Shown here: in pieces, positions 1-51,504 of the stretch | Position numbering within the stretch: position 1 is the stretch's first letter | How the letters are laid out: the number at the start of each line of letters is the position of its first letter | NCBI GenBank assembly: GCA_964393545.1 | Contig: CAYMUB010000059.1 | Location: 70,571-122,074 of the forward strand | Direction: 5' to 3' | DNA: 51,504 bases | Source: an uncultured Gammaproteobacteria bacterium | Lineage (GTDB): Bacteria; Patescibacteriota; Microgenomatia; Daviesbacterales; UBA10151 | The notes under the pieces: generated by a model | What the model was told of the DNA's origin: nothing | What the model saw: only the letters and a program-made list of their open reading frames with translations | Databases searched by the model: none | Program-made: the position numbers and the translations under genes

Positions 1-4
1 TTTA

Positions 5-619
5 TTGCTGGTTCCCTTTTTATTTTTGAAGGCATCAACTGCTAAAGATAAAATAGTATCAATATTTGTTTCGGCAATTGTTTTTCTTTTAACAATACTC
101 CCTTTTATCAAATCTGCTTCTTTTAAGGAGTCGGCATTGGCTTCGGGTTTAACCACCAGAATTGTTTCCAACGGCTTAAATTTAGGTTTTGGTGAGATTT
201 TGATGCCAGCTATTATTTTACTTTCTATTCTATTTTTTTGGGGACTTAGTCAAACAAAAGTTGAACTCTGGCGTTTTTATTTAGTAGCTTTTATTTTCAT
301 ACTTATTTCTATTCATTTTCATTTGCAATGGTTTTTATGGATTCTTCCTTTTTTAGCAATTTCTTATGCTGCTGATTCTAATCAGGAGAAAAGATTAATG
401 ATGGCGTTTATTCTAATTGCTTTTGCTATACCTCTTCTTTATACAGATAAATTCATGACTGTAGGGTTGCTTAAGGTAGTTAGTCCTTTATATGAACTGC
501 TACCAACGCCAGCAGACATCTTAAGTAAAATCTACAAAGTAGAGATAATACAAGGAGTATTGCACAGTGCATTGTTTGGGTTGGGATTATTGTTAAGTTT
601 AATAATTATTAAAAGATGA
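5..619 (+). CDS. 5'-truncated GT-C-like integral membrane protein (GT87/ALG6-like C-terminal half)
   Basis: ORF runs in from the window edge. Multiple hydrophobic helices and FHLQWFLWILPFL resemble the GT87-type QW motif. Ends in an ATGA overlap with the next gene. Confidence 0.5.
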   Translation: MLVPFLFLKASTAKDKIVSIFVSAIVFLLTILPFIKSASFKESALASGLTTRIVSNGLNLGFGEILMPAIILLSILFFWGLSQTKVELWRFYLVAFIFILISIHFHLQWFLWILPFLAISYAADSNQEKRLMMAFILIAFAIPLLYTDKFMTVGLLKVVSPLYELLPTPADILSKIYKVEIIQGVLHSALFGLGLLLSLIIIKR

Positions 620-1254
620 AAAAAATTTACTTTTTGATAGTATTTATATTTATAACTCCTTTTTTATTGTCTTTCCTAATTAAAGAAGTCTACAATGATG
701 TTCAACCATCCTTGGAAGGAACACAGATAATTTTTAAAGGAGTAACTGCTTTGCAATCTTTTAGATCACAAATGGATAACCTGTCAGGTATAGGAATGAG
801 TATTAAAAACCCTTATTTTAGGAATAAAAAGAATATAACTTTTAGTATTCTTTCTGAAGATAAACAATTACTTAGGGAAATTACTCTCAATGGGATGAAT
901 ATTCCAGATGGAGATCTGATAAAAATTCCATTTGATATATTACCTAATTCAAAAAACAAAAAATACTTTTTATCTGTTTTTTCCAAAGATACAGAAAATA
1001 ATGAGGCTTTAGAAATCTTCTTAACTTCTAAGAAAACCTCCTGGGTAGGGGATTTTTATATAAATTCTGAAAAACAAGATTCGAACTTCTCATTTTTTAC
1101 TTACCATAAATCTTCCAACATATTAACTATTACTACAGAGATTTTTACTCAATTATTAAAAAGATTATTTGCAGATTTACCATTTGCTGTTTTTTATTTA
1201 GGTTTGCTAGGGGGATTAACATTTTACCTGCTACGTTTAAAAAAAGCTAATTAA
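616..1254 (+). CDS. Hypothetical membrane-anchored protein: N- and C-terminal TM helices flanking a soluble beta-rich extracytoplasmic domain
   Basis: 212 aa with hydrophobic termini. The central QSF..NLSGI..FSIL..LRE..IPDG..F..PNSKNKKYFL pattern resembles beta-sandwich domains appended to GT-C/YfhO-like proteins (from recall). Confidence 0.55.
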   Translation: MKKIYFLIVFIFITPFLLSFLIKEVYNDVQPSLEGTQIIFKGVTALQSFRSQMDNLSGIGMSIKNPYFRNKKNITFSILSEDKQLLREITLNGMNIPDGDLIKIPFDILPNSKNKKYFLSVFSKDTENNEALEIFLTSKKTSWVGDFYINSEKQDSNFSFFTYHKSSNILTITTEIFTQLLKRLFADLPFAVFYLGLLGGLTFYLLRLKKAN

Positions 1255-3211
1255 TTTTCCAGATTTCTATTTGCCCGTTTTCAAAAACTAGTGTTGAATT
1301 TATTAAAGGATAAGCAACTGGTTTTACTTTTTTTGGGAAATATACATAGGATATTTTATTATTTTTTAATTCACTCCATACTTTGTCTCTCTGGTTGTTT
1401 TCAAAAATAATTTTTTGAGTGTTTAGTCTTTCTTTATAGTTATATCCCATGATATCCACTTGTTCCAAGTCTGCTAAATATATTCTTCTTTGAGAGAAAG
1501 CAGCTACATAAGATGTATCAAACCAAGCCCAGATAAAAGGAGTAGCCATTTCCACACCACTATATTTATTAAACGGTGAAGTAAGCACAATGCTATTTTT
1601 ATCAGAATTCTCCCTCAAATAATTTAAAGCTTGGATTTCGTCAGGAGTAATCTTGGCAATAGGCGGTTTATGGTAAAAATCATACAACACCCCAATCTGG
1701 GTAGGTACTGAGAAGATAATAATTAATGTAATAAATAACCATCTTAAAAGGTTATTTTTGATTCTGTTTTGTAACCCTGATGTTGTTATAGCAGCATAAA
1801 CACCAAAAATAAGTAAGAAGTATTGTAAAAACTGGATAGTATTTTTTGCCACGCCTTTTTGTAAAAATAGTAAAGGTAAAATCAGAGAAGTTATGGCAAT
1901 AGAAAAAGATAACTGAAAGAATAAATTGTTTAATATTTTTTTGATAGATTTTGCTATAAAGATTAAGCCTAAAAATTTAGTCCCTAAATTTCCAAAGAAA
2001 AAGAGTAAGAATCCGGTTAATTCTATTTGGAAAACCCTTTTCCAGTTCCTTTCGGCAAAATAAGTTTGTCTTTTCAACTCTAAATCTATCCAGTCTAGTC
2101 TTGAATCTACCACGATCATTGTTCTGATAAACCACCAGGGTTCAAAGATTAAAAATGAAGTTGAATTGGCAGTATTTGGTAAATATAAAATAGCAGAAAG
2201 TAAGCTACTTAAAATAAATAAACAAAGCAGGTATATTTTTTTATCCTTGAATAGTTCGACTAATCCTACCAGCAGTAAACTTATTAAAACCACTACAGAG
2301 GCATATATTTTGAAAACAGCCAAAGATCCAATCACTACAATTAAAATTCCAGATAACCCCCAATTCTTTTTAGGAAAGAAACAAAGAAAGTAAATAATGG
2401 TTAATACTAAGATATCAGAAATAATCTGAGGCGGATTACCAATAGAACTTTGTATCTGGGTAGCCCAAAAAATACTTTCTCCGCCAATTACATGATTTTT
2501 AAAAAAAGTTACAAAATAGCCAAAGCTTCCAGCAAAGTAGACAAAAAAAGAAGACCAAAGACCTGTACTAAAAGAGTTATTTATTTTCCTTCCCAAAAGG
2601 AAGGCCATGGATCCCAAAAGGATAGAGTTCAAAAAAGGAAAAAACCTAAAGTACAAATCCAAACTAGAGAATTTAAAGTATTTACTAAATTGGGCCGGAG
2701 CTATATCAGAAAAGAAATGATAATTTACCAATCTTTCACCGGCAAAGATAGGGTTTTGCAGAGGATAGCCCTTTTTGATTTCCTCCATTAAAGCTATATG
2801 CCATGGTCCATCATGACCGTTAGAGCTATAAAAAATTAAGTCGTTATTAATCTTTAAGCCGCTTGGTGCCATAATTGCCATCTGTCCAAGTATCCCTATG
2901 GTAAATACTATAAGTAGCAGTAAAAGGTGTTTCTTGGAGGATATTTTGAAATTAATTCTTTGGAATTTAGTTTTTTTTAAGTAAACTAAGTTAATAAGCC
3001 CAATTATCGGCAATAATAATATAGAAATTTTGAATACTAATAAAATATATGAAAGGAGAGTAAATACAACAAAGCCAATAATAGTGCCTAATACTATTTT
3101 TTCTTTGAAGCCGAAATAAGTTTTACTATAATTTAGAATAAAGATTCCTGGTAAAGTAAAGCAGGCAGTAGAAACAATAAGAAATAGAATAAAGTAAATC
3201 AAAATTTCCAT
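1247..3211 (-). CDS. GT-C-like polytopic membrane glycosyltransferase, family unassigned
   Basis: 654 aa, many TM helices, an external loop with GHDGPWH..YPLQNP..NYHFFSD, and a C-terminal soluble domain (A..YLRENS..IVLT). Confidence 0.6.
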   Translation of the reverse strand: MEILIYFILFLIVSTACFTLPGIFILNYSKTYFGFKEKIVLGTIIGFVVFTLLSYILLVFKISILLLPIIGLINLVYLKKTKFQRINFKISSKKHLLLLLIVFTIGILGQMAIMAPSGLKINNDLIFYSSNGHDGPWHIALMEEIKKGYPLQNPIFAGERLVNYHFFSDIAPAQFSKYFKFSSLDLYFRFFPFLNSILLGSMAFLLGRKINNSFSTGLWSSFFVYFAGSFGYFVTFFKNHVIGGESIFWATQIQSSIGNPPQIISDILVLTIIYFLCFFPKKNWGLSGILIVVIGSLAVFKIYASVVVLISLLLVGLVELFKDKKIYLLCLFILSSLLSAILYLPNTANSTSFLIFEPWWFIRTMIVVDSRLDWIDLELKRQTYFAERNWKRVFQIELTGFLLFFFGNLGTKFLGLIFIAKSIKKILNNLFFQLSFSIAITSLILPLLFLQKGVAKNTIQFLQYFLLIFGVYAAITTSGLQNRIKNNLLRWLFITLIIIFSVPTQIGVLYDFYHKPPIAKITPDEIQALNYLRENSDKNSIVLTSPFNKYSGVEMATPFIWAWFDTSYVAAFSQRRIYLADLEQVDIMGYNYKERLNTQKIIFENNQRDKVWSELKNNKISYVYFPKKVKPVAYPLINSTLVFENGQIEIWKIN

Positions 3212-3219
3212 CTAACTTA

Positions 3220-3253
3220 ATCTTAACACCTTAAGATATGTGCGTGATATACT
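3220..3253. promoter_or_regulatory. Divergent extended -10 promoters in a 50 bp spacer
   Basis: Plus strand: TG-A-TATACT (3245-3253), 8 nt before ATG 3262. Minus strand: TG-T-TAAGAT (3228-3220), 8 nt before ATG 3211. Inverted repeat ATCTTAA-cacc-TTAAGAT at 3220-3237. No SD on either side. Confidence 0.65.
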
Positions 3254-3261
3254 GAAATTAG

Positions 3262-4962
3262 ATGAGTATCCGCCCAAAACAAATCTTACTAGTCCTGATT
3301 ATTCTTCTGGCATTGATCCTTCGGGTTTGGAGGCTTGATCTGGTTCCAATATCACTCTTTGGGGATGAACTGGATGTTGGGTATCAGGCATATTCTATTC
3401 TAAAAACAGGTAAAGACTATTCTGGTAATTTTTTCCCCCTTCATTTTAAATCTTTAGCCGAATGGAGAACACCTCTTTATCTATACTCATCTGTACCCAC
3501 AGTAGCGTTATTTGGAATTAACGCTTGGGGAGTAAGGCTGCCGGCAGCCATATTTGGAGTATTAGGAGTCTTAGCATTTTACTTGTTAGTAAAAGAACTG
3601 ACAAAGAATGAAAGTTTAGGTTTACTTTCTGCATTTTTACTTGCAGTATCCCCATGGCATCTGCATTATTCCAGAGCAGGCTTTGAAGTTACAGAAATGC
3701 TGTTTTTGTATATTCTAGGAGTATTTTTTTTGTTACTCAGTTTAAGGGGAAAGAATACCTTATGGTTGGCAGCTATTTTACTGGCTTTAACCCCCTGGGC
3801 TTATAATACAGCCAAACTGTTTCTTCCTCTAACTATTATTGTAGTTTTGATTATCTGGAGGGATAAATTTAAAGCGATTTCTAAACAAAGATTAATTTTG
3901 GCACTGATAGCCTTTTCCATATTCGCTGCTCCCTATACCTTCAATACTCTATTTGGGGGAGGAACGCAAAGAATACAAAGTATTTCAATATTTAATAATC
4001 CAACCATTATTCCGCAGATGGGTTTTGACCGTCTAAATGATATTAAAATGAGAAATGGAGTTACCTACTCAGTAAGCATTGTTGATAAATTATTTCATAA
4101 TCAAATAATCTCTTTTAGTGAGATTTTTTCCAGGAATTATTTTCAGGCTTTTTCAACCAATTTCCTTTTTACTGATGGAGATGTGCTTAATTTAAGACAA
4201 GCATCAGGCAGTGAATTCTATAAAATTGAGAGCATTTTTTTGCTACTGGGATTGTTTTTTCTCATAGTCATACAGCTTGATAAAAAAGTTAAAACTTTTC
4301 TTTTCTTTTGGCTTATTGTTTCACCAATTCCTTCAAGTCTGACAAAGGGAGGGGGAGATCATGCTACCAGGTTAATCCTAATGCTGCCTGTTCTTACTAT
4401 TTTGATAGCGTTTGGTATGTACTATAGTTATGTAAAAATAAACCAGAAATTTAAGAGTTTATCAATTATATTAATCTCAATGGGTTTATTTTTAAGTTTC
4501 CTCTATTATCAACACAATTATTGGATTCATTACCCTTGGGAGTCAGAAAGATGGTGGCAGGCAGGTTTTGAAAATAGTATTAAGCTTGCAGTTAAAGAGA
4601 GCTCAAACTATGAAAAAGTTATACTTAGCTCTGCCAACGAACCAGCCTTGGTATTTTTCTTAGGCTGGTCTATGTACCCACCTGAAGTTTTTCAGAAGGA
4701 ATATAGCTCATATGCATTAAATAAGGAGATCAAACCAACTTTGAGCCTTGGTAAATTTGAATTTCCTCCTGTTGGGCAAGGTTTAAGTCTTTACGAAATA
4801 GGTTCTAAACTGTCGAAGAAAGTTCTGTATGTAGCAACAGCAAAGGAAGTGGTGGTGGATCTTAACAAAGAACCGGAAAGATTGCCTAAAGATATCAGTC
4901 TTGTTAAAACAATTAATTATCCGTCAGGAGCGCCAGCTTTTTATTTTTTTACTAAACCTTAA
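3262..4962 (+). CDS. ArnT/PMT-like (GT39/GT83) GT-C glycosyltransferase, paralog 1
   Basis: P.SLFGDELDVGYQAYSILKTGKD first-loop DE motif; SPWHLHYSRAGFE; DHATR; WWQAG at the start of the C-terminal domain. Confidence 0.8.
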   Translation: MSIRPKQILLVLIILLALILRVWRLDLVPISLFGDELDVGYQAYSILKTGKDYSGNFFPLHFKSLAEWRTPLYLYSSVPTVALFGINAWGVRLPAAIFGVLGVLAFYLLVKELTKNESLGLLSAFLLAVSPWHLHYSRAGFEVTEMLFLYILGVFFLLLSLRGKNTLWLAAILLALTPWAYNTAKLFLPLTIIVVLIIWRDKFKAISKQRLILALIAFSIFAAPYTFNTLFGGGTQRIQSISIFNNPTIIPQMGFDRLNDIKMRNGVTYSVSIVDKLFHNQIISFSEIFSRNYFQAFSTNFLFTDGDVLNLRQASGSEFYKIESIFLLLGLFFLIVIQLDKKVKTFLFFWLIVSPIPSSLTKGGGDHATRLILMLPVLTILIAFGMYYSYVKINQKFKSLSIILISMGLFLSFLYYQHNYWIHYPWESERWWQAGFENSIKLAVKESSNYEKVILSSANEPALVFFLGWSMYPPEVFQKEYSSYALNKEIKPTLSLGKFEFPPVGQGLSLYEIGSKLSKKVLYVATAKEVVVDLNKEPERLPKDISLVKTINYPSGAPAFYFFTKP

Positions 4963-4963
4963 A

Positions 4964-6610
4964 ATGATTAAAAGATTCTTTAAAAAATTACCAATACTTT
5001 TGTTAATATTGTTAATCTCTTTTGTGTTAAGGATTGTCAATATTTCAGATAACCCCTCTGCTATGTATGGCGATGAGTTAACTATGTTGCTTGATGTGAG
5101 TTCCATACTTCATTCAGGTTTTGATACAACTGGGAAATTTCTGCCCTTAAATTTTACTATGGGTGGGGGTAGGCCTGTAGGATATGGTTATTTCTCACTC
5201 CCTTTTGTTGCTTTATTTGGCTTAAACGCCCTTAGCATTCGCCTGCTTTCAGTTCTATCAGGAGTAGGAATTGTCTTGCTGATTTACTTTTTGGGTAAAA
5301 GATTATTCTCAAAACAGATTGGTTTGCTCTCAGCTTTTTTTATTGCTATTTCTCCTTGGGATTTATCCATTAGTAGAGGAGGTTTTGAAAGTCATTTTGC
5401 CTTATTCCTGGGTTTGCTCATGGTGGTATCATTTTTACATGCAAATAAAAAAGCTTGGTTTTATATTATTTCTGCGTTAAGCCTTGGCCTGAGCATTAAT
5501 ACGTACTCTACGTATAAGTTTACTTTGCCAGTCTTTCTTCCAATATTACTTTGGTTTGGCAATTTTAAACAGATTCTGATGAATGTAAAAACAAGGGCTT
5601 ATCCATTATTTGGGGGATTAATCTTATTGTTATTTATGTTATTACTTTTTTTTCAGGTGTTGCTAAATAACAGCGAATCAAGATTCCTAAGTATAAATAT
5701 TTTTTCAGATAATGATATTAAAACTCAAATTGATCAAACAATAAGAGAACAAAATGAATTTGTCTTACAAAATAATAAACTTACTAAGTTATTGCATAAT
5801 AGATTCTGGGAGTATGGGTTAGTTTTTGGTAAAAACTATTTGAATAATTTTTCTCCCAGCTTCCTATTTTTGGAAGGTGATAAGAATCCAAGGCAGAATA
5901 TGACCGGATTGGGAGAGTTCTATCTAGTACAACTGGTTTTAATATTTTTTGGTATTGGATTTTTATTCAAAAATAGATATTCAAAGGAGATGTTATTATT
6001 AGTTACTTGGACGCTTATAGCTTCTATCCCAGCCTCTCTAATAAAAGATCCGCATGCGTTAAGAAGTTCTTTTATGTTACCTCCACTGATTATCTTTTCG
6101 GCTTTAGGTTTATATTCTTTGTGGAAATTAAAAAGATTATTTCTAATTAGAGTATTATTATTGGGAATAGTTTTTGGATTAATAATACAGTTTATCTTTA
6201 TTGCAGAAAATTTATATTTCATTTCCCCCAATAAATACTCACGTTTCTGGTCATATCCGGCAAGGCTTGCGACAGAAATGGCGCTTAAGAATCAAAAAGA
6301 GTATGAATATATCTTTATTTCTGATCGAATAGACAACATTGAATTTGCTTATTCAGTCTATGCTGGTATAGATTTGGATAATAAAAAAATCTCAAGAGTA
6401 CGTATTGGGGAATTTGAATTTAGGAAGCAGGACAATATTTATCTTGGACCGATACCAGATAGTGCTGCTCAAAAGTTTCTGGATGGTTTAAGCGGATCAA
6501 TAATGTATATTGGTCCAGTAAATGATGCAAAGTATTTGAAAGGCGGGTATAGCACTCTTTTAGGAAAAGATAAACAAGATGCTTTAGTTGTCAAAAGGAT
6601 AAATAAATAA
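4964..6610 (+). CDS. ArnT/PMT-like GT-C glycosyltransferase, paralog 2
   Basis: MYGDELTM; SPWDLSISRGGFES; DPHALRS. Start moved from the track's 4901 to ATG 4964, 1 nt after the upstream stop. Confidence 0.8.
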   Translation: MIKRFFKKLPILLLILLISFVLRIVNISDNPSAMYGDELTMLLDVSSILHSGFDTTGKFLPLNFTMGGGRPVGYGYFSLPFVALFGLNALSIRLLSVLSGVGIVLLIYFLGKRLFSKQIGLLSAFFIAISPWDLSISRGGFESHFALFLGLLMVVSFLHANKKAWFYIISALSLGLSINTYSTYKFTLPVFLPILLWFGNFKQILMNVKTRAYPLFGGLILLLFMLLLFFQVLLNNSESRFLSINIFSDNDIKTQIDQTIREQNEFVLQNNKLTKLLHNRFWEYGLVFGKNYLNNFSPSFLFLEGDKNPRQNMTGLGEFYLVQLVLIFFGIGFLFKNRYSKEMLLLVTWTLIASIPASLIKDPHALRSSFMLPPLIIFSALGLYSLWKLKRLFLIRVLLLGIVFGLIIQFIFIAENLYFISPNKYSRFWSYPARLATEMALKNQKEYEYIFISDRIDNIEFAYSVYAGIDLDNKKISRVRIGEFEFRKQDNIYLGPIPDSAAQKFLDGLSGSIMYIGPVNDAKYLKGGYSTLLGKDKQDALVVKRINK

Positions 6611-7767
6611 TGAGAACGTACCTTATTTTTATTTTGATAGCATTAGTGCATTGTTTTTTAACAATCTTTATCCAAAATAACATAGACCCTATTCATTATA
6701 TTGCACAGAACTTTTTTGTATTAGAACTTATAGGTAGAAGAATATATTTTCCATCAGAAGCGTTATATTTTTTTGATTTGGGTAATCTAATTTTAATATG
6801 GTTAATTGGTAGAAGTTTTTTTACCAAAAATGCTTCTTTAATCCCACCCTTGGTATATGCAATTTCACCCTGGAGTAATTATTTAGTATCAGGTGAATCA
6901 TTCTATGTTTACCTATCTTTTTTAGTGCTGGTGATGTCTTATGGCTTATTTCTGATAAAGAGCGAAAAAAATTCCATAGGCTTGATTTTGTTAGGAAGTA
7001 CAGCAGTAATAGCTTTATATAGTTCTTTTCTTATGATAGTAACCATACCTGTTATCTTCTTATTGCTTATTGTTTCTAAGAATTATTCTTTTAGTATATT
7101 GAAAAAAGCTATTTTGATTATAGTTATTTCTACACTACCCTTGTTTTTTCTAATTTATTTTCACCAAGTAGGTTTCAAGAATATTTTAAGCAATGAAATT
7201 CAAATATTTTCTGATCCTGGTCTTATAAATATGGTTAATAAGTATCAAGGAGATGCAAGACAGGAAGGTTTTGGCATATTTGCTAAATTAGCAGAAAACA
7301 AATATATATTTTATCCTGAATTTATCTTGCTTAAATTTACTAAACAATTTACGCCTTCAACATTCTTTACTTCTCAAGAGAAACTATTAAGTTTTTCGTT
7401 TACCTCTCCAATATTCTTTGGTTTTTTGCTGCCTTTTTTCTATGGTCTTTATAAAATCTTAAAAAGTCCCTTTTTAAGAAAGATCCTAATTATATCTAGT
7501 GTTCTGGTAATACCTTCTATATTATCAAAACATATTGTTGATTTAAATCGTTTGGTAATCTTTTCTCCTGTTGTGATACTCATTATTTCTTATGGATTAA
7601 TTGAAATTTATAAACAAAGAAAAGACAGAAGAATTTATTTGTTTTTAGTTTTAACAATTAGCTTAGTGGTTCTTCAATTAATAGTTTCATTGTCAGATAT
7701 ACATTTGAGGGAAAAAGCCCGGTTTGTAAAATATCATGGAGAGAATTACGAAATAGAAAAGCAATGA
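6610..7767 (+). CDS. Truncated GT39-like paralog lacking the DE loop and C-terminal domain (putative pseudoenzyme subunit)
   Basis: 385 aa. Keeps ISPW and the IFSDPGLINMVNKYQG..KLAENKY..FTPS.FF loop, but has no DE..AYSILKTG loop, no SR..E and no soluble C-terminal domain. Confidence 0.6.
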   Translation: MRTYLIFILIALVHCFLTIFIQNNIDPIHYIAQNFFVLELIGRRIYFPSEALYFFDLGNLILIWLIGRSFFTKNASLIPPLVYAISPWSNYLVSGESFYVYLSFLVLVMSYGLFLIKSEKNSIGLILLGSTAVIALYSSFLMIVTIPVIFLLLIVSKNYSFSILKKAILIIVISTLPLFFLIYFHQVGFKNILSNEIQIFSDPGLINMVNKYQGDARQEGFGIFAKLAENKYIFYPEFILLKFTKQFTPSTFFTSQEKLLSFSFTSPIFFGFLLPFFYGLYKILKSPFLRKILIISSVLVIPSILSKHIVDLNRLVIFSPVVILIISYGLIEIYKQRKDRRIYLFLVLTISLVVLQLIVSLSDIHLREKARFVKYHGENYEIEKQ

Positions 7768-9398
7768 AAAAAGTATCGGGAATTTTAATAGCACTAATAA
7801 CAATTACTCTTCTAGGTGGATTTTTGAGGCTGTATAAAATTGCGGAAAATCCGCCAAGTCTGACTGGTGATGAAATATCTTTTGGCTACTCTGCTTACTC
7901 CATATTAAAAACAGGGAAAGATGAATATGGGAATGTTATGCCTCTTGCATTTAAGTCTGTTGGAGACTACAAGAATCCTTTCCCGGTATATCTTTTGGTT
8001 TTACCTATAAAATTACTTGGACTAAATGATTTCGTTGTTAGATTGCCAAATGCTTTAATCGGAATTCTTGCTATTCCAATTTTCTTCCTGTTCTTAAAAG
8101 ATATCCTTAAGGATAAAAAAATTGCTATATTGGGTGCGTTTTTTCTATCTATTTCTGCATGGCATATTCTCTACTCTAGATTTGCTTATGAGCCGCTCAT
8201 GGCAAGCACCTTTGTAATGTTAGGTATATGGTTTTTCATTAAAATGCTCAGTGGTAAATCTGTCTGGGGAATCCTTTCTGCATTTTTTTTGATATTGACT
8301 ATGTACACTGCATTTGCTCCCAGGTTATTCATACCTATTTTTGTTATTTTTGCTCTACTATTTAGTCTCCCAAATTTTAAAAGAAACCCAAGAAAAGTTC
8401 TTATTTTCATACTAAGTTGTGTGATTTTATCTTTACCGCTTGCTTATACATCTATATTTGGAGAAGCAGGTACAAGATTTTCGATGGTTTTTTTAGGAGG
8501 AGATATTGAATTCAGTAGATACGTTATTTTAAAAAAGTTTCAGTCATTAAGTGATGTTTCTTTGTTAGTACTCTTTTGGTTGAAAAGATACTTAAACTAC
8601 TTACAACCGGATTTCATTTTCTTCAGTGGTTTAAACATGACCCATCCAGGGACTATTGGTTTGGGCATGTTATATCTTTTTGAATTACCCTGGTTACTTT
8701 TAGGATTGGCTGAATTGATTAAGCGCAAAATCCAAAATAAACAGATCATCATTATCTGGTTACTGATAGGGCTTTTGCCAGATTCTCTAACAAATAATCA
8801 GCAACATACAGGAAGATTGCTGCATATAGTTCCTGTTGTGATTTTGATAACTACCTTGGGTGCAATACGTTTTTTTAAATGGATTAAAAGCCTTCCGGGT
8901 TTACATATTAGAATATTCATCTCCACCATTTTTGTAATATTTACAACTATAGTTATAACTCACGCTTTTTTAACCTTCGCAGTTCATTTTTCTATAGCAA
9001 AAGGAGAGTCTTTTGATGAGGGGTTGAGGGAGGCAGTTATGTATGTCCGCGATAATCAAGCAAGCTACAAGGAGATAGTTTTTGATACGCGCAGGGGAAA
9101 TGGTGGACCATTTATTGTTATAAATCCTTATCTTAGCCTACTTTTTTACTTAAAATATGATCCATATACCTACCAAACAGAACAGAAGACCTTTGGGACA
9201 CGGGAAATGCCATTCTATAAGTTTAATAAGTATACTTTTAGGGATATTAACTGGAATAAAGATGGGGATGGAAAAGGGGTTCTTTTTGTTGGTGCGCCTT
9301 GGAGTTTTAATGAAAATAGCTTGAAGGAAGGGGAGTTACTAGAAAAGATTTATATGACAAGTGGGAATCCGGCTTACTTTATAGTCTCTCCAAAGTAA
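7764..9398 (+). CDS. ArnT/PMT-like GT-C glycosyltransferase, paralog 3
   Basis: PPSLTGDEISFGYSAYSILKTGKDEYG; SAWHILYSRFAYE; QHTGR. Confidence 0.8.
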   Translation: MKKVSGILIALITITLLGGFLRLYKIAENPPSLTGDEISFGYSAYSILKTGKDEYGNVMPLAFKSVGDYKNPFPVYLLVLPIKLLGLNDFVVRLPNALIGILAIPIFFLFLKDILKDKKIAILGAFFLSISAWHILYSRFAYEPLMASTFVMLGIWFFIKMLSGKSVWGILSAFFLILTMYTAFAPRLFIPIFVIFALLFSLPNFKRNPRKVLIFILSCVILSLPLAYTSIFGEAGTRFSMVFLGGDIEFSRYVILKKFQSLSDVSLLVLFWLKRYLNYLQPDFIFFSGLNMTHPGTIGLGMLYLFELPWLLLGLAELIKRKIQNKQIIIIWLLIGLLPDSLTNNQQHTGRLLHIVPVVILITTLGAIRFFKWIKSLPGLHIRIFISTIFVIFTTIVITHAFLTFAVHFSIAKGESFDEGLREAVMYVRDNQASYKEIVFDTRRGNGGPFIVINPYLSLLFYLKYDPYTYQTEQKTFGTREMPFYKFNKYTFRDINWNKDGDGKGVLFVGAPWSFNENSLKEGELLEKIYMTSGNPAYFIVSPK

Positions 9399-9413
9399 GT
9401 TCATTAAATGATA

Positions 9414-11072
9414 TTACTGTTTCGACTTGATTACCATTAAAGCTAATATTCCATCTTTCAGGTAAATCTTTCTCACAATCTGATCTGGAGAAACATCTAT
9501 TTCAGGTATGATCCAGGGACTAGCTACAAATAAAGTATTTGTTTTAGATCTATCAATTCTCCATCCGATATCTCTAACTGTTACCTTATCAAAATGATAA
9601 TTGCCTTTGTTCTTGTCGATACTCTGATATAAGGCAGGATCGTATTTTGAATAGAATAAATAGTACATATGAGGAACACTGACAATATTTGGTCCTGTAG
9701 TACCTCTTCTGGGGTCAAAGACTATCTCTTGATATTGGTTTTGTAACTGCATAACTGTTTGAATAGCTTCCTTGCTGCCTTCCATAAAATATTCTCCTCT
9801 TTGAAATGGGAAATGTATACTGAAAACAAAATAAATATGCACTATATTCCATACAAGAAAAATAGAATAACTAAATAAACAGATTTTAAACATCAACCTT
9901 GATAATTTGTTTTTTAAAGCTTTAAAAATTTCAACTATCCCAATAGAAGATAATAATAGAGTCATAGGTAGTATTAACATAGTTCGGGAGTGATTTTGTT
10001 CACTCAAGGTAAAAGATGCTGGAAGTAGTCCTAATATAATCCAGCCAAGGATAAGGAATTTATAGGAGGAAGTTCTAATAGTTTTAATCAAACCAGCAAG
10101 TAGAAAAGGGGCTTCAAATAGATACAACACACCGCTTCCTAATGTACCAGTAGTTGTCATATCCAGTCCCTGGAAAAATAAAAAATCAGGGTGTAAATAA
10201 TTCAAATATTTTCTAATCCAGTGAAAAAATAAATAAAGATAGTAAACAATTTTTTCTAAGATAGGTGCAAGAAGTTTAGTTTTTCCCTCAAGCAGGATAT
10301 TTCTCTTTAGTTCTATATCATTTCCTATATAAGTCATTTTAGCCCTGGCACTATCATTTCCTAAAATCATTGAAATTAATATAGGGCCACACAATATTAA
10401 ATTAGTTGCTATCCAGATAGTAAATATTTTTCTATTTGCTTTTAAATCTTTCCAGAAGGCAGTTGTTAAAAGAAGAATAAGAAGTGGTACAAAAAGCCTG
10501 GGAGAATAATATGTATAAACAGCAATACTAAAAAAAACTGCTGAAAGAATGGGCCAGACCATTTTTTTTGAGTGCACCATCTGTAAAAAAAATAGAGTAC
10601 CAAGCAAGATAAATAGGCAAACAAGAATATTTTCATGCATAAACCTGGAAAAATAAATATGCCAGGGGGATATAGAGAGTAAAATAATTCCAACGATAGA
10701 AGTAGCCTTACTCTTAGTTAGTTTGTACATAAATAAATAAAAAATTGGAATAGTGATTGTGGCAACAACTATATTTAGAAATCGAATCGAAAAATCGTTT
10801 AGCCCAAATAAGGCGATAAAAGGAACTAAAGCGTATATCGGAACTGGATTTTTATAATCACCATAAGATTCAAATGTTAAAGGTAAAAATCTTCCATACT
10901 CATCTTTGCCGGTTTTTAATATGGAATAGGCATTATAGCCAAAGGCAACTTCATCAACATTTAATCCATTTGGATTTATTGTATTGTCAGGGAGTCTAAG
11001 CAATGTAGTAACCACGCAAACTATTATTATCAGTAAAACAATTTGAATTTGTTTCTTAAATAAAATGCCCAT
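9414..11072 (-). CDS. ArnT/PMT-like GT-C glycosyltransferase, paralog 4 (closest relative of paralog 3)
   Basis: LNVDEVAFGYNAYSILKTGKDEYG; SPWHIYFSRFMHE. Shares YLNYL.PDF.FF.GL.MT..GT.G.G.LYLFE.P and EIVFD.RRG..GP with 7764-9398. Confidence 0.8.
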   Translation of the reverse strand: MGILFKKQIQIVLLIIIVCVVTTLLRLPDNTINPNGLNVDEVAFGYNAYSILKTGKDEYGRFLPLTFESYGDYKNPVPIYALVPFIALFGLNDFSIRFLNIVVATITIPIFYLFMYKLTKSKATSIVGIILLSISPWHIYFSRFMHENILVCLFILLGTLFFLQMVHSKKMVWPILSAVFFSIAVYTYYSPRLFVPLLILLLTTAFWKDLKANRKIFTIWIATNLILCGPILISMILGNDSARAKMTYIGNDIELKRNILLEGKTKLLAPILEKIVYYLYLFFHWIRKYLNYLHPDFLFFQGLDMTTTGTLGSGVLYLFEAPFLLAGLIKTIRTSSYKFLILGWIILGLLPASFTLSEQNHSRTMLILPMTLLLSSIGIVEIFKALKNKLSRLMFKICLFSYSIFLVWNIVHIYFVFSIHFPFQRGEYFMEGSKEAIQTVMQLQNQYQEIVFDPRRGTTGPNIVSVPHMYYLFYSKYDPALYQSIDKNKGNYHFDKVTVRDIGWRIDRSKTNTLFVASPWIIPEIDVSPDQIVRKIYLKDGILALMVIKSKQ

Positions 11073-11074
11073 GT

Positions 11075-12223
11075 TTAAATTTTTATTAAATAACGTATTG
11101 GGTCTCTTAAGAAGATATCAATCATTGTGAGAGTGATTTGTAGAATTATTAAAACAAAAAAAGAAAGAATCAAAGTCTTCATAAACCTTCCTTTATAACT
11201 TATAAACTTTTCAAAACCAATACTGGTTATTAAAAATATTACGGGTGCAACTAAAAAAGATTTTTCCAAATTTGGCGACGGGTAACTAAATACAGACACA
11301 AAAGTTAAGCATAAAAAGGTAAGTATTAAATACCGTGCACTATTAATATTTCTTAGTACTTTAACCAGGCCAAATAAGAAAGGAATTAGAAAAGCAGTGT
11401 AAATAGGCGTACTTGCAGAAAATCCCATTAACTTATATTGTCCTGTAAAGTATGTGACTGGAATCAGGTGAGTAAATTGGTTTCTTAATATATTTTCAAA
11501 AATGTAGGTATATTTATTTTCAAATAACTTTCCTACTTTGAAAACTTTTGTCTCTTTCAACTCTCCTTGAAAAGTATTAGCCGTGTTTATTAAACGGATA
11601 TCAGAAAAAAAAGTTAGGTTGGTTGTGATTAGATTCCGAGAACCCTCTTTATGAGAAATAATCAACAAAACAAGAGGAATAAGTAATACTGTTTGAGAAA
11701 TGAAAATAATTTTGGATTGTTTATGTTTTGAAGAAAATAGATGAAAGATAACTAAAATAAATATAAGAAATCCCACTATGAAATTAGTATAAAAAAGCAT
11801 TGTTTCCAAAAGTAAGAAGGTATATAGCCAAAGCTTATTTTTTGAAAGACTAAAATTTATTAGACTTATAAAAGAAGATAATATTAGAAACAAATAGAAT
11901 ATAGAGGCAGAAGAAGCAAGTTCTAGATATATGGTCCAAGGTGATATAAAATACAACCCTGAAAGTATCAATCCAGTATTTTGGTTAAAAACCTTTCTTG
12001 AAATTTCATAGAGAAGAACCCCATTAAGTGCTCCCAGAATGATTACTACCTCCCTTGAAATTTTGAAGTTGATGTTTAATAAGTCTAAAGTAAACAGATT
12101 TACAAAGTGAGTATGTGATCCTAAGTTGAAATAAGCATGTAACAATTCAAAGCAGCCTACCAGAGTAAATAACCCGAATAGTAATTTATACTTGTTGGAA
12201 ATATTCATTGCAGGCAAAATCAT
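11075..12223 (-). CDS. Truncated GT39-like paralog lacking the DE loop and C-terminal domain (putative pseudoenzyme subunit)
   Basis: 382 aa; ISPW; FFSDIRLINTANTFQGE..GKLFENKY. Same architecture as 6610-7767. The start could be the second Met (MNISN). Confidence 0.6.
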   Translation of the reverse strand: MILPAMNISNKYKLLFGLFTLVGCFELLHAYFNLGSHTHFVNLFTLDLLNINFKISREVVIILGALNGVLLYEISRKVFNQNTGLILSGLYFISPWTIYLELASSASIFYLFLILSSFISLINFSLSKNKLWLYTFLLLETMLFYTNFIVGFLIFILVIFHLFSSKHKQSKIIFISQTVLLIPLVLLIISHKEGSRNLITTNLTFFSDIRLINTANTFQGELKETKVFKVGKLFENKYTYIFENILRNQFTHLIPVTYFTGQYKLMGFSASTPIYTAFLIPFLFGLVKVLRNINSARYLILTFLCLTFVSVFSYPSPNLEKSFLVAPVIFLITSIGFEKFISYKGRFMKTLILSFFVLIILQITLTMIDIFLRDPIRYLIKI

Positions 12224-12230
12224 GACTATA

Positions 12231-12296
12231 ATGATAATAGCATACGGCTATGATTGGTTTCGACCATTTTACTTATGAAGTGTTAGTTGGTAAGAT
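12231..12296. promoter_or_regulatory. Divergent promoters in an 80 bp spacer
   Basis: Plus strand: TTTACT (12268-12273), 17 nt spacer, TG-G-TAAGAT (12288-12296), 7 nt before ATG 12304. Minus strand: TG-C-TATTAT (12242-12234), 10 nt before ATG 12223. Confidence 0.6.
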
Positions 12297-12303
12297 TTAT
12301 TAG

Positions 12304-13203
12304 ATGCAAGCTAAAATCTCTGTCGTTTTAAATACCTTAAATAATGAAAGTATCATAGAGCGGGCAATTAGATCTGTTAAATGGGCTGATGAAGTTGTCG
12401 TGTGTGACATGCGTTCCGATGATAAAACAGTGGATGTTGCAAAAAAAATGGGGGCAAAAGTCTTTATTCATGAAAGATCAGAGTATGTTGAGTTGGTCCG
12501 GAATTTTATTATTTCTAAGGCGTCTAATAATTGGATACTAATACTGGATCCAGATGAAGAGGTGCCTCAATCACTAGCAGAAAGACTAACTGAGATTACA
12601 AATGGACTAAAACAAATAGATTACGTTAGATTGCCCAGGAAGAATATTATTTTTCACTATTGGATGAAAGCTGCTATGTGGTGGCCAGACTATAATATTA
12701 GATTTTTTAAAAAAGACAAAATTAGATGGGGTGATAAGATCCATAGGCCCCCACAGACTGAAGGAGAAGGGATTGATCTGGAATCCAATGAGGATTTTGC
12801 TATTATCCATCATCACTATGAAACGATTTCTCAATTCTTAGAAAGAATGATCAGATATACTAGAATTCAAGCTAAAGAATTGGGAGAGGAAGGCTATAAA
12901 TTTAACTGGAAAGACTTAATAAAAAAACCTTTAAAAGAGTTTTTATCTAGATTTTTTGCAAATCATGGCTATGAAGATGGAATACATGGTTTAACATTAA
13001 GCTTGCTTCAATCATTTTCTTTTCTGATAGTATATCTTCGCCTTTGGGAAGCGGAGAAATTCAGACCAGAAGCAATAAATAGCAAAGAGCTCAGACAAAT
13101 CTCTAGACAATCAGGTAAAGAGATAGACTATTGGTTTAAATATGGTAATTTATCAAAAAATCCTTTTAAAAGATTTATTCAAAAAGTGCAAGGTAGAATT
13201 TAA
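12304..13203 (+). CDS. GT2 glycosyltransferase, WaaE/KdtX-like (beta-1,4-glucosyltransferase-like)
   Basis: ISVVLNTLN; CDMRSDDKT; ILDPDEE; PR.NIIF..W; WPDY.IRFF; HH.Y. Confidence 0.8.
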   Translation: MQAKISVVLNTLNNESIIERAIRSVKWADEVVVCDMRSDDKTVDVAKKMGAKVFIHERSEYVELVRNFIISKASNNWILILDPDEEVPQSLAERLTEITNGLKQIDYVRLPRKNIIFHYWMKAAMWWPDYNIRFFKKDKIRWGDKIHRPPQTEGEGIDLESNEDFAIIHHHYETISQFLERMIRYTRIQAKELGEEGYKFNWKDLIKKPLKEFLSRFFANHGYEDGIHGLTLSLLQSFSFLIVYLRLWEAEKFRPEAINSKELRQISRQSGKEIDYWFKYGNLSKNPFKRFIQKVQGRI

Positions 13204-13206
13204 ATT

Positions 13207-14013
13207 ATGCTAAGTGTTGTCGTTATAACTAAGAATGAAGAAGCAAGAATTAAAACCTGTCTTGAGTCAGTTAAATGGGCTGATGAATTGATTGTTTTAG
13301 ATAATGGTTCCAGTGATAAAACTCCCCATATTGCCAGACAGTTTACAGATCAAGTATTCATTTTTGGGGATTTAGATTTTTCTTCTTTAAGAAATAAGGG
13401 TATGGAAAAAGCAAAAGGAGAGTGGGTGTTATTTGTTGATAGCGATGAAAGAGTGACAAACTCTTTGGCAGAAGAAATAAAAATTCTGGTTAACTCAACC
13501 AATATATCAGCCTATGCTATCTGCAGAAGGAATATTATTTTTGGAAAAGAAGTAAAAAATGGTCCTTTTTGGCCTGACTGGATGATCAGGCTTTTAAAAA
13601 AAGAAAGTTTTGAAACTTGGGTTGGAAAAGTACATGAATATCCAAAGTTTAAAGGGGATTTGGGATATAGTGAGAATTACTTAATACATCTTACTCATAG
13701 GAACTTAGATCAAGTTGTACTAAAAAGCCTAGAATGGTCAAAAATAGACGCAAAGTTGAGATTGGATGCAAAACACCCCAAAATGAGCGGATGGAGATTT
13801 TTAAGAATTCTGATAACTGAACTTTTAAATCAAGGAATAGTGAGAAAAGGATTTTCAAATGGAACAATTGGGGTAATTGATACTATCTTACAAACATTTA
13901 GCATGCTTATGACTTATATAAGACTTTGGCAACTACAACAAAGTAAGCCGCTGGAAAAGATATATGACGAACTTGATCTTAAGTTAGAAGAAAGTAACTT
14001 CAAATATCCATGA
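13207..14013 (+). CDS. GT2 glycosyltransferase, WaaE/KdtX-like
   Basis: SVVVITKNEE; LDNGSSDKT; FVDSDER; WPDWMIRL; VHE. Confidence 0.8.
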   Translation: MLSVVVITKNEEARIKTCLESVKWADELIVLDNGSSDKTPHIARQFTDQVFIFGDLDFSSLRNKGMEKAKGEWVLFVDSDERVTNSLAEEIKILVNSTNISAYAICRRNIIFGKEVKNGPFWPDWMIRLLKKESFETWVGKVHEYPKFKGDLGYSENYLIHLTHRNLDQVVLKSLEWSKIDAKLRLDAKHPKMSGWRFLRILITELLNQGIVRKGFSNGTIGVIDTILQTFSMLMTYIRLWQLQQSKPLEKIYDELDLKLEESNFKYP

Positions 14014-15080
14014 GAGTAGGGCTATATTCTCCTTATCTTGATACGTTTGGAGGAGGGGAGAAGTATATGATGACCATAGCGGAAATCTTTTCTCAAGACC
14101 ACTCAGTAGATATTTTGCTAGACCAACATTTATATAAATTTGGTCCGGAATATTTAAAGAAAGAGCTATCTAATAGGTTTAATTTAACCTTGGAGAGAAC
14201 AAAGTTTATAAAATCCCCATTAGGAGAGAGATCAAACTTTTTAGAAAGATTGGTATTTTTAAAAAAATATGATTTGTTTTTTTACTTAACAGATGGGAGT
14301 ATTTTTATACCAAGTGCAAAAAAGAATATTCTTCATATTCAATCCCCGATAGTAGGACAAGCAGCTAAAAGTAGATTGGGTAAGATTAAGCTCAAGGGTT
14401 GGAATCTAATCATTTATAATTCAGAGTTTACAAAAAAAAATTCTTCCAAAAATTGGCCGCTTCAATCTAAAATTATCTATCCACCGGTTGATGTAGATAT
14501 GATTAAGCCTCTTAAAAAGGAGAAATATATTCTTTCGGTAGGAAGATTCTTTGGCTACTTAAAAGATAAAAAGCATGAATTGTTGATTAAAGCGTTTAAA
14601 GAGCTTTGTGGGAGTGAGCAGTTAAATGGGTGGAGTTTACACTTAGTCGGATCTACCTCAGAAGGAGACAGGCCTTATTTAGAAGAATTGAAGGGAATAG
14701 CTCAAGGATTAGAGGTAAAATTTTATCCTAACTTAGGGTATAAAGATTTAGTTGTTTTGTATGGCAAATCTTCAATTTACTGGCATGCAGCAGGCTATGG
14801 AGAAGACGATCCAACTAAAATGGAGCATTTTGGTATATCAACTGTTGAGGCAATGGCTGGGGGGTGTGTGCCAATTGTGATGGGAAAGGGAGGTCAATTA
14901 GAGATAATCAAACATGGCCAATCTGGATTCTTATGGAATAATTTGCCCCAGTTAAAAGAATTTACTATCAAGGTAATAACCAATAAGAATTTAGCTTCTG
15001 TAATCTCTAAAAATACCTTAATTTCAGCAAAAAGGTTTGGTAAGGATAAATTCAGAAGCAGGATACTAAATTTAGTTTGA
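14010..15080 (+). CDS. GT4 glycosyltransferase with ALG11-like signature
   Basis: VGLYSPYLDTFGGGEKY; NSEFT; IYPPV; SVGRF; MEHFGISTVEAMAGG (EX7E). Confidence 0.8.
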   Translation: MRVGLYSPYLDTFGGGEKYMMTIAEIFSQDHSVDILLDQHLYKFGPEYLKKELSNRFNLTLERTKFIKSPLGERSNFLERLVFLKKYDLFFYLTDGSIFIPSAKKNILHIQSPIVGQAAKSRLGKIKLKGWNLIIYNSEFTKKNSSKNWPLQSKIIYPPVDVDMIKPLKKEKYILSVGRFFGYLKDKKHELLIKAFKELCGSEQLNGWSLHLVGSTSEGDRPYLEELKGIAQGLEVKFYPNLGYKDLVVLYGKSSIYWHAAGYGEDDPTKMEHFGISTVEAMAGGCVPIVMGKGGQLEIIKHGQSGFLWNNLPQLKEFTIKVITNKNLASVISKNTLISAKRFGKDKFRSRILNLV

Positions 15081-15081
15081 T

Positions 15082-15759
15082 ATGAGGCATATAAATTGGT
15101 TTTTACTGTTATTAATAGTTATAGTTGTATTAATAAGTTTTACCTCTGAATGGCTTTTTGTAGTTTTCAAAAAGGAGCCAATTATAGCTGTGGTGCTGTT
15201 TACCTTATCAATTGGATTATCATTTGAGCTAGCAAGATTGGGAACAAAATGGTTGCGAGGTTTTTGTTTAGTAGGATTAATAATGTTCTCAGTTTTGTTT
15301 ACTTACACACACTTAGCAAAAGAGATATTCAAACCCAGTGTTTTAGATATTAATATAATAGAAACAAGGCAGTCCTATTATCCCTATCATCTTGGTAAGT
15401 TAATACATAATAAATACACGCTATTTTTTTATAAAATTCAAAGAAACTTTCTAACTAATATTAGTTTTAACCAATTTTTCTTCGGAGGGGAGCCACGTTT
15501 TCGTCCTTATGCATTAGACTTTGAAAAATACTCATTGTTTTACCTAATTTTTTTTCTTTACGGATTATTTTGTATACTTAGATTGCAAAAAAAAATCATC
15601 AAATTTTTTTTAGTCTACCTTTTTGTTATTCTTTTAATTCTGGTTTTTGCTGATCCAGGTTTTGATTTAGGACTCTATCCTCTTTATCCAATCATTACAG
15701 CCATATTATCTTTTGGTATTTACAATTTGACTATAAATCTTAATAGGATCAGAAAATAA
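15082..15759 (+). CDS. Minimal GT39-derived membrane protein (central/C-terminal TM half only)
   Basis: 225 aa. GKLIHNKY..RNFL.NISF..FFFGGEP.R..FEKY.LF.L.FFLYG matches the central loop of the full paralogs. No DE loop and no SPW motif. Confidence 0.55.
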   Translation: MRHINWFLLLLIVIVVLISFTSEWLFVVFKKEPIIAVVLFTLSIGLSFELARLGTKWLRGFCLVGLIMFSVLFTYTHLAKEIFKPSVLDINIIETRQSYYPYHLGKLIHNKYTLFFYKIQRNFLTNISFNQFFFGGEPRFRPYALDFEKYSLFYLIFFLYGLFCILRLQKKIIKFFLVYLFVILLILVFADPGFDLGLYPLYPIITAILSFGIYNLTINLNRIRK

Positions 15760-15763
15760 ATCC

Positions 15764-17464
15764 ATGAATTTAATAAACAAAAAAGTGATATTGTTTCTAA
15801 TTTTAATTCTGGCATTATTAATTAGGATAATAGATTTAAAAGGTTTTTCCCCTGGTCTTTATCTGGATGAAGCATCAATGGCCTACGATGCTTATTCTTT
15901 GGGAACAAGGGGTACTGATCAATTTGGAAAAAGCTTTCCCACCTATTTGAGATCTTTCGCGATGTATCAGGCTCCCTTGTATACTTATTTGTCAATAATT
16001 CCAATTAAACTATTTGGCATGAATGCCATAGCTATAAGACTCGTATCTATAGTTTCAGGAATGCTGACAATTCTATTAGTTTATTTTCTAGTGAAATTAA
16101 TATCCCCTTTTTATAATGAAGAATCAGGTTTAGTCAGTGCCTTTGTTTTATCAATTAGTCCTTGGCACATTCTTTTTAGTAGAAATGCTTTAGAGGCAAA
16201 CTTAGGTTTATTTATTTTCATACTAAGTTTATATTTGCTTTTGCGCTCTGTATACAAAAAAAATAAATATTTGATATTTTTTGGCTTACTAACTCTAGCT
16301 ATCACAAGTTATGCCTATCATTCATATCGTTTTACTTCAGTTATTGTATTAGTACTACTTTTCCCCATTTTCTTCTGGAATAAACTTATAGGATTGAGAA
16401 AAATTTATTTAATAAGCGGTATTCTCTTCTTCTTAATCTTAATTCCCCAAATACTTATTTTTAATACCCCAGGTAGTCTAAGACGGTATGAATTGCTTCA
16501 ATACACATCAGATAGTTATTTTAAAAAGAATGGAGGATCATTCATTTCAATACCAGGAGGCAGATTTCTTTTTAGCGGCAGGCTATTCTTGAGTAAATAT
16601 TTTGATTATTTATCACCAAGAAGTATTTTTCTTGAATCTGATCCAGCAGTTACAAAAAGCATACCAGAACTTAGCTCTTTTTATACCTGGATGTTTCCTT
16701 TTTTTCTCTTAGGACTAATACAAGTAATTAGAAAATATCATAATAGAACAATTATTTTTATGCTGTCAGTTGGATTGATCAGTCTAATTCCGGGAGCTAT
16801 TACAACAGACAATTTATATCTTCTTAGAGTCTTAAACTACTTATTGGTTGTTTCAATTATTATATCTTTAGGATTATTAGCAGGAATTATATTAATCAAA
16901 AATAATTTTTTAAAGGCTGTTTTATTAGTCTCATTATTATTTATTAGTCTAGTAAATTTGAATATTAATTATTTCCATTTATCTAAACATGAGCGGAAAG
17001 CAGACTATAGTGGGTTATTTAATGAGTTATTTCAATTTACCAAAGAAAAAATGGATTCTCATGTGGTTGTGGAATTGTCAGAACCTAATGTATACGGTAT
17101 AGCATTGTATGTATATAAATACGACCCAAATAAGTATCAGCAGGATATTAACCTGGACTTAAACAATTATTATGGTGATGTACCAGTTCCGAAGACTTTC
17201 GCCATAGAAAATTTAAGTATTAGGCCCATTGATTGGGAAAAAGATATTTATATAGACCAATATTTAGCAGGGGATGAGAGGACAATAGCAGAATACAAAG
17301 CACTAGAAAGTGGGTTGAATTTGGTAAAGAAATTTACTGCCAACTTAGATCTTCATTATGTAGCTATTTATAAGACTAATCCTCTAAAAAAATGCCAAAT
17401 ATTGTTAAACAAGCTTAAAGATCTTGATAGGTTAGATTATCACTGCAAGCAGATATTACAATGA
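15764..17464 (+). CDS. ArnT/PMT-like GT-C glycosyltransferase, paralog 5
   Basis: PGLYLDEASMAYDAYSLGTRGTDQFG; SPWHILFSRNALE; KYFDYLSP..IFLESD. Confidence 0.8.
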   Translation: MNLINKKVILFLILILALLIRIIDLKGFSPGLYLDEASMAYDAYSLGTRGTDQFGKSFPTYLRSFAMYQAPLYTYLSIIPIKLFGMNAIAIRLVSIVSGMLTILLVYFLVKLISPFYNEESGLVSAFVLSISPWHILFSRNALEANLGLFIFILSLYLLLRSVYKKNKYLIFFGLLTLAITSYAYHSYRFTSVIVLVLLFPIFFWNKLIGLRKIYLISGILFFLILIPQILIFNTPGSLRRYELLQYTSDSYFKKNGGSFISIPGGRFLFSGRLFLSKYFDYLSPRSIFLESDPAVTKSIPELSSFYTWMFPFFLLGLIQVIRKYHNRTIIFMLSVGLISLIPGAITTDNLYLLRVLNYLLVVSIIISLGLLAGIILIKNNFLKAVLLVSLLFISLVNLNINYFHLSKHERKADYSGLFNELFQFTKEKMDSHVVVELSEPNVYGIALYVYKYDPNKYQQDINLDLNNYYGDVPVPKTFAIENLSIRPIDWEKDIYIDQYLAGDERTIAEYKALESGLNLVKKFTANLDLHYVAIYKTNPLKKCQILLNKLKDLDRLDYHCKQILQ

Positions 17465-18807
17465 AAATTAATCGTTTAGTTTTAACTATTTTCTTATTGG
17501 GATTATTGCTTCGTTTAATGCTTATTCCTTTTGGAAATCATGGAGATATATTAAGTTTAGCTAATTGGGGAAAGTGGATTTATTTTAATGGTCCACAGGG
17601 CTTTTATGAACATAAGGTATGGACTTATGCATCACCAACTCAACTGCCTTTTTTTAATTTTCTGATGGCATTTGCTTATATAGGCTATTACCAGACATTA
17701 GAATTAATGCGTTGGTTAACGTTTAATATTGTTCCTCATTTGGCACCTGGCCACATGTTATGGTGGTTTGATTGGGTGAAATGGTGGGAGAGTATGCTTG
17801 TGCCAGCAAGTCTTTTCTTTCCTTTAACAGACCTCCACTATGGATTTATTATGTGGATTAAAATCTTGCCAATTACCGCAGATTTGATTTTAGCAATGAT
17901 AATTTACAATTTTGGCAAAAAACACTTAAGTATATCAAAGGCGTTACTATTATCATCTTTATTCCTTTTTCTGCCATTTAGTTGGTATTTAAGTTCTTTT
18001 TGGGGACAGTATGATCAAGTTGCAACCTTACTGTTAATAGGTTCTTTTTTTCTTTTATCCAAGCGATATTTTCTATTTTCAGCTATTTTTTCTTTTCTTG
18101 CGATACAAATAAAACCCACTTCCGGATTCTTTTTACCCTTTTATGTATTCTATTTTCTCCGGCAAAAACCAAATTTAAGAAATATAATTACTTCTTCTTT
18201 GGGAATAGGAGCGGTGTTTTGGTTAACAACAATGCCTTTTTCAACAAGAAATACATTTGAGTATACTTTCCATGTAATTTTAAGTAGAGTTTTAAATGAT
18301 AGATGGTTGCTGGCAAATCATGCTTTTAATTTCTGGGCTTTTTTAATCCCGCAAGTAGAGAAAGCAACTATACCTATCCTGGGTTTACCAGCTTTTATCT
18401 GGGCAAGTCTATTTCTGTTTGGTTTCAATGTTTGGTCAATCATATTAGTTATCAGGAGAAATGATCTAAAGCATCTCTTAATTGGCCTTTATTTAGTAGG
18501 AGGAGGAAGTTACCTTTTCTATATTGGTCAGCTAGACCGCTATTTTTTTCCTGTTGTTTTTATCCTAGGACTACTTAATTTTTATTTCCCCAAGCTTTTA
18601 AAATTGTGGATTATAACTTGTATGCTTTACTCAATAAATCTCTTCTACTCATGGGGATTTCCATTTTTACCAAATAATCAAAACTGGCAGGATTTAAATA
18701 TAATCAGGATTTTTAGTTTAGCACAGGTTGTAGTATTCTTTGCATGTTTACATCGGATGAGATTGCTACAGTACAAAAGAATTCCTTTCTTAAATAAAAA
18801 AACATGA
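17461..18807 (+). CDS. GT-C glycosyltransferase, ALG6/GT87-like
   Basis: HGD..LANWG..GFY; IKILPITADL; SSFWGQYDQ; IKP; AFNFW; DRYFFP. Confidence 0.65.
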   Translation: MKINRLVLTIFLLGLLLRLMLIPFGNHGDILSLANWGKWIYFNGPQGFYEHKVWTYASPTQLPFFNFLMAFAYIGYYQTLELMRWLTFNIVPHLAPGHMLWWFDWVKWWESMLVPASLFFPLTDLHYGFIMWIKILPITADLILAMIIYNFGKKHLSISKALLLSSLFLFLPFSWYLSSFWGQYDQVATLLLIGSFFLLSKRYFLFSAIFSFLAIQIKPTSGFFLPFYVFYFLRQKPNLRNIITSSLGIGAVFWLTTMPFSTRNTFEYTFHVILSRVLNDRWLLANHAFNFWAFLIPQVEKATIPILGLPAFIWASLFLFGFNVWSIILVIRRNDLKHLLIGLYLVGGGSYLFYIGQLDRYFFPVVFILGLLNFYFPKLLKLWIITCMLYSINLFYSWGFPFLPNNQNWQDLNIIRIFSLAQVVVFFACLHRMRLLQYKRIPFLNKKT

Positions 18808-19538
18808 GTTCCAAAGTTGTAATAGTCATGCCCGCATATAATGCAGCAAAAACTATTAAAGATACGTACCAGGAGATTCCTGAGCGATTTAGAAGAAATA
18901 TTATTTTAGTTGATGATCATAGTAAGGATAATACGGTTGATGTAGCAAAGAGTTTAGGTATCCGGGTTTTTACTCATTCCAAAAATCTAGGTTATGGAGG
19001 TAACCAAAAAACTTGCTACTTAGAGGCTTTAAAGCTTAACCCAGATATTGTAATAATGCTTCATCCTGATTATCAATACGACGCAACTCTGATAGAGGAA
19101 CTTGTAAGACCTATTGAACAGGGAAGATTTGATTTTATGTTCGGTTCCAGGATACAAAACAGATTCTCTGCTTTAGCTGGGGGTATGCCGGCTGTTAAGT
19201 ATTATGTTAACAGAATAGTTTGTCTTCTGGAAAATACCTTACTTGGGGTTAATTTTACTGAACATTTTTCAGGATTCCGGGCATACTCTAGTAAGTTACT
19301 TAAAATAGTACCCTTCCAATATTTTTCTGATGATTTTATTTTTGATCAACAAATGACAATCTCTGCTTTAAGCTATAAATTTAAAATCGGGGAGATTCCT
19401 ATACCAACTAGGTATCATCAGAAGGCCTCGTCAATACAATTTATAAAGGGGACAAAATTTATTCTAGAGATTTTTTGGGTAATTTTTCTCTATCAACTGC
19501 ACAGATTAGGTTTATTTAAAAACAGGCTTTTTTCCTAA
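18804..19538 (+). CDS. DPM1-like GT2 (putative polyprenol-phosphate sugar synthase)
   Basis: VVMPAYNAA; LVDDHSKDNT; NLGYGGNQK; MLHPDYQYD; GSR; TE.FSGFRAYS; FIFDQ; EIPIPTRY. Confidence 0.8.
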   Translation: MSSKVVIVMPAYNAAKTIKDTYQEIPERFRRNIILVDDHSKDNTVDVAKSLGIRVFTHSKNLGYGGNQKTCYLEALKLNPDIVIMLHPDYQYDATLIEELVRPIEQGRFDFMFGSRIQNRFSALAGGMPAVKYYVNRIVCLLENTLLGVNFTEHFSGFRAYSSKLLKIVPFQYFSDDFIFDQQMTISALSYKFKIGEIPIPTRYHQKASSIQFIKGTKFILEIFWVIFLYQLHRLGLFKNRLFS

Positions 19539-21164
19539 AAGATTTTGTTTAAAAGGGAGAAAAATTAATACCAGAAGACCAATCAAGGTTAGAATTAAAG
19601 AAATTTTGATTAAAGGTGTATTTTGATACTTAATATCAACTTTATGTTTGCCTTTGGGGAACTCAAAACTCATTCTTCCTTGTTTATCAATCTTATAGTC
19701 AACGACTTTATTATCTAAGTATAGGGTTTGGCCGGGAAAGTAAAATTGGCCTAACGAGCTTATTTCTTCTTTTTGAACCTCGATATCAAAAGAAAGTTGG
19801 TTAGTATTATGCCTTGTATTGGATGTTCTTACTTCTTTTCCAATAACTTCATTCCAGGGTTTATTCAATAATTTAGGATCTGCATGAATTGGTAGGTATT
19901 CATTGAAAGTATTAGTTGTCACCTCTGTTTCTAAATCTAAGTAACTCTCAATTGGAAAGTTAGTGTACTGGTTAATATTGATATGATTTCTATTTGTATA
20001 AACAGTAATAAGTATTAAGAAAACAAAGACAAATATTTTTCTCTTTGGAAGAGTTGATAATATAATCCCAGCACAAACAGAAGCTACAAATGATGAAGGC
20101 AGGATAAGTCTAAATGGAAAATCAATGGAAATAAATTTTACTAGAGTTTTCCAAATTAGTGCAGAAGAATCTTGTGTAAGGAATATGCTCAATGCAAAAC
20201 TAGATAAAAGAAAAATTCCTAAGTGTCGGTATTTGGGTGACAATCTTTTGAAAATGATTAAAAAGAAAAGAATAATAATAGATATCCATTGACCAATACC
20301 TAATTGGAATGAAATTTCACCATTTTTTGCATTATTAATAATAGGACTGTAGCCCCACTTTGAATACAAAAGTTGATTGAAGTTGATAAAGTTTCTCTCA
20401 TAAAGTTTTGTGATTCCTTCTTCCTTATGGACTCTTGTAAATTGATTGTAATAAGTAGCAGGTATTAAATAGAATGAAGATAACAAAACTCCAAGTAGTG
20501 CTCCAAGTACTACATTTTTAGTAAATACGGGCTTTTTATTAGTATCCAAAAACTCCCAAACAACAAAAAGTAAAACTATTGGTGATAGAAAAACTAGATG
20601 CATTATATGTGAAAGAATTACACCAGAAAGGCTTATTCCTAATAAACTGATACCCCATCTAGAATTTTCTTTTATAAGGTGGATACCCCAAAATATTAAT
20701 GGTAAGAAAGTAAATATGAAAGCTATGCCTAAAGATGCGCTAACAAATATGATGAGGAAGTGATAAGGCAGCCATAAATATAATATAGAAGATAACAGAG
20801 CAGATAATTTATCTTTAAATAAGCTCAGAACAAAAAAATACATAGTAAAACCGGATAGTATATAGGACAGAATAAATAAAGCCTTGATGGTATTTGTTAT
20901 ATCAAAACCCAACTTTAGAAAAAGAAGACCAATTATCCAAGGTAAATTATAAGAAAAGAAAAAAAGCGGATATCCAAAACCGTTTGCAAGTCTACCTATC
21001 CAATAGGGTGGAAATTGACCATCGTTTACTGACTGAGAGTAGTAGTATAGTCTAACCACTTGATGCCAAATGTCATGAGCGGTAAAAAGTCCAGGATGGA
21101 AAAGAGCTTTTATTCCAATAAGTGAAAACAATAAAATAATCAAAAGATAGATCCACTTGGTCAT
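19512..21164 (-). CDS. PTPS-related/YfhO-like GT-C membrane protein
   Basis: AHDIWHQVVR..GQFPPYW..GFGYPLFFF.Y.LP; LLSSFYLIPA; FPFRL; NEYLP; FYFPG..LYLD C-terminal domain. Confidence 0.7.
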   Translation of the reverse strand: MTKWIYLLIILLFSLIGIKALFHPGLFTAHDIWHQVVRLYYYSQSVNDGQFPPYWIGRLANGFGYPLFFFSYNLPWIIGLLFLKLGFDITNTIKALFILSYILSGFTMYFFVLSLFKDKLSALLSSILYLWLPYHFLIIFVSASLGIAFIFTFLPLIFWGIHLIKENSRWGISLLGISLSGVILSHIMHLVFLSPIVLLFVVWEFLDTNKKPVFTKNVVLGALLGVLLSSFYLIPATYYNQFTRVHKEEGITKLYERNFINFNQLLYSKWGYSPIINNAKNGEISFQLGIGQWISIIILFFLIIFKRLSPKYRHLGIFLLSSFALSIFLTQDSSALIWKTLVKFISIDFPFRLILPSSFVASVCAGIILSTLPKRKIFVFVFLILITVYTNRNHININQYTNFPIESYLDLETEVTTNTFNEYLPIHADPKLLNKPWNEVIGKEVRTSNTRHNTNQLSFDIEVQKEEISSLGQFYFPGQTLYLDNKVVDYKIDKQGRMSFEFPKGKHKVDIKYQNTPLIKISLILTLIGLLVLIFLPFKQNLLGKKPVFK

Positions 21165-21170
21165 ATTTTC

Positions 21171-21231
21171 ATTTTATCATCATTCATGATAATGAATAGC
21201 ATTTATAGGGATAAATTGTTAACATTATTCT
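21171..21231. promoter_or_regulatory. Divergent promoters in a 73 bp spacer
   Basis: Minus strand: TG-A-TAAAAT (21179-21171), 6 nt before ATG 21164. Plus strand: TG-T-TAACAT (21217-21225), 12 nt before ATG 21238, or TATTCT (21226-21231), 6 nt before it. Inverted repeat ATTCAT-gata-ATGAAT at 21182-21197. Confidence 0.55.
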
Positions 21232-21237
21232 AGCTAC

Positions 21238-22911
21238 ATGAAAAAAATTGTCTACTCTACTCTTTTTGTTATTGTCTTAGCCTCATTTCTTTTAAGATTC
21301 TATAAAGTAACTGAAAATCCTCCTTCTTTAAACTGGGATGAGATCTCCATTGCCTATAATGCCTATTCAATACTAAAAACTGGTAAGGACGAATGGAAGC
21401 AGCCTTTTCCCATACATTTCAAAGCCTATGGAGAGTATAAGTTACCTATGCAAATATACCTGAGTATTCCAGGTATATACATATTTGGACTAAATGAGTT
21501 AGGTGTGAGAATTACACCTGTAATTTATGGTGTGCTGACTATTCTTATAATCTTCTTTTTAGGAAAAGAGTTGTTTGAAAGTGAACTTGCTGGGCTTGTA
21601 TCTGCTTTCTTGCTTGGAATCTCTCCTTGGCATATTCAATTAACCAGAGGGTCATTTGAGTCTTCACTGGCAACACTCTTTATAACAATTGGAGTTTGGT
21701 TTTTTGTTAAAGGTTTTAAGAACCCAAGATGGTTTATTTACTCTATGGTACCATTCGCTCTTTCAGTATTTACTTATAATTCTGCCAGACTTTTTACCCC
21801 ATTATTTTTGATAGCTTTATTTATTTTATACAGGAAACAATTGGGAAGATTTAAAAAAACTATAACAGTATCTATAATTGTTTTTGTCATTTTACTCTTA
21901 CCTCTTGTGCCGTATCTTTTGAGTGGAGAAAGAAGCGCCAGGTATAAATTAGTCAGCATTACTGATGATCCAGGGTTGGTACAGAGGGTAAATCAAGGCA
22001 GGGGACATTCTAAATTTCCTCAACCATTACCTAAAATAATTCATAATAAAATTACTTATACATCTGTCTCTTTTATTACCAACTATCTTTCTCATTTTAC
22101 TCCAAGTTTTTTGTTTATATCAGGAGCACCTCATAAACAACATCATGTTCAGAATATGGGGGAACTGTATTACTTTCAAGCTCCATTTCTAATATTGGGA
22201 TTAATATATTTGTTTAAATCAAAGAATACATATACTAAATTATTATTATCCTGGTTATTACTAGCATTTATACCTGTTTCAGTAACTCAGGATAGTATTC
22301 CTCATGCACTTAGAACCTTACTGGTAGTACCTTTCTATCAGTTAATGAGTGGGTATGGTTTTGTTGTAAGTTTAAAGTGGTTTAAAAGATTTTCAATACT
22401 ATCTAGATCATTCTTTGTCTTGATTCTTATTTCATCTATAGTAGTAAGTATAGCTTGGTATTTATATAACTATTACTACATATACCCGGTATCTTATTCA
22501 AGAGATTGGCAATATGGATACAAACAAGCCGTAGATTATGTTAAAAATCATGAAAATGAGTATGACATGGTAGTTTTTACCAGGCATTATGGTGAACCAC
22601 ATATGTTTACCTTGTTTTATTTAAATTATGATCCTGCAAAGTATCAGAATGATTCTAATTTAGTTAGATTTGAGACTTTTGACTGGGTCAGAGTATTAAA
22701 GTTTGATAAATTCTACTTTCCTGATTTAGGAGATGAGGGTACCAGGTTTAAAGATATTATTAAGAATAATCCAGAGAAGAAACTACTCTTTATCGGGAGG
22801 AATAATGATTTCCCTCTTAATTTACCACGACTATATTCCATAAATTTTCTTAACGGAGAAAGAGCCTTTGATGTTGTGGAAGTTAAAACAAAGGAGGAAA
22901 AGGCCAAATGA
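21238..22911 (+). CDS. ArnT/PMT-like GT-C glycosyltransferase, paralog 6
   Basis: PPSLNWDEISIAYNAYSILKTGKDEW; SPWHIQLTRGSFE; IPHALRT; RDWQYGY. Confidence 0.82.
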   Translation: MKKIVYSTLFVIVLASFLLRFYKVTENPPSLNWDEISIAYNAYSILKTGKDEWKQPFPIHFKAYGEYKLPMQIYLSIPGIYIFGLNELGVRITPVIYGVLTILIIFFLGKELFESELAGLVSAFLLGISPWHIQLTRGSFESSLATLFITIGVWFFVKGFKNPRWFIYSMVPFALSVFTYNSARLFTPLFLIALFILYRKQLGRFKKTITVSIIVFVILLLPLVPYLLSGERSARYKLVSITDDPGLVQRVNQGRGHSKFPQPLPKIIHNKITYTSVSFITNYLSHFTPSFLFISGAPHKQHHVQNMGELYYFQAPFLILGLIYLFKSKNTYTKLLLSWLLLAFIPVSVTQDSIPHALRTLLVVPFYQLMSGYGFVVSLKWFKRFSILSRSFFVLILISSIVVSIAWYLYNYYYIYPVSYSRDWQYGYKQAVDYVKNHENEYDMVVFTRHYGEPHMFTLFYLNYDPAKYQNDSNLVRFETFDWVRVLKFDKFYFPDLGDEGTRFKDIIKNNPEKKLLFIGRNNDFPLNLPRLYSINFLNGERAFDVVEVKTKEEKAK

Positions 22912-24503
22912 TGAATAGTAAAGTTCTGTTAATCATTATCTGTTTAATCTTTCTATTTACAAGATTATATAAATTGTCTGAAATTCCTCCGTCAGTATAT
23001 TGGGATGAAGCATCGATTGGATACAATGCCTATTCAATTGCTCAAACTGGAAAAGATGAGTGGGGAAAATTTCTACCTATACATTTCAGAGCTTTTGGTG
23101 AATTCAAATTACCAGTTTATATTTATTCGGCAGTACCTTTTGTAAAAATTCTTGGTTTAAACATTTTTTCAGTTAGGTTACCTGCAATCTTATATTCACT
23201 GATGACCATAATTCTGGTTTATTTAATAGTTAAAAAAATATTTGACAATGATAGAGCTGCTTTATTTAGCAGCTTCTTTTTGTCTATCTCCCCCTGGTTT
23301 TTTATTTTTTCAAGAGCAGGTTATGAAGTAACAGCAGGTATTATGTTTTTTATGATGGGTATTTACTCATTTATCTTAACTGAGAAGAGCAAGCTATATT
23401 TAATAATTTCTACCTTATGTTTTATTCTAACTCTTTACAGCTACAACAGTTTTAGGATGATTTCTCCAATAATATTTTTCCTGTTGCTGACTCTCCATTT
23501 ACGCAAAAATTTTACTTTGAAAAATATAGGCTTGATAATTATCTCGATATTATTTTTTGGCATAAGTCTGATTCCTATTATCCGACTATCCTTGTATGAT
23601 GCTGGTTTTGTAAGAACTCAAGCTTTCAGATTATTTCCAACAGTACAACAAGTCTATGATTTACAAGGTAAACCCCATTTTCAATTAATCTATGATAGAT
23701 CCGGTGCAGTAAATTGGTGGCAAAATTTATCTACCATAATCAATAACTATTTGCTTCACCTAAGCCCCAATTTTTTGTTACTTAATGGAGATCCTAATCC
23801 CAGGCATCAACAGCCTGGTTTTGGACAAATCTATATTCTAGATCTAGTTTTGATTGTCTTGGGAATATCTTATATATTTTCTTCTAAAAAGAGATGGTCC
23901 TATCTCATATTAGTCTCCTTATTTTTGTCTCTTACTGCTGCTGTTTTATTTAAAGAATCTCCACATGCGCTAAGATCCTTACCTATTATTCCTTTTCTGG
24001 CAATTTTAAATGGGATAGGAATAAGCCACTTTTTATCTAAAAGAGGAAAGAAATTTTTGATCATTCTAATCAGTATTTATATGTTGCTTTTCGGAAATTA
24101 TTTTATTTCCTTTGTAAATACTTACTCTACTAAAACTTCTCTAGATTGGCAGTATGGATACAAGAAAATTTATAGTGATTATGGAGCAACATTTTCAAAA
24201 TACGATCATATAATTATTTCGGATCAGCATGCCCAACCTTATATTTTTGCCCTCTTCTATCAACAATATAGTCCTGTTAAGTTCCAAACCTCAGCCATAA
24301 GAAGCGATGTTGATAAATGGGGATTTTCTACTGTAAAAAGTTTTGATAACTTTATATTTGATAAACTAACTATAGAAAAATTGCCTAAAGGAAATAATCT
24401 AGTATTTGCTACCACTATTGATAAATTAGATATTCCGTACAAGAATGTGATGTTAAATCTGGATAAAAGTGTTGCTTTTTATGTATATGAATTTCAAAAA
24501 TAA
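22908..24503 (+). CDS. ArnT/PMT-like GT-C glycosyltransferase, paralog 7
   Basis: PPSVYWDEASIGYNAYSIAQTGKDEWG; SPWFFIFSRAGYE; SPHALRS; LDWQYGY. SD-like AGGAGG at 22892-22897. Confidence 0.82.
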   Translation: MMNSKVLLIIICLIFLFTRLYKLSEIPPSVYWDEASIGYNAYSIAQTGKDEWGKFLPIHFRAFGEFKLPVYIYSAVPFVKILGLNIFSVRLPAILYSLMTIILVYLIVKKIFDNDRAALFSSFFLSISPWFFIFSRAGYEVTAGIMFFMMGIYSFILTEKSKLYLIISTLCFILTLYSYNSFRMISPIIFFLLLTLHLRKNFTLKNIGLIIISILFFGISLIPIIRLSLYDAGFVRTQAFRLFPTVQQVYDLQGKPHFQLIYDRSGAVNWWQNLSTIINNYLLHLSPNFLLLNGDPNPRHQQPGFGQIYILDLVLIVLGISYIFSSKKRWSYLILVSLFLSLTAAVLFKESPHALRSLPIIPFLAILNGIGISHFLSKRGKKFLIILISIYMLLFGNYFISFVNTYSTKTSLDWQYGYKKIYSDYGATFSKYDHIIISDQHAQPYIFALFYQQYSPVKFQTSAIRSDVDKWGFSTVKSFDNFIFDKLTIEKLPKGNNLVFATTIDKLDIPYKNVMLNLDKSVAFYVYEFQK

Positions 24504-26085
24504 AAAGACAGTTATTTTAATATTTATACTCTTTTTGGCAGCTTTTTTAAGGTTATACAAATTGGATGTTATTCCTGTATCTTTGAATTGGGATGAAGTT
24601 GATGCTGGATACAATGTCTATACTATAGCAAATTGGGGTAGGGATGAGTGGGGTGATTCTTTTCCTTTAGTTTTTACTTCATTTAGAGATGATAAACATC
24701 CGGTGCACATCTATCTAACTGCTTCTTTTGTAAAAATATTCGGGTTGTCAGATTTTATAATCAGATTCCCATCAGCGCTTATAGGAACAATAAGCGTGTT
24801 AGTTGTATATTTTTTGTCGCTTTATTTATTTAAAAACCAACTGACTGCCACCTTGTCAGCACTCTTTTTAGCTGTTTCTCCATATCATTTACAATTTTCC
24901 AGAGGTTTGTGGGAATCTAATTTTGCCCTCTCCTTTTTTCTAATGGGACTGCTGCTTTTTTATCGGGGTTTAAAACATAAAGGAAGGTTTCTTAACCTAG
25001 CGTATCTTTCATTTGGTATCAGTCTTTTTTCCTACCATTCATCAAAGATAGTAGTTATACCCATAGTTGTTTTACTGACCATACTTTATTTTAAAGAATT
25101 AAGGAGGCGGTCATTTAATTTTTATTCAGCAATGGTAGTTTTTTTAGTATTTATTACAATCCTAATTCTAAATCCTAGACTGGCTGGATTTGCAAGGGTA
25201 AAGCAAACCCAGTTTAACCAGTCCGAGATAGAAAAAACTCAAATATTTAAAAATACCGGGAGTTCTTTTCTTGGTCTTGGCGAGATTACTTTAAATGGGT
25301 TAGCTGCTCATTTTACTCCCGAATATTTATTTTTCAAAGGTGATCAAAGTCCCAGGAATTCAGTCAAAGTTTTTGGGGAATTTTATAAAATTGATGCAAT
25401 ATTTCTAATTATTGGACTTATAATTTTACTTAATTTACGTTCAAAAGTTACTTTAGTTATGTTGCTATGGTTGTTAGTTTCTCCTCTGCCAGCAAGTGTG
25501 GTGCAAGGCGCCCCAAATGCTAACAGGGCAATCTTTATGTTAGGCAGTTTAAATCTGATAGCCGCGTTAGGGGCAAGCAGTCTGATTGGATGGTTTAAAG
25601 GAAGAAATAAGTTAATAATTATTGTAGTTATATTAACTATACTCTCCTTACAGGTATTCTCATATATGAATTATTATTTCAATGTATATTCAAAGAAAAA
25701 TCCACATGACTGGGTTTTTGGAATGAAAGAAATCACTGATTTTGTTAAGGAGCATGATGATGAGTATGACCAAGTATTTATGACTGATGTACGCTCTCAA
25801 CCTTATGTCTTTTTTCTATATTATCTAAAGACTCCATTGCCTGAATTTCTTCGAAGGGTTTTATATAATAACTCAGAAAGTAAAAGCTATAGTACTGTTT
25901 CTAATTTTGGAAAATACTATTTTGGAGGTTGGGATACAGTGGAAAGTATGCCATTACCTAGGGTACTGTACATTCTTACTACCAGTGAATATGATGGATT
26001 AAAGCACAAGAAAGAGTTCAATGTTAAAAAAATAGTTTACTTTCCAGATAATACAAATGCTTTTATTATTGTTAACTCAAAATAA
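24487..26085 (+). CDS. ArnT/PMT-like GT-C glycosyltransferase, paralog 8
   Basis: PVSLNWDEVDAGYNVYTIANWGRDEWG; SPYHLQFSRGLWE; HDWVFGM. Start uncertain (24469, 24481 or 24487). Confidence 0.8.
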   Translation: MNFKNKKTVILIFILFLAAFLRLYKLDVIPVSLNWDEVDAGYNVYTIANWGRDEWGDSFPLVFTSFRDDKHPVHIYLTASFVKIFGLSDFIIRFPSALIGTISVLVVYFLSLYLFKNQLTATLSALFLAVSPYHLQFSRGLWESNFALSFFLMGLLLFYRGLKHKGRFLNLAYLSFGISLFSYHSSKIVVIPIVVLLTILYFKELRRRSFNFYSAMVVFLVFITILILNPRLAGFARVKQTQFNQSEIEKTQIFKNTGSSFLGLGEITLNGLAAHFTPEYLFFKGDQSPRNSVKVFGEFYKIDAIFLIIGLIILLNLRSKVTLVMLLWLLVSPLPASVVQGAPNANRAIFMLGSLNLIAALGASSLIGWFKGRNKLIIIVVILTILSLQVFSYMNYYFNVYSKKNPHDWVFGMKEITDFVKEHDDEYDQVFMTDVRSQPYVFFLYYLKTPLPEFLRRVLYNNSESKSYSTVSNFGKYYFGGWDTVESMPLPRVLYILTTSEYDGLKHKKEFNVKKIVYFPDNTNAFIIVNSK

Positions 26086-26843
26086 TGGATACAATCTCTG
26101 TAGTATTGGCTGTATATAATGAGGAAGAAAAGTTGCCGGAGTGTCTAAATTCTATAAAGAGTTTAGCTAGTGAAATAGTGATAGTGGATGGGGGATCTAC
26201 CGATAGAACTGTGGAAATTGCTAAGAAATTCAACGCCCAAGTTATTCATGCCAAAGATAATCCACAAAACTTTCATATAAACAAAAATATTGCGATCGAT
26301 GCAGCATCAAAAGATTGGATTTTACAGCTCGATGCAGATGAAGTAGTGTCACAGGCTCTTGCTGAAGAGATAAGAGGAGCTCTTAGAAAAAAAGAAATAA
26401 ATGGTTATTGGATTCCAAGAAAAAATCTATTCTTAGGTAGGTATTTAACTAAAGGTGGTCAGTATCCGGATTATACTTTAAGATATTATCGCCGGGGAAT
26501 GGGTCGCTTGCCAGGAAAAGATGTCCATGAACAGGCTGTTGTAAAGGGGAGGATAGGATATCTAAAAAATAGTCTTTTGCACTCAAGGGATAAAAATTTC
26601 TCAATCTATCTTGAAAGATTTAATAGATATACAGATCTTCTAGCAATGCAGCTTGAAGAGGCAAAATTTCCTATAAATCCCCTAACTTTTATTAATTATA
26701 TCTTGATTAAACCATTATTCTGGTTTATCAAATCATATATAAGGCACCGCGGGTATGTGGATGGATTTCCTGGGTTTGTTTTTGCTCTTTTTTCCTCATT
26801 TAGGTTTCCAGTTACATATTTTAAAATATGGGAGAAAAAATGA
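26085..26843 (+). CDS. GT2 glycosyltransferase, WaaE/KdtX-like
   Basis: ISVVLAVYNEE; VDGGSTDRT; QLDADE; PRKN.FLG; YPDY.LR; VHEQ; GYVDG.PG. Confidence 0.8.
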   Translation: MDTISVVLAVYNEEEKLPECLNSIKSLASEIVIVDGGSTDRTVEIAKKFNAQVIHAKDNPQNFHINKNIAIDAASKDWILQLDADEVVSQALAEEIRGALRKKEINGYWIPRKNLFLGRYLTKGGQYPDYTLRYYRRGMGRLPGKDVHEQAVVKGRIGYLKNSLLHSRDKNFSIYLERFNRYTDLLAMQLEEAKFPINPLTFINYILIKPLFWFIKSYIRHRGYVDGFPGFVFALFSSFRFPVTYFKIWEKK

Positions 26844-27910
26844 AAATAGGTATCAATGCATATCCTTTAAAAAGTGGTCATAAAAATAGAGGAATAGGTT
26901 ACTATACAAGCAATCTACTTGAGAGCTTAAAAAAAGATGTAAGTCTTAGTGTCCAAGAATTTACTGATATTTCTGAGGTAAAGAGTGCAGACATAGTGCA
27001 TTACCCCTGGTTTGATTTTTTCTTTCACACCCTACCCATAAAAAAAGCCTTTCCTACCATTGTTACCATTCATGATGTGATACCCCTTAAGTTTGAATCT
27101 CATTATCCCACAGGGATTAGGGGTAAGTTTAATTTCTACTTACAGAAATTGGCGCTAAAAAATTGTAAAGCTATAATTACAGATTCTAATAACTCCAAAA
27201 AAGATATTATCCAGTATCTAAAAATTAAAGAGGAAAAAATAACCGTTATACCTTTAGCTATAGGTAGGGAATTTAGAGTTTTAAATGAGAATAAGTTAAT
27301 TTTTATAAAAAGAAAACATAATTTGCCCGACCAATTCTTGTTATATGTTGGAGATGCTAATTGGGTTAAAAATCTCCCTTTTCTTATTGAAGGTTTTAGA
27401 GAGATAATTAAACAACCGGCATTTAATAAAGTAAAACTGGTTTTAATAGGAGCAATCTTTTTAAAAAAAGTAGAAGATATAATTCATCCGGAATTAGAAA
27501 GCCTTAAAATGACAAATAGATTAATAGAACAGTATAGTCTACAAGACAGAATTATTAGACCAGGAAAACTAGAAGAAGAAGACTTAGTTGCCTTTTATAA
27601 TCTAGCAACTATATACATACAACCTTCTTTTTACGAGGGATTTGGCCTGCCTGTTTTACAAGCCTTAGAAACTGGTACACCAGTAGTTTCCTCCAGAGGC
27701 GGTAGTTTGCCAGAAGTGGCAGGGGATGCAGCTATATACTTTGACCCAACCAACCTTGATCAGTTTAAATCGATAGTTATGGATGTCTTGCAAGATAAAT
27801 CTTTGCAAGCCAAATTAGCAAAATTAGGTCAGATTCAGGCTGAGAAATTTTCTTGGAATAAAGTAATAGAAGAAACAAAAGATGTCTATATAAAAGCTTC
27901 AAAAAAATGA
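26840..27910 (+). CDS. GT4 glycosyltransferase (MtfB/WbaZ-like mannosyltransferase type)
   Basis: RGIGYY; TIHDVIPL; LYVG..KNL; PSFYEGFGLPVLQA; GGSLPEVAGDAA; FSW. Start moved to ATG 26840 (GGAG SD, ATGA overlap). Confidence 0.8.
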   Translation: MKIGINAYPLKSGHKNRGIGYYTSNLLESLKKDVSLSVQEFTDISEVKSADIVHYPWFDFFFHTLPIKKAFPTIVTIHDVIPLKFESHYPTGIRGKFNFYLQKLALKNCKAIITDSNNSKKDIIQYLKIKEEKITVIPLAIGREFRVLNENKLIFIKRKHNLPDQFLLYVGDANWVKNLPFLIEGFREIIKQPAFNKVKLVLIGAIFLKKVEDIIHPELESLKMTNRLIEQYSLQDRIIRPGKLEEEDLVAFYNLATIYIQPSFYEGFGLPVLQALETGTPVVSSRGGSLPEVAGDAAIYFDPTNLDQFKSIVMDVLQDKSLQAKLAKLGQIQAEKFSWNKVIEETKDVYIKASKK

Positions 27911-29067
27911 TTAAATATTTTAAATTAGACCCCGCTGTAATTAAAGTATGCCTAGCTTTTTTTAGTTGGAAGTTATTCTTAGTAGCAGTATCTATAATCG
28001 CTATTAAATTTGTTCCATTAGGTTATACGGATCGTTTTTTAGGGGGTGGCGCTTTTAATTACAAACTAGCACCTCATCTTTTCTCATGGGCTAACTTTGA
28101 TGGTGAGCATTATCTTTCAATCGCAATATTTGGTTATAAGGGTCTAGAACAAGTTTTTTTTCCTGTTTATCCAATGATTATCTCTTTCTTTGCTAAACCA
28201 TTTTCTGAAGGATTATTCTCATCACTAATAAATTCAACAATTGTTGGTTTGATAATTGCAAATGGATCATTTCTGCTTGCGCTCCTATACCTTTACGAGT
28301 TGATTAAATTGGATTTTTCCAATAAAGTTTCTTTGTTGGTGGTATTTTTAATAATTGTATTCCCTACCTCGTTTTATTTTGGCGCAGTTTATAATGAGTC
28401 CTTATTTTTATTACTTACAGTTTTGGCATTCCTGCAGGCAAGAAAAGGGAATTGGTTTTGGGCCTCCCTGTTTGGAATGATTGCTTCTGCAACTAGAATA
28501 TTTGGTATTCTTCTTTTTCCAGTGTTTATTGTTGAAGCTTATTTGCAAAAAAAATATCGTCAACTGTTTTGGATATTTATGATTCCTTTAGGACTAGGCT
28601 TATATATGTATTACCAGTACGTAACTGTAGGAGATCCAATTGCTTTTTATCGATTACAAGATATGGTGGGTGAACAACGCCAATCTCAACTGGTTGTATT
28701 GCCTCAGGTTTACTATAGATATATAAGGATGTTAAGTACTGTAGACATAAATCAACCCATATATCAAACAATTTTATTTGAGTTTATAGCTGGAATAATT
28801 TTTTTAATCTTACCAATTTATGGTTATTTCAAGAAAATTAGATTGTCTTATTTGTTTTATGCTTTCATAGGTTTTTTAATTACTACTGTACAGGGAAGTT
28901 TCTCATCCGTACCTCGTTATGTATTAGTATTCTTTCCCAGTTTTATTGTGCTTGCATTGTGGTTAAATCATTTACCAAAAGCATTCAAAATAATTTTTTT
29001 TCTCTGTTCGATTTCCTTACTGGTGATTGAAACATCACTATTTTTGAGAGGATATTGGGTATCATGA
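27907..29067 (+). CDS. PIG-V-like (GT76) GT-C mannosyltransferase
   Basis: WANFDGEHYLSIA..GY; VFFPVYP; FPTSFYFGAVYNESLF; ASATR..G; S.PRYVL.FP. Confidence 0.75.
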   Translation: MIKYFKLDPAVIKVCLAFFSWKLFLVAVSIIAIKFVPLGYTDRFLGGGAFNYKLAPHLFSWANFDGEHYLSIAIFGYKGLEQVFFPVYPMIISFFAKPFSEGLFSSLINSTIVGLIIANGSFLLALLYLYELIKLDFSNKVSLLVVFLIIVFPTSFYFGAVYNESLFLLLTVLAFLQARKGNWFWASLFGMIASATRIFGILLFPVFIVEAYLQKKYRQLFWIFMIPLGLGLYMYYQYVTVGDPIAFYRLQDMVGEQRQSQLVVLPQVYYRYIRMLSTVDINQPIYQTILFEFIAGIIFLILPIYGYFKKIRLSYLFYAFIGFLITTVQGSFSSVPRYVLVFFPSFIVLALWLNHLPKAFKIIFFLCSISLLVIETSLFLRGYWVS

Positions 29068-30347
29068 AAAGACACATTCGGAAGTTAATTACGAACCCAT
29101 TATTCTCAGGAACTGCAATTATGGTTATTGGTTCAAATAGCATTAGCATGTTGAATTATGTCTACCACTTAATCCTAGGAAGGCTACTTGGGCCTACAAA
29201 TTATGGAGAATTAGTATCCCTCATATCTTTGATAGGACTCTTAGGAATAATTCCCTCCTCGCTTAATCTAGTGGTTGTAAAGTATGTTTCATCTGCCAAA
29301 GATGAAAATGAGGTTAATAATTTAACAGATTGGTTAAGATCACGGATTTTTAAACTATCTATCTTATTTTTCTTGGCTATTGTTCTTGTCTCACCCGTAA
29401 TTTCTTCATTTCTTCATATAGATAAAACAATATACCTAGTTCTTATTTCACTATCATTTCTATTCTCTTTACAAGCTTTATTTAATAGGGCAATTCTGCA
29501 AGGGTTATTAAGATTTAAAGAGATGATGTTTTCTATTTTTGTAGAAAATATAACTAAACTACTAGTGAGTATATTATTGGTATATATTGGGTTTAGTGTT
29601 GGGGGAGCAATGATGGCATTCTTGGTTGCCACTATTGTTGGATGGTATCAAACCAACACTTTCTTAAAATATAAAAAAAATTCTAATCCTGTTCCACCTA
29701 AAAATATAAAGACTCTTATTCTATTTACTATTCCAGTATTTATTCAATCCATTTCGATGACCTCTCTTTATTCAACAGATATAATCTTAGTAAAACATTT
29801 CTTTTCATCATTTGATGCTGGAATATATGCAGCTATTGCTACACTGGGAAAAATAATATTTTTTGCTACAGGACCAATCAGCTCAGTTATGTTTCCATTA
29901 GTTTCCAAAAGACAATCAAAAGGGCAAAATCACAGCAATATTTTCATAATGAGTTTTCTTATAACAGGCTTAATAGCTTTGGGGGTATCAATTGTTTATT
30001 GGTTTTTCCCTCAATTTGCCATTGGATTGTTGTATGGTAAGTTGTATCTAACAGGAACAAATTTATTATTTCTGTATGGAGTTTTTATAACACTATTTAC
30101 TCTATCTGTGCTCTTAATTAATTATGGTCTGTCTTTGGGTAGAACAAGAGTTGTATTTTTCTCTTTGGGAGCAGCTATAGCTCAACTTGTATTAATCCTG
30201 TTTTTCCACAATTCTTTACAAGAAATCATAATAATTTCCATATTAGTTACTGCTTTACTACTTGCTTGTCTCTTTATATACTCTACCTATGGGAGAACTA
30301 GCCGAAGCAGGAATAAAATTGATCTCAGTAATAGTTCCAGCATTTAA
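29064..30347 (+). CDS. wzx: Wzx-type (MOP superfamily) oligosaccharide flippase
   Basis: About 12 TM helices; NYVYHL.LGRLLGP..YG; LQG..F; D.ILVKHF; AG.YAA; LFP..SK. Start moved to ATG 29064. Confidence 0.8.
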   Translation: MKRHIRKLITNPLFSGTAIMVIGSNSISMLNYVYHLILGRLLGPTNYGELVSLISLIGLLGIIPSSLNLVVVKYVSSAKDENEVNNLTDWLRSRIFKLSILFFLAIVLVSPVISSFLHIDKTIYLVLISLSFLFSLQALFNRAILQGLLRFKEMMFSIFVENITKLLVSILLVYIGFSVGGAMMAFLVATIVGWYQTNTFLKYKKNSNPVPPKNIKTLILFTIPVFIQSISMTSLYSTDIILVKHFFSSFDAGIYAAIATLGKIIFFATGPISSVMFPLVSKRQSKGQNHSNIFIMSFLITGLIALGVSIVYWFFPQFAIGLLYGKLYLTGTNLLFLYGVFITLFTLSVLLINYGLSLGRTRVVFFSLGAAIAQLVLILFFHNSLQEIIIISILVTALLLACLFIYSTYGRTSRSRNKIDLSNSSSI

Positions 30348-31113
30348 ACAAGAAAGGACAATTATTCATGATTTAAAAACGATTAAAGATGTATTGGATA
30401 AACTACGTTATCCAACGGAGTTAATCTGTGTAGTAGATGGTAGGATTGATGAAACTTTTGATAGGGCAAAAAAATTTGCAGAAAAAAATTCTAATACCCA
30501 TGTAATTGGATATGATACAAACAAAGGTAAGGGTTATGCGGTGCGATTTGGAATGGCTGAGAGCAAGGGTGATATCATAGCTTTTATTGATTCAGGGATG
30601 GACATCGACCCTAATGGATTGTCCATGCTTTTGGAACATTTTGAATGGTATGATGCGGATATTATGGTTGGGTCAAAAAGGCACCCTGTTTCAAAAGTTC
30701 ATTATCCCTGGCAAAGAAGAATTCTATCAATAGGATATCAACTTATAGTCTGGATATTATTCGGACTTCGTATCAAGGACACTCAGGTAGGGTTGAAATT
30801 CTTTAAAAGAGGGGTATTAGAAAAAGTTCTACCACGATTGTTAGTTAAAAGGTATGCTTTTGATGTTGAAATGCTTGCAGTAGCTAACTATCTAGGGTTT
30901 AAAAGGATTTTTGAGGCACCAGTAGAGATTAAACTAAATTTCGGTGAGACTTCAAGTGTAACTAACCAAAAATTTATAAGAACTATTTTAGCAATGCTAA
31001 CTGATACTTTAGCTGTTTTTTATAGGTTACGTCTATTGCGCTATTACTCAGATCATAATAAACGCAAATGGAGATTTGATCCAGAATTAAACTTTAGGGT
31101 AAATGTAGGTTGA
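30289..31113 (+). CDS. DPM1/ALG5-like GT2 (putative polyprenol-phosphate sugar synthase)
   Basis: SVIVPAF; VVDG..D.T; NKGKGYAVRFG; FIDSGMDIDP; GSKRHP; DTQVGLK; FDVE.L. Probable start 30289, overlapping wzx by 59 nt. Confidence 0.78.
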   Translation: MGELAEAGIKLISVIVPAFKQERTIIHDLKTIKDVLDKLRYPTELICVVDGRIDETFDRAKKFAEKNSNTHVIGYDTNKGKGYAVRFGMAESKGDIIAFIDSGMDIDPNGLSMLLEHFEWYDADIMVGSKRHPVSKVHYPWQRRILSIGYQLIVWILFGLRIKDTQVGLKFFKRGVLEKVLPRLLVKRYAFDVEMLAVANYLGFKRIFEAPVEIKLNFGETSSVTNQKFIRTILAMLTDTLAVFYRLRLLRYYSDHNKRKWRFDPELNFRVNVG

Positions 31114-31130
31114 ATATATAAAGTAAGGCA

Positions 31131-31139
31131 TGTTATATT
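31131..31139 (+). promoter_or_regulatory. Extended -10 promoter
   Basis: TG-T-TATATT, 7 nt before ATG 31147, in a 33 bp gap with no SD. Confidence 0.55.
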
Positions 31140-31146
31140 TCATCCA

Positions 31147-33594
31147 ATGGGAAAAAAGAAAAAAGTTTTAGTGACAGGATCTGGTGGATTAATCGGTTCT
31201 GAAGCAGTTAGTTTTTTCTGTAGGAATGATTTTGAAGTTGTTGGTGTAGATAATAATATGAGGGCTTACTTTTTTGGAGAAGAAGGCAGTACAAGGGGAA
31301 GTATAGAGAAGCAGCAAAGTATTTTTAGCAATTATAAACACAATAATTGTGATATACGGGATACCCAGGCAATTGAAGGAATTTTCAAAAAAGATAAATT
31401 TGATTTAATAATTCATACAGCTGCACAACCTTCACATGACTGGGCTGTCAAAGAACCCTTGACTGATTTTAGTGTAAATGCCACTGGGACATTAATTTTA
31501 CTTGAGAATTTCAGAAAGTATTCCCCGGAGAGTGTATTCATTTTTACTTCAACAAATAAGGTATATGGAGATTCTCCAAATAATCTTCCATTAATTGAAA
31601 AAGAAACAAGATTTGAGATAGATTTATCGCACAAGTATAAAAATGGTATCAGTGAGGATATGTCGATTGACAATAGCACACACAGCTTATTTGGTGTTTC
31701 TAAGACTGCAGCAGATTTAATGGTTCAGGAGTACGGTAAATACTTTCATTTAAAGACTGGAATCTTTAGGGGGGGGTGTTTAACAGGATCAGGTCATGCT
31801 GGAGTACAACAACATGGATTTTTATCTTATTTGGTCAAATGTATTTTGACTGGAAGAAAATACACAGTATTTGGTTATAAAGGGAAACAAGTTAGAGATA
31901 ATATACATGCTTATGATTTAATAAACGCCTTTTATAATTTTTATTTAAATCCTAATGAGGGGGAAGTTTACAATATTGGAGGTTCAAGGTTTGCCAATGT
32001 TTCAATTATTGAGGCAATAAAAAAAATTGAGCAAATTTCCGGCAAGGTGGCTAAGGTTGAATATGTTGATGAAAATAGGATAGGAGATCATATTTGGTAT
32101 GTTTCTGATGTTTCAAAATTTAAGAAAGATTACCCTGACTGGAATTATAAATATGATATAGATTCAACCATTGAGGATATTTGTAGAAATAGCACTTTTG
32201 GGAGGAAAGTATTTAGTTTTGCCATTGCTAAAAACTTGGATTACTGGCGGGAGAAAAATTGGTATTTTCATAGCCAGTTAAAACAAATATTTAAAGATCG
32301 TGTAAAAGAAAATTCTAAAGTATTGCAGATTGGATATGGATTAGGGGATATTATGTCAGAGTTATATCCCAAAAATGGTGTTAGCTTTGATGATGATTCA
32401 GGCTTTATTGCATTATCTCGAAAGAGGTATCCCAACATTAAGTTTAGAAACTTTAATTTTACAAAGAATAAATTAAATGAACAATTTGATTATGTGATAT
32501 TCCCAAATTCTTTGGAGCATATATATGATATACAAACTGTTTTTGAAAATATTTATTCGGCACTACATAAAGAATCAAGAGTGGTAATTACAGCTTTAAA
32601 CCCGAGATGGGAACAAATCTTTGAGATATTAGAAAGATTAAAATTAAAAAGACCTGAAGAAGAAAGAAATTGGTTAAAGCTTGAAAATATCAAAAACTTG
32701 CTTGAGATTTCAGGTTATAAAATTCTGGAGAGCGGGTATAGGATAATACTTCCGACACATATTCCATTACTGAGCAAATTTTTAAACGGTATAGTAGAAA
32801 AGGTGGGTTTTCTCTCTTCTTTTTGCGTTGAGCAATATGTTGTGGCAATAAAAGATAAGTTCTCGGTTAATAATAATTTGAATTGCTCAGTTATTATACC
32901 TACCCTTAATCATACGGATGAGGTTAAAAGATTAATTCCACTTACACCAAAATTGGGTAAAAAAACTGAAATAATAATTGTTGATGGTAGTCCAAATAAG
33001 AATGTGGAGCAAATGATTCAGAAAAATTACAAAGATATGAAGAACTTAAAATATATTAAAGTCGATAGATTTATAACAATTGATAATTTGATTAAAGAAG
33101 GGATAGATGCAGTGCAGTCAGATATAGTAATTATCTATGATGATTTAATGAGTATACCCCCTTTCGAGCTAACACGCTTTTATAATTTACTTGCCGGCGG
33201 TAGAGCTGATTTTGTAAATGGTATCCGATATGTATACCCGATAGAAGGTCAGCCTCTAAGACAGCTTAATATAATTGGCAATATTATTTTCAGTTCTGTT
33301 TACTCTCTACTTTTGGGACAAAAAGTTAAAGATCCACTTTCTCTCATCAAGGGTTTTCACCTTAGAGACTACAAAAACATAAAGATTTCAAATAAGGACG
33401 TTTTTCTGGATTTACTTATTAAAGTGGGAGGAAAGGGGAAAATAAAGGAAATACCTGTGCATTATAATTCTAAATCCTACTTTGTTTATAAAAAAAAGAC
33501 CGCCTCTCGAATTTTAAGTCTAATGAATGGTATGCTAAATGGTATTTGGTATCTTAAGATATTTTTACCAATTAAGAAAATTTTAAATAAATGA
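31147..33594 (+). CDS. Triple fusion: CDP-paratose/tyvelose-2-epimerase-like SDR + class I SAM methyltransferase-like + GT2-like domain
   Basis: Approx. residues 1-350: GSGGLIG, AAQPSHD, STNKVYG, RGGCLTG, VRDNIH, R.GDH..Y. Approx. 360-570: [22 protein letters not shown]. Approx. 575-815: SVIIP..EIIIVDG..F.NG.RY.YP.EGQ. One uninterrupted 815 aa ORF. Confidence 0.75.
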
Positions 33595-34376
33595 AGAGTA
33601 AAGATTGGCAAGTACCAAAATTTAAAACTTTAGAGCTAAGACAAAAAAAATCCAAATATTGTGTTTGTATTCCAGTTTTAAATGAGGGAGAAAAAATTAA
33701 AAAAGAGTTGCAAAGATTGCTTCCTTATTCGAAGATGGCGGATATTATTATTGCAGATTGGGGAAGTACTGACGGCTCTAATGATCCAAAATTTTTAAAA
33801 AAGATGAATGTCAGATCGTTACTTACTTTAAAAGATAAAGGCAGACAAGGGACACAACTCAGAATGGCGTTTGCCTATGCCTTAAAACAAGGTTACGAAG
33901 GAATTATTCAAATAGATGGGAATAATAAAGATGGTGTAGAAGTGCTACCTGAATTTATCAGGGCTTTGGACGGTGGTTTTGACTATACGCAAGGCTCAAG
34001 ATTTATAAAAGGGGGAAAAGCAGTTAATACACCATTTATCAGATGGTTAGCAGTTAGATTTATAGGATCACCATTACTTAGTTTTGGAGCAAGATATTGG
34101 TATACAGATATAACAAATGGCTTTAGAGGGTATAGTAAAGAGTATTTAACTCATCCTGAGGTTCAACCTTTTAGAAATATTTTTGTAGGATATGAGTTAA
34201 ACATGTATCTTACAGTAAGAGCAAATCAGCTAGGTCTGAAAACTCAGGAAGTGCCTGTAGCCAGAATATATCCCCTAGGAAAAGTTCCGACAAAGATAAG
34301 CTTTTTCAAAGGTAATTTAACTTTTTTAATTGTAATAATAAAAACAGCCTTTGGTTTTTATACCCCTAAGCCTTAA
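33591..34376 (+). CDS. DPM1-like GT2 (putative polyprenol-phosphate sugar synthase)
   Basis: VCIPVLNEG; ADWGSTDGS; QIDGNNKD; QGSRF..GG; [10 protein letters not shown]; E.PV.R.YP. Confidence 0.78.
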
Positions 34377-35493
34377 GTAATCCCTTGGATTTTAATTCAT
34401 TTGTGGCTTCATCAAAAGTATCATTTGCCTCTTCTTTTTCACCCCAATTAATTAGATCTTGCATTCCTTTTTCAAAACTCCAGGAGGGCTGCCAGCCTAA
34501 AGTATTTTTAATTAAAGAAATATCTGCACTGCAATGCCTAACATCTCCGGATCTAAATTTTTCAGCGATTTCAGGTTTTATATTTTTGTCTAAGAGCTTT
34601 GACAAAATTTCTGCGATTTCTTTTATGGCGACAGGGTTATTAGTTCCTAAATTGAATATCTTCCCAAACGATCTTTCGTCTTCTAGGCATGTAACATTGG
34701 CATCCGCAATATCATAAACAGAAATAAAATCTCTGGTTTGCAGCCCGTCTTCATAAATAACCGGAGCATTATTGTTTTTAAGTCTTGATAAAAATATGGC
34801 AGCAACACCGGTATAAGGATTGGACAGAGATTGTCTGGGACCATATACATTGAAATACCTTAGAGCTGTTGTAGGAATCCCATAGGCTCTTCCAAAAATT
34901 ATAAACATATCTTCCTGGGATTGTTTAGTTACTGCATAAATAGAATTACAATTAAAACTTTCAGTTTCCGGGGTTCCGATTGGTATTAAAATATTTTTAC
35001 AATTCGGACAAAATAACTCCCATTTTTTTTGCCTCATTTGCTCATCGGTTCTCAAGAAGGGTCTAACAGGTCCACATTTTTTACAATTATATAAACCTTC
35101 CCCGTACGCACTCATGGAAGAGGCAACAAGTAATCTTTTAATTGAATGTTTATTGTTTGCAAGATAATCCAGTAATATTGCGCTACCCAGAGAATTTTGA
35201 TAAACATAATTTTCAATGTCATACATACTTTGTCCAACTCCCACCACTGATGCTTCATGAAAGATTGCATCAATCCCTTTTAGAGCCTTTTTTACATCAG
35301 TCTTTTTCGTCACATCCCCTTTTATAAATTTTGCTTTTTTGTTCAAATATGACGGAACTTTTTTTCCGTGGACTTGTTCAGTTAAATTATCAAAAATAGT
35401 AACGTTATACCCTTCTTGAACTAATTTATCTACTAAATGAGAACCGATAAAACCCGCCCCGCCCGTGACAAGAATATTTTTAAATTTTTTCAT
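34366..35493 (-). CDS. Extended-SDR NDP-sugar epimerase/dehydratase with a CxxC..CxxC insertion (WbiB-like)
   Basis: GGAGFIG; ASS..YGEG; CKKC..CPNC; YAVTK; LRYFNVYGP; RDF..V.D; GDVRH. Likely start ATG 35493 rather than 35517. Confidence 0.8.
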   Translation of the reverse strand: MKKFKNILVTGGAGFIGSHLVDKLVQEGYNVTIFDNLTEQVHGKKVPSYLNKKAKFIKGDVTKKTDVKKALKGIDAIFHEASVVGVGQSMYDIENYVYQNSLGSAILLDYLANNKHSIKRLLVASSMSAYGEGLYNCKKCGPVRPFLRTDEQMRQKKWELFCPNCKNILIPIGTPETESFNCNSIYAVTKQSQEDMFIIFGRAYGIPTTALRYFNVYGPRQSLSNPYTGVAAIFLSRLKNNNAPVIYEDGLQTRDFISVYDIADANVTCLEDERSFGKIFNLGTNNPVAIKEIAEILSKLLDKNIKPEIAEKFRSGDVRHCSADISLIKNTLGWQPSWSFEKGMQDLINWGEKEEANDTFDEATNELKSKGLLKA

Positions 35494-35507
35494 AAGTATA
35501 CTTAGGT

Positions 35508-35517
35508 ATGATATCAT
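35508..35517. promoter_or_regulatory. Palindromic bidirectional extended -10 element
   Basis: ATGATATCAT is self-complementary and reads TG-A-TATCAT on both strands: 8 nt before ATG 35526 (+) and 14 nt before ATG 35493 (-). Confidence 0.55.
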
Positions 35518-35525
35518 TCTAAGAT

Positions 35526-36377
35526 ATGAAAAAGAAGATCCCTGTTCGGGATAAAGATCTTATTTCAGTAATTATTACTACTAAAAACGAGGAAGATGTA
35601 ATTGGAGACTTGCTGGAAAGTTTAAAAAAACAATCCTTTAAAAAAATAGAAGTTATTTTGGTTGATAATAATTCTACAGATTTAACAGTTAAAATTGCGA
35701 AGAATTATAAAATTGATATCTATAATTACGGTCCTGAACGATCTTCACAAAGAAATTATGGAGCCAAAAAAAGCAAAGGAAAGTACCTATTATTTTTAGA
35801 TGCTGATATGAAATTAGCACCAAGAGTTATAGAAGAATGTGTTAAAGAAATTAAAAGAAAAAAAAGTACAGGAGGTGTTGCGATTCCAGAGGAGTCTGTT
35901 GCAGAAAATTTTTGGGGTAAGGTTAAAGCATTTGAAAGATCTTTTTATAATGAAAAAGGAGACCCTGTTACAGATGCTGCAAGATTTTTTCCAAAAGAAG
36001 TATTTAATAAAGCAGGGGGATATGATGAGACTATTACAGGTCCAGAAGACTGGGATTTACCTGATAACATTAGAGATTTAGGATATCATATAGACAGAAT
36101 AGAATCCGTTATTTATCATAGAGAACGGATTATTTCAGTCTTTGATCTGGCACGGAAAAAATACTATTACGGATTAAAGACTTATCGTTATTTAAGAAAG
36201 CATAATATTTCCCCTATTTCCCCTAAAACTGTATTTTTTTTGCGTCCTATTTTTTACAAAAATTGGAGAAAAATTATATTACACCCTATTTTATCTTTAT
36301 CACTTCTATTTATGCTAACTTTAGAATTAATGGCTGGGGGAGCAGGGTATTTTATTGGTAGATTAAGCAACAAATGA
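35526..36377 (+). CDS. GT2 glycosyltransferase
   Basis: ISVIITTKNEE; VDNNSTD.T; ERS.QRNYG; FLDADM; GGYDE..GPEDWDL. Confidence 0.82.
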   Translation: MKKKIPVRDKDLISVIITTKNEEDVIGDLLESLKKQSFKKIEVILVDNNSTDLTVKIAKNYKIDIYNYGPERSSQRNYGAKKSKGKYLLFLDADMKLAPRVIEECVKEIKRKKSTGGVAIPEESVAENFWGKVKAFERSFYNEKGDPVTDAARFFPKEVFNKAGGYDETITGPEDWDLPDNIRDLGYHIDRIESVIYHRERIISVFDLARKKYYYGLKTYRYLRKHNISPISPKTVFFLRPIFYKNWRKIILHPILSLSLLFMLTLELMAGGAGYFIGRLSNK

Positions 36378-38641
36378 GCAAGCATATTTTAATTTTGACA
36401 ACTCCTTTTCGTCCTAATGTAGGTGGTGTTGAAACGCATCTTGATGATTTGATTACAGCTGGGACAAAACGAGGTATTGATTTTTCTGTTTTGACATACC
36501 AGCCGCTTATTACAAAGGCTCATGGACAAGTCAAGGAAAAAGGCGATGGATTTGTAATATATCGTCTTCCTTGGATCAGAATGAATCTTTTTTTAATTTT
36601 TACAAAATTTCCATTTTTTGAATTTCTTTATCTTTTTCCAGGACTATTCTTTTTAGGATTATTTTTCCTTCTTTTTAATAGATCCAAGGTTGATACTATT
36701 CATGCTCAAGGACTTGTCGCAGGTGCAGTTGGGGTTTTCTTGGGAAAAATTTTTCAAAAACCTGTCATCATATCCACTCATTCAATCTATAACTTTCCCA
36801 AAAAAGGATCATATCCCCTTTTTGTAAAATTTTTATTTAAAAATTGTGAACATATTCTTACCCTTTCAAATCAATCTAGACAGGAAATTTTAGACTTAGG
36901 TATTCCTCAAGATAAAGTTTCTGTTTTTACTTATTGGATTGATCAAAATATTTTTAAACCAATGGTAAAACAAAAAGCTCGTGAGATACTTGGTTTAAAT
37001 AATGACCATATTTGCCTTTTTGTAGGTAGGTTAGTACTAGGTAAAGGAGTGGAGGAATTATTAGAAGCATCAAAAAAGACCCCAAATGTTACGTTTTTAA
37101 TTGTGGGAGATGGACCGTTTAAAGATGAGATTTTTAAACTAAAGGGTCAATCAAATGTTAAATTTGCTGGCAAAATTGATAATAAAAAACTTGCCGTTTA
37201 TTACAGTGCAGCTGATGTGCTACTTGTTCCATCAACTCACGAGGAAGGGTTTGGTCGGGTTATCTTGGAGGCTTTATCTTGTGGTCTACCGGTTATTGCA
37301 GCAAATAGGGGAGGTATTCGCGAAGCTTTATCTACAAAAGTAGGTATCTTTATAGAAGTCACACCTCTCAATATTAGCAGAGTCTTAAAAAATATATTTA
37401 GATATCCGGAAAAGTTAGCAAAACTTGCTTCTTCTGCCAGAGATTACTCTAAAATTCACTTTGGCGAAAGAAATGCAATGAAAATACTAAAATATTACGA
37501 GCGTGAAGATAAAGGGGTTCTTATTATTACTTCCCACTATCCCCCTAATATAGGTGGAGTGGAAAGCCACCTGCAAGCCTTAGTGGCAGGTTTAGCTAAA
37601 CTTAAATGGAATGTTTTTATTTCGACTTATCAGCCTCTTGCATCATCAAAAACAGCACCTTTGTTTGAGAAGAGAGAAAACTTTAGATGTTTTAGATTAC
37701 CTTGGTTTGGTTTTAATATTGTTCATAAACTGACTAATTATCCGGCACTGGAATTTATTTATTTATTTCCAGGTCTATTTCTCATTTCGTTTTTTGTCTT
37801 AGTCAGATACAGGAGTCAGATAGATGTGATTCATAGCCAGGGATTAGTGCCAACTGCAGTTGGCATACTGCTTAGTAAAATATTTGGAAAGAAAATAGTA
37901 AGTAGTACTCATAATTTATACTTTTTTCCAAAGAGGGGTCTATATCCACTTGTTTCAAGATTTATATTCTCGCAGTCAAATAAAATTCTCACGCCAACAA
38001 ATTTTGCAAAGCGGGAACTCGTAAAATTAGGAGTGCATGATAACAAAATCTCCATTTTCCATTATTGGATTGATTTAGCACACTTTTCTCCAATCAATAA
38101 ATTGAAAGCAAGGCAAGATCTTAAATGGGATAAATTTACAGTCCTTTTTGTTGGGAGACTAATCGAGACAAAAGGAATTATGTTACTTCTTAAGGCATTT
38201 TTGGAAATTGATTTATCGATACAGCTAGTAATTATTGGGGATGGTCCGCTAAGAGATTATGTAATAAATGCTTCAAATAAAAGTAAGAATATAAAATATC
38301 TGGGAAGAGTTGAAAATGATAAATTAGTTCCTTTCTACAGCGCCGCCGACTTGGTTTTAGTTCCCTCAATAGTAGATGAGGGTTTTGGTTTTGTTATCAT
38401 GGAGGCAATTGCTTGCTCTACACCGGTTATTGCCTCTAAAAAAGGTGGATTATCTGATGCACTTAATCCTTCCATCGGTAAATTAATAGAACCAACAGTT
38501 TCTAATCTAAAAAAATGGATAGAATATTTTTTCCATTCCAGACAAAAGCTAAATGATTTAACATTGAATACCAGAAAATACGCTACAGAACATTTCGGTG
38601 AAAACAATATAAAGGAAATTATTAATACTTATGAAAATTAA
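36374..38641 (+). CDS. Tandem GT4-GT4 fusion (internally duplicated)
   Basis: Both halves carry P.N.GGVE.HL, TYQPL, RLPW, EF.YLFPGL, IH.QGLV, FVGRL..KG, and EX7E motifs (EEGFGRVILE; DEGFGFVIME). Confidence 0.85.
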   Translation: MSKHILILTTPFRPNVGGVETHLDDLITAGTKRGIDFSVLTYQPLITKAHGQVKEKGDGFVIYRLPWIRMNLFLIFTKFPFFEFLYLFPGLFFLGLFFLLFNRSKVDTIHAQGLVAGAVGVFLGKIFQKPVIISTHSIYNFPKKGSYPLFVKFLFKNCEHILTLSNQSRQEILDLGIPQDKVSVFTYWIDQNIFKPMVKQKAREILGLNNDHICLFVGRLVLGKGVEELLEASKKTPNVTFLIVGDGPFKDEIFKLKGQSNVKFAGKIDNKKLAVYYSAADVLLVPSTHEEGFGRVILEALSCGLPVIAANRGGIREALSTKVGIFIEVTPLNISRVLKNIFRYPEKLAKLASSARDYSKIHFGERNAMKILKYYEREDKGVLIITSHYPPNIGGVESHLQALVAGLAKLKWNVFISTYQPLASSKTAPLFEKRENFRCFRLPWFGFNIVHKLTNYPALEFIYLFPGLFLISFFVLVRYRSQIDVIHSQGLVPTAVGILLSKIFGKKIVSSTHNLYFFPKRGLYPLVSRFIFSQSNKILTPTNFAKRELVKLGVHDNKISIFHYWIDLAHFSPINKLKARQDLKWDKFTVLFVGRLIETKGIMLLLKAFLEIDLSIQLVIIGDGPLRDYVINASNKSKNIKYLGRVENDKLVPFYSAADLVLVPSIVDEGFGFVIMEAIACSTPVIASKKGGLSDALNPSIGKLIEPTVSNLKKWIEYFFHSRQKLNDLTLNTRKYATEHFGENNIKEIINTYEN

Positions 38642-39473
38642 TTTGAATAATCTACTTAATGTAGTAGGGGATGTAGCTTTAAGAAGAAGGGCAAGATGGC
38701 TTATTCAGAATATGAATCTAAAAAAAGGAGACATAATTCTTGATATAGGATGTGGTGATGGTTTTTATCTTTACTTATTAAGTAAAATAGACTCCGATTT
38801 CAAGCTAACAGGTATTGATATAAACATACATGCGCTTAAAAGTGCGAAGGCAAATTTGAAAGGTAAGAAAGTGAATTTGATTTGTGGTAATGTTTTGAAA
38901 CTCCCTTTTCCGAAAGAGACCTTTGATAAAATTATTGCCAGTGAAGTTTTGGAACATGTTGGGGATGACCTCTCTGCCTTAAGAGAAATAAATAGAGTTC
39001 TTAAAAAAGAAGGGACTTTTGTCTTATCTGTTCCGCATAAAAACTATCCATTTTTTTGGGATCCAATAAACTGGATTTTGGATCATTTCTTTGATGTCCA
39101 TATAAAGTCTGGTTTTTGGGCAGGAATATGGAATCAGCATTTAAGATTATATACAGAGGTCAACTTACAAACTCTTCTAAAAAAAAGTGGTTTTAAAAAA
39201 ATAAAGATTGCAAAATTAACACATTATTGTTTACCATTTAACCATTACATAATTAATATTGTTGCCATAATATTAGCCAGTAAAAAAATTCCTAATATAT
39301 TTCAAAAATTATTTAGTAAGTACAAAGCGAATCACCAAGCCCGATTAAAACATAGTTCATCACAAAGAAATAAATTTAGTTTATTTGCGCCCATTTTTTT
39401 CTTTGATCAGTTGAATGATAATTGGAGCGAGAAAGGAAGTGCTGTTTCTTTAGTGGCGGTATGTGAAAAATGA
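38631..39473 (+). CDS. Class I SAM-dependent methyltransferase
   Basis: ILDIGCGDG; GIDIN; LPFP.ETFD; EVLEHV.DD; R.LK..G; H.RLY. Confidence 0.85.
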   Translation: MKINLNNLLNVVGDVALRRRARWLIQNMNLKKGDIILDIGCGDGFYLYLLSKIDSDFKLTGIDINIHALKSAKANLKGKKVNLICGNVLKLPFPKETFDKIIASEVLEHVGDDLSALREINRVLKKEGTFVLSVPHKNYPFFWDPINWILDHFFDVHIKSGFWAGIWNQHLRLYTEVNLQTLLKKSGFKKIKIAKLTHYCLPFNHYIINIVAIILASKKIPNIFQKLFSKYKANHQARLKHSSSQRNKFSLFAPIFFFDQLNDNWSEKGSAVSLVAVCEK

Positions 39474-41701
39474 AAATATTAATAAAATTGCTACCAATAT
39501 TAATGCCCACAGCTTTATTGTTAGTGGCGTTGTTATTAGTTTCTATCTGGTTTAGGAATGGAGATTTTTTAGCAACAGGGGAGGATGGCTTGATTCTTTA
39601 TAATCCAGCAAGAACCTTAAAACTTTATAATTCTTCATGGACTGAGATTGGAACAGGAATGCCGGGGTCAATATTTCGACCTTTAGTGCCGTTGACTTAT
39701 TTGCAGTTTAAAGCTACAGAGTTTGGTATTTCTACATTCCAGTTTCAAAAAATATTATTTTTTATATTAATTTCTACAGACATGATATCTGCTTATTATC
39801 TAAGCAGGGAGTTTTTTAAATCCGAAGTTGATTCTAAACAAATTTACTTGGCATCTTTTTTGGCTGCACTGTTTTATATCTTTAATCCCGTCTCTATGTT
39901 AGGGGTCTGGTTCAGATTTATATATAGTTTTATGTTTTCATATGCGCTTATCCCTTTGTTTTTTTTGCTTTTTCTAAAAGGATTTAAAAAACACAATCTA
40001 AAGTATACTATTTTGGTGGCTCTTGTTACACTCCCTTTTTGTTATTCTTTTGGTTCTCCGGCCATGATACCTTTGCTCTGGATTCTTCCGGGAATCTATA
40101 CATGTTTATCTATTACTCGGAATAATAGATTTTTCCCTATCTCGTTTTTTTTGATATCCTTAGTTCTATTTTCTTTAGTAAATATCTGGTGGATGATCCC
40201 AATGAAGGATTATTTTATCGGATTCACCTCTTCATCATCGACAAATGATCTTATATATAATGTCAATACCCTAAAATCAAATAGCCCAGATTTTACTTTA
40301 GTAAATGTTATAAGATTAATACACGGGGGATTTTTATATAGAGCTGAAGCTTTTGGATCAATATATAAATCATTACCATTTATCTTTTTGAGCTGGGTTC
40401 TGCCAATAGTGGCTTTAGTTGGAATTTTAAAATTTAGAGATAAATTTTTAAAAAAGTTTTTGATAATTTCTGCTCTAATCCTAATCTTTTTAGCTAAAGG
40501 AACGTCGTTACCTTTAGGCGAAATTCAAATATTTTTATTTAAAGTTTTCCCACCGATACAACTCTACCGTAATCCTCTAGAAAAATGGGGTTTACTTTTA
40601 CCTACAATTTTTATGATAATTTTTGCCATTGGATTTATTAGATTAATTTTTACATCCAATTCACTAATTAAAAGATTGATGTTAGTTATTATCTTAGCTT
40701 CCTATTTTTTTATCTTTCACTGGCCAATGATGACAGGAGGAATAGTTGGATATAAGGATCGAAAGATTGCTGTTGATGTCCCGAAATCATTTGAAGAGGC
40801 TAATAAGGTGATTGGAGGTAGTCATCATTTATTAAGTTTCCCAATGACAGGAGGAGCTTCTGGAAAATATACCTGGAATAAAGCTTTCCAAGGTCATGAA
40901 GTGAGTGAATATTTATTCGATTCACCCTCGATTGCAAAGGCGTTTGGCGGCGATTCTTACAGCGAACTTTTTAACAAACTCAGTTATGATGATAAATTAA
41001 GTATCATTAGCAAAGCCCAATTTTTCGGCTCTGACATTATCGTTCTAAGAAAAGATTTGAATTTAAAAAGGTTGGAATTGCCAGAAAATGCCTTAAAAAA
41101 GTCTGAAGAGATGATAGCCTCTTCTAGTATGCAACTTGTTTCAAACTACCCCGAATTTTCAATTTTTAAGGTTCCCGACAATAAGGTCGTCCCAATGATC
41201 TCCGTACCTTCATCAGCAATCTTTGTTGAATCAATACCTGATATTTTGGATATGGTGAAACAAAATAAAATTGACTTACAGAAATCAACATATATTTGTA
41301 AAGGTTCGTCGTGTGTTCCTAAAATGTCTGTCAATAAAGCAGATTTTAACAATTTAACTAGCCCAGAAAAAGTTATTTTTACTAAAATTTCTTCTAGTGA
41401 ATATAGGGTAAATGTTAACGATAATAAAGGAAAATTCATTTTGACTTTCCTACAAAGCTATCATCCGAACTGGAAAATCAAAATAAACGATCGCATTCTT
41501 CCTGATAGTAATCATTTTGTAGCCAATGGATTTGCTAACGGATTTATTATTGACGAAAAAAAGGATAACTTTGAATTTGATATTACTTTTGGATCTGAAG
41601 AAGCGTACGCTGAATTATATAAAATTTCCTTAGGGGTTATTATTTTTCTCTCTGTGTTATTATTTATTTTACTGATGAAGCATGAACATACTAATACTTA
41701 G
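39470..41701 (+). CDS. AftD/DUF3367-like large GT-C membrane glycosyltransferase
   Basis: 743 aa; GEDG..YNP..SW...GTG; YIFNP; N.WW; LAKG...P; YRNP.EK; C-terminal SYHPNW..HF.ANGFANGF, then a terminal TM helix. Confidence 0.65.
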   Translation: MKILIKLLPILMPTALLLVALLLVSIWFRNGDFLATGEDGLILYNPARTLKLYNSSWTEIGTGMPGSIFRPLVPLTYLQFKATEFGISTFQFQKILFFILISTDMISAYYLSREFFKSEVDSKQIYLASFLAALFYIFNPVSMLGVWFRFIYSFMFSYALIPLFFLLFLKGFKKHNLKYTILVALVTLPFCYSFGSPAMIPLLWILPGIYTCLSITRNNRFFPISFFLISLVLFSLVNIWWMIPMKDYFIGFTSSSSTNDLIYNVNTLKSNSPDFTLVNVIRLIHGGFLYRAEAFGSIYKSLPFIFLSWVLPIVALVGILKFRDKFLKKFLIISALILIFLAKGTSLPLGEIQIFLFKVFPPIQLYRNPLEKWGLLLPTIFMIIFAIGFIRLIFTSNSLIKRLMLVIILASYFFIFHWPMMTGGIVGYKDRKIAVDVPKSFEEANKVIGGSHHLLSFPMTGGASGKYTWNKAFQGHEVSEYLFDSPSIAKAFGGDSYSELFNKLSYDDKLSIISKAQFFGSDIIVLRKDLNLKRLELPENALKKSEEMIASSSMQLVSNYPEFSIFKVPDNKVVPMISVPSSAIFVESIPDILDMVKQNKIDLQKSTYICKGSSCVPKMSVNKADFNNLTSPEKVIFTKISSSEYRVNVNDNKGKFILTFLQSYHPNWKIKINDRILPDSNHFVANGFANGFIIDEKKDNFEFDITFGSEEAYAELYKISLGVIIFLSVLLFILLMKHEHTNT

Positions 41702-43904
41702 TTGGAAGGATATTAAAAACCCAGATTCAGGAGGTGCTGAACTTGTTACCTTTGAATTTGCAAAAAGACTTGTTAACGAAGGTAATCAGGTTACTATATT
41801 TTGCAGAAAATTCTCCAACTCACAACCGGTTGAGCATATTGATGGAATAAGAATTCATAGAAAAGGAAATGCCTTAACTACTTACTTTCATGCATGGAGA
41901 TATTATAAGAAGTTAAATCCAAAACCCGATCTAGTCATAGATATGCTAAATACCATATTTTGGCAAACCCCCTTATATGTACCTAAGTCTAAAAGATTGG
42001 CTTATGTTAATCAATTAGCCAGAGAAGTGCTATTTTATGAATTGTGGCCACCGATATCATGGATAGCTTACCTTCTTGAGCACCTACAATTTTTAAGTTA
42101 TAAAACAACCCAGGTGTTATGTTTTTCAAACAGTACTAAGCAAGATCTGCTTAAAATAGGACTAAATGAATCTAATATACATATATTTCCCTTGGGAATT
42201 GACCCAAAAAAATATAGGCAGGGTCAAAAAACAGAATTTCCGCTTTTTTTATGTGTCAACAGACTGGTTAGGATGAAGCGGACGGATTTAGCTATCAAGG
42301 CTACTTGGACACTAAAACCTAAGTATCCCGGTATCAGACTGCATATTATGGGAAGGGGCTACGAGCAAGAAAGATTGCAGTCCCTGGTTCAAAAACTCAA
42401 TCTTCAAAAGAATGTATCTTTTGATTTTAATGGAAGTGACGGCGAGAAAATAAAACTTATGTCACAAGCTTGGGCATTAATTTTTCCCTCAGTTAAAGAA
42501 GGGTGGGGTATAACTGTAACAGAATCTGCTGCTTGTGGAGCTCCAACTATTGCAAGCAGAGTAAGTGGTTTGATTGATTCTGTACAAGAAGGCAAGAATG
42601 GAATATTTGTTTCAAAAAATCCCAGTCCAAAGGAGTTAGCACAAGCAATGGAGAGAATTATCACTGATGATAAATTAAGAAATAAGCTTAGTGAAGAATC
42701 GGTTAGGTTAAGTCAAAATTATTCTTGGGACGGGAGCTTCAAGGTATTTTATAGCCTAATTAAAAAGTTGGTGGGAGAAAAGAAAAAGAACATATTGATT
42801 TTATCCTGGAGAGGTCCTAAACACTATAATTCAGGAGGAGCAGAGATGTCAGTTCATGAGCATGCGAAAGCCTGGGTAAGGGCTGGTTTTAATGTCACAC
42901 TATTTACCTCAAAGGTTATTGGTTTAAAATCCAGCGAAATTATTGATGGTGTGACTATAATAAGGCAAGGAAAACAAGTATTTGGGGTTCAACTGCAGGC
43001 TTCTCTATATTATCTCAAAAATCGAGAATCGATTGATTTATTAGTTGATAATTTTCATGGTATCCCCTTTTTTACACCACTTTATGTATTTAAGCCTAAG
43101 ATAGCATTTATTCATGAGGTTGCAAAAGAAGTCTGGTTTTTAAATTATCTTTATTTCCCGCTAAACTATATATTTGGATTAATAGGATATATTTTAGAAC
43201 CGTTGGTCTTTCGGTTTATATATGGCAGGATTCCATTTATTACTGTATCCAATTCTACAAAACAAGACTTAATCGTATGGGGAATACCAGAGATGAATAT
43301 TAATGTAATTTATAACGGCGTAATTATACATAAGGTGGATCAAAATATATCTAAGAATAAAGTTAAGACCTTAATATTTTTGGGGGAAATTAGCATAGAT
43401 AAAGGGACGGAGGATGCAATTTATGTATTCAGTAAACTGGTTAAAGAAGATAAAATGGGAAAACTTTGGATTGTTGGTAAAGGAAGCCTACCTTATATAG
43501 AAAGAATGAAAAAACTCATCGACAAGTTAGGTTTGAAAGAAAAGGTTAAATTATGGGGCTTTGTTAGCGAGAAAAGTAAGTTTGAGCTTTTAAAAATGTC
43601 CCATATTTTGATTCATCCTTCTTTGCGTGAGGGCTGGGGTCAAGTTGTAATTGAAGCAGCAGCTATGGGGACTCCTACAGTTGGATACAATGTTGCAGGA
43701 CTTAAGGACTCTATTCTGGACGGAAAAACAGGTTTGCTTTCAGAAATTAATATTGATGATTTGACCAGGAAAATAGAAAAACTTGTATACGACAGGGAAT
43801 TATATAGGCAGATGCAAGTCAATTGTATTGAATGGTCAAAGCAATTTGTTTGGAAGAAGGCAACAGAGCAAAGCTTGAAACTAGTGAGACTTTCTCCGGA
43901 TTAG
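41682..43904 (+). CDS. Tandem GT4-GT4 fusion
   Basis: Both halves begin NILILSW(K/R)..SGGAE and carry EGWG..V.E (KEGWGITVTE; REGWGQVVIE). Confidence 0.85.
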   Translation: MNILILSWKDIKNPDSGGAELVTFEFAKRLVNEGNQVTIFCRKFSNSQPVEHIDGIRIHRKGNALTTYFHAWRYYKKLNPKPDLVIDMLNTIFWQTPLYVPKSKRLAYVNQLAREVLFYELWPPISWIAYLLEHLQFLSYKTTQVLCFSNSTKQDLLKIGLNESNIHIFPLGIDPKKYRQGQKTEFPLFLCVNRLVRMKRTDLAIKATWTLKPKYPGIRLHIMGRGYEQERLQSLVQKLNLQKNVSFDFNGSDGEKIKLMSQAWALIFPSVKEGWGITVTESAACGAPTIASRVSGLIDSVQEGKNGIFVSKNPSPKELAQAMERIITDDKLRNKLSEESVRLSQNYSWDGSFKVFYSLIKKLVGEKKKNILILSWRGPKHYNSGGAEMSVHEHAKAWVRAGFNVTLFTSKVIGLKSSEIIDGVTIIRQGKQVFGVQLQASLYYLKNRESIDLLVDNFHGIPFFTPLYVFKPKIAFIHEVAKEVWFLNYLYFPLNYIFGLIGYILEPLVFRFIYGRIPFITVSNSTKQDLIVWGIPEMNINVIYNGVIIHKVDQNISKNKVKTLIFLGEISIDKGTEDAIYVFSKLVKEDKMGKLWIVGKGSLPYIERMKKLIDKLGLKEKVKLWGFVSEKSKFELLKMSHILIHPSLREGWGQVVIEAAAMGTPTVGYNVAGLKDSILDGKTGLLSEINIDDLTRKIEKLVYDRELYRQMQVNCIEWSKQFVWKKATEQSLKLVRLSPD

Positions 43905-45614
43905 GTAGTTTCCGATCACTAATTCATCCACAGCTCCCCATAAAAGGTGTTCAATTGCTTCACTGGGAGAATGTACAATAGGTAAGCCATGTCTGTTAAA
44001 ACTGGTATTTAGTATCACAGGTACATCGGTCAGTTTGTAAAACTCCTCAATTACTTGGTGATATAGCGGCAAAACCTTTTTGTTAACTGTCTGTGGCCTT
44101 ACTGTTTTATCTATGTGGATTGCGGCAGATATAAATTTGGCCTTATTTGGTTTAATCCGATCTGCGGTAATCATAAAAGGGGACCAGCGATTATTTACTA
44201 AAAACTCATTTGATCTCTCCTGCAAGATAGCCGGAGCAAACGGCATGAACCAATCCCGCTGTTTTAACTTCTGATTAATTCTTTCTTTAATTGATTCATA
44301 TCTTGGATCTGCCAGAACACTTCTTTGTCCCAGTGCTCTTGGCCCCCATTCTCCTCTACCCTGGAACCAACCTAAAACTTTACCTTCTGTTAATTTTTTA
44401 GCAACGATTTTAGCCAAATTGGTCTTAAGCTGCAGGACTGTGATTTGATTTTTAAAACGCCTGATAGCTTGTTGAATCTCAACTGGCGTAAACTCGCATC
44501 CCAAATCTGCCCTGTTAAGCTGTTGTTTCTTTAGTACTCCACCCATCTTTTTGTATACGGCTAAAGCTGCTCCGACTGCAGTGCCGCTATCTCCCGGATT
44601 TGGATAAATGAATAAATCAGAAACAATTTTATTATCAAGAAGCCGCATATTCATCTTGACGTTTAGAAAAATCCCACCTGCTGCAGCTACTATACTAGTT
44701 TTATACTTCTTAACTAAATAAGTAAAAAATTTCTCGGATTCTTCTTCTAATATTCTTTGAGCGGCTGCAGCGACGTTTTCAGCCTTATGCTCTTTGATTA
44801 AGAGCTGTAAATACTTATAAGTAGATGTTGTTTTGAATAAGTCAGTTTTTGAAACACTCGTAATGTCCAGCCAATTGTTCCGGGGAAGCCAACTATCTTT
44901 AAGGAAGATTGGAAAAATCTCTCTTAACGCCTTATAACACTTAGATGGATTACCAAAGGAGGCCAGTCCCATGGTTTTACCTTCCCCGTCATTTAGCTTA
45001 AATCCCAGTGCAATCGTGACCGCGCCATAATATAGTGACAGGGATGAATACATTGGTATTTCCTCCAACTTTTCTAAATTATCATCCAGGGCTCTATAAA
45101 TAATTCCACACAAAGGTTTGCCGGAAATGTCTATACCATATCCATCCCAAGCTACTACTAAACAATCTTTAAAACCAGAGTTGCAGTAGGCAGATTCAGC
45201 GTGAGCCAGGTGATGTGAAACACAAATTAGCTTATCTTTGGGCAGACCAGCTTTAATGTAGGAAAGTTCCTTTGAGGTTGTCCCAAGCCTTAATAAAGTA
45301 AACGGTAATCTTTTTACAAACCAAGTAAAAAACTTAAAATACCCACAATATTTAATTCCTTCAAGATAAGCAATCAGGCATGGAAATAGTTTTATTGGGG
45401 GTATAGCTGAAGCAAAATAATCAATTTGAGATAAGTTTAATTTGGAAAATTTTAAAGCATGTTTAATGGTATCCAAAGGAAAGCTCTGGTCGTGTTTTAA
45501 TCTAGATATCCTTTCTTGTGCTTCTGCAAAAACTATCTCTCCGTCAACAAGTAATGCTGCAGAATTATCATGAGCAACACCGCCTAAATGATCTGTTAAT
45601 CCAATAATTTTCAT
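43881..45614 (-). CDS. O-carbamoyltransferase, NodU/CmcH/TobZ family
   Basis: HD.SAALL.DG; ER.SR.KH; HHLAHA; DGYG; EGKTMGLA; GG.FLN; GDSGTA.GAA; WFQGR.EWGPRALG.RS; PFAP; LNTSFN.HG.P. Confidence 0.9.
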   Translation of the reverse strand: MKIIGLTDHLGGVAHDNSAALLVDGEIVFAEAQERISRLKHDQSFPLDTIKHALKFSKLNLSQIDYFASAIPPIKLFPCLIAYLEGIKYCGYFKFFTWFVKRLPFTLLRLGTTSKELSYIKAGLPKDKLICVSHHLAHAESAYCNSGFKDCLVVAWDGYGIDISGKPLCGIIYRALDDNLEKLEEIPMYSSLSLYYGAVTIALGFKLNDGEGKTMGLASFGNPSKCYKALREIFPIFLKDSWLPRNNWLDITSVSKTDLFKTTSTYKYLQLLIKEHKAENVAAAAQRILEEESEKFFTYLVKKYKTSIVAAAGGIFLNVKMNMRLLDNKIVSDLFIYPNPGDSGTAVGAALAVYKKMGGVLKKQQLNRADLGCEFTPVEIQQAIRRFKNQITVLQLKTNLAKIVAKKLTEGKVLGWFQGRGEWGPRALGQRSVLADPRYESIKERINQKLKQRDWFMPFAPAILQERSNEFLVNNRWSPFMITADRIKPNKAKFISAAIHIDKTVRPQTVNKKVLPLYHQVIEEFYKLTDVPVILNTSFNRHGLPIVHSPSEAIEHLLWGAVDELVIGNYLIRRKSH

Positions 45615-47128
45615 AAATTTTCTATTTGATAAACCTGTATATCGCCAACGTCTTTTAATAAATGGTTTTTAGGTATTTTTAGCTCCAGAGCAGTAACGTA
45701 ACTTTTTTTCAAAATTAATAAATTCAGATTATATTTTTTTGCCAGTTTCTTGATTGACGTTCTAAGTATAGGAAAAACCTCTTGTAACTTCAGTAATCCC
45801 TTCATCTCTATATCTACTAAAGCATCAACTTTAGTATTATACAAAAAGATTAAGTTCATAGCGTGGGGAACACAGATAATTCTGGGTTTAAATTTTAAGT
45901 GATTAAGATAGGAAAAAACTTCCGGAAGCTCCGAAGTCAAGGATCTATTTTTATCAGTAATAACACCTTTCCACTGGGCATATACAGTCAGTAACACATT
46001 AATTAGGAATATTGAAATATAGATGATAATAATCTCAATTTTGTACTGGGTATTAACGAAAGCTGAAAATGTTAAAGCTGCCAGTATTGAAGTTGGGACT
46101 AGAGCCATTTCTAAATAACGCTGTCCTTCTCCGATCGGAATTAAATATTTCACTGAAAGAACAATTGTGGAGATAATATAAAAGAAAACCACCCATAAAC
46201 TCATTTTTAAAAATAAAGGATTATCAAGAGGAATAATACTTAATTTTGCATATTTATCCATAAAAAAAGCAAAAGGAGCAAGTAACCAAATGTTTGTTGC
46301 AATAAGTGAGAGGGGAGTAAAGGTAGAAAGTAGATAATAAATGAAACCAACAAAATCCATCTTATGGATTTTGTTGTCGGAAAAGTTTCCTCTAATTTGG
46401 TGAGCGAATCGAAACTTATAATGTAGCATCCAAAAATATATTATTGATAAGTGCCCCTTTAAAACTCTCAAGTAGTAACCACGACTAATCAGGATTGCTG
46501 TTAATAAAGATAAAAAAAAGTTAATAAGATATATTAAATCTTTGTCAAAAATAGAAAAAAATATACTAATAAACAAAAGTGCCTGTACTGGGAAGCGGTG
46601 AGAAAAAAATATTAAGGTTGTAAAGAGATACCCTATTACAAGATAAATTAAAGTATGTGTTTGTTGATACATAAGTATTGGGTAAAAGGCTAAAGTAAAG
46701 TTTAAATAACCTAAGGATCTGGGGGTTAAGTAACTGTTTTCTAAAGCTGCAATCGGGGTAGAAAAATAAATCATTTGTGCAATTAGGGCAATTTCTAATC
46801 TATTAGTTAATTGGAGAGTAATAAAAAAGACTAAATAATTTTGGATACAATCAAATATAGGTGCAATAAAGCCCTGAATTTCGAGTAATGTTTTTTTGGG
46901 AATAAAAGATAAAATCCAGGGAAATACAGGAGGATAGTCAAAATATCCTTCTATAATAAATCCACTGCTTACTATACCTTTTGGGATATGATGGTGATTT
47001 TTTCTAATAATATCTGCTTCAATCATCCTTTTCCAAACATCAATTCCAAAATATCGATTGAATATCCTGGGGTATATTTGAAAAAAGTAACTGATAATCG
47101 GGACAATAAGTCCAATTAGGAATTGCAT
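45611..47128 (-). CDS. GT-C-like polytopic membrane protein, family unassigned
   Basis: First loop with Asp (GIDVW) and DYPP; many TM helices; GEGQRY; soluble C-terminal domain. ATGA-coupled to the carbamoyltransferase. Confidence 0.55.
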   Translation of the reverse strand: MQFLIGLIVPIISYFFQIYPRIFNRYFGIDVWKRMIEADIIRKNHHHIPKGIVSSGFIIEGYFDYPPVFPWILSFIPKKTLLEIQGFIAPIFDCIQNYLVFFITLQLTNRLEIALIAQMIYFSTPIAALENSYLTPRSLGYLNFTLAFYPILMYQQTHTLIYLVIGYLFTTLIFFSHRFPVQALLFISIFFSIFDKDLIYLINFFLSLLTAILISRGYYLRVLKGHLSIIYFWMLHYKFRFAHQIRGNFSDNKIHKMDFVGFIYYLLSTFTPLSLIATNIWLLAPFAFFMDKYAKLSIIPLDNPLFLKMSLWVVFFYIISTIVLSVKYLIPIGEGQRYLEMALVPTSILAALTFSAFVNTQYKIEIIIIYISIFLINVLLTVYAQWKGVITDKNRSLTSELPEVFSYLNHLKFKPRIICVPHAMNLIFLYNTKVDALVDIEMKGLLKLQEVFPILRTSIKKLAKKYNLNLLILKKSYVTALELKIPKNHLLKDVGDIQVYQIENL

Positions 47129-47135
47129 TTCGATG

Positions 47136-47183
47136 ATTATACCAAACTTAAACTTGGATCTTAAAAGGAGTTGCTGATATAAT
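47136..47183. promoter_or_regulatory. Divergent consensus extended -10 promoters
   Basis: Minus strand: TG-G-TATAAT (47144-47136), 7 nt before ATG 47128. Plus strand: TG-A-TATAAT (47175-47183), 8 nt before ATG 47192. Confidence 0.75.
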
Positions 47184-47191
47184 AACTCGTA

Positions 47192-47854
47192 ATGAAAAGT
47201 GTAAAGAAAATTGTGATTTTAGGCGCGGGAGGAAACTCCAGGGATATTGTGGATATCTTACATGATATTAACCGATTTCAAGGTACTACTTATGAATGTG
47301 TTGGTTTTTTGGATGATGACAAGGCATTATGGGGGAAAAAACTTATCGGAGAAAAAGTTTTAGGTCCTATTGAAAAGGCCAGTGATTTTCCAGACTGTTT
47401 TTTTGTAAATGGTGTTTATTCTGTAATTAATTTTTTTAATAATGAAAATGTTATCCAAAAAGCAAAGATACCTTTATTAAGATATATAACTGTCATCCAT
47501 CCTTCAGCACACATTTCTAAAACTGCTCGAATAGATAAAGGTAGTGTTCTAATGCGTAATGTAACCATAATGTCCGACGTCGTCATAGGAAAACACGTTA
47601 ATATTCATCCAGGAGCAGTAATAAGTCATGGCACCCAAATAGGTGATTATTCGTTTATTGCCAATACGGCATCAATAGGAGGGTACGTAAAAATAAGCAA
47701 CTCTTGTTTTATTGGGTCGAATAGCTCTTTAAGAGATCGTATCACAATAGGCAGCTACAGTATTATAGGAATTGGTAGTACGGTTGTAGAAGATATTCCG
47801 GGTAATGGTGTATATATTGGCAGTCCAACAAGATTCCTTAGAAAATCCCGATAG
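47192..47854 (+). CDS. NeuD/PglD-like sugar acetyltransferase (hexapeptide left-handed beta-helix)
   Basis: ILGAGG; GFLDD; IHPSA.IS..A.I..G; hexapeptide repeats; IG.GS.V..D.P..Y.G.P.R. Confidence 0.85.
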   Translation: MKSVKKIVILGAGGNSRDIVDILHDINRFQGTTYECVGFLDDDKALWGKKLIGEKVLGPIEKASDFPDCFFVNGVYSVINFFNNENVIQKAKIPLLRYITVIHPSAHISKTARIDKGSVLMRNVTIMSDVVIGKHVNIHPGAVISHGTQIGDYSFIANTASIGGYVKISNSCFIGSNSSLRDRITIGSYSIIGIGSTVVEDIPGNGVYIGSPTRFLRKSR

Positions 47855-49044
47855 TGAAAAAAGAATTTCAATTTCATATTATTTCAATGTCCACCTATGG
47901 GGTTGGTTTATCAGGTGGCGATCGAATATTCATTGAGCTTTCAAAAAGATTTTCTAAAAAATACCCGGTTTTTGTTTATGGATGGGAAGAGGGATTCAAT
48001 ATTTGCAAGAGAGAGGGATTAGACAATGTTAAATACATTTTATGGTCTGCAAAATCATTTGCCAAATTAGGATTTTTCATTAATTACTTTGCAAGAGTTT
48101 TTATTGGAATATTTAAAGCTTTTTTATTAAAAGTGGAAAACGCTCCAACAACAATAATTTATTCAGCTTCGGAATTCTGGCAAGATAGCTTACCGGCTGT
48201 TATTTTAAAATTAAGGCATCCTAAAATAAAATGGGTTGCCGCCTGGTATATGAGTGCACCAAATCCTTTTAGGGGATTTGAAGAAAAGGGACAATTAAGA
48301 CTGCTTCCTGATATAAAAGCTTTAGCTTATTGGGTTGTCCAGAAACCGATAAAACCATTGATGCAAAAGCTTTCGGAACTGGTTTTTGTTACTAGTGAGC
48401 CGGATAAATTGCAATTCCCTAAATTGAATAATTTAAATCGAATAATGGTGATTAAGGGGGGCGTTGATTTAGACAAGGTTGCCTTATTTCAAAAAACATC
48501 TAGTAGTCTGCCTAAAATATATGATTGTGTTTTTCAGGGGAGATTCCATCCGCAAAAAGGGGTGATCGAACTTATTGATATATGGAAGAAGGTTTTAGTA
48601 AAAAAACCTGGTGTCAAGCTTGCGATGATTGGTGATGGACCGCTCATGAATGATGTACGATTAAAGATTAAAGATTTAAGATTAGAAAAGCATATTAAAT
48701 TATTCGGTTATGTTTTTGATGGGCCGGAAAAATACAGAATTTTTTCGCAAAGCAGGATTATAGTACACCCTGCCATATATGATAGTGGAGGAATGGCTGC
48801 TGCAGAGGCTATGGCTTTTGGCTTGCCTGGCATAGCTTTTGACTTGGAAGCTCTTAAAACTTACTACCCAAAAGGAATGATAAAAATTCCTATTGGTAAC
48901 CTTGAGGTTTTTAGCAAGACAATAGAACAGCTTTTAACTGATAAAAAACTTTACCTGAGAATTCAGAAAGAGGCGGCTGATCTTGTTTACAATTATTGGG
49001 GTTGGGACTTATTGGTTAAAAGGATATTGCATAAGTTAAAATAA
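47854..49044 (+). CDS. GT4 glycosyltransferase
   Basis: GTG start overlapping the upstream TAG; SGGDRIF; GGVD; GRFHPQKG; IGDG; PAIYDSGGMAAAEAMAFG (DX7E variant). Confidence 0.78.
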   Translation: MKKEFQFHIISMSTYGVGLSGGDRIFIELSKRFSKKYPVFVYGWEEGFNICKREGLDNVKYILWSAKSFAKLGFFINYFARVFIGIFKAFLLKVENAPTTIIYSASEFWQDSLPAVILKLRHPKIKWVAAWYMSAPNPFRGFEEKGQLRLLPDIKALAYWVVQKPIKPLMQKLSELVFVTSEPDKLQFPKLNNLNRIMVIKGGVDLDKVALFQKTSSSLPKIYDCVFQGRFHPQKGVIELIDIWKKVLVKKPGVKLAMIGDGPLMNDVRLKIKDLRLEKHIKLFGYVFDGPEKYRIFSQSRIIVHPAIYDSGGMAAAEAMAFGLPGIAFDLEALKTYYPKGMIKIPIGNLEVFSKTIEQLLTDKKLYLRIQKEAADLVYNYWGWDLLVKRILHKLK

Positions 49045-49046
49045 TT

Positions 49047-50418
49047 ATGAATAGATTATCACCTTTTCTTACACTGCTCATAATAGTATCGGCTATTCAC
49101 TTTTTTTTATTGAAGCCTGTTTGGGAAAATGGTTTAGGGCCAGATGACTGGGGCTTGCTTTATTCATACAAGTCCTTAGTTGGTAATAATAACCCACTTT
49201 TACAAATAGGTAAAGTCTGGCATATCAGAGGGATGTATACTACATATCAGGTTTATTATATTGGTCTGCTGGAGAAAACATTTGGATTAAATTACTTAGC
49301 ATTTCAAACCATAAATATTCTGTTTAAAATAATAGCCACATTATCTGTTTATTTTCTAGTTGATACCCTATTTAAAAAAAAATATCTGGCTTTTCTGACA
49401 ACCATACTTTTTGCAATAAGCTATACTTCGACTGGTACTTTTAAATTCGTAGTACAAGGAGCAGATTATTTAGCTCTGTCCTCGATGAATGTTTTTTTTA
49501 TAACCTACTACTACTCAACAAAGCGTTTCAGATACTCAATACTCTTGCCACCATTATTATTTGTATCCTTTCTCCTATCTCCCCCGAGAGTATATCCACT
49601 ACTCTTTTTTGTACCAATTGTAGAGATATGCCTGATATTTTTTTCAAAGAATAGATTTGCATCAATTGACAGGGGACTCTGCAGACTTCTATTATTATTT
49701 GCACCCCTTCTCGCATTAGCGTTATTAGATAGAGGTGCTGTTAATACTCACTTAGTTTATCTTGGATACTTGTTTCAGAGATTAAGTGAAGGTAAATGGC
49801 ATCTTATTCTGAATTCACTATCAGGACTTGGTATTTACTTTATGCCATTTAATGTGTTCCTATTTCTTTTTGGCAATCAGGGCACAAGTTTTTCCCAATA
49901 TTTTATATCCACTCTTCCTAGATATATATTATTTCTTTTTCCGGTATCAGTGGTTTTTTCTATATTAATATCTAAACACCCAATAGCTTTCTTTAAAAAA
50001 CTTTTTATTGCTAATCTAGCTACTATAGTAATCTTTTTTTCTAATAAATCATAAGACTTTAGATTATGATTACCTTGTCTTAACAGTTCAGTTATTCGGA
50101 GCTTTTATTTTGGAAGCTGCAATATTTGCATGGTTGGAATGGAAAAGTAGCTCTCAAAGATCAAACAGCTTGTTATTACCAATCTGGTTGGGAGCAGGAT
50201 CTTCATTTATATTTCTATTTTTTACTTGGATAATTGCTTACAGCCAGGTTTATAAAGGAATTCATAACTATTTGATGATTCCTTCTATGGGTTTGAGCTT
50301 ATTTCTTGCAGCGATTCTTTTATTATTGACCCAGAATACTCCACGATTTACTTGGGTGATAAGTAGCTCAATAAGAATTTTCTATAGGTTATTATGTGCT
50401 GAAATGCAAAGAAGCGTA
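49047..50418 (+). pseudogene. Frameshifted, truncated GT-C-like membrane glycosyltransferase
   Basis: First-loop DD motif (GPDDWG). The frame stops at 50054, but removing one T from T7 (50034-50040) joins it to the open frame 50041-50418 (LINHKTLDYDYLVL..EAAIFAWLEW..NYLMIP). No C-terminal soluble domain before the IS30 boundary. Confidence 0.7.
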
Positions 50419-51496
50419 CATTCTAGGTGGAAGTGCACCACTAACTAATTAGGTAATACCATTTTGTAACTGTTCCATTCTCTCATATGGTGTCAAGTAT
50501 CCCAAAACTTTCCTTGGAGTTGAGTTCATGATTATCTCTATCTGTTTAATCTTTTTAGAAGAAACAGTATCAATACTTGTTCCTTTAGGGATGAATCTTC
50601 TGATCCTTAGATTAGTATTTTCAACTGTCCCTTTTTCCCAGGAAGCATAACTATGACAAAAGAAAACATTCATTACTAAAGTATCAGTAATTTGTTGATG
50701 ATTAGTATTTTCTAAACCATTATCTTCAGTAACAGTTTTCCTGACTCTTTTAGGAAATGGTAATAATCTTTTAATCAAAGCCTGTGACTTAACATTAGCT
50801 GATCTATTTCTTAGTTTGGATAAAAGTACCAATCTGGCCAGTCTCTCAGCTGTTACAGACAGGGCAGTTTTGTCTGTAGTCTTACCTCCTAAATTATCTG
50901 TTTCAAAATGTCCTGGTGTTTGTCTTGAGTTAACCTCCTCTGGCCTCAAATCTATGCTTACAGCTCCTTTAATATGGCCTACCCTATGAACTGTTCTTCC
51001 TCCTTTTTTCATTCTCTTTTTTCTACCTAAAGTTAAATATTCCCAAAGCCTGTATCTTCTGTTTTTTCTGGCATAAATATATGTATAGATTGTTTCCTGA
51101 GTGATACTTTTTTCAGGATGATCCAGTTTAAGCCTTCCAGCTATTTGTTCCGGAGTCCAATAATATGGCTTCCTTAAATGCTCTCTGACATACAGGAATA
51201 TTAATGGCTCTTTTAATGGAGCTTTTGTTCTTTGTTTAATTCCTCTTTTATCAGCTTTAATTTGAGCTTTGCAGGGAATATATGAGACTCCATATTTAGC
51301 ATTCCTTTTTTCTCTGACAAAGGTTGAGTGAGATCTACCCAACCTTTTGCCAATCTCACGTAAAGATAATCCTTGCTCTTTCAAAGCATAATATTTTTCC
51401 CGCTCCTCCAAGCTTAAGTGTTTGTATTTATTCAATTAAATGCACCTCCTCTCCAGGTTAGATTTTACCTGAAGTGGTGCACTTCGTTTTAGAACC
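50419..51496 (-). mobile_element. IS30-family insertion sequence, about 1078 bp
   Basis: Imperfect terminal IRs CATTCTAGGTGGAAGTGCACCACT (50419-50442) and GGTTCTAAAACGAAGTGCACCACT (reverse complement of 51473-51496), 18/24 identical. Flanked by TA at 50417-50418 and 51497-51498, either a 2 bp target duplication or part of the IR. Confidence 0.88.
50449..51435 (-). CDS. IS30-family DDE transposase (intact)
   Basis: N-terminal HTH (HLSLEERE..SLREIG..LGRS.ST..RE); W.PEQIAGR; IS.ETIY..IY; GHFETD; TEDNG.E; SWEKGTVENTN..IRRF.PKG; N..PRK.LGY.TP. TTG start with SD AGGAGGT 8 nt upstream. Confidence 0.93.
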   Translation of the reverse strand: MNKYKHLSLEEREKYYALKEQGLSLREIGKRLGRSHSTFVREKRNAKYGVSYIPCKAQIKADKRGIKQRTKAPLKEPLIFLYVREHLRKPYYWTPEQIAGRLKLDHPEKSITQETIYTYIYARKNRRYRLWEYLTLGRKKRMKKGGRTVHRVGHIKGAVSIDLRPEEVNSRQTPGHFETDNLGGKTTDKTALSVTAERLARLVLLSKLRNRSANVKSQALIKRLLPFPKRVRKTVTEDNGLENTNHQQITDTLVMNVFFCHSYASWEKGTVENTNLRIRRFIPKGTSIDTVSSKKIKQIEIIMNSTPRKVLGYLTPYERMEQLQNGIT

Positions 51497-51504
51497 TATG
51501 AAGT

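Follow-up and report, generated by a model that had tools for sequence, protein, structure and literature searches.

The window, that is, the whole stretch of 51,504 nucleotides that was analysed, contains 40 open reading frames of at least 100 aa, including one IS30 transposase (g40). As g40 is this transposase and g38 and g39 are pieces of one broken gene, the host genes number 38. The sequence-only reading had proposed that half of them encode GT-C-like proteins, and the combined Pfam, profile, hhalign, PDB and Foldseek evidence bears this out: 19 of the 38, or 55% of host bases, encode GT-C-type membrane proteins, among which at least seven GT-C families are represented. The Pfam families it had named for checking were all found (PMT_2, Mannosyl_trans2, GT87, DUF3367/AftD and PTPS_related), and each of the fifteen first-loop acidic motifs it had listed is present, with the acidic residue conserved in the respective gene's family. 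These fifteen comprise eight core paralogs and seven members of other families, namely a YfhO-like, a PIG-M/ALG6-like, a PIG-V-like and an AftD-like protein and three for which there is no Pfam model. Intact genes with the catalytic loop amount to 14 of the 19; the other five are two loop-less (g06 and g09), one fragment-like (g13), one disrupted (g38) and one cut by the window edge (g01). Transporters or Wzy polymerases, which the sequence-only reading had named as contrary to its claim, were ruled out for this set by profile matches, PDB matches and two predicted GT-C folds, and no Pfam scan of the window genes returned a Wzy/WaaL family. In hhalign comparisons with the core profile, the families of g17, g03, g15, g32 and g38 reached 92-97% probability, while the Wzx protein g24, used as negative control, stayed at or below 0.6% against every GT-C family.

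The core of the array consists of eight ArnT/PMT_2-type paralogs that pass the Pfam PMT_2 gathering score, six of which also pass the PMT model, and in which D35-E36 of the first loop is invariant. Their joint profile finds ArnT (5ezm, E=1.4e-5) as its best PDB sequence match, and Pfam detected no MIR or TPR acceptor-binding domain in any of them. They are g04 (3262..4962, +; PMT_2 37 bits, PMT 26.6 bits, both above cutoff), g05 (4901..6610, +; PMT_2 41.9 bits, STT3 34.5 bits), g07 (7764..9398, +; PMT 32.1 bits, PMT_2 28.3 bits), g08 (9414..11072, -; PMT_2 47.7 bits, PMT 44.1 bits), g14 (15764..17464, +; PMT_2 42.3 bits) and the tandem g18, g19 and g20 (21238..26085, +; PMT_2 46.9, 47.3 and 56.3 bits). 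The N-terminal extension of g05 is missing in all other core paralogs, and its start is probably the ATG near 4964. The best conserved ortholog is that of g18, with 55-71% identity in Daviesbacteria and Woesebacteria. With 42% identity between the two, g08 is an ancient, inverted duplicate of g07.

Three shorter proteins are related to this core. The 385-aa product of g06 (6610..7767, +; core profile E=3e-20), whose stop overlaps the start of g07, lacks the C-terminal domain and the whole first external loop with its DE motif, and its family shows a gap of about 40 residues exactly at the DE loop in the hhalign alignment. Directly upstream of g08 lies g09 (11075..12223, -; core profile E=3e-17; PMT_2 23.5 bits, below cutoff), which likewise lacks the whole first loop and, at 30% identity, is a duplicate of g06, so that the ancient inverted duplication covers g06-g07 and g09-g08. 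The third, g13 (15082..15759, +; core profile E=8e-7; hhalign 96.6%), is a 225-aa membrane protein whose homology is limited to the GT-C transmembrane core (profile columns 284-401), the catalytic loop being absent; five other loci keep it as a separate open reading frame of about 225 aa.

The remaining GT-C genes are more diverse. Since the window begins inside g01 (5..619, +), this gene lacks its N-terminus and represents the C-terminal half of a GT87/PIG-M-like protein, aligning with residues 196-401 of homologs of about 400 aa; one homolog (L027:3236-4456) passes Pfam GT87 with 30.3 bits (cutoff 25), and the g01 and g15 families match each other at 99.7% in hhalign. The product of g15 itself (17461..18807, +) is PIG-M/ALG6-like, with D29 at least 90% conserved, and its profile finds GPI mannosyltransferase 1 (23gf, E=3.8e-10) and ALG6 (6snh, E=4.3e-8) in the PDB. 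On the opposite strand, g17 (19512..21164, -) is of the YfhO/PTPS_related type: its own PTPS_related score (19 bits) is below cutoff, its relatives in other loci exceed both the YfhO and the PTPS_related cutoffs, and its family matches the core at 96.9% and the g32 family at 99%, with D31 at least 90% conserved. The PIG-V-like g23 (27907..29067, +) has homologs that carry PF04188 and bear the record name 'mannosyltransferase family protein', an invariant N-F-D65-G-E-H motif (F64-D65), and an AlphaFold model (pLDDT 85) whose top 40 Foldseek matches are all GT-C proteins, ALG9, ALG12 and ALG3 among them; the PF04188 homologs and these matches ruled out a Wzy polymerase. The 743-aa g32 (39470..41701, +) is AftD-like, its distant homologs carrying PF11847. 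Against the core, its profile scores 92-94% across 264 columns or more, and E38 aligns with the core DE; this residue is at least 90% conserved, D39 not being conserved.

Three further families have no Pfam model. The 654-aa g03 (1247..3211, -) matched nothing in Pfam, NCBIfam or PDB sequences, and its family profile reaches 95.1% against the core over 428 columns; in its conserved H133-D134 pair, D134 is invariant in 19 sequences and H133 at least 90% conserved. The 505-aa g35 (45611..47128, -), 47-60% identical across Levybacteria, Roizmanbacteria and other Patescibacteria, has an invariant D30; sequence searches give no link to the core, and the Foldseek top 24 of its AlphaFold model (pLDDT 89) are STT3, DPY19, AglB, AftA, ArnT and PglB. 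Despite this STT3-like predicted fold, the WWD motif is absent. Finally, g38 and g39 (49047..50292, +) form a single disrupted gene from a family of 610-645 aa, whose profile matches the core at 94.6% and in which the Asp of the g38 DDW is at least 90% conserved. Homology stops at residue 416 of 609, tblastn placing a frame change at a T-run near 50035-50040, and the gene is interrupted by an IS30-family insertion sequence (50421..51494, -) with 22-nt inverted repeats (50421-50442 and 51473-51494) and the transposase g40 (NF033563, 225.7 bits, cutoff 80).

Next to the array lie genes for a Wzx flippase, for further glycosyltransferases (GT2 and GT4) and for sugar modification. One of them, g16 (18804..19538, +), encodes a Dpm1/AglJ/PpgS-like GT2 and candidate polyprenyl-phosphate-sugar synthase, whose NCBIfam matches all fall below the curated cutoffs (AglJ E=1.7e-21, PpgS E=6.6e-16, dolichyl-P-hexose transferase E=4e-12) and whose sole PDB match is dolichol-P-mannose synthase 5mlz. 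According to Pfam, the soluble GT2 paralogs g10 and g11 and the GT4 g12 are cytoplasmic glycosyltransferases (12304..15080, +; Glycos_transf_2, Glycos_transf_1), and further glycosyltransferases are g21 (GT2, paralogous to g10/g11) and g22 (GT4; together 26085..27910, +). The Wzx-type flippase g24 (29055..30347, +; Polysacc_synt_3 75.6 bits, Polysacc_synt 72.2 bits) and g32 enclose a set of cytoplasmic genes on mixed strands, g25 to g31 (30262..39473; Pfam, NCBIfam), comprising the GT2 genes g25, g27 and g29, of which g25 and g27 are Dpm1/PpgS-like, an epimerase-methyltransferase-GT2 fusion (g26), an epimerase/dehydratase (g28, -), a double GT4 (g30) and a methyltransferase (g31). They are followed by a double GT4 (g33, +) and a NodU-like carbamoyltransferase (g34, -; together 41682..45614, by Pfam; NCBIfam NodU E=1e-38, below cutoff), and by a NeuD/PglB-family sugar acetyltransferase (g36; TIGR03570 174 bits, cutoff 160.8) and a GT4 (g37, Pfam; 47192..49044, +). 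The 212-aa non-GT-C protein g02 (616..1254, +) has hydrophobic segments at both termini and no match in Pfam or NCBIfam; its homologs adjoin g03-like genes in loci L009 and L028. The window holds no GtrA/GtcA-type flippase, either as a Pfam match or as a free small open reading frame, and Pfam found no initiating phosphoglycosyltransferase or lipid-anchor genes in it.

The nearest orthologs come from Candidatus Daviesbacteria (71% for g18, 73% for g23), and the source is a CPR Microgenomates bacterium near this group, in agreement with the earlier suggestion of a CPR organism; the lineage's complete genomes among those with g18 orthologs measure about 0.8 Mb. In 80 related Microgenomates/Patescibacteria loci of about 21 kb each, we counted a median of 8 and a maximum of 12 GT-C genes, in a conserved order (g17, g17, g01, g03, about four core genes, g23), and the array is therefore a trait of the clade and not peculiar to this locus. 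Such arrays are thus routine; the sequence-only reading would have been refuted by arrays both routine and functionally assigned in the lineage, and our literature search found no paper describing them or giving them a role. Its interpretation is partly supported: the array is real, but with the intact catalytic set given above and clade-wide rather than specific to this locus. Paralogs within the window share 27-42% identity and orthologs from other genomes 50-71%, which together with the conserved order speaks for a fixed pathway whose enzymes are specialised, and not for recent amplification. The number of core paralogs ranges from 1 to 8 per locus, and part of the array therefore differs between genomes.

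In general terms, the array genes very probably encode extracytoplasmic glycosylation enzymes that depend on polyprenyl-phosphate sugars. With moderate confidence, we further propose that the window belongs to a conserved locus for an envelope glycan and serves the stepwise extracytoplasmic assembly or decoration of a glycoconjugate from such donors; the specific notion that the GT-C enzymes act in series, as in an assembly line, is put forward somewhat more tentatively. Here, the Dpm1-like g16, g25 and g27 would place single sugars on polyprenyl phosphate at the cytoplasmic face, while GT2, GT4 and sugar-modifying enzymes (epimerase/dehydratases and methyl-, carbamoyl- and acetyltransferases) would make a lipid-linked primer that g24 could then flip across the membrane. 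Outside, each GT-C enzyme would add one sugar in one linkage, and jointly they might lengthen a conserved envelope glycoconjugate and introduce its branches one step at a time, by analogy with mycobacterial lipomannan, LAM and arabinogalactan assembly or with the ALG/PIG series of the ER lumen. The three short relatives g06, g09 and g13 would probably serve as non-catalytic partners of the full-length enzyme adjoining each of them. In favour of the proposal stand the GT-C identity of the array, its conserved first-loop acidic residues and its position beside the flippase and the genes for GT2, GT4 and sugar-modifying enzymes. About three synthase candidates face 15 transferases, implying a small number of donors for numerous linkages or acceptors. 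Against the proposal count the lack of a GtrA-type flippase, an initiating phosphoglycosyltransferase, Wzy/WaaL and lipid-anchor genes in the window, the Dpm1-like assignments below curated NCBIfam cutoffs, and the varying core paralog number.

The acceptor may be a protein, a lipoglycan or a wall polymer. Where studied, GT87/PimE-like, PIG-M/ALG6-like, PIG-V-like and AftD-like enzymes act on glycan or glycolipid acceptors; as the PMT_2 clan also includes protein O-mannosyltransferases, however, protein acceptors are equally possible for the eight PMT_2-type paralogs. Each of these, and possibly also the members of families that lack a Pfam model, might transfer sugar from polyprenyl phosphate directly to Ser/Thr on a separate group of proteins that are secreted or lie at the surface, such as pilins, S-layer-like proteins or Ser/Thr-rich disordered regions, by analogy with eukaryotic PMT1-6, TMTC1-4 and TMEM260, actinobacterial Pmt and streptococcal GT-C systems. 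The PMT_2 and PMT scores and the DE motif, which is of the PMT type, argue for this, as do the known streptococcal GT-C enzymes glycosylating Ser/Thr-rich regions (PMC12041528). We nevertheless regard it as rather unlikely, given the missing MIR and TPR domains, the presence of families known from glycan or glycolipid acceptors, and a locus that encodes no candidate acceptor protein.

It is less probable still that the enzymes decorate a polymer of the wall or membrane made beforehand, either a polysaccharide or a teichoic-acid-like one, with GT2 enzymes supplying C55-P-sugars and each GT-C adding an extracellular side-branch sugar, on the model of CsbB/GtcA/YfhO, GtlA/GtlB, GtrABC and ArnC/ArnT. 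The YfhO-like g17, the Dpm1/PgfS/PpgS-like GT2 genes lying among the GT-C genes and the match of the core to the ArnT structure are in keeping with such systems, but the window has neither a GtrA/GtcA-type flippase nor teichoic-acid synthesis genes. Moreover, 15 decorating enzymes would be needed for one polymer, a number for which we know of no precedent. Very improbable, finally, is a set of alternative, variably present or switchable decorators that diversifies the surface glycan between strains or helps to evade phage. While the differing core paralog number, the frameshift and IS30 insertion in g38 and the ancient inverted duplication would fit it, a homopolymer frameshift was seen only once, and most paralogs have one-to-one orthologs, 50-71% identical and in conserved order, in Daviesbacteria and Woesebacteria, the opposite of rapid turnover.

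Among known systems, the mycobacterial and corynebacterial GT-C set (PimE, MptA-C, EmbA-C, AftA-D and Pmt), which makes lipomannan, LAM and arabinogalactan, likewise draws on numerous GT-C enzymes from several families, every one of which forms one extracytoplasmic linkage from polyprenyl-phosphate sugars, as we infer here; GT87-like and AftD-like members occur in the window, and Foldseek matches include AftA, Emb and PimE. Unlike that set, the present one is a single tandem, largely co-directional array dominated by ArnT/PMT_2-type paralogs in a lineage with complete genomes of about 0.8 Mb, with no Emb-type protein bearing carbohydrate-binding modules and no arabinose-donor pathway seen. Three-component systems (GtrA/B/C, CsbB/GtcA/YfhO, ArnC/ArnE-F/ArnT), reviewed in PMC8035078 and PMC11127046, resemble the locus in its YfhO-like and ArnT-like members and in the synthase candidate g16 adjoining the GT-C genes g15 and g17; the locus differs in encoding no GtrA-type flippase and in having about 15 transferases for about 3 synthase candidates, where those systems pair them one for one. 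Actinobacterial Ppm1/Pmt and streptococcal Pgf or GtrB-GT-C systems share the combination of a Dpm1-like GT2 with DE-bearing GT-C enzymes of the PMT_2/PMT type, whereas here the MIR domain is lacking and at least eight paralogs stand against one or two. In the ER lumen of eukaryotes, ALG3/6/8/9/10/12 and PIG-M/V/B/Z act sequentially using Dol-P-Man or Dol-P-Glc. The locus recalls this series in the matches of the g15 family to PIG-M and ALG6, in the PIG-V family model carried by g23 homologs and in the resemblance of the g23 model to ALG enzymes; it departs from it in giving no sign of a GPI or N-glycan product and in its setting, the bacterial plasma membrane.

With a GC content of about 32%, the window carries 40 ORFs with a minimum length of 100 aa (g01 to g40, numbered along it), densely packed and predominantly on the plus strand. 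Removing the IS30 transposase g40 and counting g38 and g39 as one broken gene leaves 38 host genes, the number reached by the earlier sequence-only reading, and 19 of them are GT-C-related, in agreement with its observation that half of the host genes are of this kind. Of the host bases, 55% fall in these 19 genes, which also take up 83% of the initial 26 kb. GT-C enzymes are polytopic, spanning the membrane with some 8-13 helices or more, and transfer a sugar from a polyprenyl-phosphate-linked donor at the outer face of the membrane. The full-length candidates of the window are polytopic membrane proteins, with 4-12 segments in a hydropathy scan, and their classification as GT-C is supported by profile matches as well as by the predicted folds of g35 and g23. 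Fourteen of the 19 genes are intact and retain the catalytic loop, the remainder being g38, which bears the loop and is broken, two loop-less genes (g06 and g09), one gene reduced to the core (g13) and one truncated at the window edge (g01). A conserved acidic residue in the first external loop was present in 15 genes, and all 15 positions listed from the sequence alone were recovered, each conserved within its own family; the loop is deleted in g06 and g09, the residue was likewise not found in g13, and the N-terminus of g01 lies beyond the window start.

The largest group is a core family of eight ArnT/PMT_2-type proteins (g04, g05, g07, g08, g14, g18, g19 and g20; 531-569 aa), all of which score above the Pfam PMT_2 cutoff of 26.1 bits (28-56 bits), while six of the eight also pass the PMT model and g05 also passes the STT3 model. 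They are mutually 25-42% identical, and their alignment has 17 invariant columns, two of which are the Asp-Glu pair of the first loop after TM1 (D35-E36 in g04). Searched against the PDB, the eight-sequence profile matched ArnT (5ezm, E=1.4e-5) and also STT3. Protein O-mannosyltransferases proper (GT39, PMT) carry MIR domains in a large external loop, and since no MIR domain was detected in any paralog by Pfam scan (E<=0.01), we regard the core paralogs as ArnT/PMT_2-type and not as GT39 proper.

The other families were compared through profiles built from homologs in databases or in related loci, and except for g35 and g23 all GT-C genes were linked in this way with probabilities of 92-100%, whereas the Wzx flippase g24, used as the hhalign control, scored at most 0.6% against every family. 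Relatives of g17 (conserved D31) pass the YfhO and PTPS_related cutoffs, and this family matched the core at 96.9% (hhalign). The g15 profile (D29) retrieved GPI mannosyltransferase 1 (E=3.8e-10) and ALG6 (E=4.3e-8) from the PDB, and its family matched at 99.7% that of g01, the C-terminal half of a protein of about 400 aa cut by the window start; one of the two g01 homologs tested passed GT87. Distant homologs of g32 carry PF11847 (AftD type), and its profile matched the core at 92-94% and the g17 family at 99%; E38 is conserved in this family and D39 is not. Two further families are without Pfam or NCBIfam matches, namely g03 (D134), which also had no match in a PDB sequence search and the profile of which aligned with the core at 95.1% over 428 columns, and g38 (Asp of a DDW motif), for which ten full-length homologs likewise gave no match and the profile of which reached 94.6% against the core. 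Sequence-profile searches of the PDB with the g32, g03 and g38 families returned only noise.

The homologs of g38 measure 610-645 aa, and in the window this gene (49047-51494) is broken twice, by a frameshift in a T-run near 50035-50040, after which homology runs on in another frame to 50292, so that g38 and g39 belong to a single gene read in two frames, and by an IS30-family element (50421-51494). The element has inverted repeats of 22 nt at its ends (50421-50442 and 51473-51494) and encodes an intact transposase, g40 (NF033563, 225.7 bits).

For g35 (D30) and g23 (D65), assignment to GT-C draws on predicted structures. g35 had no Pfam, NCBIfam or PDB sequence match and could not be linked to the core by sequence (hhalign 0.6%); it shares 47-60% identity with its homologs in Levybacteria, Roizmanbacteria and other Patescibacteria. 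Its AlphaFold model (pLDDT 89) is an all-helical membrane bundle, and the top 24 Foldseek hits were all GT-C (STT3, DPY19, AglB, AftA, ArnT and PglB), a result on which a transporter or another fold was rejected. Oligosaccharyltransferases are marked by a WWDxG motif, and an STT3/AglB/PglB-type identity for g35 was rejected given the lack of a Pfam match and the occurrence of WWD in none of 34 family members; only the general fold fits. The g23 model is likewise an all-helical membrane bundle (pLDDT 85), with a Foldseek top 40 made up entirely of GT-C proteins (STT3, AglB, PglB, ALG9/12/3, ArnT, PIG-U, Emb and PimE). Across these two sets of hits the probability was 0.47-1.00, and 1.00 for the best 24-27, so both proteins are predicted to have the GT-C fold. 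Homologs of g23 at 60-80% identity carry PF04188 (PIG-V type), several of them annotated as 'mannosyltransferase family protein' in Daviesbacteria. Because of these homologs and the GT-C-only Foldseek result, we dropped the reading of g23 as a Wzy polymerase beside the Wzx flippase.

That the DNA comes from a CPR organism, which had been called probable, is borne out by the best matches of g18 (71%) and g23 (73%), both in Candidatus Daviesbacteria, with further matches in Woesebacteria, Blackburnbacteria, Microgenomates and Patescibacteria. Many of the nearest genomes (those of loci L002-L081) are titled 'uncultured Gammaproteobacteria bacterium' and have genes 60-71% identical to Daviesbacteria or Woesebacteria orthologs; such titles look like unreliable placeholders of bulk-submitted MAGs. 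Related loci were located with a four-sequence core alignment, the eight-sequence alignment A1 being too divergent for the scan. In 80 such loci, none longer than 21.7 kb, a median of 5 core genes was found with only the core profile, and a median of 8 GT-C genes (maximum 12) with all family profiles together. Their order recurs: a pair of YfhO-like genes comes first, then one GT87-like and one g03-like gene, then several core paralogs and after them a PIG-V-like gene. Compared with this order, the array of the window probably continues upstream of its start. The array itself is confirmed, and it is a clade-wide feature, not a peculiarity of this locus. Orthologs elsewhere are 50-71% identical to most paralogs of the window, versus 27-42% for any paralog within it, which indicates that the duplications are old and that the copies have been maintained separately. 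Recent amplification or an assembly artefact is therefore ruled out, the core paralogs being only 25-42% identical to each other and closer to orthologs elsewhere.

Three shorter genes derive from the same stock. g06 (385 aa) and g09 (382 aa) match the core profile (E=3e-20 and 3e-17) and fall below the PMT_2 cutoff of 26.1 (22 and 23.5 bits); aligned at the family level, they have lost about 40 residues in a clean deletion that removes exactly the DE loop, and the C-terminal domain is also absent. g06 lies directly upstream of g07 on the plus strand and g09 directly upstream of g08 on the minus strand, the stop codon of the first gene overlapping the start codon of the second or lying next to it. 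Judging from their sequences, the two pairs (window 6610-12223) go back to a unit of two genes that was anciently duplicated in inverted orientation, g07 and g08 now being 42% identical and g06 and g09 30%. Pairing of a short with a long GT-C gene was also seen in L007, L020 and L036, and probably in L011. g13 (225 aa, window 15082-15759) is homologous only to the GT-C transmembrane core (profile columns 284-401). Since a separate ORF of about 225 aa recurs in five other loci (L002:2086-2775, L006:2005-2685, L017:7607-8293, L026:2212-2874 and L034:6063-6779), g13 is no isolated remnant; it lies just upstream of a full-length GT-C gene in the window, and likewise at least in L002 and L006.

The remaining genes include seven stand-alone GT2 enzymes, an unusual 815-aa fusion of epimerase/dehydratase, SAM methyltransferase and GT2 (g26, window 31147-33594), GT4 enzymes, among them two equally unusual proteins each with two complete GT4 in tandem (g30, 36374-38641; g33, 41682-43904), epimerase/dehydratase, methyltransferase, NodU-like carbamoyltransferase and NeuD/PglB-family acetyltransferase genes, and the Wzx flippase g24 (Polysacc_synt_3, 75.6 bits; Polysacc_synt, 72.2 bits). 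g16, g25 and g27 resemble polyprenyl-phosphate-sugar synthases of the AglJ, PpgS, PgfS and Dpm1 types at scores below the curated NCBIfam cutoffs, and the sole PDB match of g16 is dolichol-phosphate-mannose synthase (DPMS; 5mlz, E=2e-4). No family match to Wzy_C, O-antigen ligase (WaaL) or an initiating phosphoglycosyltransferase was found in the window with Pfam and NCBIfam. The epimerase/dehydratase g28 (34366-35517, minus strand) matches Pfam in two stretches, 15-142 and 183-354, separated by some 40 inserted residues that give a weak zinc-ribbon-like match. g02 (616-1254, 212 aa), without a Pfam or NCBIfam match, is hydrophobic at its N- and C-termini and conserved beside g03-like genes in L009 and L028. 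In the stretch 43881-47854 the carbamoyltransferase g34 overlaps the stop of g35, and the acetyltransferase g36 lies upstream and divergent; this arrangement is a hint that the product may contain amino-sugars with carbamoyl or acetyl groups.

The analysis shows to which families and predicted fold the proteins belong and that the catalytic acid is conserved. Donors, acceptors and products are inferred, and here we favour a conserved envelope glycoconjugate that would be assembled or branched step by step outside the cytoplasm. This is because several of the families represented here use glycan or glycolipid acceptors in the cases that have been studied, candidate synthases are few and transferases many, the orthologs are fixed and syntenic, and a Wzx-type pathway adjoins the array. 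Parallel glycosylation of proteins, in which the PMT_2-type paralogs would act as protein O-glycosyltransferases, is a serious rival. Surface variation is less likely, as is three-component decoration of a wall polymer; no GtrA/GtcA-type flippase was matched by Pfam in the window, and all ORFs of 50-100 aa lie inside larger genes.

Beyond the favoured glycoconjugate assembly, we hold it rather improbable, though worth stating, that the Microgenomates envelope glycoconjugate is lineage-defining and made almost wholly outside the membrane by an ER-lumen-like line of at least 15 specialised GT-C enzymes, including three Pfam-less families (g03, g35 and g38 types), with the dead derivatives g06, g09 and g13 as obligatory partners of the adjoining full-length enzyme. 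The role of such partners might be, for instance, to bring in the polyprenyl-phosphate sugar or to flip it, standing in for the missing GtrA-type flippase. CPR bacteria have very small genomes, and the complete Microgenomates genomes among our matches measure about 0.8 Mb; despite this, more than half of a conserved block of about 50 kb is given over to glycosyltransferases predicted to act outside the membrane. As this GT-C-rich block is kept in a small genome, its product is probably central to the surface, perhaps to host attachment.

Our full-text literature search, with incomplete journal coverage, turned up no account of GT-C arrays from CPR bacteria. Kantor et al. 2013 (PMC3812714) report abundant glycosyltransferases in candidate-phyla genomes in general and nothing beyond, and CPR homologs are not discussed by Lombard 2016 (PMC4973528). 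The three Pfam-less families and the paired loop-less paralogs may serve as targets for structural and biochemical studies of acceptor choice and donor supply in GT-C enzymes. The enzymes of this locus belong to a known superfamily, to which it adds a high gene density in a small genome, three Pfam-less families and loop-less putative partner genes.

Follow-up and report, generated by a model that had tools for sequence, protein, structure and literature searches.

The first gene of every recognisable transcription unit in the window (the whole stretch of 51,504 nucleotides analysed here) is preceded by the extended -10 motif TGnTAnnnT at a short distance from its ATG, which is 6-8 nt at eight of the eleven heads and 10, 12 and 14 nt at the other three. 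These motifs are likely to represent -35-independent extended -10 promoters giving rise to leaderless or near-leaderless mRNAs, the downstream genes of which would be translated by coupling. The eleven heads correspond to five divergent gene pairs and to the gene starting at 31147, and all of them belong to one 51-kb sugar-transferase (glycosylation) cluster, which makes up the window. The host genome is of low GC content (32%), uses code 11 and belongs to the Microgenomates group of the Patescibacteria (CPR), near Daviesbacteria and Woesebacteria. CPR bacteria have reduced ribosomes and are only rarely available in culture or co-culture, and to our knowledge almost no transcript maps exist for them. 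Among DNA sequencing runs the window matched groundwater metagenomes only, and the RNA runs searched with its sequence gave no match; tRNA and Rfam scans of the window gave no matches either, and three of its proteins, including an IS30 transposase, have no exact database record.

The sites are given below, the gap being the number of nucleotides between the last T of TGnTAnnnT and the ATG. Labels of the type L0xx denote compared loci from relatives, in which the orthologs have 64-89% protein identity, L022, L026 and L029 being more distant.

3220-3228, minus strand: extended -10 TGTTAAGAT, gap 8, ATG at 3211 of a 654-aa membrane protein; in L019 the motif is retained before the ortholog, at gap 6
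3245-3253, plus strand: extended -10 TGATATACT, gap 8, ATG at 3262, first of four genes in a GT-C/PMT_2 operon
12234-12242, minus strand: extended -10 TGCTATTAT, gap 10, ATG at 12223; predicted leader of about 3 nt; conserved in L019
12288-12296, plus strand: extended -10 TGGTAAGAT, gap 7, ATG at 12304 of a GT2, first of seven genes in its operon
21171-21179, minus strand: extended -10 TGATAAAAT, gap 6, ATG at 21164; the same in L019
21217-21225, plus strand: extended -10 TGTTAACAT, gap 12, ATG at 21238; predicted leader of about 5 nt
31131-31139, plus strand: extended -10 TGTTATATT, gap 7, ATG at 31147 of an epimerase-methyltransferase-GT2 fusion
35508-35517, both strands: perfect 10-bp palindrome ATGATATCAT, yielding TGATATCAT on each strand
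35509-35517, plus strand: extended -10 TGATATCAT, gap 8, ATG at 35526
35508-35516, minus strand: extended -10 TGATATCAT, gap 14, ATG at 35493 (epimerase)
47136-47144, minus strand: perfect extended -10 TGGTATAAT, gap 7, ATG at 47128; motif and gap identical in L039 and L040
47175-47183, plus strand: perfect extended -10 TGATATAAT, gap 8, ATG at 47192 of a PglD-like acetyltransferase
36356-36364, plus strand: TGGTAGATT, followed after 9 nt by the internal ATG at 36374, the sole internal gene with the motif at 6-14 nt
50449-51470, minus strand: IS30-family transposase, the contrast case, starting with TTG and preceded by the strong Shine-Dalgarno (SD) sequence GGAGAGGAGGTG (-13.3 kcal/mol) and, at a distance of about 26 nt, by a TAAAAT -10

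The coordinates and sequences of the eleven motifs, first pointed out in the initial annotation, were confirmed, as were its two perfect TGnTATAAT sites, TGGTATAAT and TGATATAAT. In the window as a whole the motif is not enriched, with 196 matches to TGNTANNNT against 178 +/- 12 in shuffled sequences, and it is special in position only. Such abundance is what would be expected of a chance pattern in AT-rich DNA that had been selected by eye. Nevertheless, the probability of finding the motif at a gap of 6-8 nt is 0.010 for a random ATG, so that its presence at eight or more of eleven heads has a binomial P of 1.8e-14, and both the motif and the spacing are textbook values that were not fitted to the data and that are conserved in orthologs. 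The comparison of heads with internal ATGs and shuffled sequences that the initial annotation had proposed, carried out here for the window, placed the motif at the heads, with 8/11 heads versus 0/28 internal genes at a gap of 6-8 nt (Fisher P = 2.7e-6) and 11/11 versus 1/28 at 6-14 nt (Fisher P = 7e-9). Already refuted by these positional and head-versus-internal tests, a chance origin is hardly conceivable. It had also been claimed that the signal lies in the TG and the fixed spacing, the hexamer alone being common, and this holds, since a TG stands before 11/11 hexamers at the heads but before only 5.9% of the TANNNT hexamers of the window overall. The -35 hexamers at the heads are weak (best matches of 2-5 out of 6, at 15-19 bp) and only three heads pass a generic -35/-10 scan; in the window, the counts given by generic -35/-10 and terminator scans were at or below those of shuffled sequences, and these scans are uninformative. 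An archaeal-type promoter was ruled out, there being no consistent TATA/BRE pattern at -26.

Ribosome-binding signals were scored as a duplex of at least -4.5 kcal/mol in strength with the canonical anti-SD, the 3' end of the host 16S rRNA lying outside the window and the compared loci. No head reached this threshold (0/11), in agreement with the earlier claim that none has a correctly spaced SD, and the AGGAG near 47166 is indeed located upstream of the -10. The threshold was reached at 8 of 28 internal genes, with a random-position background of 14.6%, and -6 kcal/mol was reached only at 22908, at 39470 (marginally, -6.1) and at the IS30 transposase. On the other hand, in 21 of the 27 same-strand junctions the next start lies within -4 to +4 nt of the upstream stop (e.g. 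ATGA, TAATG), and since downstream genes mostly overlap or abut the preceding stops and lack an SD, they are probably translated by coupling. The IS30 transposase, in turn, is built like a classical gene with a leader and an SD, and so are the IS30 copies in L034 and L037; contigs of about 1 kb carry most of its homologs.

The low use of SD sequences throughout the cluster, together with the A-rich regions upstream of internal genes, would also suit a non-SD translation signal, that is, an AT-rich ribosome-binding or standby site of the Bacteroidetes type ("group B") rather than a promoter. A ribosome-binding motif would be expected at internal genes too (PMC6028130), but this one is present at 0-1 of 28. 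Moreover, the invariant TG and the T1, A2 and T6 positions are those of the contacts of RNA polymerase with an extended -10, and the L21 and L27 genes of a relative have in addition a perfect TTGACA at 17 bp (TTGACA-17-TAAACT-7-ATG). This makes a translation signal a highly improbable explanation.

Orthologous heads retain both motif and spacing, with variation in the flanks, the gap (by 1-2 nt) and the start codon (ATG or GTG). At head 3262, L019 and L024 have an unchanged GTGCGTGATATACT in spite of diverged flanks, and L026 has the motif with gap 9; at head 12304 the gap is 7 in L019 and L024, 6 in L022 (TGTTACAAT) and 10 in L026. Head 21164 appears in L024 as TGGTAAAAT followed by 6 nt and a GTG with which the open frame begins, and head 47192 appears in L040 as TGATATAAT followed by 8 nt and GTG. 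Both L019 (gap 13) and L024 (TGCTAACAT, gap 14) retain the motif of head 21238, and that of head 31147, which in the window sits within a 33-nt gap behind a co-directional gene, is kept in L010 (TGATATAGT, gap 9) and L009 (TGATATATT, gap 7). The palindrome at 35508-35517 is identical in L010, where a non-orthologous head also has TGATATAAT followed by 7 nt and ATG. In L029 the ortholog of the 12304 gene is internal and the motif is absent, and in the more distant L022, L026 and L029 several heads lack the pattern, one of them having an SD. As for the internal site at 36356-36364, it is a possible candidate for an internal promoter; it is conserved in L010 and not in L008, and its conservation in L010 is not diagnostic because the site is coding sequence.

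Proximity to the start codon could also be incidental to genome compaction, the -10 elements being real but the mRNAs mainly leadered, from promoters further upstream or by read-through, or translation starting at a downstream codon. The intergenic regions are only 32-80 nt long, so that any promoter is necessarily near a start. Read-through is plausible, since convergent genes overlap and terminator-like sites are no more frequent than expected by chance, and at some heads an in-frame TTG a few codons further on offers an alternative start. Compaction, however, predicts no peak at 6-8 nt, and 50-80 nt could accommodate a leader of 20-30 nt with an SD, which 0/11 heads have. Spacings of 6-10 nt are maintained across relatives in spite of indels, and the conservation of N-termini extends as far as the proposed ATG. 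We consider that mainly leadered mRNAs are unlikely at these heads.

The start codons themselves appear to be well placed. All eleven heads start with ATG, and at ten of them this ATG is the first start after an in-frame stop, which blocks any upstream extension. At the remaining head, 35493, the sole upstream ATG (35517) falls inside the -10 palindrome; it was rejected as the epimerase start, being part of the predicted promoter, and the L008 and L009 orthologs start at the equivalent of 35493, from which the Pfam Epimerase domain would start at residue 7. Pfam domain matches start at residues 5-14 from the proposed ATGs. The start of the GT2 at 12304 can be taken as fixed because about 100 of the 120 homologs listed are exactly 299 aa long, and most homologs of the 505-aa protein have about 495-510 aa. 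In the 47128 gene, 34 N-terminal codons are conserved, though they are skipped by the public gene call in L039. In the public records compared, gene-callers passed over the start next to the promoter for at least four orthologs, with the loss of 7, 34 or 108 codons or the choice of a TTG, and such skipped starts truncate N-terminal transmembrane segments.

Since all the heads of the window lie in one glycosylation cluster, a cluster-specific effect is excluded through the relatives only. A regulator specific to the cluster could co-ordinate the glycosylation operons by binding to these sites, their likeness to a -10 being fortuitous, and the perfect 10-bp palindrome at 35508-35517 would fit such a binding site. 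Palindromic sites, however, amount to 1/11, the variable positions vary as those of -10 hexamers do, and the same arrangement precedes unrelated housekeeping genes in relatives, including those for TerC, a signal peptidase, an ABC transporter, L21 and L27. In the L034 and L037 housekeeping regions of two relatives, 10/37 heads have a -10 with at least five of six matches at a gap of 6-8 nt (P = 6e-9). Binding of such a regulator is therefore a very unlikely explanation. These regions also bear on the description of the arrangement as "pervasive" in the initial annotation, which stands for the cluster (11/11) and not for the housekeeping regions of relatives, where only about 27-40% of heads have it and SD-led genes coexist.

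Leaderless first genes and coupled downstream genes, which had also been put forward from the first look at the sequence, remain the reading with which the head-only motif, the conserved spacing, the SD-less heads, the fixed starts and the stop-start overlaps agree. The eleven motifs would be sigma-70-type extended -10 promoters (TGn plus TAnnnT) with no need of a good -35. Because the promoter element lies 6-14 bases before the start codon, the mRNAs probably begin at or beside it: assuming a distance of 7 nt from the -10 to the transcription start, the transcripts of the eight heads with gaps of 6-8 would have as their first nucleotide the A of the AUG or one lying 1-2 nt ahead of it (0-2 extra nucleotides at gaps 7 and 8), and those of the three heads with gaps of 10, 12 and 14 would start about 3-8 nt before the AUG. 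In first genes the ribosome would bind the 5'-terminal AUG with no SD pairing, and downstream genes would be reached by termination-reinitiation coupling. Promoter activity, exact start sites and leaderless translation are here deduced from sequence. In the four divergent pairs other than that at the palindrome, the -10 elements stand back to back at distances of 16-45 bp, which may be near enough for polymerases to compete.

Several observations count against this reading, including the heads of L022, L026 and L029 that lack the pattern and the confinement of the window's heads to one cluster. The heads with gaps of 8, 10, 12 and 14 would carry a few extra 5' nucleotides, which in E. coli lower leaderless translation, and a GTG occupies the position of the ATG in the relatives L024 and L040. 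Leaderless GTG starts are poor in E. coli and functional in mycobacteria.

The reading would extend leaderless organisation, with the promoter at the start codon, to the candidate phyla radiation and to a low-GC genome with the standard code, in which it is not anticipated by gene-finding models. At such heads the starts chosen by standard gene-callers are wrong, and a simple rule for these MAGs (TGnTAnnnT, then 6-8 nt, then ATG or GTG) could serve to delimit operons and to correct starts. More tentatively, and with rather less confidence than for the cluster itself, it can be proposed that a -35-less extended -10 abutting the AUG or GUG is the default in Microgenomates (CPR), with near-universal stop-start coupling and an SD that is largely dispensable, kept chiefly in mobile elements and in a minority of genes, so that these bacteria might be about as leaderless as haloarchaea. 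If this were so, a sizeable share of the operon-first starts in public CPR MAGs would be mis-called. These proposals yield predictions that can be tested by metatranscriptomics.

Several known systems resemble the organisation described here. Archaeal leaderless transcription (GeneMarkS-2 group D), in which a TATA box precedes the start by 22-26 nt, shares with it the many operon-first genes without a 5' UTR (here predicted) and the coupled internal genes, but here the signal is at -10 instead of about -26 and is a bacterial sigma-70 motif. Bidirectional promoters arising from sequence symmetry in the -10 region (PMC12825309, PMC10268837) have a candidate counterpart in ATGATATCAT, which reads TGATATCAT on both strands between divergent genes, although the two hexamers at 35508-35517 overlap by 2 bp only, not fully. 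The eleven sites are also like the extended -10 class in having a poor -35 and, at 11/11 sites, a TG separated from the hexamer by one base. That class is known from E. coli and is common in Gram-positives, epsilonproteobacteria and mycobacteria. Elsewhere such -35-independent (TGn) promoters, the elements of which have been described (PMC12641261), are a minority, whereas here the predicted promoters are seemingly the default and are tied to a constant spacing from the start codon.

The closest likeness is to the leaderless genes of other bacteria, in which a Pribnow box lies 6-8 nt from the start (PMC6028130) or a TANNNT about 12 bp upstream (PMC3160421), known as GeneMarkS-2 "group C" (PMC6028130) and as "TA-led" genes (Zheng et al. 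2011, PMC3160421) from Actinobacteria, Deinococcus-Thermus and some Mycoplasma. As in group C, a -10 (TANNNT) is found here 6-8 nt before operon-first starts, and those genes are SD-less and start with ATG or GTG. Code-11 genomes of group C are almost all high-GC (10.1101/2022.07.25.500264), whereas the present host combines code 11 with 32% GC; the -10 here has an invariant TG extension; 73-100% of the heads in this cluster fit, versus the 25-50% typical of group C; and internal genes of group C use an SD, while here they are mostly without one and 21/27 junctions overlap or abut. Leaderless genes in CPR/Patescibacteria, including Saccharibacteria, were not described in any report retrieved by full-text literature searches. 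Judging from the sequence, the cluster would have the known "group C" architecture in a lineage that is new for it.

Every head (first gene of a transcription unit) in the window carries an extended -10 element, TGNTANNNT, on the correct strand just ahead of its ATG (11/11). Heads were chosen independently of the motif, as the members of five divergent gene pairs (3211/3262, 12223/12304, 21164/21238, 35493/35526 and 47128/47192) plus 31147, which is preceded by a 33-nt gap, and this motif-blind definition returned the same eleven heads that the initial annotation had listed. At eight heads, 6, 7, 7, 7, 8, 8, 8 and 8 nt separate the last T of the element from the ATG; at the other three the gap is 10, 12 and 14 nt. 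None of the 28 internal starts shows the motif at 6-8 nt, and only one (36374, 9 nt) at 6-14 nt. With all ATGs of the window as the background, the motif falls at 6-8 nt with P = 0.010; finding it there at 8/11 heads has P = 1.8e-14. Heads differ from internal genes by Fisher tests at P = 2.7e-6 (gap 6-8) and P = 7e-9 (gap 6-14). A TG precedes 5.9% of the TANNNT hexamers window-wide versus 11/11 at heads. Over the whole window the motif is not enriched (196 occurrences vs 178 +/- 12 in shuffles); the signal is position alone, and neither the motif nor its spacing was fitted to the data, both being textbook values. The comparison with internal genes and shuffles, which had been proposed genome-wide as a check, confirms for the window that the motif is enriched at heads by position and not overall. 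The site ahead of 36374, a start that overlaps the upstream stop, is TGGTAGATT at 36356-36364 (+); its conservation in the related locus L010 may point to an internal leaderless promoter or simply to coding constraint.

The window (51.5 kb, 32% GC) is coding nearly throughout, and scans of its whole length found no tRNA genes or Rfam matches. By Pfam, nearly all genes are ascribed to glycan synthesis, including at least 12 GT-C/PMT_2 membrane glycosyltransferases, GT2 and GT4 enzymes, two NAD-dependent epimerases, methyltransferases, a Polysacc_synt flippase-like protein, a carbamoyltransferase and a PglD-like acetyltransferase, with an IS30-family transposase at the right end. The density of GT-C/PMT_2 paralogs is unusual (at least 12 per ~27 kb, 3262-30347), in repeated modules of PMT-PMT-small PMT and GT2-GT2-GT4. 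The product of 31147-33594 is an 815-aa fusion of NAD-dependent epimerase/dehydratase, SAM methyltransferase and GT2 domains; its L010 and L009 counterparts are fused too. The glycosylation cluster as a whole is syntenic among Microgenomates relatives; the nearest named ones are Candidatus Woesebacteria, Candidatus Daviesbacteria and Levybacteria/Roizmanbacteria, and the sequencing runs containing the window sequence are all groundwater or unspecified metagenomes, with no match among RNA runs. These data place the organism in the Microgenomates group of the Patescibacteria (candidate phyla radiation, CPR).

The start codons of the heads are well delimited. At 10 heads the ATG is the earliest possible start downstream of an in-frame stop, and starts further downstream would truncate folds, because the Pfam domains begin 5-14 residues past the proposed starts. 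About 100 of the 120 homologs listed for the GT2 at 12304 have exactly 299 aa, and the 505-aa protein at 47128 has homologs mostly of ~495-510 aa. The only upstream ATG of the epimerase gene at 35493, ATG 35517, was rejected as its start: it lies inside the -10 element, and the L008, L009 and L010 orthologs align from the equivalent of 35493. That element is a 10-bp palindrome, ATGATATCAT (35508-35517), which forms the extended -10 of both divergent genes, 35493 (-) and 35526 (+), and the spurious in-frame ATG that it creates lengthens the epimerase ORF by 8 codons.

Syntenic loci from relatives with 64-89% protein identity (L008, L009, L010, L019, L022, L024, L026, L029, L039 and L040) were compared with the window.

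Extended -10 elements at window heads and at their orthologs
3211: gap 8; L019 gap 6, following a 2-nt deletion
3262: TGATATACT, gap 8; L019 gap 8; L024 and L026 gap 9; flanking intergenic sequence diverged
12304: TGGTAAGAT, gap 7; L019 and L024 gap 7; L022 TGTTACAAT, gap 6; L026 TGATAAGAT, gap 10
21164: TGATAAAAT + 6 nt + ATG; L019 the same; L024 TGGTAAAAT + 6 nt + GTG
31147: TGTTATATT, gap 7; L010 TGATATAGT, gap 9; L009 TGATATATT, gap 7
47128: TGGTATAAT + 7 nt + ATG; L039 and L040 identical
47192: TGATATAAT + 8 nt + ATG; L040 TGATATAAT + 8 nt + GTG

Across relatives the motif is retained, its spacing varies by no more than a few nt, and it disappears once a gene is no longer a head. The 12304 ortholog keeps gap 7 in L024 despite a co-directional upstream gene, whereas the L029 ortholog, which begins 3 nt past the upstream stop, lacks the motif. 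Such retention at heads with nearly constant spacing, and loss at a non-head, would be expected if the promoter were tied to the start codon. The pattern is missing at several heads of the more distant cluster relatives (L022, L026, L029). The promoter-proximal codon is GTG instead of ATG, at an unchanged 6-8 nt spacing, at L024 ~19953 (-), where it stands first in the open frame of the 21164 ortholog, L040 5700 (-) and L039 9838 (-), which implies that GUG may be used as a leaderless start in the lineage.

Unrelated regions of relatives were sampled via IS30 homologs (L034, from a Daviesbacteria MAG, and L037). There, a -10 hexamer with at least 5/6 matches lies 6-8 nt before the start at 10/37 heads (expected rate 2.2%, P = 6e-9; distribution peak at 6-8 nt), including the genes for TerC, a signal peptidase, an ABC-transporter permease and an NYN-domain protein. 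SD-led genes (SecE, DUF378, IS30 copies) occur alongside. An additional head in L010 reads TGATATAAT + 7 nt + ATG. Because the pattern recurs outside the cluster in relatives, the promoter-at-start architecture is, on this comparative evidence, a probable lineage trait. The proposed leaderless organization had been called pervasive, which holds within the cluster (11/11 heads) but not outside it, where only ~27-40% of heads in relatives fit, a frequency that resembles that of ordinary group C genomes (the GeneMarkS-2 class with leaderless genes) and is not universal. The adjacent L21 and L27 genes (L037 18211-18784 (-)) each have a full consensus promoter, TTGACA-17-TAAACT-7-ATG.

The reported lack of SD sequences at heads is borne out, the best duplex with the canonical anti-SD among the 11 heads being -3.4 kcal/mol. 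Internal genes reach -4.5 kcal/mol in 8/28 cases (background 14.6%), and the only strong SDs in the window are those of 22908 and the transposase. The best -35 hexamers at heads match 2-5 of 6 positions; in the window, sites from a generic -35/-10 scan are no commoner than in shuffles, nor are intrinsic-terminator-like hairpins. At 21/27 same-strand junctions the distance from one stop to the next start is between -4 and +4 nt, mostly as ATGA overlaps. Where genes converge, their 3' ends share 8-27 nt (1247-1254, 19512-19538, 34366-34376, 43881-43904), except at one junction with a 15-nt gap (9399-9413).

The IS30-family transposase (50449-51504 (-)) has classical signals of its own, TAAAAT ~26 nt upstream and a strong GGAGG. 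Copies in relatives (L034 10001 and 11979; L037 9241) share this layout, unlike host genes, and all start with TTG or GTG, as does the window copy. IS30 homologs lie mainly on ~1-kb contigs, suggesting that the element is multi-copy and that assemblies break at it. Between the window's IS30 copy and the last glycosylation gene, a 112-aa ORF of uncertain gene status (50110-50448 (+)) has a TTG start, GGAG 9 nt upstream, no -10 close to the start and no Pfam match.

Transcription usually starts 7 +/- 1 nt from the -10 hexamer (PMC12641261). The predicted 5' end would be the A of the AUG at gap 6 (21164), at the AUG or 1 nt ahead at gap 7, 1-2 nt ahead at gap 8, and 3-8 nt ahead at gaps 10-14. 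Such transcripts would leave too little space at the 5' end for an SD; we infer that the ribosome binds the 5'-proximal AUG directly to translate head genes and that downstream cistrons are translated via coupling. All the indirect evidence available supports this probable leaderless reading, in which the start sites are predicted ones.

In practice, the layout could be used to correct start codons in CPR MAGs. Public gene calls bypass the promoter-proximal start in several orthologs of window heads, among them P0248/P0250 (471 aa vs 505 aa).

Public calls that skip the promoter-proximal start
L019 871 (-), 3211 ortholog: 7 codons short
L019 17236-18867 (-), 21164 ortholog: downstream TTG used
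L024 18298-19629 (-), 21164 ortholog: 108 codons short
L039 10001-11416 (+), 47128 ortholog: 34 codons short, the skipped codons conserved at the protein level

In leaderless genes of group C the Pribnow box lies 6-8 nt ahead of the start (PMC6028130), and "TA-led" genes have TANNNT ~12 bp upstream (PMC3160421); the window layout fits this published definition of bacterial leaderless genes. The palindrome at 35508-35517 is similar to the symmetry-based bidirectional promoters of E. coli and Salmonella (PMC12825309, PMC10268837). No report of leaderless genes in CPR was found in the full-text literature searched, and group C genomes with code 11 are nearly all high-GC (10.1101/2022.07.25.500264). 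The window differs from known leaderless genes in its host lineage, in pairing a low GC content with the standard code, in the near absence of SDs at internal genes, in the invariant TG extension and in the completeness of the pattern within the cluster.
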